Shown: positions 1 to 64,000, counted from the first letter of the stretch. The stretch: 64,000 bases of DNA from Raillietiella orientalis (GCA_036172245.1 JAYWIR010000045.1:1054001-1118000); one strand, 5' to 3'. Program-made: numbers and translations. Notes: generated from the sequence alone by a model not told the origin.

Positions 1-149
1 CGGATCTGGGAAAGCGAAATTTTTGTCTCTGCGGAGTCTGAGCGGGTGCTTCTTAGTCTGAAACGGTTTGCTACCTGGGAAGATGGAGTCTTGCAGCGTC
101 ATGGTGCCATCCCTCACTTCCAGTGGTATGGCAATCACATCTGCTTTTC

Positions 150-900
150 GCATAGTTAAGTGACCACTCAGAAGAGATCGCCATGAATTACATCTTCGAT
201 TCCATTAGGACAAAAGAGTGCCTCGTTGAGTTCTTCCTGTCCTCTCTGAGCTGCAAAAGCTTTTTTTTTTCTTTTTTTTGGAGGATGATTCGTCAGATTC
301 ACCACATGGACCCTTGGAGAAACGGAATTCTGCACTGGGGTTGGCAGTGCAACCAATGCAGACACCTGGTTTCCGGGGTTGAATAAACGGGGTTATGTCT
401 CCAGGACCCGCCCTGAAGGATATCTGGCGGAGACTAGCTTCGGCGCTCTGTCATCCGAAGGGCACTGCTGTGGACCTGCTGCGGAGATTCTTCGCGAGAG
501 ATGGAAGCATCCGCCATCCGACAGGCGCCGTGATCGCCGCAATGTGCTGCATCTGCGCCATGGCCACAGCCCTCCGTGTGCTGGAGTCTCGGGTGCAGCT
601 AAAGGAGGCTGGCTACCCGCATGTCAGCCGCCTTCGTGAGCACGAGCTGCGAGGTGGCCTTACTTGGAGCAAGAAGTCTCTAGGGAGGCCGCCACCATTC
701 AGCGTAGTTTTTAGGGAGCAAACAGTGATTTAAACCAATCCTCACCCTTTTTTTTTGCCTGTTGTTTATTTGTTTCTATCCCGCTCAAAACCAGGCCTGA
801 GTGCCGGTATACATTCACGCCCACGAACTTCCTTTTGTTGTTTATCCGGAAGTGAGTTCCCAACTCTTTTGTTTATTTTCCTCCGTCTGAAAGCGAAGAG
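150..900 (+). mobile_element. L1/Tx1-like LINE, 3'-terminal ORF2 fragment plus T-rich 3'UTR (subfamily A), decayed
   Basis: ORFs 183-386 and 395-733 read ILHWGWQCNQCRHLVSG and IWRRLASAL...LLRRFF...VIAAMCCICAMATA...SRLRE. These are homologous to the 28.8-29.7 kb ORF (LHWGLRYNERRHRVSG...LWRRLAAAL...VLRRFF). The CCHC segment is missing and no terminal hairpin motif was seen. Confidence 0.75.
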
Positions 901-3899
901 TTGGCTTTGTTTCCGTCGAAGCAGCCGACCCACGCCACTCGACCCGCGCCACGCTTAAAGCCCTAGGCGGAGTCAGGGCTGCATTAGGTTCCCTGTACTC
1001 GTGGAATAGTAACCAAACTGTTTGGAAAACAAAGGGCGGAGGGAGAAGCAAAGAGAAAAAGAAACCAAATCGATGATACCATAGCAGCTGCTAGTCAGTC
1101 TGGAAGTAGACTGATGACGTTCAACGGACTGCAGTTGCACTGCTTCGTGCGTACGTCGTCTTCCTTATTTTGCTTTTTTTGTTTGTGTTCTCGTCGCACC
1201 ATCCTGGTACCCGAACATTTCCAAGATCAGTATCAGGAAGAGAGAACAAATAGATCGTCAGAGAGCATTCATATAGGAACAAAGAGCTGCGCGCGTTTTC
1301 GAAGGAAAAAAGTCATGGAGGTTGCCGTCGCTAATTAGTGGGTTGTGAAGCTCATGCCTTTATTCAATGAAATGTACACGGTCCTCAGAAATGAATACAC
1401 TTCTCAGCAGCACGGCCCATAACAAGGACTCAGAATTCACGCAAAAGCGTTATCTGTATTCGTATCTGAATTCAGGGATGCGAGTATTAGTACCTAATCA
1501 ATAATGTTGTACAGTGGAGAGAACGTCGTGTACAGTAACATGAAAATGCATCGCCTTGCTTTTGGGGTGCACTGCCATTCGTCGATTCGAAACAGCATTC
1601 TATCAGGACGTTGTATGATGAAAAGGGAGGAGGTTCACTTTCTGTACACCCTGCGCTAATCTGTATTAATGAGTGTATCCGCAGTTATTGCGAGAGATGA
1701 CACTAATGAATGCAGCTGATTAACTGACGCGAGCAACACGATGTGTTCAAGATCCCGTTTCGAAAGCGGCACCTATTTTATAGGCGTGCTTCGAGGAAGC
1801 ACACGAGCATGCATGTGTACAGTAGCAGATGCGTGCACGGATTCATCGGGAGAAGGAGAAACTGGGATGCAAAGATACGCCGGGACCAATCCCGGAAGTT
1901 CATCTCAATCGTCGCACAACCGATGTTAATTTACAGTCCACATCAGGAATTGTTTTTCCCCATAACTTATAAAAAGATAGACGTCGTTTTGTTCAAATGG
2001 ATGCTTTTAGTGCTTAAGGAGGTCTTTGGAAGGGAGATGGGTTTCCCTGCGAACTGTCCCCGCTCCGCTGGAGTAGCGCTAGGATCCGTGTGCCGATCAG
2101 TCGGGATTACGTGTTATGTGCACATCGGATAATTGTTATGGTTAGCCATATCCCGGCTCGAAGAGCGCCCAGTTGGCAGCAGGCGGTCGGGGTTGCTGCA
2201 GAGTCGCTCTTTCGTGCCATTTCAAGTGCTTGCTTGCCACACGTCTCTTTTCCCTCTTGCTCCAGAAGGTGTATCGATTCAACGAGTACTTCAAACAGAA
2301 AATCCGGAAATAGAGATCGATTTTCGAATTTGCCCCCATAATTCCCCACCCAGTCGAAAGAGAGCGTTCACCCGGAGTGCTACCTGGCGCGGATCGCTCG
2401 TAACGTTGGTTCCTGGCTCGTGGCAGCCATCTGAACGCGCGAGCGATGTCTTTCAGCCGCCACTCCTCCGCGTTCGTCCAGCGCGCTGTGGAAGGAGGGA
2501 TTACTGCATAGGTGTGCAGCTGGTAAGCGAGATGCGAGGAAGCAGTCGGCAATTCGTATCCACGCTCATCCTTCCTGAATGCTCCAGGCCACCCCTCCAC
2601 GCTCCAGGCGCCAGCCGAAAACAACCTCACCTCCGCGCACGGGCGCTTCAGCCGTGTCCTCGCCGTTTCCCGGATCCTACGACGTGGATTTTCGATCTCC
2701 CTATGTGTCACGCATTCTGTGCCGTGGCCCCCATTCGAAATTCCTAGGTGCTGATTAACTGAATGGACCGAAGACAGGGATGTGGAAGACGTAGGAAGGG
2801 AAACAGGGGATAGTTGAGAGGTTCAGAAAAAGTTTCGAGACGTCATAAACAATCAAAGATGGGTGCTGCCAGCGTGCCCGCGCGTTCCGGTTTTCCTCTT
2901 CTCAGTGCACTATTGCCATGGCCCACAGCGGCGGTTTCAGCGTGACCTACGCAGGCCTTCATCTTCAACGAAAGAGAGAAAGGTTCCTGGAAGACATTCC
3001 TGGAAGCTCCCATCTATCCGTATCGTTTTAAAAATCAGGATTGATTCTGCACAAATCAATCTGCTCGGAGCTTGGGGGGAGTTATCTGCTCTACGCGAAG
3101 GAAGAGGGTTCATTCATCAACCACATCCAGTAATCTGCATCATTGCCGGTGAACAGCACCGATGAAACGAAAGCAAAAAAAAGGCGATTGCAGCCGGTGG
3201 GAATCTTTCGGAGACACGTCTACCAGACAGTGGTGAGGTGCACCCTTTGAATCCTCGCTGAACACCCGACCTAGGGCACGAGAGGACACTCGACCCATCG
3301 GCCGAGCATCCATTCCAGAACATCCTTCCACGGAAAAACTATCTTTCCGGGAAATAAACGCGTTCCAGAATTCAGAGCGGAAGTGCATCAAGATAGAGTT
3401 CCAGAAAAGTTGATTGGGATGGGTTGCTGATGATTCATATATGAGGGAACTGGAGAGAATTCAAAGCTATGGGGGAGAGAAGCAAAACGTAGATTCAAAG
3501 AGGAGAGAGGGAATTTAACGGTTCATTAAGTAAACGAGTGATTCGAAAGAACTTGGAAGCTGCAAAAAAAAAGAAAAGACAAGTCCACGCACAATCTGAT
3601 CTTTCAGCAGGAGGAAGCACGGGAATGTTCGATCGATTGCACCCTGCTTTTTCCTTCCTCCAGCCGTCCTTCGTGCTCACTGCTAAACGTAGCCAACACC
3701 TACCGCAGCACGGCACTCCTAACCACTCGAGGCTCGCTTCGAACTACGATGCGCTGTTCGTTCCATCAGTTCACCCTTTGGGGGAGCGGGATCTCAGGGA
3801 TTCACACGCTCAGTCCACGTTTCGTCCGCCGCAAGTCGGTGGCGCGTAGGGGCTCTCTCTCTTGAGAGAGATGGCGCCGCCGTCAGCAAGAACCGCTCA

Positions 3900-5300
3900 A
3901 GGGCCGCCGAAACCATCTTTTCCGCAAATCCCAAGAAAGCTCACTATACGACTCCGGAAAATGGGGTGTTCGGAAGACGCCAGCACCAAATTAGAAACCG
4001 TCAGATCCACGTGCTCCGAAATGGCGCATGCAAGTACCCTACGAGCTTTCTTTTGTTCGAAGAAAAGGCTGACCTTAGCCACACGGCCACCAGTGAGGGT
4101 CGTGTGTCTATAGTCTCCGCATGTGGCAACAAGCGTTGTGATTTTCGAGCCCCCTGGGGGAGAATGGGTGCGTCGTCGATTCCGAGTTTCCCCCTGCAGG
4201 ATGGTGCTGGTGGGTACCAAGCTTCGCAGGTTCGAATCCCGCCTAGGGAGGGATCGGCGCCGAGAAGGAAAATGCATCATCAGTTCCGAGTTCCCCCCAC
4301 AAGATGGCGCTAGTCGGCCTGTATGCTTCGGGTGTGGCACTGATGGAAGCCGGGAACCGGATGCCCCTGTTGACTGGAGCCGGGATTGGAAGCTGAGCCT
4401 CCGAGATCCTTTCAGGAACCAAGGAATCAGTTCCCCATAGGATTCTCCTCCGGTTGTGAAGATGGAGTCGTCCCCTTCCTTCCATATGGTGGACCCTCCA
4501 TCCCGTACCACTGAGCTGGTGGATAGATACCTCCTCAGAGTGTCAAGAAGTGCGCTGCTCTTTTTGGGGAGCGTTCTACAAAGAAATTGGGAAGCATCCC
4601 TCCGGGGTTCCCTTCAGAGGAGAAAAGAAGGAGTAGTACCCTTGCGGTTCCCTCCGGAGAAGAAATTCCAGGAACAGCCTCCTCTGGAAAACCCCTCCGG
4701 AAAGAATGATGAAGAGGTTTTCTTCGGGGTTCCTTCCTAAGCGTGAGAAGCACGGGCTCTCTTCCTTCGGAGTCTTCCTGGGTTCATAAGGTGGTCCCTC
4801 CCGGAGTACCCCCTATAACTTGAAGAGTCACACGCACCCTCGGGGAGCGTGAGAAGCGTCGAAAGAACTTCGTTGGACCCATCCCCTGAGGAAGCAAACG
4901 GTTCTTTAGCACTTTGCGGACCAAAAAAAGAAAGAGGGGGCGGTGAGCACGAGTCTAGAGAAGCCCCGAATTCTGTCCTTGCCTTCCTGGTAATAAGAGG
5001 CAGCGCCACAAGCGCTGGAGGGGTAAAGCTGTTTGCACTTCCCTTGCAGCGATGGAGGCTCTACGACGTCTTAGCTCAAAGTGGACCCCTGAATATTGAA
5101 CCAGGCGGCACCGCACGGAAGCCGCAGAGAGGGTCAGGGTTTCCTAGACTCCAGACACGCAAACGGCGTCCAGAGCGTTTGCGTCCAAGAACGGCACGGC
5201 TCAGCATCGGGCGCAGACTGCTCAAACAACGAGCGAGATGCCAGGAAGAGGAGGAGCACGCTGGCGACGAGGCAACCCAAGGACGGAAGCCGACCCGCGC
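3900..5300 (+). mobile_element. Possible APE-endonuclease remnant of a LINE, interrupted by the SINE at 4190-4929
   Basis: EGRVSIV...DFRAP before the SINE resembles GR...NxYAP. WRLYDVL...P...T...FPRL after it resembles LxDxW...T...SRLD. Very degenerate. Confidence 0.3.
4190..4929 (+). mobile_element. tRNA-derived SINE, ~750 bp, copy 1
   Basis: Pol III B-box GGTTCGAATCCC at 4229-4240. The body is collinear with the reverse complement of 10963-11715 (caagatg..gct, gatggaagccgg..atgcccc, ccgggattggaag, ggggttc.cttcagagga, cttgaagagt..acgcaccctc, cccatcccct..gagga). Ends in an A-run at 4923-4929. Confidence 0.75.
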
Positions 5301-5899
5301 GGATCGAGCCGCTCTTCCCCTTCATCCGACGAACTTATGTAACCTTTACCGAAGAGGGTGCAGTTCCATAGATCACCCTGAAGCGGAAGCGGATCGTGGC
5401 TGACAACGGCCGGCGCTCATGCCAAACAAAGGACATAGTCCTCTGCAACTGAGAAGAGAGAGGAGGGGGATATCCGATGGAGAGCTGGCCTCTCAGGGAC
5501 ACGAAGGATCGCTGCTCCCAAGTAGCAGCAGCGGTGGCGGCGGCGCGATCGCCCTCCGCCTTTCTCAAATAACGGCGAGATAAAACTCGCGTAGGAAAAC
5601 AAGGATAACACTGTCCTCTGCCTTCCGTGAGGACGGGAACCTCTCCCCGCCTCCGCTCCTCCGTAGAATGTTTACACGTTCGCACTTTCATCCTGACTGG
5701 AGAGATCGCTCGCGGAATCGCGCGACGCGCTCTCGTATCCCATCCCCAGCGTCTGCTCTCCTCGGCCATTTGTCTTTCCGAAACGCCGAGATCCCGTCGG
5801 CGGAATAGAATAAATTAACCGAGGATTCTGTATCTAAAAAAGGAGGAGGATCATCGCTGTTTGTGCGATCTCATTATAGAGATGGGAAACGGAGAAAAA

Positions 5900-7500
5900 T
5901 TTTTTGAGATCTGATTTGCTCCTGAGTTTGCCTGCGCCCGGATCCCTTTTGGCGCGGAGCGCGGACAGCCGAGCAAGGAGAACGAGCACGTGGTGCAAGG
6001 ACGCATCGTGCTCGCGAGATGCAGTCTGATCCGCGCAAGGATGCACTCCATCCGTACGAGGAAGGGACGAAAACAACCGGCGACCTTCGCTCCGGGGTGG
6101 ATGCTTGGCGGACGCGCGGGAACTTTTCCTTCCCTCCGCAACAAGGAGGATGCGGATGATGCGGTTCCCATGGGAGCAACGATTGGAATCCGCAGACAGC
6201 ACGCGGGGTCGTAAAGACCGCAGGAGCATTTGGGGAATTACCAACGATACGAATCCGTGCAGCATCCTCAACACCCCAAAGGACACGGAAGCCAACCCGC
6301 CTCACCAGCGTTCCTCAGAAAGGAATGCACACGCACGTGTTCTGCGCCTCTCCCAGGATTTGCGTAGCACTGCGGCGTAGAACAGAACACAGGATTGGAT
6401 GATCTCTAATAGAACACTATTAGATCCACTTAAGTACGATACAATCAGCATTATTGTATTGATCAGCTACTATTAGATCTGATCTACTAGATCGGAAAAG
6501 CAAATGGCCGATTGCATCGTAGAGGAGTAGAGAAGGTCAGCAAGGTCGGTCCACGGCGCAAGGCAAGTTGACCATATTGGTGAGCCGCGAGTGACTTTAA
6601 CGGGGGAAAACATGCTGACCGGAACGCTCAACTGAGCAGCTTTCAGCTCGAAGAAGGATGACCATTTCTGGCAGAGAGCAGGCGTCTCTTGCGCCCACAA
6701 GTGCTCCTCAGCAGCGTGACGTGGGGAAGGGAAGAGAAGGGAGGACGAGTATCCAGGATCGAGTCCCAGCTTTGCGTCCAAAGCAGCGCCCGCCTAGGGA
6801 AACTGTGGGATACTGCGATCCGAGAAAGCATGCAGTTTGGAGGGAACCAGAGATCCAGGAAGCAGACGGAGGACACACAGGAAAGAAATTGTGGGCTCGA
6901 GCGCGAGTGTTCCTGAGATATTCACTAGGATCTTCGGGCTTTTCCGCTTTAGAAGAACCTTAGAAAAGCGAAGGAAGTTCGAGAAGATCGGGGAAGGTCA
7001 TGCCTTGAGAGGCGAGGCGGAAGCGTTGCGCTCCGGCACGCTGCCTCTCTAGCCGAGAGGACACGCCCGGTTTCGGTGACTACAGGTCACCTGCATGAGG
7101 AGGCGCGACTCGGCCTCTCCGGCTGCACGGGTTGCCCGCTACCCCCGGGCTGGCTGCGTTGGAGGTTTGCGGCGCGGGAGGAACCACTCGTGCGCATCCC
7201 GAAATGCGGGCATTCAGCATCCTCACCCAACTTCGCGTTTCGCGGAAGCACAGCGAGGCTCACATCCGTACCCGGAAGGCAACTCTGCAGGGTCGGGAGG
7301 AGTTCTGTGCCCTGCAGCCATCCCGTACCTCGCGCCCACCCATATCTCGTGCTTGAGTTGGAGCTGCAGAGAGCGCGGCGCGAGTTGCCGCTCCGGACGC
7401 AGCCTCCGCCTTGGAGCCGCTGCTCAGCGGCTCAGGAGGAGTGCAGGCAAAGGGAAGAAAGGCAGCTGATGCTCCACCCTCGGTCGATGAGAGTGTCCCG
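5900..7500 (+). mobile_element. Highly decayed LINE ORF2 remnant (endonuclease-like start)
   Basis: VQGRIVLARC and PGWMLGG (ORF 5990-6214) resemble the APE GR... and xxGGDFN motifs. The downstream extent is a guess. Confidence 0.3.
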
Positions 7501-8089
7501 TCTCAGTATTCTCGGGATCTCTTAGCCCGGGGAACGGCGGGGTGAGGGAGGACAACGGTAAGAGAGATCCGGCGGCGCAGGGAGGAGAAGCGCATCACCA
7601 GGAAGGGGCCGGTGCGTTCCGCTCTCGAAGCAGCGCCATTGCGTGACCTGTTTCCAGGGAGCCTCTCTTCGGCTGAAGCATCGGCCGCGAGTGCAGGGAC
7701 CTCGTGTGACCTTGTAGCCACGCGACAGAGGGCTCCTCTTTCGGTCGCTCGAGGCAACGGGTGAGAGAACGGTGGAAACGATGGTAGATCCCCCCCTCCA
7801 CACATCCCGCGGAGCCACCCTCCCCCTCTTGGTCAGTACAAAATTTGGGGGACAAAGAAAGCTGAGCTGCCCCACAAGGAAAGTGCGACTTGATGCAACG
7901 AAGGCGACGGGCTGGGCTGGCGTCGACGGCGTTTTTCAAGCGCAAAGCTTGCAGCTTACCGCTTTCACAGTTCATAGGAAGGGAGAGGGGGAGGGAAGGA
8001 GCGAGGGGGTGCAAGGTCCCTCTTTCTCTTCTTCTTAAGCACATTTCTTCGCATCTCCCTCTTCTTCGGGAAGACTGTGGGCCCCCAAA

Positions 8090-8300
8090 GGGCGTCATGA
8101 CGGACCACGTGATCAATTGGCACGTGAGCACTCGGAAATTCATTTGGAGAACGCCCGCTGAGGTCGCGACACGGCGTAGCACCCAGTTAATCCGCGGGAA
8201 GTCGGAGGCGGCGGCGGCTCTCGAGGCGTGCGACCCAGCGCTCTTAGGTAATGCGTCCAAGCGGAAGGCAACAAATCCAGCCAGCACTCCCAAACTCCGA
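8090..8300 (+). mobile_element. L1/Tx1-like ORF2 post-RT fragment
   Basis: RKFIW...RRSTQLIRGKSEAAAALEACDP...ASKRK matches the FIW...L..PK..GGLG..D segment. Confidence 0.45.
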
Positions 8301-8899
8301 TTGCTCCAGAGGGGAGCGGCTCCCTTGGTCGATAAATTCGATCCCGAGCAGGCGAACCCTCGGCGGAGATCTGGAGTGACCGCCCTTCTCCCCTTCTCAG
8401 CTCAATCTGAGGTCGCATCTCCGGAACCCCAGATTTTCGCCGTAGCTGCATCGGGACCGGGGAAATCGAGTCTACCCCCCCGATAAAGAGATGCACAAGA
8501 TACATCCGAACCCCAAACAGTTATCTAAGACAAGAGGGGGGCAGAGGATGAAAAGAGGGATTCAGATGGGATAAAAAATGGCCGTTATCAGATGTGTCAA
8601 GGAGATGCATGTAAAGTCCTCAAGAAACCAATTGTGGACATTAAGGAGGATGCAGTTGTGACGAATGGCTCTTGGCCGGGAGCGCGGGGAAGGAAAGGCG
8701 ATCTCCACTCAAGCGGCTTCATTCCTCTTCGTCCGCGGTGTTTCCGGATGAAATCTGTTGGCTGGAGCCGCGGAAGGCTCTCCGAGAGGCCGAGGGGCAA
8801 GTACAGGGAAGAAAAAGACCATCTGCGATCGCGAACCCCCGCTGCAGCGAACCGGAAGCCGGCTCAAGACTTGGAGGCAGGAAGAACGCCGCCTGGCCT

Positions 8900-10050
8900 T
8901 TGCGCTGCCACAGAGATCCCTCCGCAGCCTCGGATCTCCACCGCGACCTCACTCAGGAGTGGTTATATTCCCGATTTCGGGCTAGGAGCACCGACCCGGA
9001 TTGCTCCGGATATCCAACGGCCGCCGTTGTCGGCACGGCCGTGGAAAACAGGAAGCGGGCGTGGAACTTTTGAGAAACACTGCCCCGCCCTCGGGCGTAG
9101 AGCGACTCGTGCCGAATGAGAAAGGGGTGGAAGGCCCCTCCCAAGAGTTTACCTGGAAATCAGGGAGCTCCGAATTCCCCGAAAGCATCCGCAGAGCTTA
9201 AGGGACCGAAGTCGACCCCCAGGGAGGTGAGGTCATCCGCAACAACGAGACGGAGAGGAATCCTCAAAGGCGCACCCTTGCCACCCTCCCGAATAGCAAT
9301 CACCCACTCCCGCTGAGCCCGCTCTCCGGAGATGCCCGCCCCCGAGAGTTCTTTCCGTGTCGCGCTGCCGAAAACCCTCAGGCCCCCCATCCCCACCTCA
9401 CTTCAGGCGCACAGCACCACGCTGCACCTTCCGAAGTTTGGTGACGAAAAACCCGCGGGGGATCCTGGCATTTCGTCGGCGAGGAAGGGGAGGGGCGGCG
9501 GGTGAAGCCCATCGCAGGGACCAGGTAGTGGGTCGCCAGCTACCGCTGTCGTAGCGCTGTGCTCTCTATGCGGAGCCTTCGCCTCTGGGAAGGATGCCGA
9601 GAGAGGGAGGTTCAACAGGGGAGCCGCTACCCGGTTCCTGTGGGTTGCGACGAGGTGGAGCCACGTGAGCAGCTGCCAAGAGGAGCTCGAAGGATGCAAA
9701 GGACCACATATCGCGGGATGTGATCCCTCTTTCCTCTCCCTCCAATTCGACCAGGCTGTTTTTTTTGTTTTTCTTTCGCTTCCCAACCCTTCCGTTATGC
9801 TGTGGATCTCGTCAGCGCATCTCAGTGGATGGTCTGACCTGGCGTCGCGCATATTCCGACCGACTCCTGGCTGTCTCAACCGGATGGAAAACCGGATCGT
9901 GGGGGAGTCAAGGCGCAGGGTTGCCGCTGTTGCGACGGGGTCGCGATCTTCACCCAAGCTGCGATCCCGTGGGACTTCGCGTATCGGCGCCTGCTGGCCT
10001 CCTGATGCAGGTGGAAGAGCTGCAAGGCGGCCGAACGCACAGTGAACATC
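8900..10050 (+). mobile_element. Decayed L1/Tx1-like reverse transcriptase region
   Basis: Motifs occur in order across frames: DIQRPPLS (~NYRPISL, ~9010), EFPESIRR (~GFP..FI, ~9170), RRGILKGAPLPP (~RGIRQGCPLSP, ~9250), LPKFGDE (~LFADD, ~9435) and a GGLG-like segment at ~9990. Confidence 0.6.
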
Positions 10051-10289
10051 AGACGAACGGACCTCCAGTCGCGGAGAAGGATGGGTCAAAGCCGAAAATC
10101 CAAGGGGGGAAAAGGAGCAAGGTCTGTTCTGCTTTCGAATTGGGAGCGGGATGAATGAGCCAAGAAGCGACGAGGATCTCAAGCTTCCAGCTTCCCCCCC
10201 CCCCTTTATCAAAATCGGATGGATTGACCCTTAGAAAACCGAGGAAGTTCTCATCTAAGCCACTTAGACGCAGAAGAACGGTCATCGTG

Positions 10290-10740
10290 CGAGGGTAGCC
10301 TTCGGACTTCTGCGGGCATTTCTGAGAAAGCTTGCGAACAGCATCCATGAGGCGCGGGTTTCGATTTTAGTACATATACAGCCGAAGCGTGTACATGTAC
10401 TGGTTGCAAGGGAGCCGCCAGTCAGAGCTGTGCGACCCGCAGCGGAAGCACCGACGAGTTGCTGACAGGTGAGGAAGGCGCTGCCACGAGACCTCAAGGG
10501 GTGACCTCGTGAATCCGGGATCTCAGGACTTTGGCACCAAGGGAAACTGCGGCGTGCAAAGCGCCGACAGAGATCAGTGTCTCCTCCCGGAGGGAGATGA
10601 CGAATCGGAACTCCTGGAGGAAACCGATGCCGGTGGACGCTAGCAGAATACGGTCCTGCAGAAGATCGCTGGACGCCAATCGTTGACCCCTCCCTGGATC
10701 GGGACTTGACCGATCCCTGCACGCGGTTCACAAGACGGGA
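10290..10740 (-). mobile_element. N-terminal APE-endonuclease remnant of a LINE
   Basis: NRVQG (~NVxG) followed by GIGFLQEFRF (~DIxFLQET) in ORFs 10282-10731 and 10494-10679. Confidence 0.4.
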
Positions 10741-10962
10741 CGGGGCAGCCTCATGGGAGGTGCGCGACAGTTGATTCTACGTCGTGTATTGAGCGTCCCG
10801 AAGACGAGCACGAGCGAGCAATCCCTCCCTGGTGGGGCGGATGCCGGGGTCGGAAGGAGACAGAAAGCGGACCAGCGAGCGAACCCTCCGAATTCCGTTC
10901 CGCCGAGCCGCAACCAACGCGTGGTGATGGAAACCCATCTGGGTTCTCCTGTCCCTTCCAGC

Positions 10963-11715
10963 TTTTTTTTTTTTTCACTCTCCACGGAGTACTAATGAAC
11001 CGTTCGCCTCCTCAGAGGGGATGGGAGCTCATGAAGCTCTTTGACCCTGTCCGCACCACCGGAGGGTGCGTATCAACTCTTCAAGCTATGGAGGTGCTCT
11101 GGAAAGGGACCATCCCACGAATCCAGAAAGCTCCGGAGCAAGGAGTCCGTTCCTCTCGCGCTCGGGAGGAAATCGCGAAGGGAATCCTCCACCCCTGGTC
11201 GTCTCCAAAGGGAATCTTCTTCCTTATTCTCTCTGGAGAGACCCCTTAAAGGGGGCTGCTCCTTTGTTTCTTCTCAAAAGGGAACCCGGAAAGGATCCGC
11301 TAGTAGGAATTTATTCTCCGGAGGGAACCCGCAAGGAAACCGCTCCCTGTTTCCTCCTCTGAAGAGAACCCCGAAGGGAGCAGCGAGCATCCTTTACATT
11401 CTGAAGAAGTATCAATCCAACAACTCCATGGTATGGGATGGACGGTTCCCTTTTCGCGACCGGAGGGGAACCCCGAAGGGCTCCTTGGTTCTCGAAAGGA
11501 CCCCGAGTGGCCAACTTCCAATCCCGGTCAGTCAGCGGGGCATCCGGCTTCCATCAAGGCCCACTCGAAGCCTACGGGACAACCAGCATCATCTTGATGG
11601 GAGTACTCGAAACCTACAACGCACCCGTACTTTTCGGCGATCCGTCCCCAGGTGGGATCGAACCCGAGGCGCCCCGTGCCACGCGTGGAAATCGCAGCCA
11701 CACAGCCTCCAGAGT
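10963..11715 (-). mobile_element. tRNA-derived SINE, ~750 bp, copy 2
   Basis: B-box GGGTTCGATCCC on the minus strand (11654-11665). Collinear homology to 4190-4929. A13 tail (T-run 10963-10975 on the plus strand). Confidence 0.75.
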
Positions 11716-12299
11716 GGGCCCAAAGAACCGCGTCATCTCATCCTTGTCACAATTCTCAGGAACGTGGACTGAGAAACGCAACCGGAGCTCCCGACCGGAG
11801 AATCCAACCCCCCATCTCGCGAAATGCATGGCAACCGTCTCTTTCACGTCCCCCCCCCCCCATCAGCAACTTTCTTCTTTCTTTTGCAACTGCAGTGTGA
11901 GAGACGTCTTTCAGCAGAGGGAACTAGAAGCGGGAGAAAAAGGAGTTGCGATCGACGCGATCATCTGCATGCCTCATGCCGCTGTGGAGGGAGAGAACGC
12001 GACGTCGCATCCACCGTCGGATGCGTCTCATGCGCCTCGTCGGCAGCGGAATCTCCCGTAGAGACGGTAAAAAGGGGGGTCCTTCCTCGCAGCACAGGGC
12101 TGCGAGTCGCCGCTACCACCGCACGGGGAGTGGCAGGAAGTGGGGAACGCAACACTCTGAAGTGCGAACACCGCGGAAGGAGGGAAATCCGATGTGGCCG
12201 TGCCGGCTCAGTCGCGGATCCGACCTTCGTGACTCCCCGGAAGGAACGTTCTCTCAAGCGGCCCCTGAAGATGTGAAAGAAGATGCGAAGTTTCGATTC

Positions 12300-14400
12300 T
12301 TTCCGGGAGGACATACTTGCGTGACCTGCAGACTTCCAGAAACATTTAGCGAAAGGCGTCACTTCCTCTGCCCTCTCCTCCCCGGGTTGCAGGCGAATCC
12401 TCTGAATTTTCCCAAGGGTGATCTCGATTTGCGGGGGATCACTAAAAACGATCCGCTGCTTCTCTGTGAGCTCCCCTTTTCCCGAAAAGGGGACAGTTCT
12501 TCTTTGGACAGATGGGTTCTCGTCGGGAAGGCGCCTCATCGAAGCCTGGTAACCGTGAGAAAAGAATGCGACAGAGCCTGAATCCGATCCTTCACGCCCT
12601 GTAGCCAGGCAGGGAGCATCGTCATGGTGTTTATTTGAATAGAGGAATGGGGTGGGAACACGGAGGACAAGTCTGTAACCGGAAGACGCGGTCTCCCATA
12701 GCAACTTTTCCTTCGTTTCACCTGGCATTCTGGATCATTTCTTTCGGCCCAGAACCCTTCCGCCTGTGGCCATTCACGATCGCTGGGTGATGCCCGTGGT
12801 GAAGGAAGGAAAAAAATTCTGGGAGGAGAGGAAAGAAAGTGCTGGGTGTAGGATTTTCTCGAAAGAAAGTCGAGCACTCGAAGAAAGTGGTGAAGGCGCA
12901 AAAGTACTAAGAGACGCGGAAGCCCTCAGCTTTCGAACCCACAAGAGCAAAAGGTCGGAACGAACTCTCGAGAAGGAGGCTGATGTCTGAAGACTGCGGG
13001 GGAGCTCGCAGATGATGAAACTCTCATCCACGAGGTTCGTCGGTTCGTTTCAACTATCCGCCTGCCTTCCTCCCTCTCGCGAAAGAAGGTGACTGGGCGG
13101 GCTACGCGGGCGGGATATACGAAAAGAAACGGCGAGAGGATTGGCTCGCCAAATTTCCCTCTTCTGTTTCGGTGAGGCGCCTGCGGCTCCCGGAACGGAT
13201 GTACGCCGACCGAGCAAGATCGGACTCTTCCCGGCATTCTCTCCCTACATGAGGGAAAAAAAGTCGTCGTCCAGCCGATGACCGCGCGTCCATGGAGACG
13301 TTCAACCTGCTGAGAAGCCTGCCACCTCGATGGAGTAGTCCCTGTGCAAACGCGTTTGCTCATCAGCAGCCGCAAGAAACGTTGGATGACCATCCTTCGA
13401 GCAGGATGTCTGACCCCTCCGACCGGAAATCGAATTGAATTAGTCTGCCTTTCTCCTGGTCTGGTGGGAGGAACGCCGGTCAGCGATGAACCGCCCGCAC
13501 GGCGCATGGAGTCGACATGATGCGGTGCTTCGGGAAGTGCTCCAGACCACATATCGTCACCCTGCACCCTCCCTCGAGGGAGAAAAGCGCTTTCCTTTCC
13601 CTTCTCTCAAGATTGGGTGACCTTCTCCGTGAGCGTTTTGATGGCTTCACGGGCTCTGGCATCTGGAAGAGCGGCTTCGAGTGTGATCAGAACGCACCGC
13701 GCCGCTCGCTTTTCCTCGCCGTGCGGTGGCACGCGAACTCTCCATTCTGGAGGCAGCGTGAAGGATGACTCCGCGATGTAGCGAATTTGTCTAAGTGAAA
13801 ACAAGAGAGATGGAGATGGAAGCGGCCAGATACGACGAACAAGGGCAGGAGGATTCCGAAAGATTCCGGAAAAAAAAAAAAAAGATTCGTCTGGAGCACA
13901 CATTTCTTGGCTCAGAAGGCACACGAGCGTTTTCGGAGGAGCGAATGCGTTGCCAGTAACTTTTGGTATTTACTACCCCCACTTCCCTAAGGGTAGTAAA
14001 GTTGAACACATGGCGTGCAAGAGTTCAGAGGCGAAAAGCGGTGAAATCCACTACTCCCTCCCCCCTTTCAGTTTGAGAGGCCATAAAGAAGCGACAGCAG
14101 AATGAACACCGGGTGCACACGCTGGACGAGTGATTCTCAAGGATCATCAATCGCCGCATGTGGGATGGGGCGGGGCGTCCATGGTGGTGCACTGGGGAAC
14201 GAGCATTCACGATAAGTGGAGGATGTCTTTCGCACACGGTTCGGTTCCCGAAAACGTGGTAGAATGCAGTTGATGCCACCCCTAGGAGGACGTTACAGTG
14301 GCATCGGATCACTGGAAAGTGCAGTCCCGTCAGATCTCCTGAGGATCAGTGCTTGTTGCGGGGAAATCGCATCTCTGGTCAAGCAAAGGACACACAGACT
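12300..14400 (+). mobile_element. Decayed L1/Tx1-like ORF2 (EN to RT to GGLG)
   Basis: Degenerate motifs in order: GDLD (~GDFN), ILDH (~SDH, ~12730), AAPGTD (~KAPGPDG, ~13185), N*SAFL (~QSAF, ~13440), EKSAFLSLLSRLG (~13585), an LLGI-like segment (~13960), MPPLGG..SGIG (~14270). Many stops and frameshifts. Confidence 0.5.
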
Positions 14401-17400
14401 AATGAAGGACCACTGGCCTAGTCGAAACACTTCGTCTTCCTGGCATGAAGAGCCGAAAGATGGCAGATCCAGTGACTGATTCGAAGTTCTAAGCGGGACC
14501 CTCGAAGCCACAAAATCACTTCTTTTACAAATCAGTCGGAATCTCGCGCGAGACGGCGGTAACAACAACGCGCCAGCAGAGATGCGATGAGTGCTCTGCG
14601 CGTTCCTGGTCGCGTCCACCTCCAGCGCTGTCGGTGCCATCCCAAACAAGCAGCAAGTTAGATGGCTGCAGAGCTGGAGTTGCAAGTCAGTTCCCTCTGA
14701 GCACTGGGAAACGTTTGCGAAAGATCTGGAAAATCAGGAGGATGCGAAAGGATAGAGAAACTTCCGGTGATTCAAGCCAGATTTAATTAGGGCGATTTCT
14801 GTTTGCATTTGGGCCTATTGCTTTTTAAAAAAAAAAAAAATACACACATATAATTCATTTATAAAGTATTTATAAATGCACTGTTTTAGCACTTATGGGA
14901 TGCAAAGACTTCATCAAAACGCTTTCGCAAGGGATGCTGCCGTGATGGTTTTAGAAAAGTGAAGAATTCGGGTTGCTCCCACACCGTTAATTAGGTTGAA
15001 GGATCCATGCTTGATGCGATGGAGGAAGACTCAGGCTCGGAAAAATGTTTGTGGGATCGCAATGCCTAGGGGCAAATCCAGAAGAGAGAAGGCAAAGAAA
15101 TCAGATCTTCACAACACGTCCGAGGCCACTTAATTTCAAGAGAAGAGGAATGATTAGCGGTTTTTGCGCTGAACTGGGTCCGCGGAGAGCAGTTCTCCTG
15201 AAGATGTGCGCTCCTCTTCATCCTCGAGTACGGAAATCGTCGTCGATCTTTCGTAAACTTGAAACTGAGAAGCTGTTATGACTTCTTTGGCCGCTCTTCA
15301 CATTACCATGATGGCACTTCGCATCCAGCACTCTACGCTGAAAGCCTTTCCTCTACTACCGATCAAGCTCCTTAAAGAAAAACGCTGTTGATAAGGAGGT
15401 GCCACGCTCTCCAAAGACGCCGTCCCTTCCTTTCCAAGGACTTTCATTGCAGTAAAAGTGCTCGGGAAGATTTCCTTGGGACGATCACGTGCTCGGCACC
15501 TCGACAGTCCCAGATTCTCCGCATTTTTAATTTCCGCTATGAATTCCCCTTCCCTCATAAAGATGAAGGTAGATCGATGCATTCTCTCCTAACCGTTCGA
15601 GAGAGTCAGCACGAAAATTCCTAAGACTCTCTGCTGAACCACGTCGTCAGGGAGAAGGGAAGCCACTTGGATTCCTTAGAATCGCTTTGGAGACGGGGCA
15701 CTCACTCCACGCTCAGGGACACCTTCGAGAGGAAAGCATGAAACTCCCCATTCTGAGCAACCCTGGCTTCATCACCGATGCGCAGTCCGAGAGAGACTCT
15801 TTTGCGATGCTCCCATTTGCAACAGAGCGGTGGCACTCAGTGTGGGAACGAAGGACTGGAGGAATGTAAGGCTCGAGGAGCTGTCTTAGCCGACTAAGCG
15901 CTCGAGGTCTGGAGGTTTCGCTGACCCCTGCAGTGTGCGCCCAAGAAATGACATGCACGAAAATCCAGCGGTCCACGGCAGTGATCGCGTACGCTGCCTG
16001 CTGTCCCGTGAAGGCACATTCCCCTGAACGGCTTTGCATTCGCGACACTAGGTGTTCCGCGGCTAGCAAGTGCTTTTCCGGGGAGTAACTGACGATACGA
16101 GTGTCCGGGCACCCTGAAACACCTGCTTCCTGAATCTTCGAAATCTCAGAGGGACCTGCAAATTTTCGTGCTCTGACTTGTATGTGTTTCTCGTAAAAAA
16201 AAAAAAAAAAATGCTTCACCAACAGTTTCCACCTTCGTGAGTACGACGCGCGGTCATGCATTCGCGCAACGCTGCCGAAAAGCACAGTTGCGCTCCTTCG
16301 TTCCATCTGGAGTGCTTTGGGAATGCACGTCCCTCTTTACCCTTCTCCTGTTCTTCCACTTTGAGGATAATTTTTTGTTGTTGTTTTTTTGTCAGTCTTC
16401 GAATTTCTCAAGCTGAGACCTGAGCATTCGAAATCCAAATCATCTCCATCCGTGGACAAGCCATAAATTAGTGCACAGCCGAAGTCATTATCCTGATTAG
16501 CAGCCCGATGCTCACACATGCGATCGGCTTTCTAACAGGAAAAGGTTTCGGTTCCCCCCTCTTATGCCCGTGAGTAGGTAGGTGTTTTTTCGATTAGTTT
16601 GTGAGCCTGAGGAATCCAGGATCTCGAGGAAGGTTCCCCGTGGCAACCCATCCCGCCTGTTCTTTGAAACCGTCTCATCACACGGCTGAAGAAGTTTGCC
16701 GACTTGGTTCGTTTGTTTCGGCCTGCTAGAGGGATTCTGGAAGGTGCAAGCAAAAAGGGGGATTCCAATTTCGAAACCAGAGGGTCGTATCATTGAGTTC
16801 CCTCTACCTTTCTTATGGAGAGTGACAGCAATACCTGGGAGACGGAGCGCCTCTCTGTCCAGAGAGTTTCCCCTGTTCTAACAGGGAGTATCGTAGCCGA
16901 GAAATTTCCCCAATTGAATCGCTGCGGGACTCATGGAGAGGGCTTCCGGAAAAATCCCTCTCGACAGCACAATGGGAAACAGAGTTATGCCCTTTGGACC
17001 ACGCGAAATCTCTGGTTTAATGAATCAGACGGAATCTCCCTCGAGACACCGGCGGCGGCGATGGCAGCAGCCGCATCCAAGGGAGATGCGATGGGTGTTC
17101 GGCGCGATGCCCGGTCGCGTCACTACCAGCATTGCCGGCGGCAGCCCCAGCAGCAAGCTGAAGGACTGCAGAGCCGGAGCTATGGGGAAACCTTTGCGAA
17201 AGATCTGGGAAATCAAGAGGATGAGGAAGCATGAACCACGTCGAATCACGGCTTTCCTAGGTGGCTCGACGAACGCACTCCGCGTGCTTTATGCTCGGCG
17301 ATCTGCGTGCTCTCACGGGCACTATTTACTAGCCATCACTGGTACTCGCAGGGACACACTTTCGTTCACGTCTCCAGATGAAAGTTCCGTATTCCTGCTT

Positions 17401-20400
17401 CCAGACCCTCCCGAAACTATCACCTCTCGTATTTTGAAATGAGAATCGGGACTGAACGTTTTTCGACAATAGGTGCGCAACGAGAATTTTCGCCGCCCCG
17501 CATCAGTGCCGCAGCAGCCCTGCCTTGTCCCCCAGTCTTGCTAAAGAGCGTGAAAAGATGAAACTCCAGAAGAACTGAGTTTCGCCTTGTCACGTTTGCT
17601 TTGGTTGCTCAGAATCACATGACGTCCCACTCAGGAATTGCTGGCAGGTTTGCAGCATACCACGGAGATCCGAATGCTGCCCAAGACGAAAAGATTGTCT
17701 GCTACGCCAGTGATGCTACTGATCTCGTCTATGAGGATGACTTAAGGATGAAAGTGTGCTTTCAGTGGATCAGTACCTCCGAAGGAAGCAGACGGGATCG
17801 GTGGTACCGATGCATTTCAAAGGTTGAAAACGGATCCTTCTCCTGGCTCTCACTCATCCTTTTCCTGTCGAACGCGTCTCCGATTTTTCTTTTTTCGAAC
17901 GTTCAACATCCGATGCCTCTTGTCGGCGTCAGCCACCGGGAACACTTCCCCTGCTCACCAGCCAGACTCCATTCGATCCACGGAAACGGACGTCTCCGAG
18001 TACACGCAAGCGTGCGGATGATGAAGGCTCCTCTTCAAGAAGTGCGTATGCGCATCTGCACCGAGCACACGCGCGGATCACAACACGCTTTCAGCTGCTG
18101 CATTCCACTCTCGTGGGGCGACGTGCTCCTAAGAGACGCCAAACTCGGACTTCCATGCGCACATTTGCGAGCGTCTACGCTCGCGTTATCAACTGCTGGC
18201 CGGAGTCCGGATTAAAGGCGCACATCATCCAAACAGCTGAACCACATGGTTTGTTTTGCACCTCCGCTTGGGGGCTCGTACTTGTTGTGCATGGCCGGAA
18301 GAAAAGGGAAAAAAACAATCCATGTGGCGCAAAACCGACAAATCGCCAAAGGTGATGGGAAGGCCGCCCATCCTTTAGGTACAGACATGGATGTGCAATC
18401 ACAGTGGCGGCCGGCTGAGAGTACGGACAGCTCCGTGCAGAAACTGGGTTTGCATGAAATACGGATGCTGCGCTAAGGCGGGAGGCATCTCGTGATCTCT
18501 ATATATACGCGTGTGCTTCGGGGAGGGGGGGAGGAGAAGGCTGTCTAAGTTCTTGGAAGACTCAGAAAGCGGAATTTTGTAATGTTTGTTTGGAAAGTCG
18601 AAAGAGTTTCGAAACTCACATTGGTGAATAAGCGCAAATTCCATCTTCTTGCAAGAAGATGCTTAGTCAAACAAGAGTTCTGGAGGGATGATGATTAGAA
18701 ACTCTCCTCAGACCGCTTCAACCTTTCAATAATTCCATAATAGCACACCGGAGTGCTGTGCTTAAGCATTAAAACTCCAATTATTCCATCCGCAAATCGA
18801 ATGGAGTCGCAGAAATGAAAACTGCAAGATACTTATAGCCATGGAAACGTGTAGCGAGAGAAAACTAATTCGCACAGTGAAATGCATGTGGATGTGGATG
18901 TACACGAATGTACACACTAGAACAGATGCTCAGCATTGTTGTATAAGGGATTGCTGTACACACAGGAAAGTTCATTGAAAAGTTTCCCCAGGCCAGGATG
19001 CCCGCTGGATACACGGCTTTTCAGCTCCCCCGACTTACAGAGTCGAAATGGCAACGGTCCGTGCTCAGCGGTTCTACAGCCGCAAGGAGAACCATGCAGC
19101 CTATCATTCGGAAGCAAATATGCGGTGAAATCCCATTTCCATATAAAACTGCGCCTGTGTGCCCAAACGTAACGCATCGGAGATCATTCTTCCTCGCAAC
19201 TGGAAATGATGTGGAAATCAGAGCTCGTGATAACATTGCGATGCCGAGTATCTGTGGCACCAAAAGAGCTGCCACGTGAGATCATCACCGATCATTGATC
19301 ATCTGGTTAGTACTTGAATGGGAACCCCGGTGCGACAGAAACGGATAATATTCGGCCGCGGCATTTGGCTCAGGCAACTGAATCTGCGTCTCCCTGGCTG
19401 CACAGAGGGAAAATAAATAAGATGGAGGAACGGAGGCCACTTCGCGCATCCCCGAGATGAAATGCACCTCCGTCATCGCAGGGAACTTTTGTCAGCCGCA
19501 GCCCGGCGTGCTCCGTCGGACGCGCGATTCCGATCTTGCGAAGTCCCCGGATGAGTCAAGGCTCGCAGCTTTCGTTCCTCCTCCCCCCCTTCCGATCTCA
19601 CCTCCAACGCTTCTTCGAATCGGAAGCGGATCTCGCGAAACTTGCTGCCGGGAAGCTGCGTTTCGTGAGGGAAGCTTCGCTCTGCGGATTTGGCCATCGG
19701 GAAGTAATCCACGTCTTCCTTAGAGAAAAGGCGCGCTTACGCACCCCGTGCAAGAATGGAATTAACCCTTTTCACCGCGGAGAATGGCCAAGAATTTTAA
19801 AAAGTCGCGTCAGGAACCCGAACTTTGAGGAAGGCGCTCAGCGCTCGGCTAATGGAGCCATGTGATGTGAGGATGCAGCTCTCATTGAAGCGAGGTATCC
19901 CGGGAACGATTGCAGGACATTCTCTGGTAATTATTATGTTCGGTCGTTGCATAAATGCGGCAATTAGCCATGTCATTTCGTAATGAGTCATTGAGCCACT
20001 GGCTAGAATGCTCTCTTACCACTACTGTTTTTGCTCTTCTGGTGCAAATCGAAGACGCTGGATCACGCAGGATATGTCAGTCGAAATGTGTAATGCACGT
20101 TCAGAAGCTATATAAAATACGTAATGGACATGTAAAACGCTTACGGATATCTGCAAAAGATATGTGCGTGGTGTGGGAGATCCAGGAACCAAGGTTCGCA
20201 TCTTGGTTCCGAGATATCCCACACCACTGACGGTATTTCAAGAGATACCTAAGATGGAACGAACGCGATCCGACAAGGCAGTTTCATATGCATGGACCAC
20301 ACCGCTCGTTTTATGCGTCAGTGAGGTCATCGTTTCTATTTGGCGATCGGTTTCTCCCAACTCATCGTGCACAGTCTCGCCATAGATGACCTCTTTGAAG

Positions 20401-20959
20401 AGGTCATCTGTGGAATAGGAATTGGGAAGACTTCTCTTTTGACGGGCATGTGATGATTTCAATGACACAGGGGCTTCCTAGACAGGGAGCAAGTGCATCC
20501 CGAATGGCACCCGTCCCTCACGGAGCAGCAGGTGATGCAGCATTCCCCAACAGTGTCTGAAAATGCCGAAAAATGGGTGGTGCACGGAAGGCATTTAGCG
20601 ATAAACTTTGTGTATTCCCATCAATAGAGGGGGAGAGAGGACAAGAAATCCAAGGCGCAACTCCATCGTATCAGCATTGCGTTGTCTGCTGTTGTAGTGC
20701 ATCATCATCAATGGTATACGTGCTCTCGTGGAGCACGCAGAAAAAAATTCCAGATAATAATCGATAATGAGATTTTAAATGATGAGGGATGCGTGTAGTG
20801 GATGGAATGGTGGCAACGATGTGTAGGCAGCAACGGCAGCAACTAAAAAAATAGGTTCGTCGGTTTCGTGGGGCTTATAAAAACCGCAATGACTTTCGTT
20901 CCGAAGAATGGAAGGATGACGGTGATCCGGCTATTTGTAGAGTGGGTATTTCCCCTTTT

Positions 20960-21330
20960 CCAACGTGAAGCTGAAAGAGTTTTCCAGTCGGTGTGGTCCG
21001 CGCGAACCTCCTCTCACACAGTTCTCGTCGCAGCACCGCGGCGGCGCCGATCCGCACCGGCGCGCCACGCAGCTCGCTGATTCGCGCGTCGGTGCGGATC
21101 GGCGCGTGAAGCAGCGCCGACGCTCCTGTGGAGCAGGGAGACGAAGCAGGAGCTACCAGCACCTTCGTTTACGATGCATCATACAGGGGACCATGCGACG
21201 ACGGTCAGCTTACCCTGCTGGCATGCCACCTACGCATTCGAGCTGGATGGAATTTCCCCCTTCCCCCACGATGCGCCAGAGCTTTCGGATCCTGCGGAGT
21301 CATCTCTACGCACCAGTACCGTCGAATGTG
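20960..21330 (+). mobile_element. Possible RTE-clade LINE C-terminal remnant
   Basis: DRRVKQ...GRRSRSYQHLR followed by FPLPPRCARAFGSCGVISTHQ. This resembles the RTE DxRxPK...GxRxxG and CPxCxRxFxSxxGLxSH tail. Confidence 0.3.
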
Positions 21331-22299
21331 CTCGGGAACTGTCCAGAATCGACAGAACATGCTGAAGGATGACTTTAATTACTATTCCTTTTTTTTGGGG
21401 GGGGGGTCCCCGTTTTTTTTTAAAAAAACAAAAAAAAAAAGCCAAAAAGGAAAGAAAGAAAGAAACCCTTCAGATCACGAACGTACACTGTGTACGAAAA
21501 TTCCAAGGCAGGAATTCTTGTCGGGAGCCGCATACAAGCTCCACATACTATTAAAAACTTTTAATCTGACGCGGAAGCAGTAAGCACAGGGATTTTATTG
21601 AGGGCCACTAATTATGTTCGTTCGAAGATTCACTGTGTCTGAAGCCATTGACTTTTATTTAGAAACATGAACGAGATACCGGAGTGCTCTTGGGAGTACT
21701 GAGTTCTTGTACTTTCCTCATTTGTAAGTACTACGGATTTTATGTGCTTCCTGTTTATCTTTAGCTGTCTCCGTGGTTTGAGGATGGGGAGGAAGTCTGA
21801 AAGAATGAACTTGGAACATGAACCCTTCTTAGCAAACGATAACAGTCGCTGGCATCACGTTATCGACAGGAGTAACTGCGAAAACGCGTCAGAACGGAGC
21901 GGGAAACCGGGAGGCTGCATCTAACAAGATTTAAGCCGCGCGCGCTTTCCCTTAGAAGCTCTTCCCTCGCGAAATGGTTGCAGGGATTTCCGAAAGAACC
22001 CGGAAAGCTGCAGGCACTGAGAACGGTTCGTTCAGCTTGTTGACGAAAACCGAAGAAAATGAACATAACATTCTTGCCTTCCCTGATTTGAAGGGAAAAA
22101 CTGAAATCGGAACGCCATTCGTCGACCTCCCCCCCCCCACACACACCCCGGGACCCATGGCGAAAGTGACCTCAAAAACCTGAGGAGTATGCTGAAGAGC
22201 ACCCGAACGAATTTTCTGGAAGCAAAAATCTCCGATGGATGATGATGCTCTTCAAACTGCTGTTAGGTGAACCAAAGAGCACCGCGAAGAAGGTTTAGA

Positions 22300-23810
22300 G
22301 GGATCGGCGCCATTCGCCTCAGCGTGGCGTTGCGATAGCCTATTCTCTTTCCTTTCCACTTCACGCGTGCCAGTTTGCGTGTGCTGCTGCCGATGACCCG
22401 GTTGCCACGCGAATTGGAACACAGCGTGGTCGGAAACCCTGGAGAGTCCCCTGAAACGCAAGGATGCCCACTGGAGAGGACGACCGTTGGCAGGTAAGAG
22501 TACAGGAAGCCGCCCACGGGCGCCGTTGTTTTCCGATGGTCTGCAGCCGTCTTGTCTCTTGTCTCTTGTTTCCAACGCGACGCGTGTCGAGCTCTGGTTC
22601 TACGGACTCCCCCTCTACGCGACTGCGGGCAGCGCGAATTGCACTCTGCAGCAGAAAATTCCGATTCAACATTTCTGAGAGCGCCGTCCGTCTTTCCAGC
22701 CCAGCGGTCACGAGAATTTTTTCCTGCGCGCTCCGCTTTCAAAGGATTTCTGCCACGGACAGCGACTGCCACTCAACCGTGTCTCCACGACACGCCTGCA
22801 CCCTGCTACGTCGTCGTTACGTGGCCGGTAATCGAGGCTTAGGTATGCGCTCTTGAAACCGGTGGCAGAGTTCATGTCCTGCGGCTTCATCGCTCCCAGT
22901 CTGGAGGGGATTTATCGGCAGAAAATCAATCACTAAGGGCGGACTTACTGCGCTCTTCCCCGCACGTCCCTACGTAAGCCCGCACCTTCATAAAACGTGA
23001 CACTTCCTTTGATGGAAACTTGAGTTCCGCTTGCCAGATGGATGGATGACAGAGTCGACCATCTTCCGGAAATGCTCAATTTTTAATGATTTATCTGCGT
23101 TGATGAATTCTTGGCTCTCACTAGCTCGTCTCCCTTTCCACGGGCGCTGCCTCCTTACTGTCAGCGCTTCTTCAGCCTGTGGCAGTAAGGAGGAGATCCT
23201 TCCCTCCCATACAGTGTTAGAAGCGTCATTGCACCCTTTCGAGGATCCCATTACCGCATCCCGTCCACGGACCACAACTTGGCGGCAGCCTTTCCCCTCA
23301 GCTTGCTACCCACTCCAAGAGGAGAAGAATCGAGGCCCCGGCCGCTTCCCGCATGGTTACTCTGCTCCTACAACGCATTCGTTTCCCTTCCACGAGGTTA
23401 ACCGTAGACCAGAGAGGGTCGCGCCGTTCTTTCGGACCCTTCAGTGGCGGCGATCCATGGAGATTCCCTCTGCCCCACCCTCAACCAGGGTGGGAAGGGT
23501 CGAACGCACCTTCCTGCCTGTGGCCGACAGCTCTTTCGAATCGTGCGATTCTGTTGCGCCCAACAAACCCTCGACTGTTGCAGGAGATCGAACGCCGTCA
23601 CAGCTCACGCACGCACGCACGTACGGTCCAGGAGGAATCGCGCCTGTCAGGCAACCGTACCAGTCCCGCTCCGGACTAATCGAAACTTCAAATTCCGAAA
23701 AAGGGCAAGAAGAAAGGTGAACCCTAAGCTGGGGGAGAGACGGCCTCCTCCCTCGCTCCCTCATGGTCGCTCGGTGAAGGTCAGATGGGTCCAAAAGGAT
23801 GAAACCGACC
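22300..23810 (-). mobile_element. Decayed L1/Tx1-like ORF2 (end of EN plus RT)
   Basis: Minus-strand order: CPFSE (~PFSDH, ~23700), GKRPGP (~GKAPGPDG, ~23340), RKGAMTLL (~KGIITLL, ~23230), FINADK (~LLNxDYK, ~23100), NVESEF...SRCPQS (~NG..S..F...QGCPxS, ~22640), AADH (~YADD, ~22540). Confidence 0.5.
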
Positions 23811-25178
23811 AAAACGCTCTCGATAAGACTTCCCTGCCCCTACGGGGCTTTATGGGCAGCTCTACGCACCGCCATCTTCCGGCGAGAGGCGCGGGCGGGT
23901 GGCTCGCCGCCATCTTCTACGAAGGCGGAACACGGGCGCGGAAACGCCGCCACCATCAGCGGCAGACTGAGACGCCGTCCTCTCCCGGTCGCCCGCGAAA
24001 ACGATCCCGCATTCTTCGAATCGCAGATTCCCCGCGAGCGCCCGTAATGAAATTTGCATCTCCTCTGAGAGGAAATCGTTCCGACCTTTTAGCATCGGAG
24101 GTCCGTTGTAATGGAACCAGCGAAATTTTTGTTTTGGTTTGATAGACTGATGCGTAGCATCCCGGAAGCTTTTCACTGGGGAGTCGTAAATATGATAAGA
24201 GGAAGGAATCACGAGTTTCCGGGACCATCCACTAATGAGTAAACTGCAGTAATCGTCAGGAAAGGATTGGATTTTCTTGCTTACGGAGTTGTTACTTAGT
24301 CGGGAAAGGCGGCTGAATTCCGGGAGGGCCGATGCTCCCCGTGTACGAAGCGCCGGTCAGTGTCGTAATAAAACCTCGACGCATCGTGTCGGGAAGAGAC
24401 GCGCGCACAAGGCGGTGGATGATTTCTGCTGGTCCACGACGTCCGGCCGCGAGCACCGTCCACCTGCGTGAGTGGAATCGGTTGTTCATCGAACCACTGG
24501 AACCACGAGGACGGCGAGAGTCCCGCGGGCGCCGAGAAAGAACCTCAGTCGCGTGTAGCGCCAGGATCGCGCAGCATCCTAGGATGCGAGAACCGGCTTG
24601 CGGCGGTGCTGAGACTGACTTCCTTCCTCCTCGCATCTGCGACGGCGGCGAGCGCTCCACGTGAAAAAGAGCTGTGCCTGCCGTTCCCTTTTTCCTCAGC
24701 CTCCGGTGAGCCGGTCGCCTCCGCGTCTTTCCCGCTGAGAGCGCGGATGAAAACATGAACATGAGATGAAACATGAGAAATAGAAACATGAGAAAGTATT
24801 TTCTCGCTTCTGTTGATCGCATCGTATCTATCGGAGCGGATTTTACGCTTCCAGCCGCTCCTTTATTTATCGAATCAAATTTTTGCATTCCTTTCGCCGT
24901 AACCTTCCGCATTTCCGACAGAGCTGACTCCTGGATCCGCGCGGTGATGGCGACTTTTTGCCTTCTGCTTGTTTTGGTGCAAAATTGGAACTCGTAGCTC
25001 GCCTTCTGTACTGTCTGTCGCGATCAGAACCGAACGTAGCCAGCTGCCAGGCAACAAAGGATAATTGCATCCGAGGTGCACAGATACCCAGATGGAAGGA
25101 AAGCGGACAGGGGAACGGACATTCCCAATCCTTACGAAGCAGGAGTGTCGGGTAGCAGAACAACTCGGAAGCGTCAAG

Positions 25179-26465
25179 TCACCCGTTGCCGGGAACACGC
25201 CGCCAAATCGTCGTTTCCCCAGTAACGCGGCGGCGCGCTCCTGGGACAGCGCGAGCTCCAGACGGAGGCAAAATCCCGACCCTCCCCCCCCACCTACCGG
25301 GAGACGTGGTGTGCTGTGCACCTTTGCGCGCACAGCGTGCGAATGTCCACTCGCGAAATGAAAGCAATGTCAAGGTAGGATTCATCCTGTCCACACGCAT
25401 TCCCCTTCCGCTCATCCCTTCGATCCCGAACGTGAGGCAAGAAAGCGGGAACTCTTCCAGCCAAGTCGGATCGGGGCACCAGCGTCCTCAACCCCCCCAC
25501 TTGATGGGATGGGGAGGGAGGTAGGAATATGTCTTTGCAGAAACCTGACCATCCCGTTTCTCGCCGTAGCAACCGTGTGGGTTCTCCAGCGCTGCGCCTG
25601 CACCCGCAACCTGATTTCTGATCTGATGAAGGCTGCGGGGGAGGGAGGGGGGAAGAATCTCTTTCCGAGGGAACAAACAACACCGAGTCGGCTGACTATC
25701 CAAGAACGGTAAGCCAGGTTCGGTGAAGCCCAGGGAAAGGTCCGCTCCTCCGATGCTAAGACGGAATGCAAGCACACATCCCCCCCCCTCCCACACACAC
25801 ACACCTTGCCGCCGGCACGGGCCACATCGATAGGGACACTCCCGATCACTAATGCCGAAAAATATGTACACAAGCGGGCGCGCGCGGCGGCAGCGAAACG
25901 GCTTTTTCCAGCAGCATCCACTGCGAGAAAGAAAGAAAGGAGCGAATTGCCTTTCAGGAAATGAGCTCGAAAAAGCACAAGCAGGAAAGATGGAAGACGG
26001 GAAAACGCGCATACAAACACACGAGCGGGAGGGAAGGAGCATGCGAATCTTCTCCTCCGCGCACACATCGACACGGCAGAATAAACAGCGACTGGCGCCG
26101 GGACCCCCTACCTGCTGCCGAAAAGCACACGACGTAGAGGAAAACCAACATTTCGGCGGCCTACTCCGAGAAGAACTGCGCCGGCATCTTGTTGACGGGG
26201 ATGCACATCTCTGCAGGTCGCTCGTATTCGGACTGAACTGTCACAACACGGTACCCCCAAATAGGCATGGCGTGCTGCTCATGTCAGGAACCTTGAACGT
26301 CTGCGTAATGACCACGCACCGTACTTTTTCCTGCTCTTCCTCCTCCCTCCCAAACACCCCCTTTCACCCGCCTAAATGCGTCTTCTGGACGTTCCCCCGT
26401 AACGGATGCATCCCAGACGAAACCGGCGAGGTGAAACGCAATGATGAAAAGACTCGAAATGCCTC
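25179..26465 (-). CDS. Putative multi-exon gene fragment of unknown product (exons 26465-26368, 26237-26112, 25920-25805, 25632-25545, 25386-25298, 25240-25179)
   Basis: All junctions are canonical AG/GT (e.g. tttctttctcgcag|, ccctcccccgcag|, cag|gtagg, aag|gtgtg, ccg|gtagg). Introns are 57-191 bp with microsatellites and G-runs. One frame stays open across all six exons. The translation resembles nothing I recognise and no start codon was found. Confidence 0.25.
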
Positions 26466-26481
26466 CTGTACGTTCGGTTTC

Positions 26482-26497
26482 GGGGGGGGGGGGGGGG
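26482..26497. repeat. G16 homopolymer
   Basis: Direct reading. Confidence 0.9.
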
Positions 26498-26865
26498 AAG
26501 GGGGAGAGGGGAGACAAAAGACAGTTTAGCTCCCCGCAGCATCCCCCAGACATTCGTGTTGGCTCGCCGCTCGCCGCTTTTCGACACGGGTTCTGAGGGA
26601 AACGGGACCTTCGGAAAACCTTCGAACTATCTTCCCTCCCCTCTCCTGCTGCACCCAAACCTTCCGTTCCGTTCGCGTCTCCGTGCGCCGGCGGCACCCA
26701 ATAGGTGAGGTGCGTTGAAGGCGGGACGCGCGCGCACCCTGCTCCCGGCGGCGCTTCGACCAACGCGGCGCGCCCGTTCCCGAACCCTCTCCTGCGGGAA
26801 GCGACCCACCGCCTCTCCTGAGGATCGAGCGGCAGGGAGGTGCACGGCGGTTTTTTTTTTTCCCC

Positions 26866-26891
<26 letters not shown>
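26866..26891. repeat. (TG)13 microsatellite
   Basis: Direct reading. Confidence 0.95.
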
Positions 26892-26897
<6 letters not shown>

Positions 26898-27240
26898 ACC
26901 TGACAAGTGACGAACGAGTCTGGGAACGACGACTTTCCCGTAACTCCCAAAGGGAAGCGTTGCGGACTGAGCAGGAGGAGATGTTGGCGTACAGGGAATA
27001 ATCTCTGAAGGTAAATTGGAATCCGCGAAGATTACACGGCGGGGCCCTGTGCTAATCTGTCAGTATCTGGAAAAAAGAAAAAAAAAAAAATGCTGATGGG
27101 CGATTATGAGCTCCCGAAAGGGCCGTTGCATGCGTAACGCCCATTAGAACGCGATGCTGCTGCGAGCCGTCGGCAAAAGGGAGCGACCTCTGGTCGAACA
27201 CGCTTGCGTGTTGCGTGCAGAGCACGCGCGCCCGCGTGGT

Positions 27241-27272
27241 TGTGTGTGTGTGTGTGTGTGTGTATGTGTGTG
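27241..27272. repeat. (TG)n microsatellite with one interruption
   Basis: Direct reading. Confidence 0.95.
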
Positions 27273-27464
27273 TTCGCCTGCTCTTCTTGCTGTTCAGACT
27301 CGCGAGCTCCATATTGGTGGTAGGTGGAGGTGGGGCGGAGAAGACATGGAAGACACCTTCCATGCAGACTTGCAGCATTCCTGGCCTGCTGGCCTAATGA
27401 GTTCCGACTGATCGCCGCTGCTCGAGTGACTGAAAGATCCGTGTCATCTTCATCGATCCATCCT

Positions 27465-27572
27465 TTGTCTTCCTCCTTATCCTACTTCTCCCTTCTTCCT
27501 CCTCCCCCTTCCTCCCCTTTCCTCTTCCTTTTCTCCGACTCCTTCCATTTTCCTCCTCTTCTTCCTCATCTC
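27465..27572. repeat. Pyrimidine-rich low-complexity (CCT/CTT) tract
   Basis: Direct reading. Confidence 0.8.
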
Positions 27573-27599
27573 CAATCCGTCCCGAGTCAGCCGTAGCTC

Positions 27600-28339
27600 T
27601 AATGAAAAAGCACAGATACAGCAACACCACCGGGGATTGCAGGGAAGAGGAGAGAGAAAGAATGCTACGCTTCCCATGGATCTGCATGGACCCCCGAAGT
27701 ATCCCTCCCGGGCGTGAGCGCCGGGCAGGATAATTCAGGGAACTGGTGCGCGCCCTAGGTGCGCCTCCACTAGCCATTTCGGCCTGTTTCGGAGCGTCCC
27801 AGCGGGAAAGCAGCTGCTCCGCAACCTCCCCTCCCCATCGGTGCGTTCCCTCCGGTTTAGCAGGATCCTCCAGCGCTGACTTGCAGAGAACTCCCAGGGA
27901 CAAGTTCCGAAACTACTCTCCCAGAGCAGCCAAAGAGTATCCTAAACTCAGCAGCTCATTCACCCTCATTTCTTGACCAGTCCCATCTTTGCGTGGTGAC
28001 TCAGCCGATTCTCACAACCTGGGTCACCACAAGCTCCTTTCTTTCCCTTCTCCCGGCTCCTCACCTCCGGAAGCGTGAAACAAGCACGCGCTGCTTTCGT
28101 GCGGAGGGATCTTTCGTGGTGAGGAGGGAAGTTCACCGCATGGTCATTCACGTGTATGCCAGTAGCCACCTTAGGCAGGCTCAAGAGCTCAGTCACGAGA
28201 GCAGTCACAAGGCCAGCTAACTGAGCCAGGCGTCTCGTAGCGACGAAAGCACGGATCAGTCGGTGCGCCCCGTGAGCCGCTGCACGTTGGCCAAGGGAGT
28301 GTCGTTTTTCGGGTGCCTCCCGGAATCCCTTCCACAGAA
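27600..28339 (-). mobile_element. LINE ORF2 post-RT fragment of another family, directly downstream of the 28.3-kb element end
   Basis: Begins KLLWKG (~FLWxG). The remainder is degenerate. Confidence 0.3.
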
Positions 28340-30000
28340 GTTTTTTACCCGGTCACGCCGGGACGTTTATTTATATAAACGAGCTAGAAACAGTTGTTTC
28401 CAACCCACGACTATGTAGACATGCAGCGGAGATTCACCACTGGCACGCAGGCCAGGAAAACGGAAGAACACGGACGACTGAGGGGAGTCCAAAAAAAAAA
28501 AAATTTTTAAACTGGAGGAGTGGGCCAGGGAACTTCGGTGACGCTCCGCAGTCACCGGGAAACTCATAAGTTTCAGCACCAAAACCCCTGCGGAGCGTAT
28601 AGGGAAAAGGATGCGAGAACAAAAAAAAAAAAAATCAAGTAAAAATAAAATGAGGGCGGATCACCGGGTTCGTCGTTCTAAGCCGTTTCTCATCCGGGGA
28701 TGGATACCGGTTAGGTGCTCCGTTGTGTCTTCCCATAAGTGTCGCCACCCAGCTGCCGACCTGATGAAGTCGGCTGCCTTCCTGGTGACACAACATTGCT
28801 ATCCAGTGTTCTCCAGCACGTCTCGGACCGTGGCGATGGCGCGGATGCAACCAACAGTGGAAATCGTCGCAGCCATCGAAAGTCCTTGTGGCTGGAAGAA
28901 CCGTCGCAGCACTTCTCGAGCGGTTTCACCCGGAAGCGGGAGAGCTGCTGCTAGCCTCCTCCAGAGTTCCTGGAGGGCACCGCAGTCCATAACAAGGTGC
29001 GGGAACGACTCCGTCGCCCCGCACCGGGCACAGTAGGGAGAAGCCACCCCACCGGAAACTCGGTGGCGCCGCTCGTTGTAGCGCAAGCCCCAGTGCAAGA
29101 AGAGCAAGACGTCTTGCTTCCATGCAAGGGGAAACACCGAACCGTCCAAACACCAAGGAGGGATTGTAAGTTCCTCGGGGGCAACACCTAGTGCTTCTCC
29201 CCACCGAAGTAATCGCTTTGGTGTTGCACGAGGAGTGGCGGCATCCGCAAGCTCGCTCGTGACCCATTCGCCAACTGGTTTTGTTCTTCCTGCAATGGTG
29301 CAAGAGAACTCCCACTTCGCCGGCTGGCTACTGTCATCTCGATCCTCGAGTGCAGACAGTGCTTCGGCGAGGGGCGTGGCGGCCAGGGAGGAAAACTTCA
29401 CCTCGTCCTGCACGACATCTTGGAGGGACCAAGGTTGAAATCGACGCAGGGGGCGGAGATCTTCACGGCTCATTCCTAAGGATACAGCCCAAGAATCTAA
29501 GGATTCCTGCCGCCAAGCATTGTAGTTCATCGGGCAGCAGGAAATCCACGCATTGGCTTCCAATAGGGAGGCGATTTGCCTCAGAGGATAGCCAAATCCC
29601 TGTTTCCTGTGACGCATGCCAGGCACCAAGGAAAGAAGTCCTTCACTGCCTGCACACCTCCTTAGGAGGATGCGCGCGGGCGCACACAGGGGGGAAGTCC
29701 ATAGCCCAGCACACAGTGCGAGCATCCGGAACTGCACTTGCAGTCCGATTCTCTCCATCGTAAGGATGCCAAGACCAGCATCCCTTCCACAGAAGTCGCA
29801 GAGCCGCCGCCGGGGAATCCCGCCCCGAGTCAGAGGTGGTCAGCTCCTGTTTCCCCCGCTCATGAAGCACCTTCTCGCTTCGTGCAGTCATTGCCAGATT
29901 CCAAGCAGATCATTCCCTGGACAAGGAGAAAGAGAAAAAAGGAGTCATCAAGGATATAGCTCCCACCTGGTCTTCCCTCTGCTTTCACGGCGACCCTAAT
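28340..30000 (-). mobile_element. L1/Tx1-like LINE, 5'-truncated (subfamily A); best-preserved ORF2 piece is 28799-29758 (319 aa)
   Basis: LLWKG and RDAGLGILTMER upstream. ORF contains LHWGLRYNERRHR and the CCHC motif CARCGATESFPHLVMDC. T-rich 3'UTR ends in AATAAA plus the hairpin motif at 28348-28371. Confidence 0.85.
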
Positions 30001-30317
30001 TTGATGCTTCGAAACTTCGTTGCTCCCTCACTCCACTGGGATTTCTTCCTCTTTTAAAAAACGAACCTCTTATCGCTTCTCCTACCCCGCACTGGGATAG
30101 CTCACAAGGCCGACCGATCTTTCTCAGTTGCACCCTTTGTCCTTTCTCCCAATGCTCCATTCAAAATGCGACCTCCCAGAAAAGAGTAGTGCTTGCAGGT
30201 AGGCATCTCGGCCAATGTTTGAAACCCATTCTGCTGCCAGCCTCATGACAAGTGGAGGGATCATCAGAGGCGAACAGTTGCTGCCGCTTCACACGATGCT
30301 CGCAGCGTCTGCAGCGA

Positions 30318-31060
30318 GTTTTTCACCTGGTCACGCCGGAGCATTTCTTTATGGGAAAAAGGTAAACAAGCAAACCGGGAACGCAGCTTCCGAAAAAAAG
30401 ACAAAGAGAGGTTCACCCTCACGCATGGTCAGCTTGTAAGGAAGTCCGGAGCAGGAGGGAGGAGACAAGAATTCAGTAGGAAAAGAAAGGGAGGGTAGGG
30501 ACCTTCCTTTGCTCCAAACCTCTCTTTCTTTCAGAAGCCACTCCTTATAACCGGAGTGGATTGGTGGAGACCTCCCTGGCAACTTTTTCTTTCAGGTGAG
30601 GTCACCTCGCAGCCGCCCTCACGAAGGCGACCGCCATGCGGGTGGCCTCCCTTCGCTGCGCCGGACGCTCCAGCGCGTGACAGGCCGCGACGAAGGCGCG
30701 GATGCAACATCTCGTCGCAATCATAGCGTGCCTGTCGGGACTGCGCGCCTCGCGCAAAGAGTCCCCGCAGCAGGTCCGTAGCGGTGTCCTCCGGGCGACG
30801 GATCGCCAAAGATAGCTTCTTCCAGAATTCTCGAATCGAGGGTACCACAGCCCATCTCGAACGGCTTGGAGGTGCAACTCCTCCGGAAACGAGGTGCCTG
30901 CGCCGATGGAACTGAAATCCCCAATGCAGATGCAGCAGAACGTCCCGTTATCATCTCGAGGGAAGCGCCTAAGTGTTCGTGCACGGAAGAGTTCTGCGGG
31001 AGGCACACCTCAAAGTTCGATCCAGTGGAGCGCTCCCTTCGCCCGGAAGGGAAGAGGCCT
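30318..31060 (-). mobile_element. Subfamily A LINE 3' end; near-identical inverted copy of 52142-52880
   Basis: The ORF-track translations match those at 52-52.8 kb almost exactly. Contains LHWG...RRRHLVSGG with the CCHC deleted. Terminal motif at 30326-30340. Confidence 0.85.
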
Positions 31061-31099
31061 TCATACCACCTCTTCCTTTCCCTCAAACCAAACGTGCTG

Positions 31100-32190
31100 A
31101 TGCGGCCTGATCGAACTCAGCAACTAAGCCTCATCCCGTTCGTCTTCTCGGCGCTCTCCGCTCGACTGCCTGGTTCCTGCGTAGTCTTCCGGACAAATTC
31201 GTGCTTTCGCCTCAGGGAATGGGTGGGAGTCATCCTGTGTCCGGAAGACGCCCGTGCCCGGTTCGAAAAAAGAAACGACTTGCACCTCCGCGCAACCTTC
31301 TCAGCGACGCAAATCCAACGCGTTCGCACGGACACTCGTTCCTCCTGTCGCTTTCTGGAGGCACTCCTGAGTTGATCTGCCAAAGTGTCCTTATTTTGCA
31401 CGATGATCCCTTGACTCTTACAAGCCTCTTCAGTAGGAGCTTTCAGCAATGAGTTTGTCCTTCTCACTGCATGTTTATTGTCTGGGTGCTAAGAAACGCT
31501 CCGGAACAAGCAGTTGAGGGCAGGATGGAGCAGACAGCCCGTCGTTCGCAAAACCGCAGCGGTCAACCACCACCATCGTGGCACCGCCGGATCTGCTCGA
31601 TCACTTGCTGGGTGATGAGGGCAGATGAGAACGCGTGTCGAGGACAAGACCTCCGTGTTGCTGGCTCGAAGGTGGGCCAGTTTTCTGTTTCGGGTTCAGC
31701 TGCTCCCCCGACTTCGTCCAAGGCAGTAGTGGCCTAGTATGCGTCCTTGGGTAGCTGGCTTTCACGGTGATCTGTTTTTGTGCGCACCTGCGAGTGGCCG
31801 ACTACCCCTTCGCCACGACGCTGCAGGTCCTCGCGCGATGCTCCCGGTCGTCGGCATGCAGGCTCTTTTCATCCTGAGACTCATGCTACTTCCAGGGAGA
31901 CGAACTGTTTGCTCATGAGCATAGCGTAGCTCTGCGTGCGCTTTGTGAGTTCCCAGAAAACGTCTGCTCCCAAACGCCCGAGTTCAACCAGGAGGGTGTC
32001 TGTCAATGAGGAATAATTCCCCCTTCCTTCTCTTGAAATTTTCCGTCATTCTCCATCCCTGATCGTCTTTGTCTCGTACTTTTGATCCTTCCTCCTCCGG
32101 AAAAAGGTCAAGCATTTTTTCCTGGAGCCCTCCATAGCAAGAAAGGTCAGGAATTCCGTTCACTCTAGCCGCAAGCGTCCTCACCGAATG
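31100..32190 (-). mobile_element. Decayed LINE RT remnant
   Basis: RVNGIPDLSCY (~PGxDGIPxEFY, ~32150), GII...TLADQ (~LFADD, ~31390), KTNGMRLS (~SGMxIN, ~31130). Confidence 0.35.
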
Positions 32191-33099
32191 CTCGTGTAGG
32201 AGCGAGTGATTCTTTTTGTGGTTTCATCCTCCATAGACAAAGGAACTCTTTCTGTTTTTTTTCTTCGGTAGAGTGGGAGAGCAGAGGTGAGGAACACAAC
32301 CGCGTGGTTGTGTTCCTTACCTCTTTGCATTCCTTCTTTACTCTGTCGAAGGTACTGGTCTCTGGTGCTGCCAGATGACATCACAGGCAATACCTCAACG
32401 AGCTGCCCAGCACCGCGATATTGACGAGTAGTTTCGATTTTCGAGATGTTCAGCTTCCCCCGACCTGCCCTGCCAACGATCTGTTAAGTAGACAGGAGAA
32501 GCTTTCCAGCTACGAGATGTTCGTTCCGTCAAGGATGGAGTGCTTGTCTCCACTGAACGCCAGACTGATAACAGTCACAAAGTAAGCAACATTGTTCTTC
32601 CTCTCGAGATCGACCGAGATGATGTTAGTTCGGAGTGAACGCACAAGTTTCTGTGCGTTTCCGGTCCAGCGGAGCGGGAAATGGCTTAGAATGTCGGAGC
32701 AATCTACATTTCGCTCTGCCCGCGTTGCGGCTCACGCAGCCAACCACGTGTCCACTCTCACCTCCAGATCTGCCGCTGACATCACAAAAAAAACAAAAAC
32801 AAAAAGGCGCTTTCCGCACTCTGGAGAAGTGCCAACCATTCTGTGATGGAAGGATCTTTACGAGGGGAAGACGGCTCCATTTTCGCAACTGGAGGGAGAC
32901 CTCCGAAGAAGACCGACTCCTTGATCCTTGGAGAGACCTGGAGGGTCAACTTCCAAATCCCTGCCACTCGTCCGGGGCATCCGGCTTCCACCAGCGCGGT
33001 GTGAAACACCTTTGTGATTCCCCTCTTCCTTTTCTGCTTTTTGTTTGCCTCCCTCCATGCAGCATTAGAAAGCGGACATAGGACCTCCTGCGGATCTCC

Positions 33100-34490
33100 C
33101 TCTGGGGAATGTGAGGTTTGGAGGCCTCCTGAAGGACTTGTGTGCTCCGCACCGGGATGGCGGCCTAGACCTCCTGACGCTGGAGCGAATGGAGCTGCAG
33201 CTCCAGTTTCGACCACTTGCCCTCGTGGAAAACCTCTGGAGCACCACCTGGTGCTAACCTGCACGCCTTCCCGTCCAGCAAGCATCCGGCAGCGTGAGAC
33301 TCGCATCCTTCCTTGCGCACCGTCCACGCAGTCTCCTCCCCTAGGGACTGCATCTGCGGCAGGTGGCCACGCTAACGAGGAAAGACGGATGGATCTGGTG
33401 CAGCCCCTGCAAACGGTGGTGCCTGGTTACAGGAAACCGTTTGCATGCGGACGAGGATCCAGGAACCAAGCGCGGAATAGGTACGACGTTTCCTGTACGC
33501 GCGCACCAGCAACTCCGGAAGATCCTGGAAGATCCCGCGAAGAGTGCGTGGGCAAGCAGAACCTCCTTCCCAGCAGCGCTCAACTCCCTTAGGAAGTACA
33601 TGGGCAGCAGCCTTACGGCTAGATGGGAGGTCACTGTGGAAACCTCCGGAAGGAGGAAAGGACTGGGCAAGTGAACGACGGGCCAGCTCATCGACTCTGC
33701 AACCCCTATTGTTCGACCTCGTGGACTTTTGTACTGGAGTGTGCCACTGAGTATTCCGGAGGCAGACCTGCAGTAGCCCCCAACTCTCATGAACACCCGC
33801 ACCCTCCCCTCAAAGTGGCAGGAGTCGGCACTGATGCTGCTGCTCGGGGTCCTCTCGTGCAGCGCCCGCCGGCATCATTGGACACGGAGGGAAGGGGTGG
33901 ACCCGAACTGTGCAAGGTAAGGGGAGCGAGAAGCCCTCCCGCACCTGCTTGTGGGATTGCGTTGCTCTCCGCTCCCTTTTGGGAGCTTTGCCGCGGCCCT
34001 TGAAACCCCCGGCGGCAACGCCAGAGACCTTTGAAAGCGCGGCGCCCTCACGCCGGCCGCAGCCTCAGCAGCACTGCGCTGCCCACGCGGCGGGACCGTG
34101 GCTCCATGGAGCAATGCCAGAGGAGGCAACAACAACAGGGACGCCACCTATTTTGCTGTCCTCTTCATGAGGACGGCGTCAAGATGTCCCCATCCGGGAG
34201 TCTTGAAACAGGAACTTGCCGGCATCCTTGCAAGGATGCAAAGGACACTCTCCAGAACACAGTGATTTCCTTCCCGAACCCCCCCATTCTTCGACTGCAT
34301 ATTTTTTGTTTTATTCTTTTCTTTTTGTTTGTCTCCCCTTACCCTGCTGCCGAGGCGAACCCCGCTGGCCTGCGTGCCAGTTCCCGCCAACTTTCTTCTC
34401 GTATTTATAATTTACGTGACAGGATCAAACGTGCTGCCACAGACTGCCCTGTTTATTTTATAAATAAACGCCCCGACGTGACCGGGTACC
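33100..34490 (+). mobile_element. L1/Tx1-like LINE, 5'-truncated (subfamily B)
   Basis: LCAPHRDGGLDLLTLERMELQLQFR at ~33140; WEV...RKGLGK*TTGQLIDSATP; CCHC remnant PNCAR*GEREALPHLLVGL(~C) at ~33900; terminal motif at 34463-34486. Confidence 0.8.
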
Positions 34491-34639
34491 AACCAGTGCC
34501 GCACTCGAATCCCATGGACCAACCAGCGTCATCTTGCGAGGAGAAAAATACCATTTCTTGGCGTCGATCCTTCACGTAAGGATTCGAACTTGCATCGCCT
34601 GGTACCACGCGCGGAGACCGCGGTCACTCGGCCGCCAAC
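34487..34639 (-). mobile_element. 5' head of the tRNA-derived SINE (copy 3), fused to the LINE 3' end
   Basis: Minus strand reads TGGCGGCCGAGTGA (A-box-like) ... GTTCGAATCC (B-box, 34580-34589) ... ggatcgacgccaagaa ... caagatgacgctggttgg ... ggcactg. This is homologous to 4213-4362. Confidence 0.75.
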
Positions 34640-37600
34640 TTGCACCTCAGCCCTTTGGAGGGCGCTCGTCGAAGGAAACAGTGCGCTTCTTCATACACTC
34701 TCGAGAGGCATGAATCCAGCAACTCCATGGTAAGAGATAGTGGGGGTCTTCCCCACTCTCCGATGGGGGAGAACGGCTTCATTTGCCCAACCAGAGGGAA
34801 ACTCCGGAGGAAATCTGGCTCATGATTAAGGGGTGCAAAGCGAACCAGGGGACGGAGTTGGGAGCGGCACGTCTGCGCTCCTGTGCAGACTCTTCTCAAA
34901 GGATCGCGCGTATGGCTGGAGGAATCGCTCTTTAACGGGTGGTTACGGCTCCAAGGGAAAGGAGAGATTGCTGCAATGTCGTGGAATCCATTTATACAAG
35001 CAAAGGCTTGGCCTGGTAATTGGCAAGTTCATTTCGGATGGCGGAGACGGGAGCAGTAAATGAGGATTAAATATTCACCCGCGCATCCAGCTCGCTACGC
35101 TGCGATTTATCGGACGAGTGTGAAATACAGCGGGGACGTTGCGCATCCTAGCTGTGCACAAGAGAGAGGTTCTGGAGTCTCAACGTTAGATTGAGAAGAG
35201 GAGGAGGAAAAGAAAAAATATAGTTGTGGGTCGGACGAGTTTCGGACCTGAAGTACATGACTTATCAAAAGTGAAAGGTCTCGTGTACGCACCAACAAGG
35301 AATGAGCTGAGTTATCTGGAGGATGATCAAAGTGCCGGAGACTGGAGCTACCCAGAGAAAGATACTGAAGAGAGTTATGGGCGTGGCGAACGACAGAAGT
35401 GAGATTAGAAACCGAATTCGTCACAAGTATGTGAGCTCACCACGCGTAGGTGCCATAGAGATCACTCCGAGTTCATTGGAATCGAAACGCGTCCGGTAAA
35501 TCCATTTTAGAATATTCAGCTTTTGCAAATTGCGAATGTTTAAGACAGCAAACTTACGTGTTTGTGTATCGTACAAAATGTAAAGCATGCCGATCCCTTT
35601 TGAGAAAACATCGTCTCTGTCTGGCCGGCATCTCGAGGTGCGATGCCTCCAGCAAATGGAAAGCTCTGCATTCCAGTAAAATGCCTAAACGGAAGCTCGT
35701 GCAAAAAGAAAAAAAAAATCCCAATTTCCGATTCTTGCAAAGAGGGTTCTTAGAATGAATCCCAATTTTAGCGATGGATTCTGTGGCGAGCCAGCCTGGA
35801 CGCAGAAACAGATGCCAAACGTCACGTCGAACTGCTACGTGATCGCTGGACCCAGCTGAGAGCCAAACACCCAGTTGTCTTTGAAACTGAACCCAGTTCT
35901 GGTTAAACAAAGTTTCACTCGAAGACGAACAGACTCCAGAACTTGTTTCAGGAAAAGTCGGGATTTCGTAAAAGAACAAGTGCGAACGAATAAGGAGACA
36001 CACGATCTGAAGGAAGCCGCAGTAACAAGAGTATTGGATTCATGTAAGTGGAGTTTCAAGAACACATTCATGAAGGAAGCTCACGCCTTCCGGGATGGCC
36101 GAGTCTACGAGATCCCAGTCTTTGAAGAACTGTTCTTTCTTCAACTGGTCCCTTCACATCCGTAACAGACGTAAGATTCCTCCAGCTCGCAAATTTTACG
36201 TTACTTGCCTCTGGGCAAGGTATTAAGTACAAGTGCAAACGATTTCTGTCGGTGCGATCATCCTTAAAGGCATGCGCCGAATGCGCTGCAACGTAAGCTA
36301 CAGCGATACGGATTTCTCTCCTTGCCTAATCTCCCGCATGGAGACCTTCCCCTCCTGTCATCTTGGAGATTCAACACCGATAGTCAGACGACTGCTTTAA
36401 TCGACGTCCCATCGGATGGCATCACCAGCGTCGATTCCTGTCTCTCCGGGTGGATGATAGGAAGCATCGTGGAAGAAGTTGGCGTTGTGGAAGGACTCAC
36501 CCTCCTCCAGAGCTGGCAAAGCGCCTGTCTTCCAGACAATCCTCCCGCCTGGTCTGATTCGCATTCCTTCAGCGGAGCTGAGGCAGGAGGATCGGATGCA
36601 TCAGCACTCACTTGGAAACTCCCTGTGAGTGCAGAGCAGACAGAAAAAGTTCCGCACTTAAGTGAGAAGTTCCCACACACCTCGAAATTTCGCATCGGTT
36701 TTCAAGGGCCGTGTCTCTGTTTTGCCTGTCTTCTTTGTCTCTTTATTTGGGGTATTGAACCAGCTCCTGAGAGCATCATGCGAGCAGTCCCAGGCACCTG
36801 ATGGAGCACGGAAACTTGCAGTTCCCTCTAACAAAACAGAGCAGTGCGCTTGAGAGTAATGGATTATAGACTAAAGAACAGATACAGCTCGTTTCTTTTG
36901 AAGTGGCAGATTTCTGAGGATTCAGGAATGCTTCTCTAACGGAAGATATACTGTCTATTAAACTGGCCTGAAACTGTCTGGCAGGAGTTATCCATTTCCA
37001 GGAAACAGGAATGTGTTGTCCCCAGTCTGGACAGCAAGCATCAAAGATCTGTGTCTTCAGAAAGGGAGGTCCAAAAGAGATCTTCCTGCGAAAGACAACT
37101 GAAGGTATGAAAAGGGGAGACGAGATGCAAATGCAGCATTTATCGCTGGCTACAAGAATGGAGAAACCAAACGAAAAGTAACGTCGGATAACCGCAGCAG
37201 GCAACGTTGCGGATCCGGACGTAAGAAATGTAGAAGACACCTTCGGTCAGTGCGGTCCTTCCTCGCTGATGCAGAACGGATATGACACGGTTTGGGGAGA
37301 TGCCCTCGATGTTTCATTATTGTTTCCCTAGTCAAGAAGAGCAAGAATCTCCAGCACGCATTCCAACTTGGACCGAGTTCTCCGAATCACGTGGAATAGA
37401 CTAGCACATTTCCAGATAGGCGATTCCTTGAAGAGGAAGAGGGGGAATTATTTCCCTGAGGACAGGGATCTTTTCAGAAAAAGGTACAGGAAAAGCTGGG
37501 TGGCTGGATCGTTGCTGTTAACTTAGCCGGTGGCCATTTCAGGAGACCGATTCCTTTGATCACGAAGCGCAAGCGAAGTGCCTCCGAGACAGAGGACGGC

Positions 37601-40600
37601 CGAGCTATGCTGAAGTTGAGGCGCGAGCACGGTGCTGAAAGCGTTTGTCTGGGTAAATTCCTAGGAAAAAAGATCTGTCTAAATTCGTCGGTGATGCGGA
37701 TGCTTGGTGGGCATCCGGATCAATTTTGACCGGAGGACTTCTTTGTTATTCATGGGTCAGTTCTTCGTCGGCATCTTCTGTAACCACGCTCGATTACAGT
37801 TTGAGTCAACCAGCTGCGGGAAATGTTTCTGGAACGGACTCCTGAGAATCTCAGAATGACGGAGCCGGATGCCACTCCAGGGATGAAAACCATGAAAGGT
37901 TTGGAAAATTCCGTGAAAGGTCCGGAAAGAAGAGTTCTTGCCCATGTGGCATGCGAATTCCGTCTCTGGGGAGACAGTCGAGTTCGAGAGAAACACATCC
38001 AAGAAAGTTCATTGGAAAAAACTCAACACTTAAGAGCAGTGTTACTAGCCAGAATAATCATTGGGATGGCTTTTCGTCGTGTTCCTGCAGTGAAGCTCGC
38101 GAATCCATGTGTCCTGAAGGGAAATTCCTCAAACTAGTTAAAAATCCTGTCGAGCGCCTGGAAAAGGAAGACATATCTGGAGGGCGAAGAACGGAGGCAG
38201 AAGAATGCAGATCCGCCTCAGGGTGCAAGGAAGAAACAGGAGAAGCTTTCGTTCTCCGGAAGGAGGGTGATCTTATTCGAGTCCGACAGCTTGAGTCAGT
38301 CCGACAGGATGCAATGCACTCTGGGGGCCTGGATTCCATGTTCCCTTCCGCATCCCCTACTTGGTGCACGAAGCCTAACCTCACGCATAGGTCCCTTGGA
38401 TTTGTGCAACGTTGATAACTCTTGGAGAAGGATGGGAGGAAGCAAGCGCGCGATTGCTCGTCTCTTCTGCCTTGGTGCCACGTGAGCCACATTAAGAACC
38501 GAGTTCTTCAATCGCAGTCCCTGAGAGTGCACCGGACAATGCAGTGAGGGGATTGAGTATGTTGGTTGTTGCGATGGGAACCTCCAACGAAACGCTCATG
38601 CAATGACCGTCCTTGAAGATCGACTTTTACCATCAGCTGGGCCATTTCTCGCGCTTCCTTCTTCACGCATTGGCCTACCTCAAAACTCGTGCATGCTCTG
38701 CTCAAAGTTCCAAGCCGCAGATTTGGCCTGGTCCTGGAATTGCACCCTGACGAGATGCTGATCATTTTGCTTGTGGATGCTCCATCCCGACTGTTCTTCT
38801 TCGAAATGTCTCGCAGTGGCGGTCGTTCGACTTACCAAGAAAAGTAGAACTGTAGTTTGAAGACTGCCGTCAATTTGCTGATGGAAAAGTACAGCCGACT
38901 CGGTGCCTGAGGAACCACGCAGACGCAAAAAGTTGTCAGCAGCATCCTACGCAGCTGACAGGGTACATGCATTTTGTATAGGGACACGATAAACGCGGGT
39001 CGGAAGCGATTCAGCATCCTCTCTCCGGGTAGTCAACCTTGGCTTTCTTCCTGTTACCGAGGCCATTCGTGGAGAAGAGGAACGCTGCGCTATGATGGCC
39101 AAAGAGGTGACTGAGGCAAGCACAACACTGTGGCTCAAAATGGAAAACGCACCAGAGGTGCGCCATCGTTGTAGGCAGATGAAACCAATGAATGAAATGG
39201 CAAGCGACCTCGAAGTATTCTAAGAGAGACATTGGTGACCATGAAAATAATCGCGGGCGAAAACACACGCCATCTCCCTGATAAAACTCAGCAGAATCAA
39301 ATTCTAATCGCAAAGGGAAATTCTGGCTACATGCTCCTTTGGTGATGGTTGGAAGCGCTGCGATCTACCGTTTTCATCCACTGTAATTTTACATGACGCG
39401 ATCTCTCAATGAATGCCGAAAGAAAAACACTTTCTGCGTCCAGGACATTCGGCAGCATCGCGTGAGCAGTTCCAAGACTGTCGTGTTAAATGAATTCTTG
39501 CCCTCAGAACTTTTGCCCTCAAGGGAGGAAGGAGTCCTCTCGAATACTTGCCCCCTGGCATTTTCCTTGCGGCGAACCGACGACAGCAGTAGAGAAACAA
39601 TCGGGGACGAAAGCTCCAGAGTCCACCATCCAGTGAGGAGATGCACGGCGATTCCTGATCACGAAAGGAAGAGGTCAGCGAACTGCGCTGGACTGCACTA
39701 GATCTCTAGTTCTCTTACCAGCAGTGGCCATCTGCACATTGTTCACTAAACATTCATCCATGCCCCACGTCTCAATTTACTGTGACATCTGAGTACCCGC
39801 CGGGAAACGGATGGCGGATCGATCTTGCCATCGGTGCCTGAAATCTCGAGACCAGCTGCCAAACGTGATGAATCGTTCAGTTCGACACTTTCGACTCTGC
39901 ACCATCGGGCACGGCAGCCTGATCGGCTACACCATGGCACCGTGAGGCCGGTGGGGCGATCCTGACCTTCAGCGAAGAGGCAGCTGGCATGAGGTCGTCG
40001 AACTAGCCACAATAGAAAAGCGAATCCTATCACATTGAAGAACATAAAGACAGTATAAACTCCTTTATGCTGTGCTGCTAGATTCTACTCAGTGGAGCTC
40101 TGCTGCAGCTGGTGACACATCCAGTGAATGGACCAATCTTGCCTCATGTGATTCGAGATAGCATTCTCCAGTTTATCACGTGAATGCAGAAATGTTGACA
40201 TTCAAGAAAGGTTAATGCTGATATATGAATTAATAGCAAAGCCGCAAGCAGGAGCTTGTGTTGGAGATGTTTCCTTGTGGCACAGCCTCACTTGTCAGAC
40301 AGACTGTTTGAGCATATCCATCTGCCTACATTAGTACGGTTGCAGCCCGTTTCCCAGAAGTTTAGCAATGAATTAGGGAGAATATTTTATAGATGATTTT
40401 TTTTTCTTGGCGACTTGACAGAAAAAGGAATTGCGTCATCATATTGGATGCAAGATGGATGGCAAGACTGAGTTTTCAGCACTGCTCGCCATGGACATGC
40501 ATCTGTGCAGCTCTCTTCGAGAGGCGCTCAATGAGTACTCTCAAACTGGTGCGTCTTCGATACTTTTGTCGAGATGCTCTTGGGAAGTGAGATGGCTTTG

Positions 40601-41289
40601 TCATCTTAGACACCTGGACCTCGTAGGTTTAGAAATAGCATAAATAGCCCCCGTTCTAAATCGTCGCGTGTTCTTGCAACTCTGTTTTGCGTGCATGAGC
40701 TCAGGAAGCAGGACGCCTCGATCGACTAGATCAAGAAGGCGCCTTGCGGACGATGGGTGATCCTGATTTTCTATCAAGGGACATCCTGGATGGAGGCTTC
40801 GTTGAGACCTGGTCTCGCCCTGAGCAAGGGAATCGAGTCATCATATTGGATGCGTGCTCTGCCAATTCAAAGGCACAACGTCAGCATTCAGTAAGACAAG
40901 AAAAAGAAAAGGAAAGTTCAGGAACCACGAGCTTTCCCTTTCACTCTCAGCAACCCGAGCATGTTTCATGTCGTCGCCGCCGGTTCGTTGGGATATCCAG
41001 AACGACTGCAAAGTCCTGCAAAGGCCGCGAATCCCGAAAGTGCATGCAAAGCTCAGCTTTGCTTGTTGATTGGCAGATGGATCACATGGAATAAAGGGTC
41101 TGGAATCTTTACATTCCTCACCATCTCACATCCCCCTCACCTTGTTCTGTCCACGTGAGATTACTGCATCATTTCCAAGAATCTTCCTTCGAAATCCTAA
41201 TCAGCTGGTAGCAATTCTTCTTGGGCATTGGCGTTCTCGGCGACTTTTTCATCGGAAGACTGGGTATGCAAGATCTCTCAGCTACGACT

Positions 41290-41930
41290 CATTCTGTCGA
41301 GCCGTAGTTGAGATCTTCAGCTCCTGCAGCACCTCTTCATCCGGTCTGTCTCAGGAGCCGAGGGAGTCAACTATTAGGGAGTCACCTGAGCATCCATGGG
41401 TCGACGGGAACAGAGAGGTCTTTGCATTTAGCCACTTCTGATGGTGTTGGGAGTGCTCTCGAAAGGGCATACAATGTCCAGGATGACTATTCTTCTCCCC
41501 TTACTCGGCAACGGATTCAGACGAAGATGAGAATCCACTCCAACCTCAGTCATCTGCACTCGATAACCTAGCAAATCTCAGCCAAGTTTGTCAAAACGAT
41601 TCCGCATCCGCCACATGGCGAATCATCTCTTCTGCATCACCTTGCGATGCGGCTCAGACAACAAGACTTCGAGACTCTCTCAATCACTTCCAGCTTTTCC
41701 TGAGGAAGGAGTCCTAGGTTCGAACAAGTGGACAAGAGATCACGCGTTTCTCTTGACAGAGACATGCAGGGAGCGCGAGCCATGTGTTGACCCACAAGCA
41801 GAGCACCTTTTCCCCTGACCGGAGTCCAGAGAGATGCCCATACGCCTCCATGCGAGTCGCACTGCGAAACGATAGTGCACGTGACTGCGGATGTGTGCTA
41901 CAAAAGGCTCTCTTCGAAAGCTCTTTGCAA
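41290..41930 (-). mobile_element. Remnant of a restriction-like-endonuclease (REL) non-LTR retrotransposon, NeSL/Utopia/R2-type C-terminus
   Basis: In order on the minus strand: KRCSACG...SLHV (CCHC, ~41780-41810); DSHLRLN...KGRRIVILDIVCPFE (~LRPD...IIDVxxPFE, 41460-41540); LIVDSLGS*DRPDEEVLQELKI (~IVGSLGSWDxxNExVLxxLxI, 41310-41380). Confidence 0.75.
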
Positions 41931-42779
41931 GCAGTGAAAGAATATTTATTTAATCTTTTTTTTTTTGGAGCAACCAATGCTGATGACACATCCAAAGAAA
42001 GGAATGAATAAGGAGGAAAGGAGAAGGAGGAAGAAGAGAATAAATTTCGAAGATACTCGAAGGACTCATTGATCAAGATGGCATTTGATGGAAAGCGTGC
42101 TTTTACTCCTGCACCCAGCGTGGGATCAGCCCTAGCGGCGCATGGTAGGGGCACCCGGAAATGCTGTCCCTGCTTTGGGCGTTGTCTCCAGCGAGCGTTC
42201 TCGAGGAGTGCGAAGCGGGGTTGAGATTCTTGTGGACACTCCCGGACGAGTCAGCGGACCGAAAACCGAAGTGCCTTGCTCTCTCCCGCTGAGTTCTCCG
42301 GTGAATTGGTTTGATGAATTTGGGATAATTCCAGCTTCCGGTCTTGATGCAAACAGCGATCCCTCTTCAGCGAGGAAGGAGCGAGATAAATGTACTGCCG
42401 ACAAGCCGGATACACGCAAATTGATTGTCGTTTGCGCGATTGATGGTATCTTTGTCCCAGTATTATTATCGATCTTACTCATACGGAGTAATCGGATGCT
42501 GCGTCGGGTTTGGACCGACGATGCTGTCCCCGGAATTTTCCCCTCGAGTTTCCAGGCCATCCAGGCCATTGCAAAAGGCGCAGGGAAATGCGTGAGTGCA
42601 TCGCCATTCTGCGCCATCTCGAAGCTTAAAGTGCACGACGCAGGATGATTTTTGCGCCGTAACCATGGGCGTTCAGCAGCGTTCCAAACTTTCTCGTTTC
42701 TGGAGGTCTTTCGAATTTAATGTACGGCGCGTGTGAACTCGACGGCGGTACCCGGAGAGATTACGCGCGGGTGTATCAG

Positions 42780-43090
42780 AAGTGCAGCTGGACGCTCAAT
42801 AGGGAGGTGCTTTTCCCCGTCTGCCCTCCAGGAAGTTGTTTATGGCGCTCCTGGATGGCAAGCTGCAGGGGAATAAAGGCTCCCGGCTCTCGGTGAGAAT
42901 GGACGAACAGCCCCCTTCTCTGGAAGAGGTAACCCCGGCAGTCCTCCTTCCTCCTGGCATCCCAACGGTCTCGGAGCGCGCTTGGACGGACGGCAAACCC
43001 ATGGGACGCTTCTCCTCCTCGCTTCCCGCTGAATACACTGCCGACCGCAGGGCGTGCGCCCGTAAACCTTCGGTGACCCTTCCCTTGTCC
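42780..43090 (-). mobile_element. APE-endonuclease remnant
   Basis: LRDRW...GYLFQR resembles LxDxW...YTF. Confidence 0.3.
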
Positions 43091-43099
43091 TCCATTTCG

Positions 43100-44100
43100 T
43101 TTCTTACCCTGTTGCTCCGGGACGTTTACTTGAAAAGAATTAACCATCTGGTAACAAAGTTCCCAAGCAAAGAGACGAGAAGTTCAAGGGGAGGGCTCCC
43201 CAACACACAGGTCCATACTGAAAGTCCAGAACGGAAGGGAGGGGACAATAAATAAAAAAAAAAAAGAAGATATGAGGGAAGGGGATCGGGGTCTTAGGCT
43301 TCGGTCGTTCCTTCTTCTCAGAACCGGTGCTGAATTCCGGAGATCTCCTTCCTGACTTCTTCGCTGATGTGAGGCCACCTGCAGCCATCTTCATGTTGTA
43401 GGCTGCAGTCCTGGTGACCTCTGTTGAGATTGCTCTCGATTCCAACAGGCGGCGGGCCGTGGCGATGGCGCGGATGCACAGGTCGTTGCGATGACCGCAC
43501 CTAGCGAGAGTCTGCCGCGTGTGAAGAAGCGGCGCATAATGGCGATGTCCCCCTGGTGCAGGAGCGCTGAAGGCAGCCTCCACCACAGTCCTTCAAGGGC
43601 ACCGCAGTCGAAGAGCAGGTGCGGGAGCGATTCCACATTTCCCCGCATCTTCTACAGTCCGGGTACGCAACTCCACCCGGAAAACAGGTGCGCGCGCTGA
43701 TTGCAACGGAAACCCCAATGCAACAGCAGAAGCGCGTCCTGTGTCCACCTAAGGGGAAACACAGATATGCCCACGCGTGAGGGAGGGAACCACAAGTTCT
43801 CGGGGGCACACTCATGAGTTCGCACCACCAAAGGAGTCCCTTATCTGCGAGGAGTGCAGCGTCTGCCAGCTCGCTCGTCTTCCAGCCGTTCATGGGTCTC
43901 GTTGCCTTCCATTTCGGGGAGGAACTGCCGGTCCCACACATTGCCAGAGCTCCTCGTGCTAGCCCGACCTTCCCGTGCAATCCCGGGCTCTCGGTTCTCA
44001 GGTGCCTGCGATTCCGAAGGATTCCTGCTGTTCCTGTGTGGTTCGGGAGTCTTGCCGTCCTCGGCACCTAGAGAATCCGATTCTCGCGTCCGCGTCGGTA
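43100..44100 (-). mobile_element. Subfamily A LINE 3' portion
   Basis: WKTSELADAA...KGLLWW; LLLHWGFRCNQRAHL; CRRCG plus ESLPHLLFDC (frameshifted); KKERPKP; terminal motif variant AGTAAACGTCCCGGAGCAACAGGG at 43107-43130. Confidence 0.8.
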
Positions 44101-44749
44101 GGGACCTCAACTCGCTTTTGTCGTCAAGAAAACGGACGGTTCCCGACGAGCCCCTGCGTGTTCCTTCCTCCACCTCGCCAGAGCTCTCGCGGTTCCCCGG
44201 ACAGCACTCTGCACTCGCTGATGATGATCCTCCGGAAGCGAATTCCCTTTTCCCAGAAGCTACCCTCCGGGAAGCTTTCCGGATGGGACATCCCGCCCTT
44301 TCCTTCCAACGAGACGATCGATGCTTCCCTCAGCCGATTTCGAGGATAAACATAGAGAACGTCTCCCCTTTCTCAGTCTGAATAAATTTCTCAGCTTCAG
44401 AGTTTCATCCCTCAGCCTAGTGGACTACCTGTTCTGGACATCGCGGATTCTTCTTTGGAGAGCGGAAAGGAAGGGGGGGAAAATGGGGGGTTTGATAGTT
44501 GACGAAGGCAGATGATAACAGTTTGACGTGGTGGGCACCCGTTCCCAACTTTGAACACTGCCGGAAGATACCAGGACAACTCTTCCGCGAAAGCCGGAAC
44601 GGCAGGCCACCAGGATCCTCCAGAAGAGGGAGGGCTACTCCGAACAGCTTGGGGACAGCTCCAGAGATCATTCCTGCCATAACTTCCGACCGGAGGACTC
44701 TCTTCTCCCGAACTCTCTCTCTTCTCCGTTTCGAAGGGTCCTAGAGATG

Positions 44750-45450
44750 TCCCCGAGTGTGGCAGCGCGCCGAGCGAGGGGAGCAGCAAGCTCTCTAAGC
44801 AACCCGCCCATCTCCCAAAGGCAGTTGGACCTAGAGGAGTGGAGTCCGAACTGCAGCAGGTGCGGGGAAAGGGAGTCCTTTCCGCACCTGCTTGTGGGTT
44901 GTGTCGCCCTCTACCCCCTGTGGGAACGCTTTGTCGCGTCCCTGCGGAACACCAAGGGCAACTCCAGAGACGTTTTGAAGCGCTTCTTCCTGCGCGACGC
45001 TCTCACGCTGGCCACATCCCTAGCAGCACTGTACTGCCACGCGGCAGGTCTGTGGCAGTGTGAAGCAACGCAAGAGGAGGAGTCCAGGACGATAGGGATG
45101 CCATCTATTTTCTGGTTCTCTTCATGAGGATAGCGTCAAGATAACCCCATCTGGAAACCTTAAAACAGAAACTTGCCGGCATTCTGCAAAGAATGCAAAG
45201 GTTCCCTCCAGTACCCAGTGATCCCTTCCCGAACCCTCCTAATTTTTTTCATATATGTTTATTTTGCTTTATTTTTGTTTTTTGTTTGTCTCCCTCCTTT
45301 TCTGCTACTGTGGAGAACCTCGCTGGCCTGCTCGTCGGTTCTCGGCAAGTTCCTTGTAGTAGATTTAGAATATAGCAGGACCAAGCGTCCTGCCACTGAC
45401 CTACATGTTTATTTTTTTTATAAATAAACGCTCCGGCGCAACCGGGTGTC
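44750..45450 (+). mobile_element. Subfamily B LINE 3' end
   Basis: ORF 44747-45127 contains CSRCGERESFPHLLVGC...LWERF...VLKRFF. The 3'UTR is homologous to 34160-34490. Terminal motif at 45423-45446. Confidence 0.85.
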
Positions 45451-46189
45451 ATCCCAAAGGCAGTCTGATACAGCGACCACCAGGTGGATGGCAGATCGAT
45501 GTCAAGCAAGTAAGAGTAGATTTTATTCTGATTCGAGACAACGGGTGCGAACGCGTATCCGAGGGGAGAAAGTGATCCTTTCACTTGAGAGCGAAGATGG
45601 GGGCTTCTGAGTGCAAATGCTACCGCGCCTTCTTCTTCCCACTTCGTGGTCCCTTCCGAGAGAGGGAAGGGCGCTCCGTTCCAGGATCGCCTTCTCTGCT
45701 CAGAGTTCGTCTCGGAAGCAGCGCTCCATAGTCGGAGGACAGCTTTTTTCCAAAACTCTCTGATCAGGTTCGCGGAGCAGCATCCGTATCACTGAAGGTC
45801 AAGCCTGCAGGAAGGAAAGAGACTCCAGTGTCATTTATCCCTCGACCTCAGGATGAGAAGTTCCGAAGCATTGCATAAGATGCGCGTTCTTCTCCAGGTC
45901 AGGGTACAGTATATAGTGGTCCTCTTCCTCTATGCAGTCCACGCTGTTCCATCACTCGCTGGCTGGTGGGCATCCCGTTCGTGCACGGGAGCAACGCTCC
46001 GCTCCTCCCGAACCGAGGGTTGGTAGGTCACTCGCCGCTATAGATGTGGTAAAACCTACTCCTTTCAGGTCCCAGATGGAAGATATGACCTCGTTTGGGG
46101 GGGTTGGTCTTCGGAAGACGCGGTCCTCCTCTTCCTCTACGAGAGCCGGAGGAGAGGATGAGGTTATGGGAGCCGAGCAAACATGAAAC

Positions 46190-46495
46190 AGCGCAGGGAC
46201 CGGACGGGAAGGGAGAGGCAGGGGAAGGAAACTGACGGGCGGTTCCGGGTCGATCCAGAGGGATCGGCATGGTGATATGCTTCCAGTCGAAGCGGACGAA
46301 AGGGAGCACGACTCTCAGGGCATCTCTCCACCCTCGGTACGTTTCCTGTCCATGAGTCTCTCGCCATCTGCGTGCTCAGTCGGCCCGCCTTGCATGGCGC
46401 TCTCCTGCCGGCGTCTGTTGATCCGCATCTTGACTTCCATGGCACGACCGTGGGTCCCCGTTCTTCATCTTCCGAAAAAATTCTTTGCTCCTGGG
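46190..46495 (-). mobile_element. Possible C-terminal fragment of a third LINE family
   Basis: The frame ends ...WRDALRVVLPFVRFDWKHITMPIPLDRPG and is followed by a pyrimidine-rich tail. No catalytic motif. Confidence 0.25.
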
Positions 46496-46502
46496 TGGCT
46501 TC

Positions 46503-47900
46503 ATCACCCGGTCATGCCGGAGCTTTTATTATAAAAAATAAACATACCTGCGTAGGGTCATCGGCCCTACATTGTCCGAAAATACTCGGAACCTGCCGAG
46601 TACCTAACACGCAAGCCGGAGAGGTTCGCCTCGGCAGCGAAGGGGGAAGGGGCAAACAAAAATAAAATAAAAGCACTATATACAAAAAAAAGGGAGGCAT
46701 TCGGGAAGGGACCACTAGGAGCTGGAGGGTGTCCACTGCATCATTTCCAGGATGCCGGCAAACTCCTTTTGAGTATGCCCCAGAGGGAGCCATCTTGCTG
46801 CTGTCCTCAGGAAGCGCAGGGAGGATCAGATGGCGTTCCTATTGCGCCGTTCTCCTCTTGAGTAGTTTTAGGCTGCCACAATCCTGAGTAGGCAGCAGCA
46901 AAAAGCTGCTGGGGATGCGGCAGGCGAAAGAACATCGCACACGAAGAGGCGACCCTGGGATTGTCCGTCGGTGCAGCAAGGGCCGTTGCGAAACGCAACC
47001 ACAGGGGCCGGATGGCAGCACAGTCTGCAAGCACGTGCGGGAGGGATTCCCGTTCCGCGCACCTGCAACAGTTGGGGTCCACAGCTCCCCTGGTTCAGAA
47101 AGACCGGTGGGCGTTGCATGGGAGACCCCAGTGAAACAGCAGAAGTGTCGATCCCTTTCACTATTCAGGGGGAGTGCCCGGTTGTTCTTCAGCGCTGGGG
47201 GCCATTCGAGGCTTTCTGTTGGATTTCCAGGAGCTCGCTCCAGCTCAACAGTCCCTTCGGTGAAGCACTTGGGGTTGCAGCGTCCGTTAGCTGGCGCGTG
47301 GTCCAACCACCTAATTCCTTCCTTCCCGGAATTTCACATTGGATCTCCCATTTGTCCAGATGATTACGGTCCAAGTGCTCTCTGAGGGAGGATAGTGCCT
47401 CAACTATGGAGGTTCTTTGTGCCCACGCACACTGGTGGGCTTCACGATGACGTCCTGCAGCGAGCGGTTGCTCTAAAAGGAGTGCAGCAGTCGCTGACGC
47501 ATCTCCAGGCTCGCTTCGTTGTTCTTGGCCCATGTGCAGACGTTTCCTGCAACCAGACACTACCGTTCGCAGGCCGGCAGAAGATCCAGTTGTTGGTCCT
47601 GGTCAGCGTGGCCACTCGCCGGAGTTTCAGTTCTCAGCGGGACACTTTGCGTCTGCGCCGCCGCGCCAGGAACGAAGACAGTGCCACGTAACCGGCGACT
47701 GGCTCGACCAGATATCGTGCGGGCTCGTGCCAGTTCATGCTCCAAAGATTCGCCACTAGGGTAAGCATTCTCCACTGGAGCTGCCACTCCTGGCGCTCCA
47801 GCGTCAGGAGACCGAGGCCTCCGTCACGACGCGGAGCGCACAAGCTCTTCAGGCGGACTCGGGTTCAACGGGAGTTTGCTCTGGGTGGGTGGAAGTCTCG
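46503..47900 (-). mobile_element. Subfamily B LINE, 5'-truncated
   Basis: LCAPRRDGGLGLLTLERQEWQLQWR; KELGGWTTRQLTDAATP...KGLLSW; CCRCAERESLPHVLADC; terminal motif at 46507-46530. Confidence 0.85.
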
Positions 47901-48269
47901 CCGTTCTCTCCTTCCCCAGAATGGGTCGCGCCAGTCGACTGACGCGGACCAGCAGGCCCACCATGGGAAGACCGGTAGAGAAGAAGGAGAGCTCTCCCTT
48001 CCTCCTGAGAGGTGCAGAGAACCACGGCCACTCGTCACTCCTACCGGGAGAGGGTTCCAGAGTTTTGCTCCGAGAGAAGCGCTCGGCGAGACTTTCGCGC
48101 TTTCCAGGAACCAGAGAGAGCGCGCCGCCTTGGCACGGCATCCTCTTCATCTCTCGACCGCTCGCGACATCGGAAGAACGGAGAAAGGGTAGGCTCTGCA
48201 TCACAAGCAGGCACCTAAGGGTGCGGTCCAGACCTTCCCCTGGACACGCCGAAGCGTTTGCTGGAAGAT

Positions 48270-48480
48270 CAATAAACAAAAGGCTGGGAAAATAGAAGCT
48301 CCCGAAACGAGAAAGGAAAAAACAGTCCCAAGAGGAGGGTCCGCCGATGCTCAGGTCGGTTGCCGGCGCAGTTAGGGGCGGGAGAGAAGGGACAGCCAAT
48401 AAAAAAGTAGAAAGAAGAGCATAAGGACAGGGGGGTCACTGGTTTCGGCCGTTCCTTCTTCCTGGAACCAAGACTGGATG
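48270..48480 (-). mobile_element. Short subfamily A ORF-end/3'UTR fragment
   Basis: KKERPKPVTP followed by a T-rich UTR, as at 43250-43320. Confidence 0.55.
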
Positions 48481-48489
48481 ACACCGATC

Positions 48490-49072
48490 TCCCTCTTCCA
48501 ACAAGAAGAGGACACCGTCCGTAACCCGATGCGGCGATCCTTCGCGCGTGGCCGACTCTCGGCTGGCTCAGCGATCTCGACGGCATGTTGCTTGAGCGCC
48601 GTCGTCATGGCCCGTCGTGTCTCGCAGACACGGGAGCAGCGAAGGGGTCACCCGCGTGGAGGAGGCCGCCTTCGTGATGACGGCTGCGAGGTGTCCCCAC
48701 CTCGAAGAAGAGGACAAAATGGAGATCCATGGCCATCCAGCGCCGCTTCTAAAAGGAAGGAACGGCCGAAACTGGGAAACCCCTGTCCCCACCCTCCCTT
48801 TATTTATTTTTTGTCCCCTTCCACCCATTCTGGGCTTTTCACGGTTTTTGTTTTTTTCTCTAGAAGGAACGGTGCAAACCCAAAACCTGCGTGCCTACCT
48901 CCACCATTTCGTCTGCTGTTTCCTCTCTCCCGTTCCCTATTTTAAGATGTTCTGATCTGCGCGTCGGTGGGTCTCCTTTTGAACTTTTTTTGTTTCTTCG
49001 GCCGGGAACTGCGTGTTCCCAACCGGTTACTTTTTGTTAAGTAAACACCCCAGTATGACCGGGCGAGAAACT
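48490..49072 (+). mobile_element. Subfamily A LINE 3' end
   Basis: MRRSFARG...ISTACCLSAVVMARRV...GGRLRDDGCEV...KERPK. Terminal motif variant AGTAAACACCCCAGTATGACCGGG at 49040-49063. Confidence 0.8.
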
Positions 49073-49079
49073 TCCTCTT

Positions 49080-49960
49080 CCAGGCAAGGCCACCTCCTAG
49101 CCGTCATCACGTGGGGGCGAAGGGGGGGCGCCATACGAGTGGCCGCCCTCCACTGCGTCTGGCGTCTGCAGGATGTGGCGGGCCGTGACGATGGAGGGCG
49201 CGATGCGGGGAAGAGGGTCAGGGAAACGAATGCTTTTCTGAGATGTAGCGCAGTTCCTCACCCGGCCACACGGGGAAGTTTATTTAAAGATAAATAAATA
49301 AACAGGCAGGTTGAGGAAAAGACAGCTCTTGAAGCGAAGAAAGAAAAGAAAATTCCAAGGAAAAGGTCACTCAGACTGGTCACTGCGACAGTCACGAGCG
49401 AGAAGGAATAAGTGAATAAATAGATGAAGAGAGAGTGGGGATAAGGGTCCTTGGCTCCTCACCGGAGCCCAGAATTCTGGCGATCTCCGTCTTTACTTTT
49501 CATCCAGGCGAAGTCACCTCGTAGCCGCTCTCATGTAGGGCGGCTGCCGTGCGAGCGACCTCCCTTCGCCAAGGATTGGCCCTACGTCGTCATCTTTCGG
49601 TCCCTCCCTCGTTCTGTCCCCAGTGCGGTTTGGTCTCAAGGCCGCGTTTTCCAGGTTCTTCATTGTCGTGAGTTTCCATTCATTTATTTACCGGAGACAC
49701 GTGACTCTACATGACTACCTACGAGGATGAAACCCCGGAAAAATTTGCGCGGTTCATCCGGAGACGTGAGGAGCACACGGGACGTCGAAAAGGCGAGCAG
49801 CCAGTCGACTAGAGTCTCCCTGGCTCCCGGACAGACGGCGAATCCCAGCTGACAGCCGGAGGCATCACGCTGGATAGGGTCATGAGGAAAGGAACCGCTT
49901 CCAGGCAGAGAGCGCAATCCTGCGCTGAAAGGTGCGGGAAACTCTTGTTCGAAAGCACCC
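49080..49960 (-). mobile_element. Cluster of subfamily A fragments (49080-49200; 49252-49620 with a terminal motif; ~49780-49960 with a CCHC remnant)
   Basis: IVTARHIL...RDDG*EV; AKGGRSHGSR; KSFPHL...DC. Terminal motif at 49261-49284. Confidence 0.6.
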
Positions 49961-50524
49961 GGACCAATGGAAAACCCTGCCCTGAGAGGAGCTGCATCGC
50001 GCATCAATTCATGACCCATTTTCCGAAAGCTACGATCGGTTCCGAAATCACGGCTGCACGTGCTGCTCGGCTGAACCCGGTGGGCACAGCGAAGAGCGTC
50101 CAGAAAAGGCGGCGGCTAAGGCCGAGGATGCTGCGGATGTCATGGCGCGTCGCGAGAGCCACTGCCAGCAGCCGTTCGGGTCGATCCGCACGACACGAGG
50201 CGATGGCCAGCTGCGCGTCGCTAAGGAGGACGTGAAGGGTGGGGAGCCGAGGGCAGAGGACTCCAGACGTCGACTCTCAGCTGTGTCACGATCTTCTACC
50301 GTGAAGTGTTCGGACTTGATCCCAGACGCAGGGCGGCACCTTCCGAGGACAGTCCGGGAGCATCTGGGCTGGACAGAGGAAGCAAGGAGAGCAATGCCGT
50401 GGCGCCGCTATCCGGAAGTCCTCCGAGGGGCACGCTGACATTAGTGCGCGCGTGCAACCCTCGTGAGATCGCTAGGGTCGTGGGGTCCAGCCAACGATAA
50501 GATGTGCCAAAATCCCTCGACAAT

Positions 50525-51330
50525 GACCCCGCCGATATGCAACCTCGATTGCTCGACCTCGTGGACTTTTGTGCTGGGGCGTACTCCTGGGTATTCCGGA
50601 GGCAGACCTGCAGTGGCCCCCAACTCTCATGAACACCCGCACCCTCCCCTCAAAGTGGCAGGAGTCGGCACTGATGCTGCTGCTCGGGGTCCTCTCGTGC
50701 AGCGCCCGCCGGCATCATTGGACACGGAGGGAAGGGGTGGACCCGAACTGTGCAAGGTAAGGGGAGCGAGAAGCCCTCCCGCACCTGCTTGTGGGATTGC
50801 GTTGCTCTCCGCTCCCTTTGGGGAGCTTTGCCGCGGCCCTTGAAACCCCCGGCGGCAACGCCAGAGACCTTTGAAAGCGCGGCGCCCTCACGCCGGCCGC
50901 AGCCTCAGCAGCACTGCGCTGCCCACGCGGCGGGACCGTGGCTCCATGGAGCAATGCCAGAGGAGGCAACAACAACAGGGACGCCACCTATTTTGCTGTC
51001 CTCTTCATGAGGACGGCGTCAAGATGTCCCCATCCGGGAGTCTTGAAACAGGAACTTGCCGGCATCCTTGCAAGGATGCAAAGGACACTCTCCAGAACAC
51101 AGTGATTTCCTTCCCGAACCCCCCCATTCTTCGACTGCATATTTTTTGTTTTATTCTTTTCTTTTTGTTTGTCTCCCCTTACCCTGCTGCCGAGGCGAAC
51201 CCCGCTGGCCTGCGTGCCAGTTCCCGCCAACTTTCTTCTCGTATTTATAATTTACGTGACAGGATCAAACGTGCTGCCACAGACTGCCCTGTTTATTTTA
51301 TAAATAAACGCCCCGACGTGACCGGGTACC
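50525..51330 (+). mobile_element. Subfamily B LINE 3' end; near-identical to 33751-34490
   Basis: Direct sequence identity at an offset of 16,840. Terminal motif at 51303-51326. Confidence 0.85.
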
Positions 51331-51479
51331 AACCAGTGCCGCACTCGAATCCCATGGACCAACCAGCGTCATCTTGCGAGGAGAAAAATACCATTTCTTG
51401 GCGTCGATCCTCCACGTAAGGATTCGAACTTGCATCGCCTGGTACCACGCGCGGAGACCGCGGTCACACGGTTTCCAAC
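51327..51479 (-). mobile_element. 5' head of the tRNA-derived SINE (copy 4), fused to the LINE 3' end
   Basis: Duplicate of 34487-34639. B-box at 51420-51429. Confidence 0.75.
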
Positions 51480-51739
51480 GCGGGCCGACATAAGGGATGT
51501 CTTCAAGATCAAGCGAGGATGTTGTCAAGCACTGACAAATGCTCTCAACATCAAGCAAGTTCAGTAACACTTTCCCACATGCGGGGAAGTTCAGCGATCC
51601 GCTCCCCTCGCCTTGCGCTCCCTGCTCCTGGAAAAAAACAGCCATCGAAAACGGACAAGCAAGATCGATGCTGCTCAGAGCCCGAATTTTCTAGAACCCG
51701 GATTCCATTGTTCCCACGTGATGAAACTTCAGAGGGCGC

Positions 51740-52880
51740 ATGTGGGCGTCGGGCTATGGAAGGTCACGACCAGAAAGATCCGAGTCCGGAAACGGGCAAG
51801 CGACTCTCTGAGAGACGTGCTGAGGAAGGAAACCAGCGTCACAGCTCAAGGTGCGGAACCGGAGTTCCAGCTTCAGGGAGGCATATTGGCATCAGGAGGC
51901 TGACTCGAGATGCGAGCGGTCATGCTGCCGGGAGGACCCGCAAAAGGCGCATTCTCGATCCTTCGATGCTGGTTTTTTCTAAGAAGAGCTCTCCAAGCGT
52001 TGGATCGCTCACCCACCGATAGAGTAGTGGCTTTCCGGAAGGATGAGGGAGTTCTGCGCCGTTGCGGGAGTCACGAAACTCCTGGACGGCTGGACTACGA
52101 GAGTAATGACCGGCGTCTACAAACTCCTGTGGATGCCGCCACTCTTCCCTCCTGGGCGAAAGGAGCGCTCCACTGGATCGAACTTTGAGGTGTGCCTCCC
52201 GCAGAACTCTTCCGTGCACGAACACTTAGGCGCTTCCCTCGAGATGATAACGGGACGTTCTGCTGCATCTGCATTGGGGATTTCAGTTCCATCGGCGCAG
52301 GCACCTCGTTTCCGGAGGAGTTGCACCTCCAAGCCGTTCGAGATGGGCTGTGGTACCCTCGATTCGAGAATTCTGGAAGAAGCTATCTTTGGCGATCCGC
52401 CGCCCGGAGGACACCGCTACGGACCTGCTGCGGGGACTCTTCGCGCGAGGCGCGCAGTCCCGACAGGCACGCTATGATTGCGACGAGATGTTGCATCCGC
52501 GCCTTCGTCGCGGCCTGTCACGCGCTGGAGCGTCCGGCGCAGCGAAGGGAGGCCACCCGCATGGCGGTCGCCTTCGTGAGGGCGGCTGCGAGGTGACCTC
52601 ACCTGAAAGAAAAAGTTGCCAGGGAGGTCTCCACCAATCCACTCCGGTTATAAGGAGTGGCTTCTGAAAGAAAGAGAGGTTTGGAGCAAAGGAAGGTCCC
52701 TACCCTCCCTTTCTTTTCCTACTGAATTCTTGTCTCCTCCCTCCTGCTCCGGACTTCCTTACAAGCTGACCATGCGTGAGGGTGAACCTCTCTTTGTCTT
52801 TTTTTCGGAAGCTGCGTTCCCGGTTTGCTTGTTTACCTTTTTCCCATAAAGAAATGCTCCGGCGTGACCGGATGGAAACC
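51740..52880 (+). mobile_element. Subfamily A LINE, 5'-truncated
   Basis: LWKV/G...KIR; EFQLQ; KLLDGWTTR...VDAATLP...KGALHW; DVLLHLHWG; GGRLREGGCEV. Terminal motif TCCGGCGTGACCGGA at 52858-52872. Confidence 0.8.
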
Positions 52881-55239
52881 AATAGGGAGCATGAGCTGCG
52901 TTTAGACCGTCGCGAGACAGGTTCCTTTTCATCCAACCGATGCGTTGCGATGGAAGCGTCCTGCTCAATACAGGAGGAACCGCATGTACATATGTTCTTG
53001 GTCGAACGGGCAGCAAGGCGAAACTTCCATCCGCCAAGTTCTCCCCTAACGTCTCTGAGGCGTAATCCGTCCTATTCGAGAGCAACGATGCAGTCGCTCC
53101 TCCAGCATCGTGGGGACAGGTCAGGCGTGCTGAGACATTTCTTCCCTACTGCGGGGACGGGCCCCGCAACCTCCGTCAAGCCCCGGCAACAAGAAACTCG
53201 GGGCTTATAGCGGAGCGTCCATGAGGAGCGACTCGGCCAGCAGACGCACGCGTTTGCTTGACCTGCATGGAGAACGTGGTGTTAAATAGCCTGTAGGCAG
53301 CTTGTGCACCGTCCGGGGCGTTGTACTTGGAAGAGCAGTCACCAAACTGCGATCTGTTGATGCAAAAGTTTTTCGAGCCGAAAATTTGTAAAAAAAAAAA
53401 AAAATGAAACAGTTGCGCTCCGAACATTTTTAGAGAACGCATCTGGAGAACAGAACCGTCTTCCCAGATAGAGGAGCTGACACGTCCCTGACACCTTTGA
53501 AAGATTTCGTATTTGTGCGAATACAAAAATTTATTCATGTGATCTTTCTGCGATCTTTTGACGTGCTCACGTATGCAACGTGTGAGCACGGACTGTGCAT
53601 ATCCACGCGGAGAATGCTAGTGGAGACCAAGAGCTTTTGCTTGCTTAGTGTGGGGGGGAAATATCCCAAAAGCATGGAGTCGGGAACATGTTGAAGTTTT
53701 GTCGAACGTGAAGGAAAAATCCCTCTGCACCACCGTGTGATCGATGGAAGCATCTTGGTGACTGCTCTTAGCGCTTGCTGATCGAAAATGGCCAGGCCAT
53801 TTGTCGACCAGCCTGATCGCCCAATCTGCTCATCACCTCAAGTAACGGGGTGTTACTTTGTGCAGGCACGATGCATTCACACTCTTCTACCCGGAAGCAG
53901 GACCGCGAAAGCGTTCGCAGACGTAGCAGTTGCCAAAAGCAAAGAGACGCACAAGGACCGAAGCAGAGAAGCAAATGTCTTGGTTTATGAACATTAGGAG
54001 TATACAGATCGGGAATGTATAGAATATTTCTTAGTATCAAGTACCTATGGTATTATACTGTCTTATGAACATATAGTATACGAATATACAGTGTACCAAA
54101 GTATACAGTATGGACCAAGACGTAAAGATGATTTTAGGACTTGCTGAAAATCAAAGGAAGGGAGAAGCAACTGTGATAGACAGTTTTCGATATTCGTGTG
54201 CACTGTAAATAGCGGAAGGCAGTGTGAAGGGAGCCACCGAGTGGCGAGTGCACCTGGCAAGAGAAATTGTAACTTCCATCCAAGCATGCGGCAAAATAAA
54301 AACGAGAATACACAAAGTTTCTAAATGGAATGATGAGTAGCATTACTCTTTTATTTGGGAATCCTCCTCAGCTCTCATTGGAAGATGAATGCCAAAAGCA
54401 GCTGGAGTTGGTCTTAATTAAAATGGATGAGGAAAGGGGAGGCATACCCATCGGAAGATTATCTCAGGTCATCTGAAAGATTGACTATTCCTTCTTCGGC
54501 GGAAAGCGATGGAGCAAGCTGGAGGCAGGCTCTTCACGAGGATTCAGCTGAAACGGGGATGAAGATATACGGTTTCCCTCGTCAGCGACTGTTGAGGTCT
54601 CGGGAGGAAGATCACACGCGTTCCAACGAAAAACGCCAGAGAAATCCTTTTGCGGTTCAGAGGTGCGCTTTCTTCCGACCGTTCCGGCAACTGGAAGGAA
54701 GCACAAACCCTCCATGTAATCTTGAAAGGAGCGAGAGACCGCGCCGTAAGTGCAGATCGCGAGCAGTGGACGCCCACGAGTCAGTGCTTCACAGCCTCGC
54801 GACCACGTCTGAGGGTTCCAGGGTAGTGAGCCTTCGAGCCTAAGGGTTGTCACCCGATCACTGCTGGTCACTCGAGTCTGCGGATGATTTTCTTGGGGCT
54901 CTCGCGTGTTCTGCTTATCGTTAACGTTTCCTTTAGCCAAGCTTGTTGGGTCGTTCACTTGACAACAGATCATGGGTCCACAGTCAGACCGATCCACAGT
55001 TGTGTAGATCTTGGATGCTCTCGGATCACATGCTGCATGGATCTCCCCCGAAAGTTCCCGACAGCGATGGTCTCACCGATGCTGGGGCACGAGTAAAAGA
55101 GGGGACCGGGAACTGGCCCAACAGCCGGGCAGCAGCGGCTAGGGGACCTTTCCAGCAGAATCCTGCGCGACCGATGTTTACGTTGCAATACGAAGGTAGG
55201 ACTACTACATCGTTATGCACCGAGTTTGTTAAAGATCTT

Positions 55240-57130
55240 TAGCGGCTAATCTCCGTGCGGTAGTGTTCTGGGACGGGTGCAAGAGAACCGGAGATGAGCC
55301 ACAAGAACGAGGAGCTCATGCTCTGCCTTTTTAGGTTCCCCAATAAACTTCTGCGAGCGTTGGATTTTTCCCGCTGCGAAGCACCCATCACTGGGTGGTG
55401 ATCCATCCAAGATGCATCCGTCGATACACCAAAAGAAGCGGCGGAGGCCCAACTGCCCATGTAACCTTTTAAGGTCAATGGGGTATGATTTTTAGCCATT
55501 TTAGAGGTGTTCAGCGGGTTCGCTGGAGCCCTGGTGATAGTGGCTGAAAAGTCAGCTACCCCGCACCTGAAGAAGGTATGCCCGAAGATCCGGTGTACCC
55601 ACAACAAGCAGCTCTGGACACCGTGTAGAAGATGGAGCCAGCGGCAAGGGGCACGCGACTGCCTTCCGCAACCAAGGGAACAACGGCGGTCTCCGACGCA
55701 CGCCAAGCAGCCGGAGATCCACATGATGGCGCCTGCGTCTAAAGCGCGGGAAAAGCGAGCAGGGGAGGAGGAGAGTCGGAATCCCTGAATGAAGCCGTCG
55801 AGGAAGACATGGGGCACCCCACGACCTGCGATACGATGCCGGAAGTCGTAGTGACTCCCATAAACGAAGACATTCGGGTGAAGGCATGCGATGCAGAGTC
55901 GGCATCCTCGTCTATCTATTCATCGTTGAAGGACGGAGCTTGCAAACTAAGAGGAGACCCAAAGGATCATCCAGACGTCATACTACCGGATGGACTGCGC
56001 TAGTGCTGCGAATGCTTCGCACCTGCCAGCGGGTCTTCGTTCCTAAGCACGCGAGCATGAAGCTAAGCGTGGCGAGGCAAAGAGGGAGTTGGCAAAGTCA
56101 AGTCCTCCTGGCACAACCTTGGAGGAAGCCCGCGCGACTCGCCTCCCGGATTCCTCGGAAGATGAGGCCAGTCCAAAGGGTGGGGCCGACCGCTGTGCGT
56201 AAGGCTGCACAGCGCCCTCAGCAAAGCGAAAGGGAGGGCAGATCCGCGGGGGACTTCCCGGAATTGAAGGGAGGACTGGTCCCTCGGCATGCGATCCGCT
56301 TGGCCGCTGTAGGGCCTGGAGGTCAGCGGCCTCGCGCAGAAGAGGCGTGAGCCATGACGAGAAGTCTCGACCTCGTACTGCTGCAGGGCATGCATAGATG
56401 ATTCGCAAGGTCAAACACTTGTCAGGAGGACCCCGAGAACGTGTGGAACCGTGCTCCGCACACACCTGCAGGGTCACATTCTTCCTCAAACCACGCACAA
56501 GGCTGACAATGCAACGCGTGCGTACGCACAAGGTCGGTATCGGGTAGGTCAGCTTGTACTCAAATGGTCCGACTCGATCGACCTCGTCATAACGATAGTT
56601 TCCGCGCCCTACAACTCAAGTACCCGACCGAAAGTGGGTGGAATTTCTAGAGAAACTCCAGCGGGGACTAGCCACAGTCCGAGCATGCGGGAGCCGCTCA
56701 CCTGATAGCAGGAGACATCAGCGTCCACCTGTTACCTAGATGGGACCCATTTCCTAAGCATGAGCCCGAAAGCTAGCGGGTTGTGTGCAGCGATGCGTAC
56801 CACGAACCTGCTGGCAGATGAACCTGGGCTGCTCGACTCTATCGACCATCTGTGTTCCTCAATGAGAACATGTTCGCGGGCGGGTCAGCGAACAGTCCAC
56901 CTAGCAAACCGCCCCAGCATCGAACTTCAGCTGGTTCCTCCAGGAAGGAGCCCAGGAACAGGTTTCGAGAATGCCTCAGGGTTAGGTGAGGCAACTGGAA
57001 GCCCAAAAAGAACCAATCTAGATTTCATTTCCAGGTTCTGGACTCGGCCTGATTTGCGGATGAGGTCGGGCTCCAAACATTCCAGGCAGCCTGCTTCATG
57101 CATACAGTGAGACTGCAATCGTTTCAAATC
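55240..57130 (-). mobile_element. Ty3/Gypsy LTR-retrotransposon pol remnant (RT and RNase H), with no LTRs seen
   Basis: Minus-strand order: VSLVRGLRKNVTLQVCAEH (~SPxxxVxKKDGxLRxCVDY, ~56490); SFG...QAPSF (~MPFGLxNAPxxF, ~55950); VFLDG (~YLDD, ~55800); FFRCGVADFS...P (~YYRRFIxxFAxxAxPL); FGVSTDAS (RNase H, ~55425). Spacing is irregular. Confidence 0.65.
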
Positions 57131-57649
57131 TCTCGCGCGTCTCTTCTGCGGTAGTACTCTGCGCATCTTTCCCCTGCAGGCTTTGCCGAAGGACAGCGGT
57201 CGCAGGGAAGTCTTCCTCCATGTCCGTGCAGATTATGTCAAACGCCCGCGCGGAGCACGCTGCCTCAGCTGAGAGGCGATCAGATGCAGCAGGCCTGCTG
57301 ATTCTTCCCCCCATCCCCCTCCGGTCAGTTCTGGGAAGTGCTGGCGTCCCGCTTATACCTCATGGCATCAGAAGCGCAAATTGGTGTCGAACTTTGAGGG
57401 ACCAGCATCCAAGGGTATCCGCTTCTGCCAGAGGAGGCGGGAGGTCTCGAATCGGCAGTCGGGGTAGTCAGGGGAACAGCATGTGCCATCCGAACAATCC
57501 TTGAAGCCAATCCAACTCCACATCGACGGCTTCGGGACGCGACTCGTCCCCCGGCTCCGATCTTCTCACGGACAGGGAGTGCCCGCTCCCTATGGAGCCC
57601 CCTTATCAAACTCCTTGCCATCACATGCTACGGTATTTTACGATGCATA

Positions 57650-60600
57650 AGCAGGGAGGAAGGAGTTGCAAAATGCTAACAGGAAGTCAACCATTTTGTT
57701 TTCTATCTTCCCTCCATCTCACTTTAGAGTTTTATAATAAACGGTAGCCATTTTGCAAAACGAAGAAATCGATAGACTTCCGGACGTGTAGATCTGATTC
57801 CACATCTTATAGCATGACATGACCAAAGTGATCAAATGCACATTCCTTTCTTCACTGACGCTTTTTCCAAACAAAAAAATTATCGGAAAGTACGGTGATG
57901 AAAACGGAAAGACTCGGAAAGAAAATAATGGACAGAAGCAGGCGACGAGACACATTAACCTCGGATACATAAGAAATGCAGACGAATTCGATTAAAAGGT
58001 TTTTGCCAAAAAGAAAAATAGGCTTTCCGATGAATGATGTTAGTGCATCCAAGCAGCCGGGCTCAACGCATTTGCGCAGACTAAAGCACACGATCATCTC
58101 CAAGCTGGAAAGCAAATTCCTAAACTTCATTTACAAAAGGGAAAACGAGAGGGAGAAAATAATCTCTCATGCGACAGAACCACGTGCAGCTTGTTGAGTA
58201 ACAACTGCAATTTACACTTGATGTACTGGACCACAAAGTGCTCATCCGCATGGTAACAGTATAAGAGTAACCGCAATGAATGTGAGCCCTTGTTTTCACA
58301 TCGCTCGTTGTTCCACAAAAAAAGCTTTAGAAATCGGAAAAAGGCGTGGATTGCAGCGTGGACATATAGGAGAGGTCCAAGGGCACCCACCGGAGATAAT
58401 AGAATATCTTGCAGCTTTTGTTCTCCGAAATCCTTGCAAGCCTTGCAAATCCACTTTGCGAGGATGGTGGATTTGCAAGAATTTGAATTCACTGTGCCCA
58501 CTTTGCCCATCGGTTTACAAAACACTTCCGAAATTTTGTTTCTTAAGCGCGCTATGCATATTGTATATTTCTTTCTGACAAAGATTCTGGAAACTGGAAA
58601 ACAAACAAACATTCGTTTCGATCTTCTACGAATAATCTGCGTGGCATACATCACCCTGACTGAAGGTCAAAACAGAGATAGGGCTTCAAGACGCACACCG
58701 CTTTTTGGCCAATGAGGATTGGAAAAAATGGAAAAAACGGAGAAAACAAATTTGAAGAGCATTTTAAATTACAGAAGTTCAGATAATTAAGGTCCAAATG
58801 AAGAATGAAGAGAACAAAAAAAACTTATAACGATCACCTATGCACGAAAGTTTTAATCAATAAAAAAAAAAATATACGTTGAAACCTATTATGAGAACCT
58901 TTTCAAGAAGTGAAAGTTTTACGCCAAATACCAAATGGGTGATTGCAATCCTTCTGAATGTAAATCAGGGAAACACAGGGAATCAATTAGGTCTGCTTAA
59001 CCCCCCCGGGAACTTTTCAGTGAGATAGTCGATATCCCCCATCCTTCGAGATTGGAGGCAATTGAACATGGAGATTTTCCAAGAAACAGTGTACAATGTA
59101 CAAGAGAAGTCGAAGAAAACAAACCGCGATTCTTAAGAATTACAACCAAGTAACAACCCAGCGATTTCTAATAAAAACAATCAGTCAGGAATAAAAACTG
59201 CAAGCTGTCGTTTATTCATCGTTGCTACCAGGAGTCTGCTCCACCATTCCACTCTGCAAAGAGGGTAAACAGTGCCATCACTGAAAACGGGATCACTTAC
59301 TGAAGGTCGTTTCCATGGAACCGAAGTAATGAATACTGACAAAAGGACATGTGTGCTTTCGTAAGCTTTTCATGCGTGAAAATTACAAACAAACGTTACT
59401 TCCTACATAACTTTGGTTTGCAACATGCAACGAAAGCTGCCTGATCATCCGTTTTAAATGCATAAACGAATAGTAAAACGAATCATCCTTTTCCTCTTAA
59501 ACCACCCTCAGAAGACAAGACACGAATTCAACACCTCGGGGCAGATGTACTCTGAGTAAAACTAAAGGCTGGAATTGTACATCAAAATGGCTACATAAAC
59601 TGCAGAGAAACACACAACTACTAACTAAAATATTACTTCACATAAATTATTATTAATTATATTTCATTTATATAATACCTCAAAAATCAACATTAATTTT
59701 AGTATTAAAACCCTATAATAGCTACCTCCAAGCCCATAACTCACCATTACTACTTTACATTTACAAAAAAAAAACAAGCTTATCCCTGCTCTTAGAAAAG
59801 AAACGATATCAAAAACTGATGCATAAAGCAACAAAAAATTCTACTTTCAAAAAACTTAACCCGTTTAGAGGTGCACCTAAAATAAAGGCCTTGCAAACCC
59901 AAGAAATGAAGCTTTTCCTAATCAAATCCTGGAGACTGAGATAGGAGTAACGTGAAAAGAAAAAAATGAATTGCATTTCTTGAAAAAAAAAAAAAAGTCC
60001 CTTAAACAGATAGACGAAAAGAAAGGTATAATTCACTTGAAAACGAAAGAAGAGAACGATGGTAAGAACTTCATTAGTATCGGCTCCTACATGTAACTCA
60101 TACTTACGAAATTCGTGATTGGAAGTCACCTTGGCTCGATGATCTTTTGAAATGGCTCTGAAACAGTAACTACGAAAAGATTCAAAATTATCAATTCCTT
60201 ACTGGGAAACGGCACTGCCCACAACACCCTGCTGCAATAAAATGCGATTTTCAAGAGCCAACTTGAAATATAAAATTTGCGCTCCGCTCATACTTTGAAT
60301 TCCACATAAAGCACTTCCTTAATGTGAACATTTGGGAAGCTTTGTAAAGCCAACGCAGACCGGTAAAGGTGAGTCCTGAACAGGATTTTTGGTGTACTCG
60401 GGAACATTCCTCCAAACAGGAATGTAACAATGTACTAAAATGTTTCACAGGCGTAAGTTGGATTCTCCCCCCTTCCCTCCCCCTCCCCCCATTTGCATCC
60501 GGAAGTTTACATTTTAATTTACATATGAATTTCTGTGCATGTATGAAGTCAGTTTACCCATTAGCATGGATAAAGGCTTCACTAGAAGAGACTTGGTGCT

Positions 60601-63600
60601 TAAAGCTCATGCTGTACAAGTAGTAACGTATCAAACGAGCAGAACTGTAGTGACATGGTTTTAAAGAGTCACTTTTATTCGTAGCGGTAGAGAAAAATCC
60701 TATGCTGGTTCAACGTATGTCGTCACTTAAAGCAAAGTGCTACCGCATGAATGAATCGAAACTGAAAAAAGAATGTAAAAAATCTCCCCTCGCTTTGAGT
60801 AGAATATCCATGTCGGAGAATCGCAATTACCTTACCGCACACAAGGGGATTTTTTTCCAGACCAAACGCTTGCTCGCAAATCTACTTCGAAATCGGATAA
60901 GTTGGTTAACAGTTTTTGTTTTTGCATGATTGGGTTTTGTGACGGAGTCAAAAACTGCCATTTGAAGTATGTTGGAAAATGAGTGCCTATCTCCAGAAAT
61001 TTGTGTTAAGATGAATTTAAACTTGAAGTGAAAACTTTCTACAATTCATGTCTTAAGCCTGACTTGAAGATCCAACGTTCCATCTTATGGTTTAATCAAT
61101 TAATTGTGATAGAATAAAAATGCTGCATAGCGGGACGTGAACATTATTAAATAAAGTTTTATCATATGTGACCATAAGACAAATTTCATTTTTCTAAGAC
61201 ATGCATTAATTTAATGCAATCTTAATGAAACATGTGTTTAAGAGAAAATCATGATCACTATCTCTGAAATTACTTAGCACAATTCTATCATGATTGCAGG
61301 AACTTCCTGTGCATATGGTTTGAAAAGTAGAAATGCTTTTGGAAATAAAATGCAGTGTGCAATGTCTAGAATCATTTCTACAATGAAAGTTAGCTGCTAC
61401 ACACATACAACATTCATGATGGTTACTTTGCTTTACAAATGTATTATCTTCCTGATCTAAAGATGCATTTTTGAATGTTTAGACACATGAATTGTCCTCT
61501 GCAACATTCAAACAAAAATTAACCACCATATGAAATACTGTTTGCTGGAGTTTCTTCCACCAGTATTTCCTATTCGCTAGTATCAATCCATTTTCTATGC
61601 AACATTCAAGCATGACAAACTTTGAAATGAATGTGGAAAGAAACAAGGAAAAGCATTCAAATTCGAGCATAAGAAGAGACCTGCAATCACTCTCAAAATA
61701 ACTAGACCTCGAAAAAAATTTGCAATGTGAAAAGTGAAACAGTAACACACATTTGTCATCTAGCTCCAGCTACAGTGGAATAAATCTTTGGATACTTATG
61801 CAAAATTAGTGATCACTTCTGCATTTAAGATTTCATAACATCAAACATAGCAAAGAATGATTTAAAATATGAAATCTATGGTGAAAAGTTGATCCTAAGC
61901 ATTTGATTTCAACAAATGTTCCTTTCGTTTTTTTACAAAAAAAAGTTTGTTTTAACAACTGAATTTTTCTGATAAAGAGCAAATACAACATTTCATACAA
62001 TTTTTAAGCTGAAATTTATTCTGAGCACTTTTTATCTTCTGCATACTTTAAAAATAATTTGTGGCAAAACACAGACGAAAATTTATTAACAATTAATTAC
62101 GCCCCACTGTATATTGATCAGGAAATGCAAAAGAATGGAATCCATCTGCAACTACATTAGGAAGATGACCAGCATTAGGAATGACATTCCAAGACAGAAT
62201 CAAAGTGACATTTTTGTTGCCTCTATAAAATTCAGAATTATTTTAAAATAATCCAAAGTGAATCAGTCTTTCAGAATAGCATATCAAAACTCTTAATTAA
62301 TTATGCTTATGTACTTGCTTTTAACTTAACAAAAGTATTCCAATTATACATGAGAGACCAAACATACCTTAATCCGTTGCCATCATCCCAAAAATAATAT
62401 TTGCTCATCAAATTTTTTAAGTTCAACATAGGGTTATCACCACGATGAATGATTTTATCCCAAAGGACAACCTAAAATTGTTTTAGTTGATGCACAAACA
62501 TTGAAATAGATACATGAACTGATCTTGAATAAAAAATGATTGTGCAAACAAGCTTTATGATGGAGATGCAGGTATTATACATTATTATACATACATAAAA
62601 TAACGATTTACCTGATTTAATTTATTTTCAGAAGTTTCATATTCTGCAGTTAAATAAAGAAAAAGCATTTTTGTATTCCAGTTGAATAAAGGGCTAAGAT
62701 GTACAAAGTGTTAAGAAAACATCAAATGCACAAGTAAAAAATAATAGTACAAGATCTGACAAAAAGCACATACACTCTACAACAATCCTAGACTGCATAC
62801 AGTAAACATAAAAAACATCAATCAAAGCATAATGATCTGTATCTGTATCTGAACAGGCGATGAACATATAAAAAGGATATCTGTGAATAGATCTACTGAC
62901 ACTACTCCTAGATCTTTCTTTTGTTTGGAAACACTATAGTCCGGCAAATGCTTACTGAAATGGTTTTGCTTGAGAATCGATTAAAAAGCCGACTGTACTT
63001 ACACATTGATTTTAACTGGATTCAATGACACACTTGTTTTGTACTCATTGAAAAAAGTCGATAAAAAACACAAAAATATGATAGCGGCTAAAACGCTAAG
63101 ATAAAATGCAATAATTGCATTCGCCCTTGACAGGAATGTGTTCATAACTGAATAGTTACAATTTCTTATGAAAGTATGTTTTCCTAATTACAGGTTGTGA
63201 TATATGAAGTCGAAAACATTTTTCAGCACTTCCAGTGAACAAGTTGAAATTCATTAAAGAAAAGACGAAATTCTCAAAAAGCTTTACACTGACACTTCCC
63301 AATGTATACTGCAAAAATGTGATTTTTAAAATGTAAGACGTAAGGCTAAAAGCATGTGAGTCGGTGAATTCAATCTCACACACGTAACCACAACGTTGCT
63401 TTCAATGCAGGCTGAGCAAGTCATCTAGTCAAAAGTCACACTTGCATCTGTGTGAAAAATTGATAATTACTGATTGAACGTGATCTCATTTGGACTTTCA
63501 ACCATTCAAATCGCTGAAATTCGAATATTGCATTTGATGAGTATCTTCTAATGAAAAACGTTAAATGCATTGCAGAAACATATTTATTTGGATGCGTCGT

Positions 63601-64000
63601 AGGTGAATTCACGAAAACGGAGTCGTTCATTAAAATTTTTATTTTTTTGAGTCTTCGTTTCACGAAGCAAACAGCAACTAGAGGTAGATAGTACGACCTA
63701 TCTACCTGTAGTATGATCTATGTGAAGAGGTGAAAAACCAAACAATCCAAGGACTCGGCATGAGAATAATACTTTCTTGATATTTAAATTTCTTAAATTT
63801 GCAATCGTATTTTTAGCGAAACTTATCTTTAGCTTTGATTTTTACTCACAAAAGTTTTTTTTCTTTCTTAGGCATTTGACTATCTCATAGCTACTTTTGG
63901 GTTAGTGATGTGCTTGTGAATCAAAGATATCATGCACTGTTAAATGCTATTTTCAGTCAGTTTAAATCCGCATGTGTTTCCAAAATGCTGTTTTTGAGAT
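57650..64000. other. AT-rich non-coding (intergenic or intronic) block
   Basis: Visible drop in GC content, frequent A/T runs, sparse ORFs with no recognisable motifs. Confidence 0.7.

Follow-up and report, generated by a model that had tools for sequence, protein, structure and literature searches.

The window analysed here is a 64,000-nt stretch of Raillietiella orientalis DNA (GCA_036172245.1, JAYWIR010000045.1:1054001-1118000), and the features of interest lie between positions 28,340 and 52,880 (Table 1). Ten LINE 3' ends in this region had been described in the initial annotation as carrying AATAAA followed by a CCGG-N5-CCGG hairpin, and on re-checking the positions we found each one where it was claimed. 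The ends at 34472 and 51312 have 148 of 153 downstream bases in common. They are therefore one insertion and its duplicate, and the ten ends represent nine independent insertions. Rather than belonging to two divergent subfamilies, as proposed, the ten ends form eight 3'-UTR clusters. DNA resembling the ORF2 C-terminus precedes nine of the ten motifs. The copy at 49260 gave no ORF2 match in a similarity search and is linked to LINEs only through a 73-nt stretch that is 79% identical to the 30325/52873 family. The family A copy shares 65% amino acid identity with residues 824-1208 of the family X ORF2, and the LINE at 48497-49069 gave a tblastx match to family F4 (E 1e-9). The stem or the hexamer is damaged in six of the ten window ends, and several ends, folded singly, were no more stable than shuffles. 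Rfam, tRNA and tandem-repeat scans of the window returned nothing that explains the ends. The tRNA-like repeat next to the F5 copy, which is probably SINE-like, had 40 scored genomic matches, 71-82% identical outside the window pair.

Table 1. Features of the region in window coordinates.
Feature	Position	Strand	Details
Terminal motifs	28347-28371, 30325-30349, 43106-43130, 46506-46530, 49260-49284	-	sequence match
Terminal motifs	34463-34487, 45423-45447, 49040-49064, 51303-51327, 52849-52873	+	sequence match
5'-truncated L1/Tx1-group LINE, family A	28342-29779	-	ORF2 C-terminal third, 3' UTR, cassette 28342-28371
Target-site duplication of family A copy	28325-28341 and 29780-29796		exact, 17 bp
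Upstream hairpin SL1 of family A copy	28440-28455	-	5-bp stem, loop CTGCGT
5'-truncated LINE	30320-31056	-	cassette 30320-30349; 98.9% identical to 52142-52878, flank different; target-site duplication looked for, none found
5'-truncated LINE, cluster F5	32998-34491	+	SL1 34365-34380; cassette 34463-34491
Duplication of F5 copy	32990-32997 and 34492-34499		8 bp, one mismatch
Head of tRNA-like short repeat (probably SINE-like)	34492-34639	-	fixed site into which F5 inserts antisense
5'-truncated LINE	43101-43907	-	SL1 43200-43215; cassette 43101-43130; candidate 9-bp duplication 43908-43916
5'-truncated LINE	44826-45451	+	SL1 45323-45338; cassette 45423-45451
Duplication of LINE 44826-45451	44813-44825 and 45452-45464		exact, 13 bp
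5'-truncated LINE	46501-47864	-	cassette 46501-46530; clear duplication not found
Short decayed LINE	48497-49069	+	SL1 48952-48967; cassette 49040-49069; 5' boundary approximate
Short decayed 3' end	49255-49570	-	cassette 49255-49284; 5' boundary approximate; kin to 30320/52878 family only
Duplicate of 33698-34639	50538-51479	+	98% identical; LINE 3' part, cassette 51303-51331, SINE-like flank
5'-truncated LINE	52142-52878	+	cassette 52849-52878; sibling of 30320-31056

The exact pattern AATAAA-N4-CCGG-N5-CCGGGT occurred 2,240 times (1130 + 1110) in the species' own 210-Mb genome, compared to no occurrence of the same pattern read backwards. A weight matrix (score at least 14) gave 152 matches, representing 146 distinct ends, in a 785-kb sample that was picked around motif and LINE matches and is hence non-random; reversed DNA gave none. 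The motif follows 104 of 114 ORF2 C-termini, and none of the other ten has an A run above 8 behind it. The spacing reported as invariant holds within the window only; genome-wide, the CCGG arms are six bases apart in 483 exact copies.

ORF2s of 1208 and 1203 aa match Exo_endo_phos and RVT_1, corresponding to an APE endonuclease and a reverse transcriptase (RT). Their best match among solved structures was human L1 ORF2p (E 4.6e-45), with R2 at E 6.9e-16. Six copies of 5.5-5.9 kb are full-length or nearly so and include ORF1, each with two CCHC knuckles (zf-CCHC E 1.6e-5). The separate upstream ORF1, the 5' truncation and the duplications of 9-17 bp are L1-group traits. A CCHC-knuckle (type I) ORF1 is linked to Tx1 in passages of PMC5203782, and Tx1-like target specificity was seen as fixed sites in several families. 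A possible C-terminal zinc motif, C-x2-C-x8-H-x4-C, is present in the ORF2 of three window copies, with a zf-RVT match below the cut-off (E 0.09). In an RT tree of 151 rows, none of them a named Tx1, the families and a sister lineage, D, came together on a long branch (support 0.926), and no sister to this group was supported.

The extent of the elements was read from their target-site duplications. For the 146 ends, the start of an exact 11-39-nt repeat of upstream sequence lay at +5 after the stem in five cases and at +6 in ten, compared to 0-4 repeat starts at each of the other offsets between -22 and +59. A duplication of at least 11 nt was absent from most ends; these are old or nested, have their duplication beyond the examined DNA, or have one of 9 bp, as in family X. 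Inserts as short as 72, 84 and 29 nt between duplications still include the hairpin, which is absent beside 16 of 17 listed 5' junctions, the 17th being a tandem copy. Loops and tails of the hairpin are specific to the family. With duplications that begin only 5-6 nt past the stem, the hairpin must be part of the element. The description of these sites as poly(A)-less 3' ends of LINEs of the L1/Tx1 group is upheld. The true LINE 3' terminus is AATAAA, 3 nt, a 5-bp GC hairpin and T-G-N-N-A(A). The same duplications exclude the hairpin, which refutes the alternative offered in the initial annotation, that it is the conserved half of a genomic target site. In tandem arrays the hairpin does stand just before the 5' junction, as a target half would, but an empty family X target in an intact family Y ORF2 (L066) has no hairpin, and AATAAA stands in front of 95 of the 104 hairpin matches in the 785-kb sample (the other nine are mostly a normal end read on the opposite strand). 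Moreover, of the 13 upstream matches that start inside the cassette, ten coincide with another element's scored 3' end and two with the preceding tandem copy's hairpin, the last being an 11-nt match elsewhere.

In many families the copies sit at fixed sites within other repeats. Such sites were found for families X, A, F3, F4, F5, F6, F7 and F11, and several other clusters share no flank. The target word lay at a single offset in 20/20 copies of X, 14/17 of A, 4/4 of F6, 6/7 of F5 and 7/9 of F3. Many of the targets lie within the coding sequence of sibling LINEs, at set positions, and the tRNA-like short repeat serves as another. For family X, 3' transduction as the source of the common flanks was rejected because both flanks continue one interrupted family Y ORF2. 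Closely related families (67-89% RT identity) have different fixed targets. The fixed sites are presumably set by the endonuclease. The same pattern would also be expected if read-through transcripts were copied from an internal start past the hairpin, with flanking RNA pairing with the nicked target, so that the target is inherited from the parent's flank. In line with this, off-target copies of family A and its kin retain the first duplication bases (A-Y-Y-T). Read-through RNA plays a role in R1Bm. There is a further precedent in SART1Bm, for which passages of PMC7265360 propose RNA-target annealing near the 3' end. We nonetheless consider copying of read-through RNA improbable, since endonuclease specificity accounts for the same targets, all families keep AATAAA at a fixed distance, a few copies do have poly(A), and several junctions show some preference for G at -1, left of the nick, where the RNA cannot pair.

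At the tail positions of 57 cluster representatives we counted T (54), G (45), N, N, A (54) and A (54), and T-N3-AA followed the stem in 1,894 of the 2,240 exact copies. Five or more A were present in 10 and six or more in 2 of the 2,240, and the longest A run among the 146 ends was 6. The genomic copies therefore lack the 3' poly(A) of relaxed mammalian-type L1s, and no UnaL2-type short tandem repeat follows the stem-loop, only a single T-G-N-N-A-A and then the duplication. A few copies do carry A runs. One truncated copy ends in TGT+A14 before an 11-bp duplication, and its partner repeat has no A run; a 29-nt insert consists of the hairpin and TGT+A11 inside an 11-bp duplication; and two further copies have about three extra A ahead of 15-bp duplications. 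In the A11-A14 copies the run stands at the exact end point, inside the duplication, implying that the RNA is polyadenylated and that its tail is normally not copied. These A tails could also be non-templated additions or later slippage.

Lineage D has 35-40% RT identity to the main radiation, and its 220 copies end in a different hairpin. The terminus has the same geometry as the CCGG cassette: a 24-nt bulged hairpin without CCGG arms is followed by 4 nt and then by the duplication. The distance from AATAAA to the end is 24 nt in the main form, 25 nt in six-spacer copies and 32 nt in lineage D, which indicates that the end follows the stem and not the hexamer. An inner C-G pair of the lineage D hairpin is replaced by G-C in 14 of 100 listed copies, a swap that may be one inherited event.

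Variation of the outer pair of the CCGG stem between C-G, T-G and T-A had been described as compatible with pairing. The 57 representatives do not bear this out, with C-G in 48, C-A in 4, T-G in 3, G-G in 1 and C-T in 1, and the lone T-A copy in the window has a 98.9%-identical sibling with T-G. A covariation check, made on the central pair with the other pairs viewed in the 57 representatives, revealed decay and no covariation. The central pair is changed on the left in 277 copies; among 100 of these that were listed, the right side was also changed in 17, and only 10 of the 17 changes were complementary, about as many as independent decay gives. The invariant stem fits sequence recognition at the RNA or DNA level as well as it fits a ruler. 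If the inverted repeat acted as DNA, it would be a binding site for a dimeric protein in termination or silencing, and the end position would be incidental. The invariant arms and free loop would suit such a site, but the arms are spaced by 5 or 6 nt, six-spacer copies have a sixth pair, G-C or A-T, that closes a loop of four bases, a different sequence occupies this place in lineage D, and the element end is tied to the hairpin within one base; a DNA site is thus very improbable.

The upstream hairpin SL1 covaries across families. In 29 representatives chosen by loop sequence alone, 82% of positions were paired with 23 double changes, and 0 of 500 shuffles paired equally well, a test inflated by kinship among the representatives. 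SL1 was found in only 33 of the 57 representatives (9.8 expected from shuffles), and its alignment left out 28 of the 57, in which the loop was absent or doubled. For a middle hairpin, no more than 14 of 57 representatives gave z <= -2. Collectively, SL1 and the lineage D hairpin suggest that structure is conserved by selection.

A conserved loop with a covarying stem is typical of a protein-bound RNA element, and SL1 could by itself be what ORF2p recognises. The terminal hairpin would then be mainly a 3'-processing element that enables host factors to cleave at a fixed position independently of the flanking DNA, with the template tail very short or trimmed and copying started at the last base of the RNA. 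Its place between AATAAA and the end, and a stem that is the same in dozens of families, are what a host-read signal would show. A stem plus about 5 nt also resembles the geometry of histone mRNA ends. A histone-like 3' end was rejected, as the host histone genes carry GGCCCTTTTCAGGGCC, which is unlike the LINE hairpin, and the Rfam scan of the window gave no match. We consider a purely processing role unlikely, given this difference in sequence, the different stem of lineage D without CCGG arms, and the A11-A14 copies at the same point, which mean that long-tailed templates are used at times.

Thousands of LINEs that end 5-6 nt past a hairpin and are almost never A-tailed suggest that the start of copying is defined by structure. 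On the sequence evidence, these are probably L1/Tx1-group LINEs of the stringent type, in which the hairpin sets the point where reverse transcription starts. AATAAA would be a working poly(A) signal, and cleavage and polyadenylation of the RNA would follow about 24 nt downstream of it, just past the hairpin. The ORF2 protein would grip the structured 3' UTR, comprising the terminal hairpin, the covarying one that lies some 100-120 nt upstream and, in many cases, a variable second hairpin. Target-primed reverse transcription would start 5-6 nt past the terminal stem, where the tail begins with its first one or two A, and the tail would therefore normally not be copied. The hairpin would serve as a ruler, as in stringent-type LINEs, and target choice would be separate from it. 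More tentatively, we propose that an animal L1-group RT uses a hairpin behind the poly(A) signal as its ruler and primes at the base of the tail, giving base-exact, tail-less junctions, and that this design was kept by structure, not by sequence, across two lineages of 35-40% RT identity. Since dozens of families share one terminal stem and differ in their targets, the ORF2p of any family might copy the RNA of others into its own site. Flanking RNA may in turn be able to guide or reinforce each family's target because the end is exact.

Stringent L1s with 3' hairpins are already known from plants and algae, and the elements described here are an unusual variant. According to passages of PMC3472496, the monocot LINE1-1_ZM lineage and Chlamydomonas L1-1_CR are stringent L1-clade elements with a conserved, structured 3' end, and families without a 3' repeat make up 9/233 L1 families in flowering plants and 5/15 in green algae (its Table 1). 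Their hairpin has compensatory stem changes and a conserved loop, as does SL1. The evidence there, in the same passages, is a tail held in common with a SINE, and L1-1_CR has retained a poly(A) end. In contrast, the elements here have an animal host and a last hairpin past AATAAA, with an invariant stem, a free loop and an end fixed within a base. The L2-clade elements UnaL2, ZfL2-1 and ZfL2-2 resemble them in lacking poly(A) and require a 3' stem-loop bound by ORF2p (passages of PMC4176376 and PMC3747384). However, UnaL2 ends in TGTAA repeats and each LINE there has its cognate stem-loop, whereas here there is no terminal repeat and one terminal stem serves dozens of families. Tx1-Mar, Tx1-9_AMi, Kibi, Koshi and Keno share the APE and RT domains, the CCHC ORF1 and family-specific insertion in repeats, but their targets are DNA transposons, LTR elements, microsatellites and RNA genes rather than coding positions in sibling LINEs or a tRNA-like repeat; their SINEU partners end in poly(A), and the relevant passages mention no terminal hairpin (PMC4494074). 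SART1Bm and R7Ag (R1 clade) combine stringent 3' UTR recognition through stem-loops with an accurate start of reverse transcription. That start depends on poly(A), which their genomic copies keep (about 20 bp on average in SART1Bm), compared to at least six A in 2 of 2,240 copies here (passages of PMC7265360). For human L1, a position-conserved 3' stem-loop has been proposed as the ORF2p recognition element, but its priming takes place within poly(A), which is copied as well. Mammalian L1 priming in poly(A) is also why Alu and mRNAs are copied (passages of PMC3472496 and PMC4176376). A literature search covering mainly open-access papers listed none that describes a CCGG-hairpin terminus.

Passages of PMC3472496 and PMC4176376 leave open how L1-group enzymes shifted between the specific and the relaxed mode of recognising RNA. 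The present elements bear on this question as an animal L1-group radiation with intact 1,200-aa ORF2s, base-exact ends, a 30-nt cassette and a sister lineage with another hairpin, in which swaps of the stem and of ORF2 would put the stringent state to a direct test. RNA-templated gene-insertion tools, too, seek 3' junctions that are exact and tail-less, together with family-specific target sites. If the hairpin were only a processing signal, it would be a compact poly(A) site carrying its own cleavage position. A metagenome scan with a 27-base pattern gave 7 matches, none with LINE protein similarity within 1.5 kb. The JGI protein P0098, known from protein only, nests within the radiation, with 83% RT identity to one family.

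All ten hairpin ends reported in the initial annotation were found at their positions in the window, but they are not ten separate insertions: the ends at 34472 and 51312, which share 148 of 153 downstream bases, are a single insertion and its duplicate. The ten ends fall into eight 3'-UTR clusters rather than the two divergent subfamilies, A and B, that had been proposed. A pattern search of the organism's own genome (210 Mb, 491 contigs) gave 2,240 exact matches to AATAAA-N4-CCGG-N5-CCGGGT, compared to none for the reversed pattern. The spacing, initially described as invariant, varies genome-wide, with six bases between the arms in 483 exact copies. In 785 kb of DNA fetched around motif and LINE hits, and hence a non-random sample, 146 ends carried the terminal cassette (AATAAA, a short spacer, the 5-bp hairpin and T-G-N-N-A(A)); the same DNA in reversed form had no cassette ends. 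Clustering of the 143 ends with enough upstream DNA, at a threshold of 80% identity across 120 nt, gave 57 clusters. Of 114 ORF2 C-termini followed by enough DNA, 104 had the motif 100-520 nt past the stop, three had a degenerate form and seven had neither. No A run longer than 8 was found behind these last ten, several of which are visibly interrupted. The cassette motif is the general 3' end of these LINEs, and the hairpin terminus is real, element-borne and genome-wide.

The LINE copies in the window are all 5'-truncated. Relatives outside the window are 5.5-5.9 kb long and encode two proteins: ORF1, which has a pair of CCHC knuckles, and the ~1,205-aa ORF2, which has an APE endonuclease and a reverse transcriptase (RT). 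Among solved structures, human L1 ORF2p is the nearest match (E 4.6e-45, compared to 6.9e-16 for R2), which agrees with the L1/Tx1-like lineage first suggested. Database relatives share 20-34% identity, except for the JGI protein P0098, which nests within the radiation and has 83% RT identity to family F18. RT identity among eight sampled families was 67-89%; lineage D, at 35-40% to these eight, is a sister lineage. The RT tree contained no named Tx1 element; the knuckled ORF1 and the target specificity point to a possible Tx1 affiliation (PMC5203782 and PMC4494074).

Duplications at the matching 5' junctions, where the initial annotation had suggested looking, were present as exact upstream repeats of 11-39 nt. 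These started at +5 after the stem in 5 cases and at +6 in 10, compared to 0-4 cases at any other single offset; most of the 146 ends had no duplication of at least 11 nt. Upstream matches beginning inside the cassette numbered 13, of which 12 were the end of another upstream copy. The duplication of family X was a constant 9 bp. The hairpin was retained even in inserts of just 72, 84 and 29 nt between duplications, and an uninterrupted target of family X was without it. The duplication boundaries, the short inserts and the hairpin-less X target therefore indicate that the hairpin is copied from the element's own RNA. That it is half of a target site, the other reading first offered, has next to no probability, since the duplications exclude it; that it is a site acting at the DNA level is highly improbable.

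The terminal stem is near-invariant, each pair being kept in 48-53 of 57 representatives, and its loop takes 29 forms among them. At the central pair, the left side was altered in 277 copies and the right side in 252. Among 100 left-changed copies listed, both sides were altered in 17, complementarily in 10; this is about the level of independent transitions, and no covariation was detected at this pair. The outer-pair variation once put forward in support of pairing therefore loses its force. Better structural evidence comes from SL1, a covarying 5-bp hairpin with the loop CTGCG(T) ~100-120 nt upstream; 33 of 57 representatives carry it, compared to an expectation of 9.8. In the 29 representatives selected by loop (28 of 57, in which a single loop match was absent, were excluded from the alignment), double changes occurred at all five pairs and 82% of cells were paired. 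The pairing score was matched by 0 of 500 shuffles, a test that relatedness inflates. Some families clearly have a middle hairpin of free sequence, with z <= -2 reached by 14 of 57 representatives. In six-spacer copies, a sixth pair was G-C or A-T in many and unpaired in others. The terminus of lineage D consists of AATAAA, a 4-nt spacer, a bulged hairpin of 24 nt whose arms are CCCCA and TGGGG, and 4 further nt before the duplication; it has 220 exact copies genome-wide compared to 0 for the control. Its inner C-G was swapped to G-C in 14 of 100 listed copies, possibly a single event. Host histone genes carry the canonical histone stem-loop, which marks the host as an animal; judging by H2B, it may be arthropod-like.

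After the stem, the 57 representatives had T (54), G (45), two free bases, A (54) and A (54), and T-N3-AA followed in 1,894 of the 2,240 exact copies. At least five A from the tail point occurred in 10 of the 2,240 and at least six in 2, bearing out the initial description of ends without a poly(A) tail. In site-specific families, the junction lay at a single offset in 20/20, 14/17, 4/4, 6/7 and 7/9 copies. Comparison of the main form, six-spacer copies and lineage D gave a hexamer-to-end distance of 24, 25 or 32 nt and a stem-to-end distance of always 4-6 nt. The cassette forms the element's end with an exact boundary, and copying of poly(A) almost never occurs. A hexamer-free search yielded three matches with at least 8 A. 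One, a 1.9-kb truncated copy, ends in TGT+A14 followed by an 11-bp duplication whose other copy lacks the A run; another is a 29-nt insert of hairpin+TGT+A11 enclosed by an 11-bp duplication; for the third (A10), a convincing duplication was not found. Such exceptions point to polyadenylation of the RNA at the position where ordinary copies stop, while their A runs may alternatively be slippage or non-templated addition. We infer that, probably, the RNA would be cut and polyadenylated directly behind the terminal hairpin, ORF2p would hold the structured 3' UTR (a predicted binding), and reverse transcription would be primed at the first one or two A of the tail. It is rather unlikely that the hairpin has the sole role of fixing where cleavage occurs, with a trimmed tail on the RNA that is copied, and somewhat less likely again that a read-through RNA is primed internally with its flank annealing to the target.

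The terminus works like that of stringent LINEs, of which these elements are candidate members. PMC3472496 describes stringent L1-clade LINEs with 3' hairpins in monocots and one green alga, and tabulates L1 families without a 3' repeat; the present hairpin, which follows AATAAA and precedes an end without a tail, is a variant of such known hairpins. Our search of the literature, as distinct from Repbase and Dfam, returned no description of this arrangement for animal L1-group elements. ORF2p binding of a stem-loop was demonstrated for L2-clade LINEs (PMC4176376). SART1Bm is stringent yet retains poly(A) (PMC7265360), whereas the present LINEs almost never copy it.

Other transposons serve as targets of Tx1 families (PMC4494074). 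Here, 71 of the 146 downstream flanks in the fetched DNA matched one of six reference elements. Family X inserts in sense immediately past the endonuclease codons of family Y, yielding 5.9-kb tandem arrays; F3 targets the RT motif D-x-x-KAFD in antisense, and F4, F6, F7 and F11 target other ORF2 positions in antisense. Within the window, the F5 copy lies antisense in a short repeat that is tRNA-like; most of the F5 copies examined share this kind of location, and the left flank GCTTCC was identical in three F5 junctions. Fixed coding positions of sibling LINE families, mostly antisense, were the insertion sites in the genomic stretches L051-L067 and L071-L110. The C1 and C33 copies of lineage D were antisense in the apparent ORF1 of other LINEs. 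The duplicated block of the window has neither a flanking duplication nor an A tail visible at its edges; it may have arisen by DNA duplication, or as a chimera copied starting at the promoter of the short repeat itself.

Duplications, repeats and other features of the window
Feature	Position	Description
Target-site duplication	28342 copy	17 bp, exact upstream repeat
Target-site duplication	45451 copy	13 bp, exact upstream repeat
Target-site duplication	34491 copy	8 bp, one mismatch
tRNA-like short repeat	34492-34639	One site used by F5; also in genomic stretches L006, L014, L020, L022, L068
Duplicated block	33698-34639 / 50538-51479	Begins within LINE, stops at ~5' end of antisense tRNA-like repeat
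Eleventh LINE 3' region	315-880 (+)	SL1 present; stops just before AATAAA, without terminal cassette
Decayed fragment	56461-57200 (+)	~30% identity to ORF2 endonuclease region
GC decrease	58001-64000	~0.54 to 0.32-0.38
Local inverted repeats	20168-20227, 21044-21105, 32283-32324	Near-perfect, 42-62 nt
Diverged repeat pair	4229-4913 / 10988-11664	Inverted, 64%
Diverged repeat pair	14513-14753 / 17006-17232	Direct, 67%

At the opposite end of the elements, GACGTG was present in the first 15 nt of several full-length 5' ends (stretches L054, L070 and L094), which we take to resemble the motif that insect LINEs have as a downstream promoter element.
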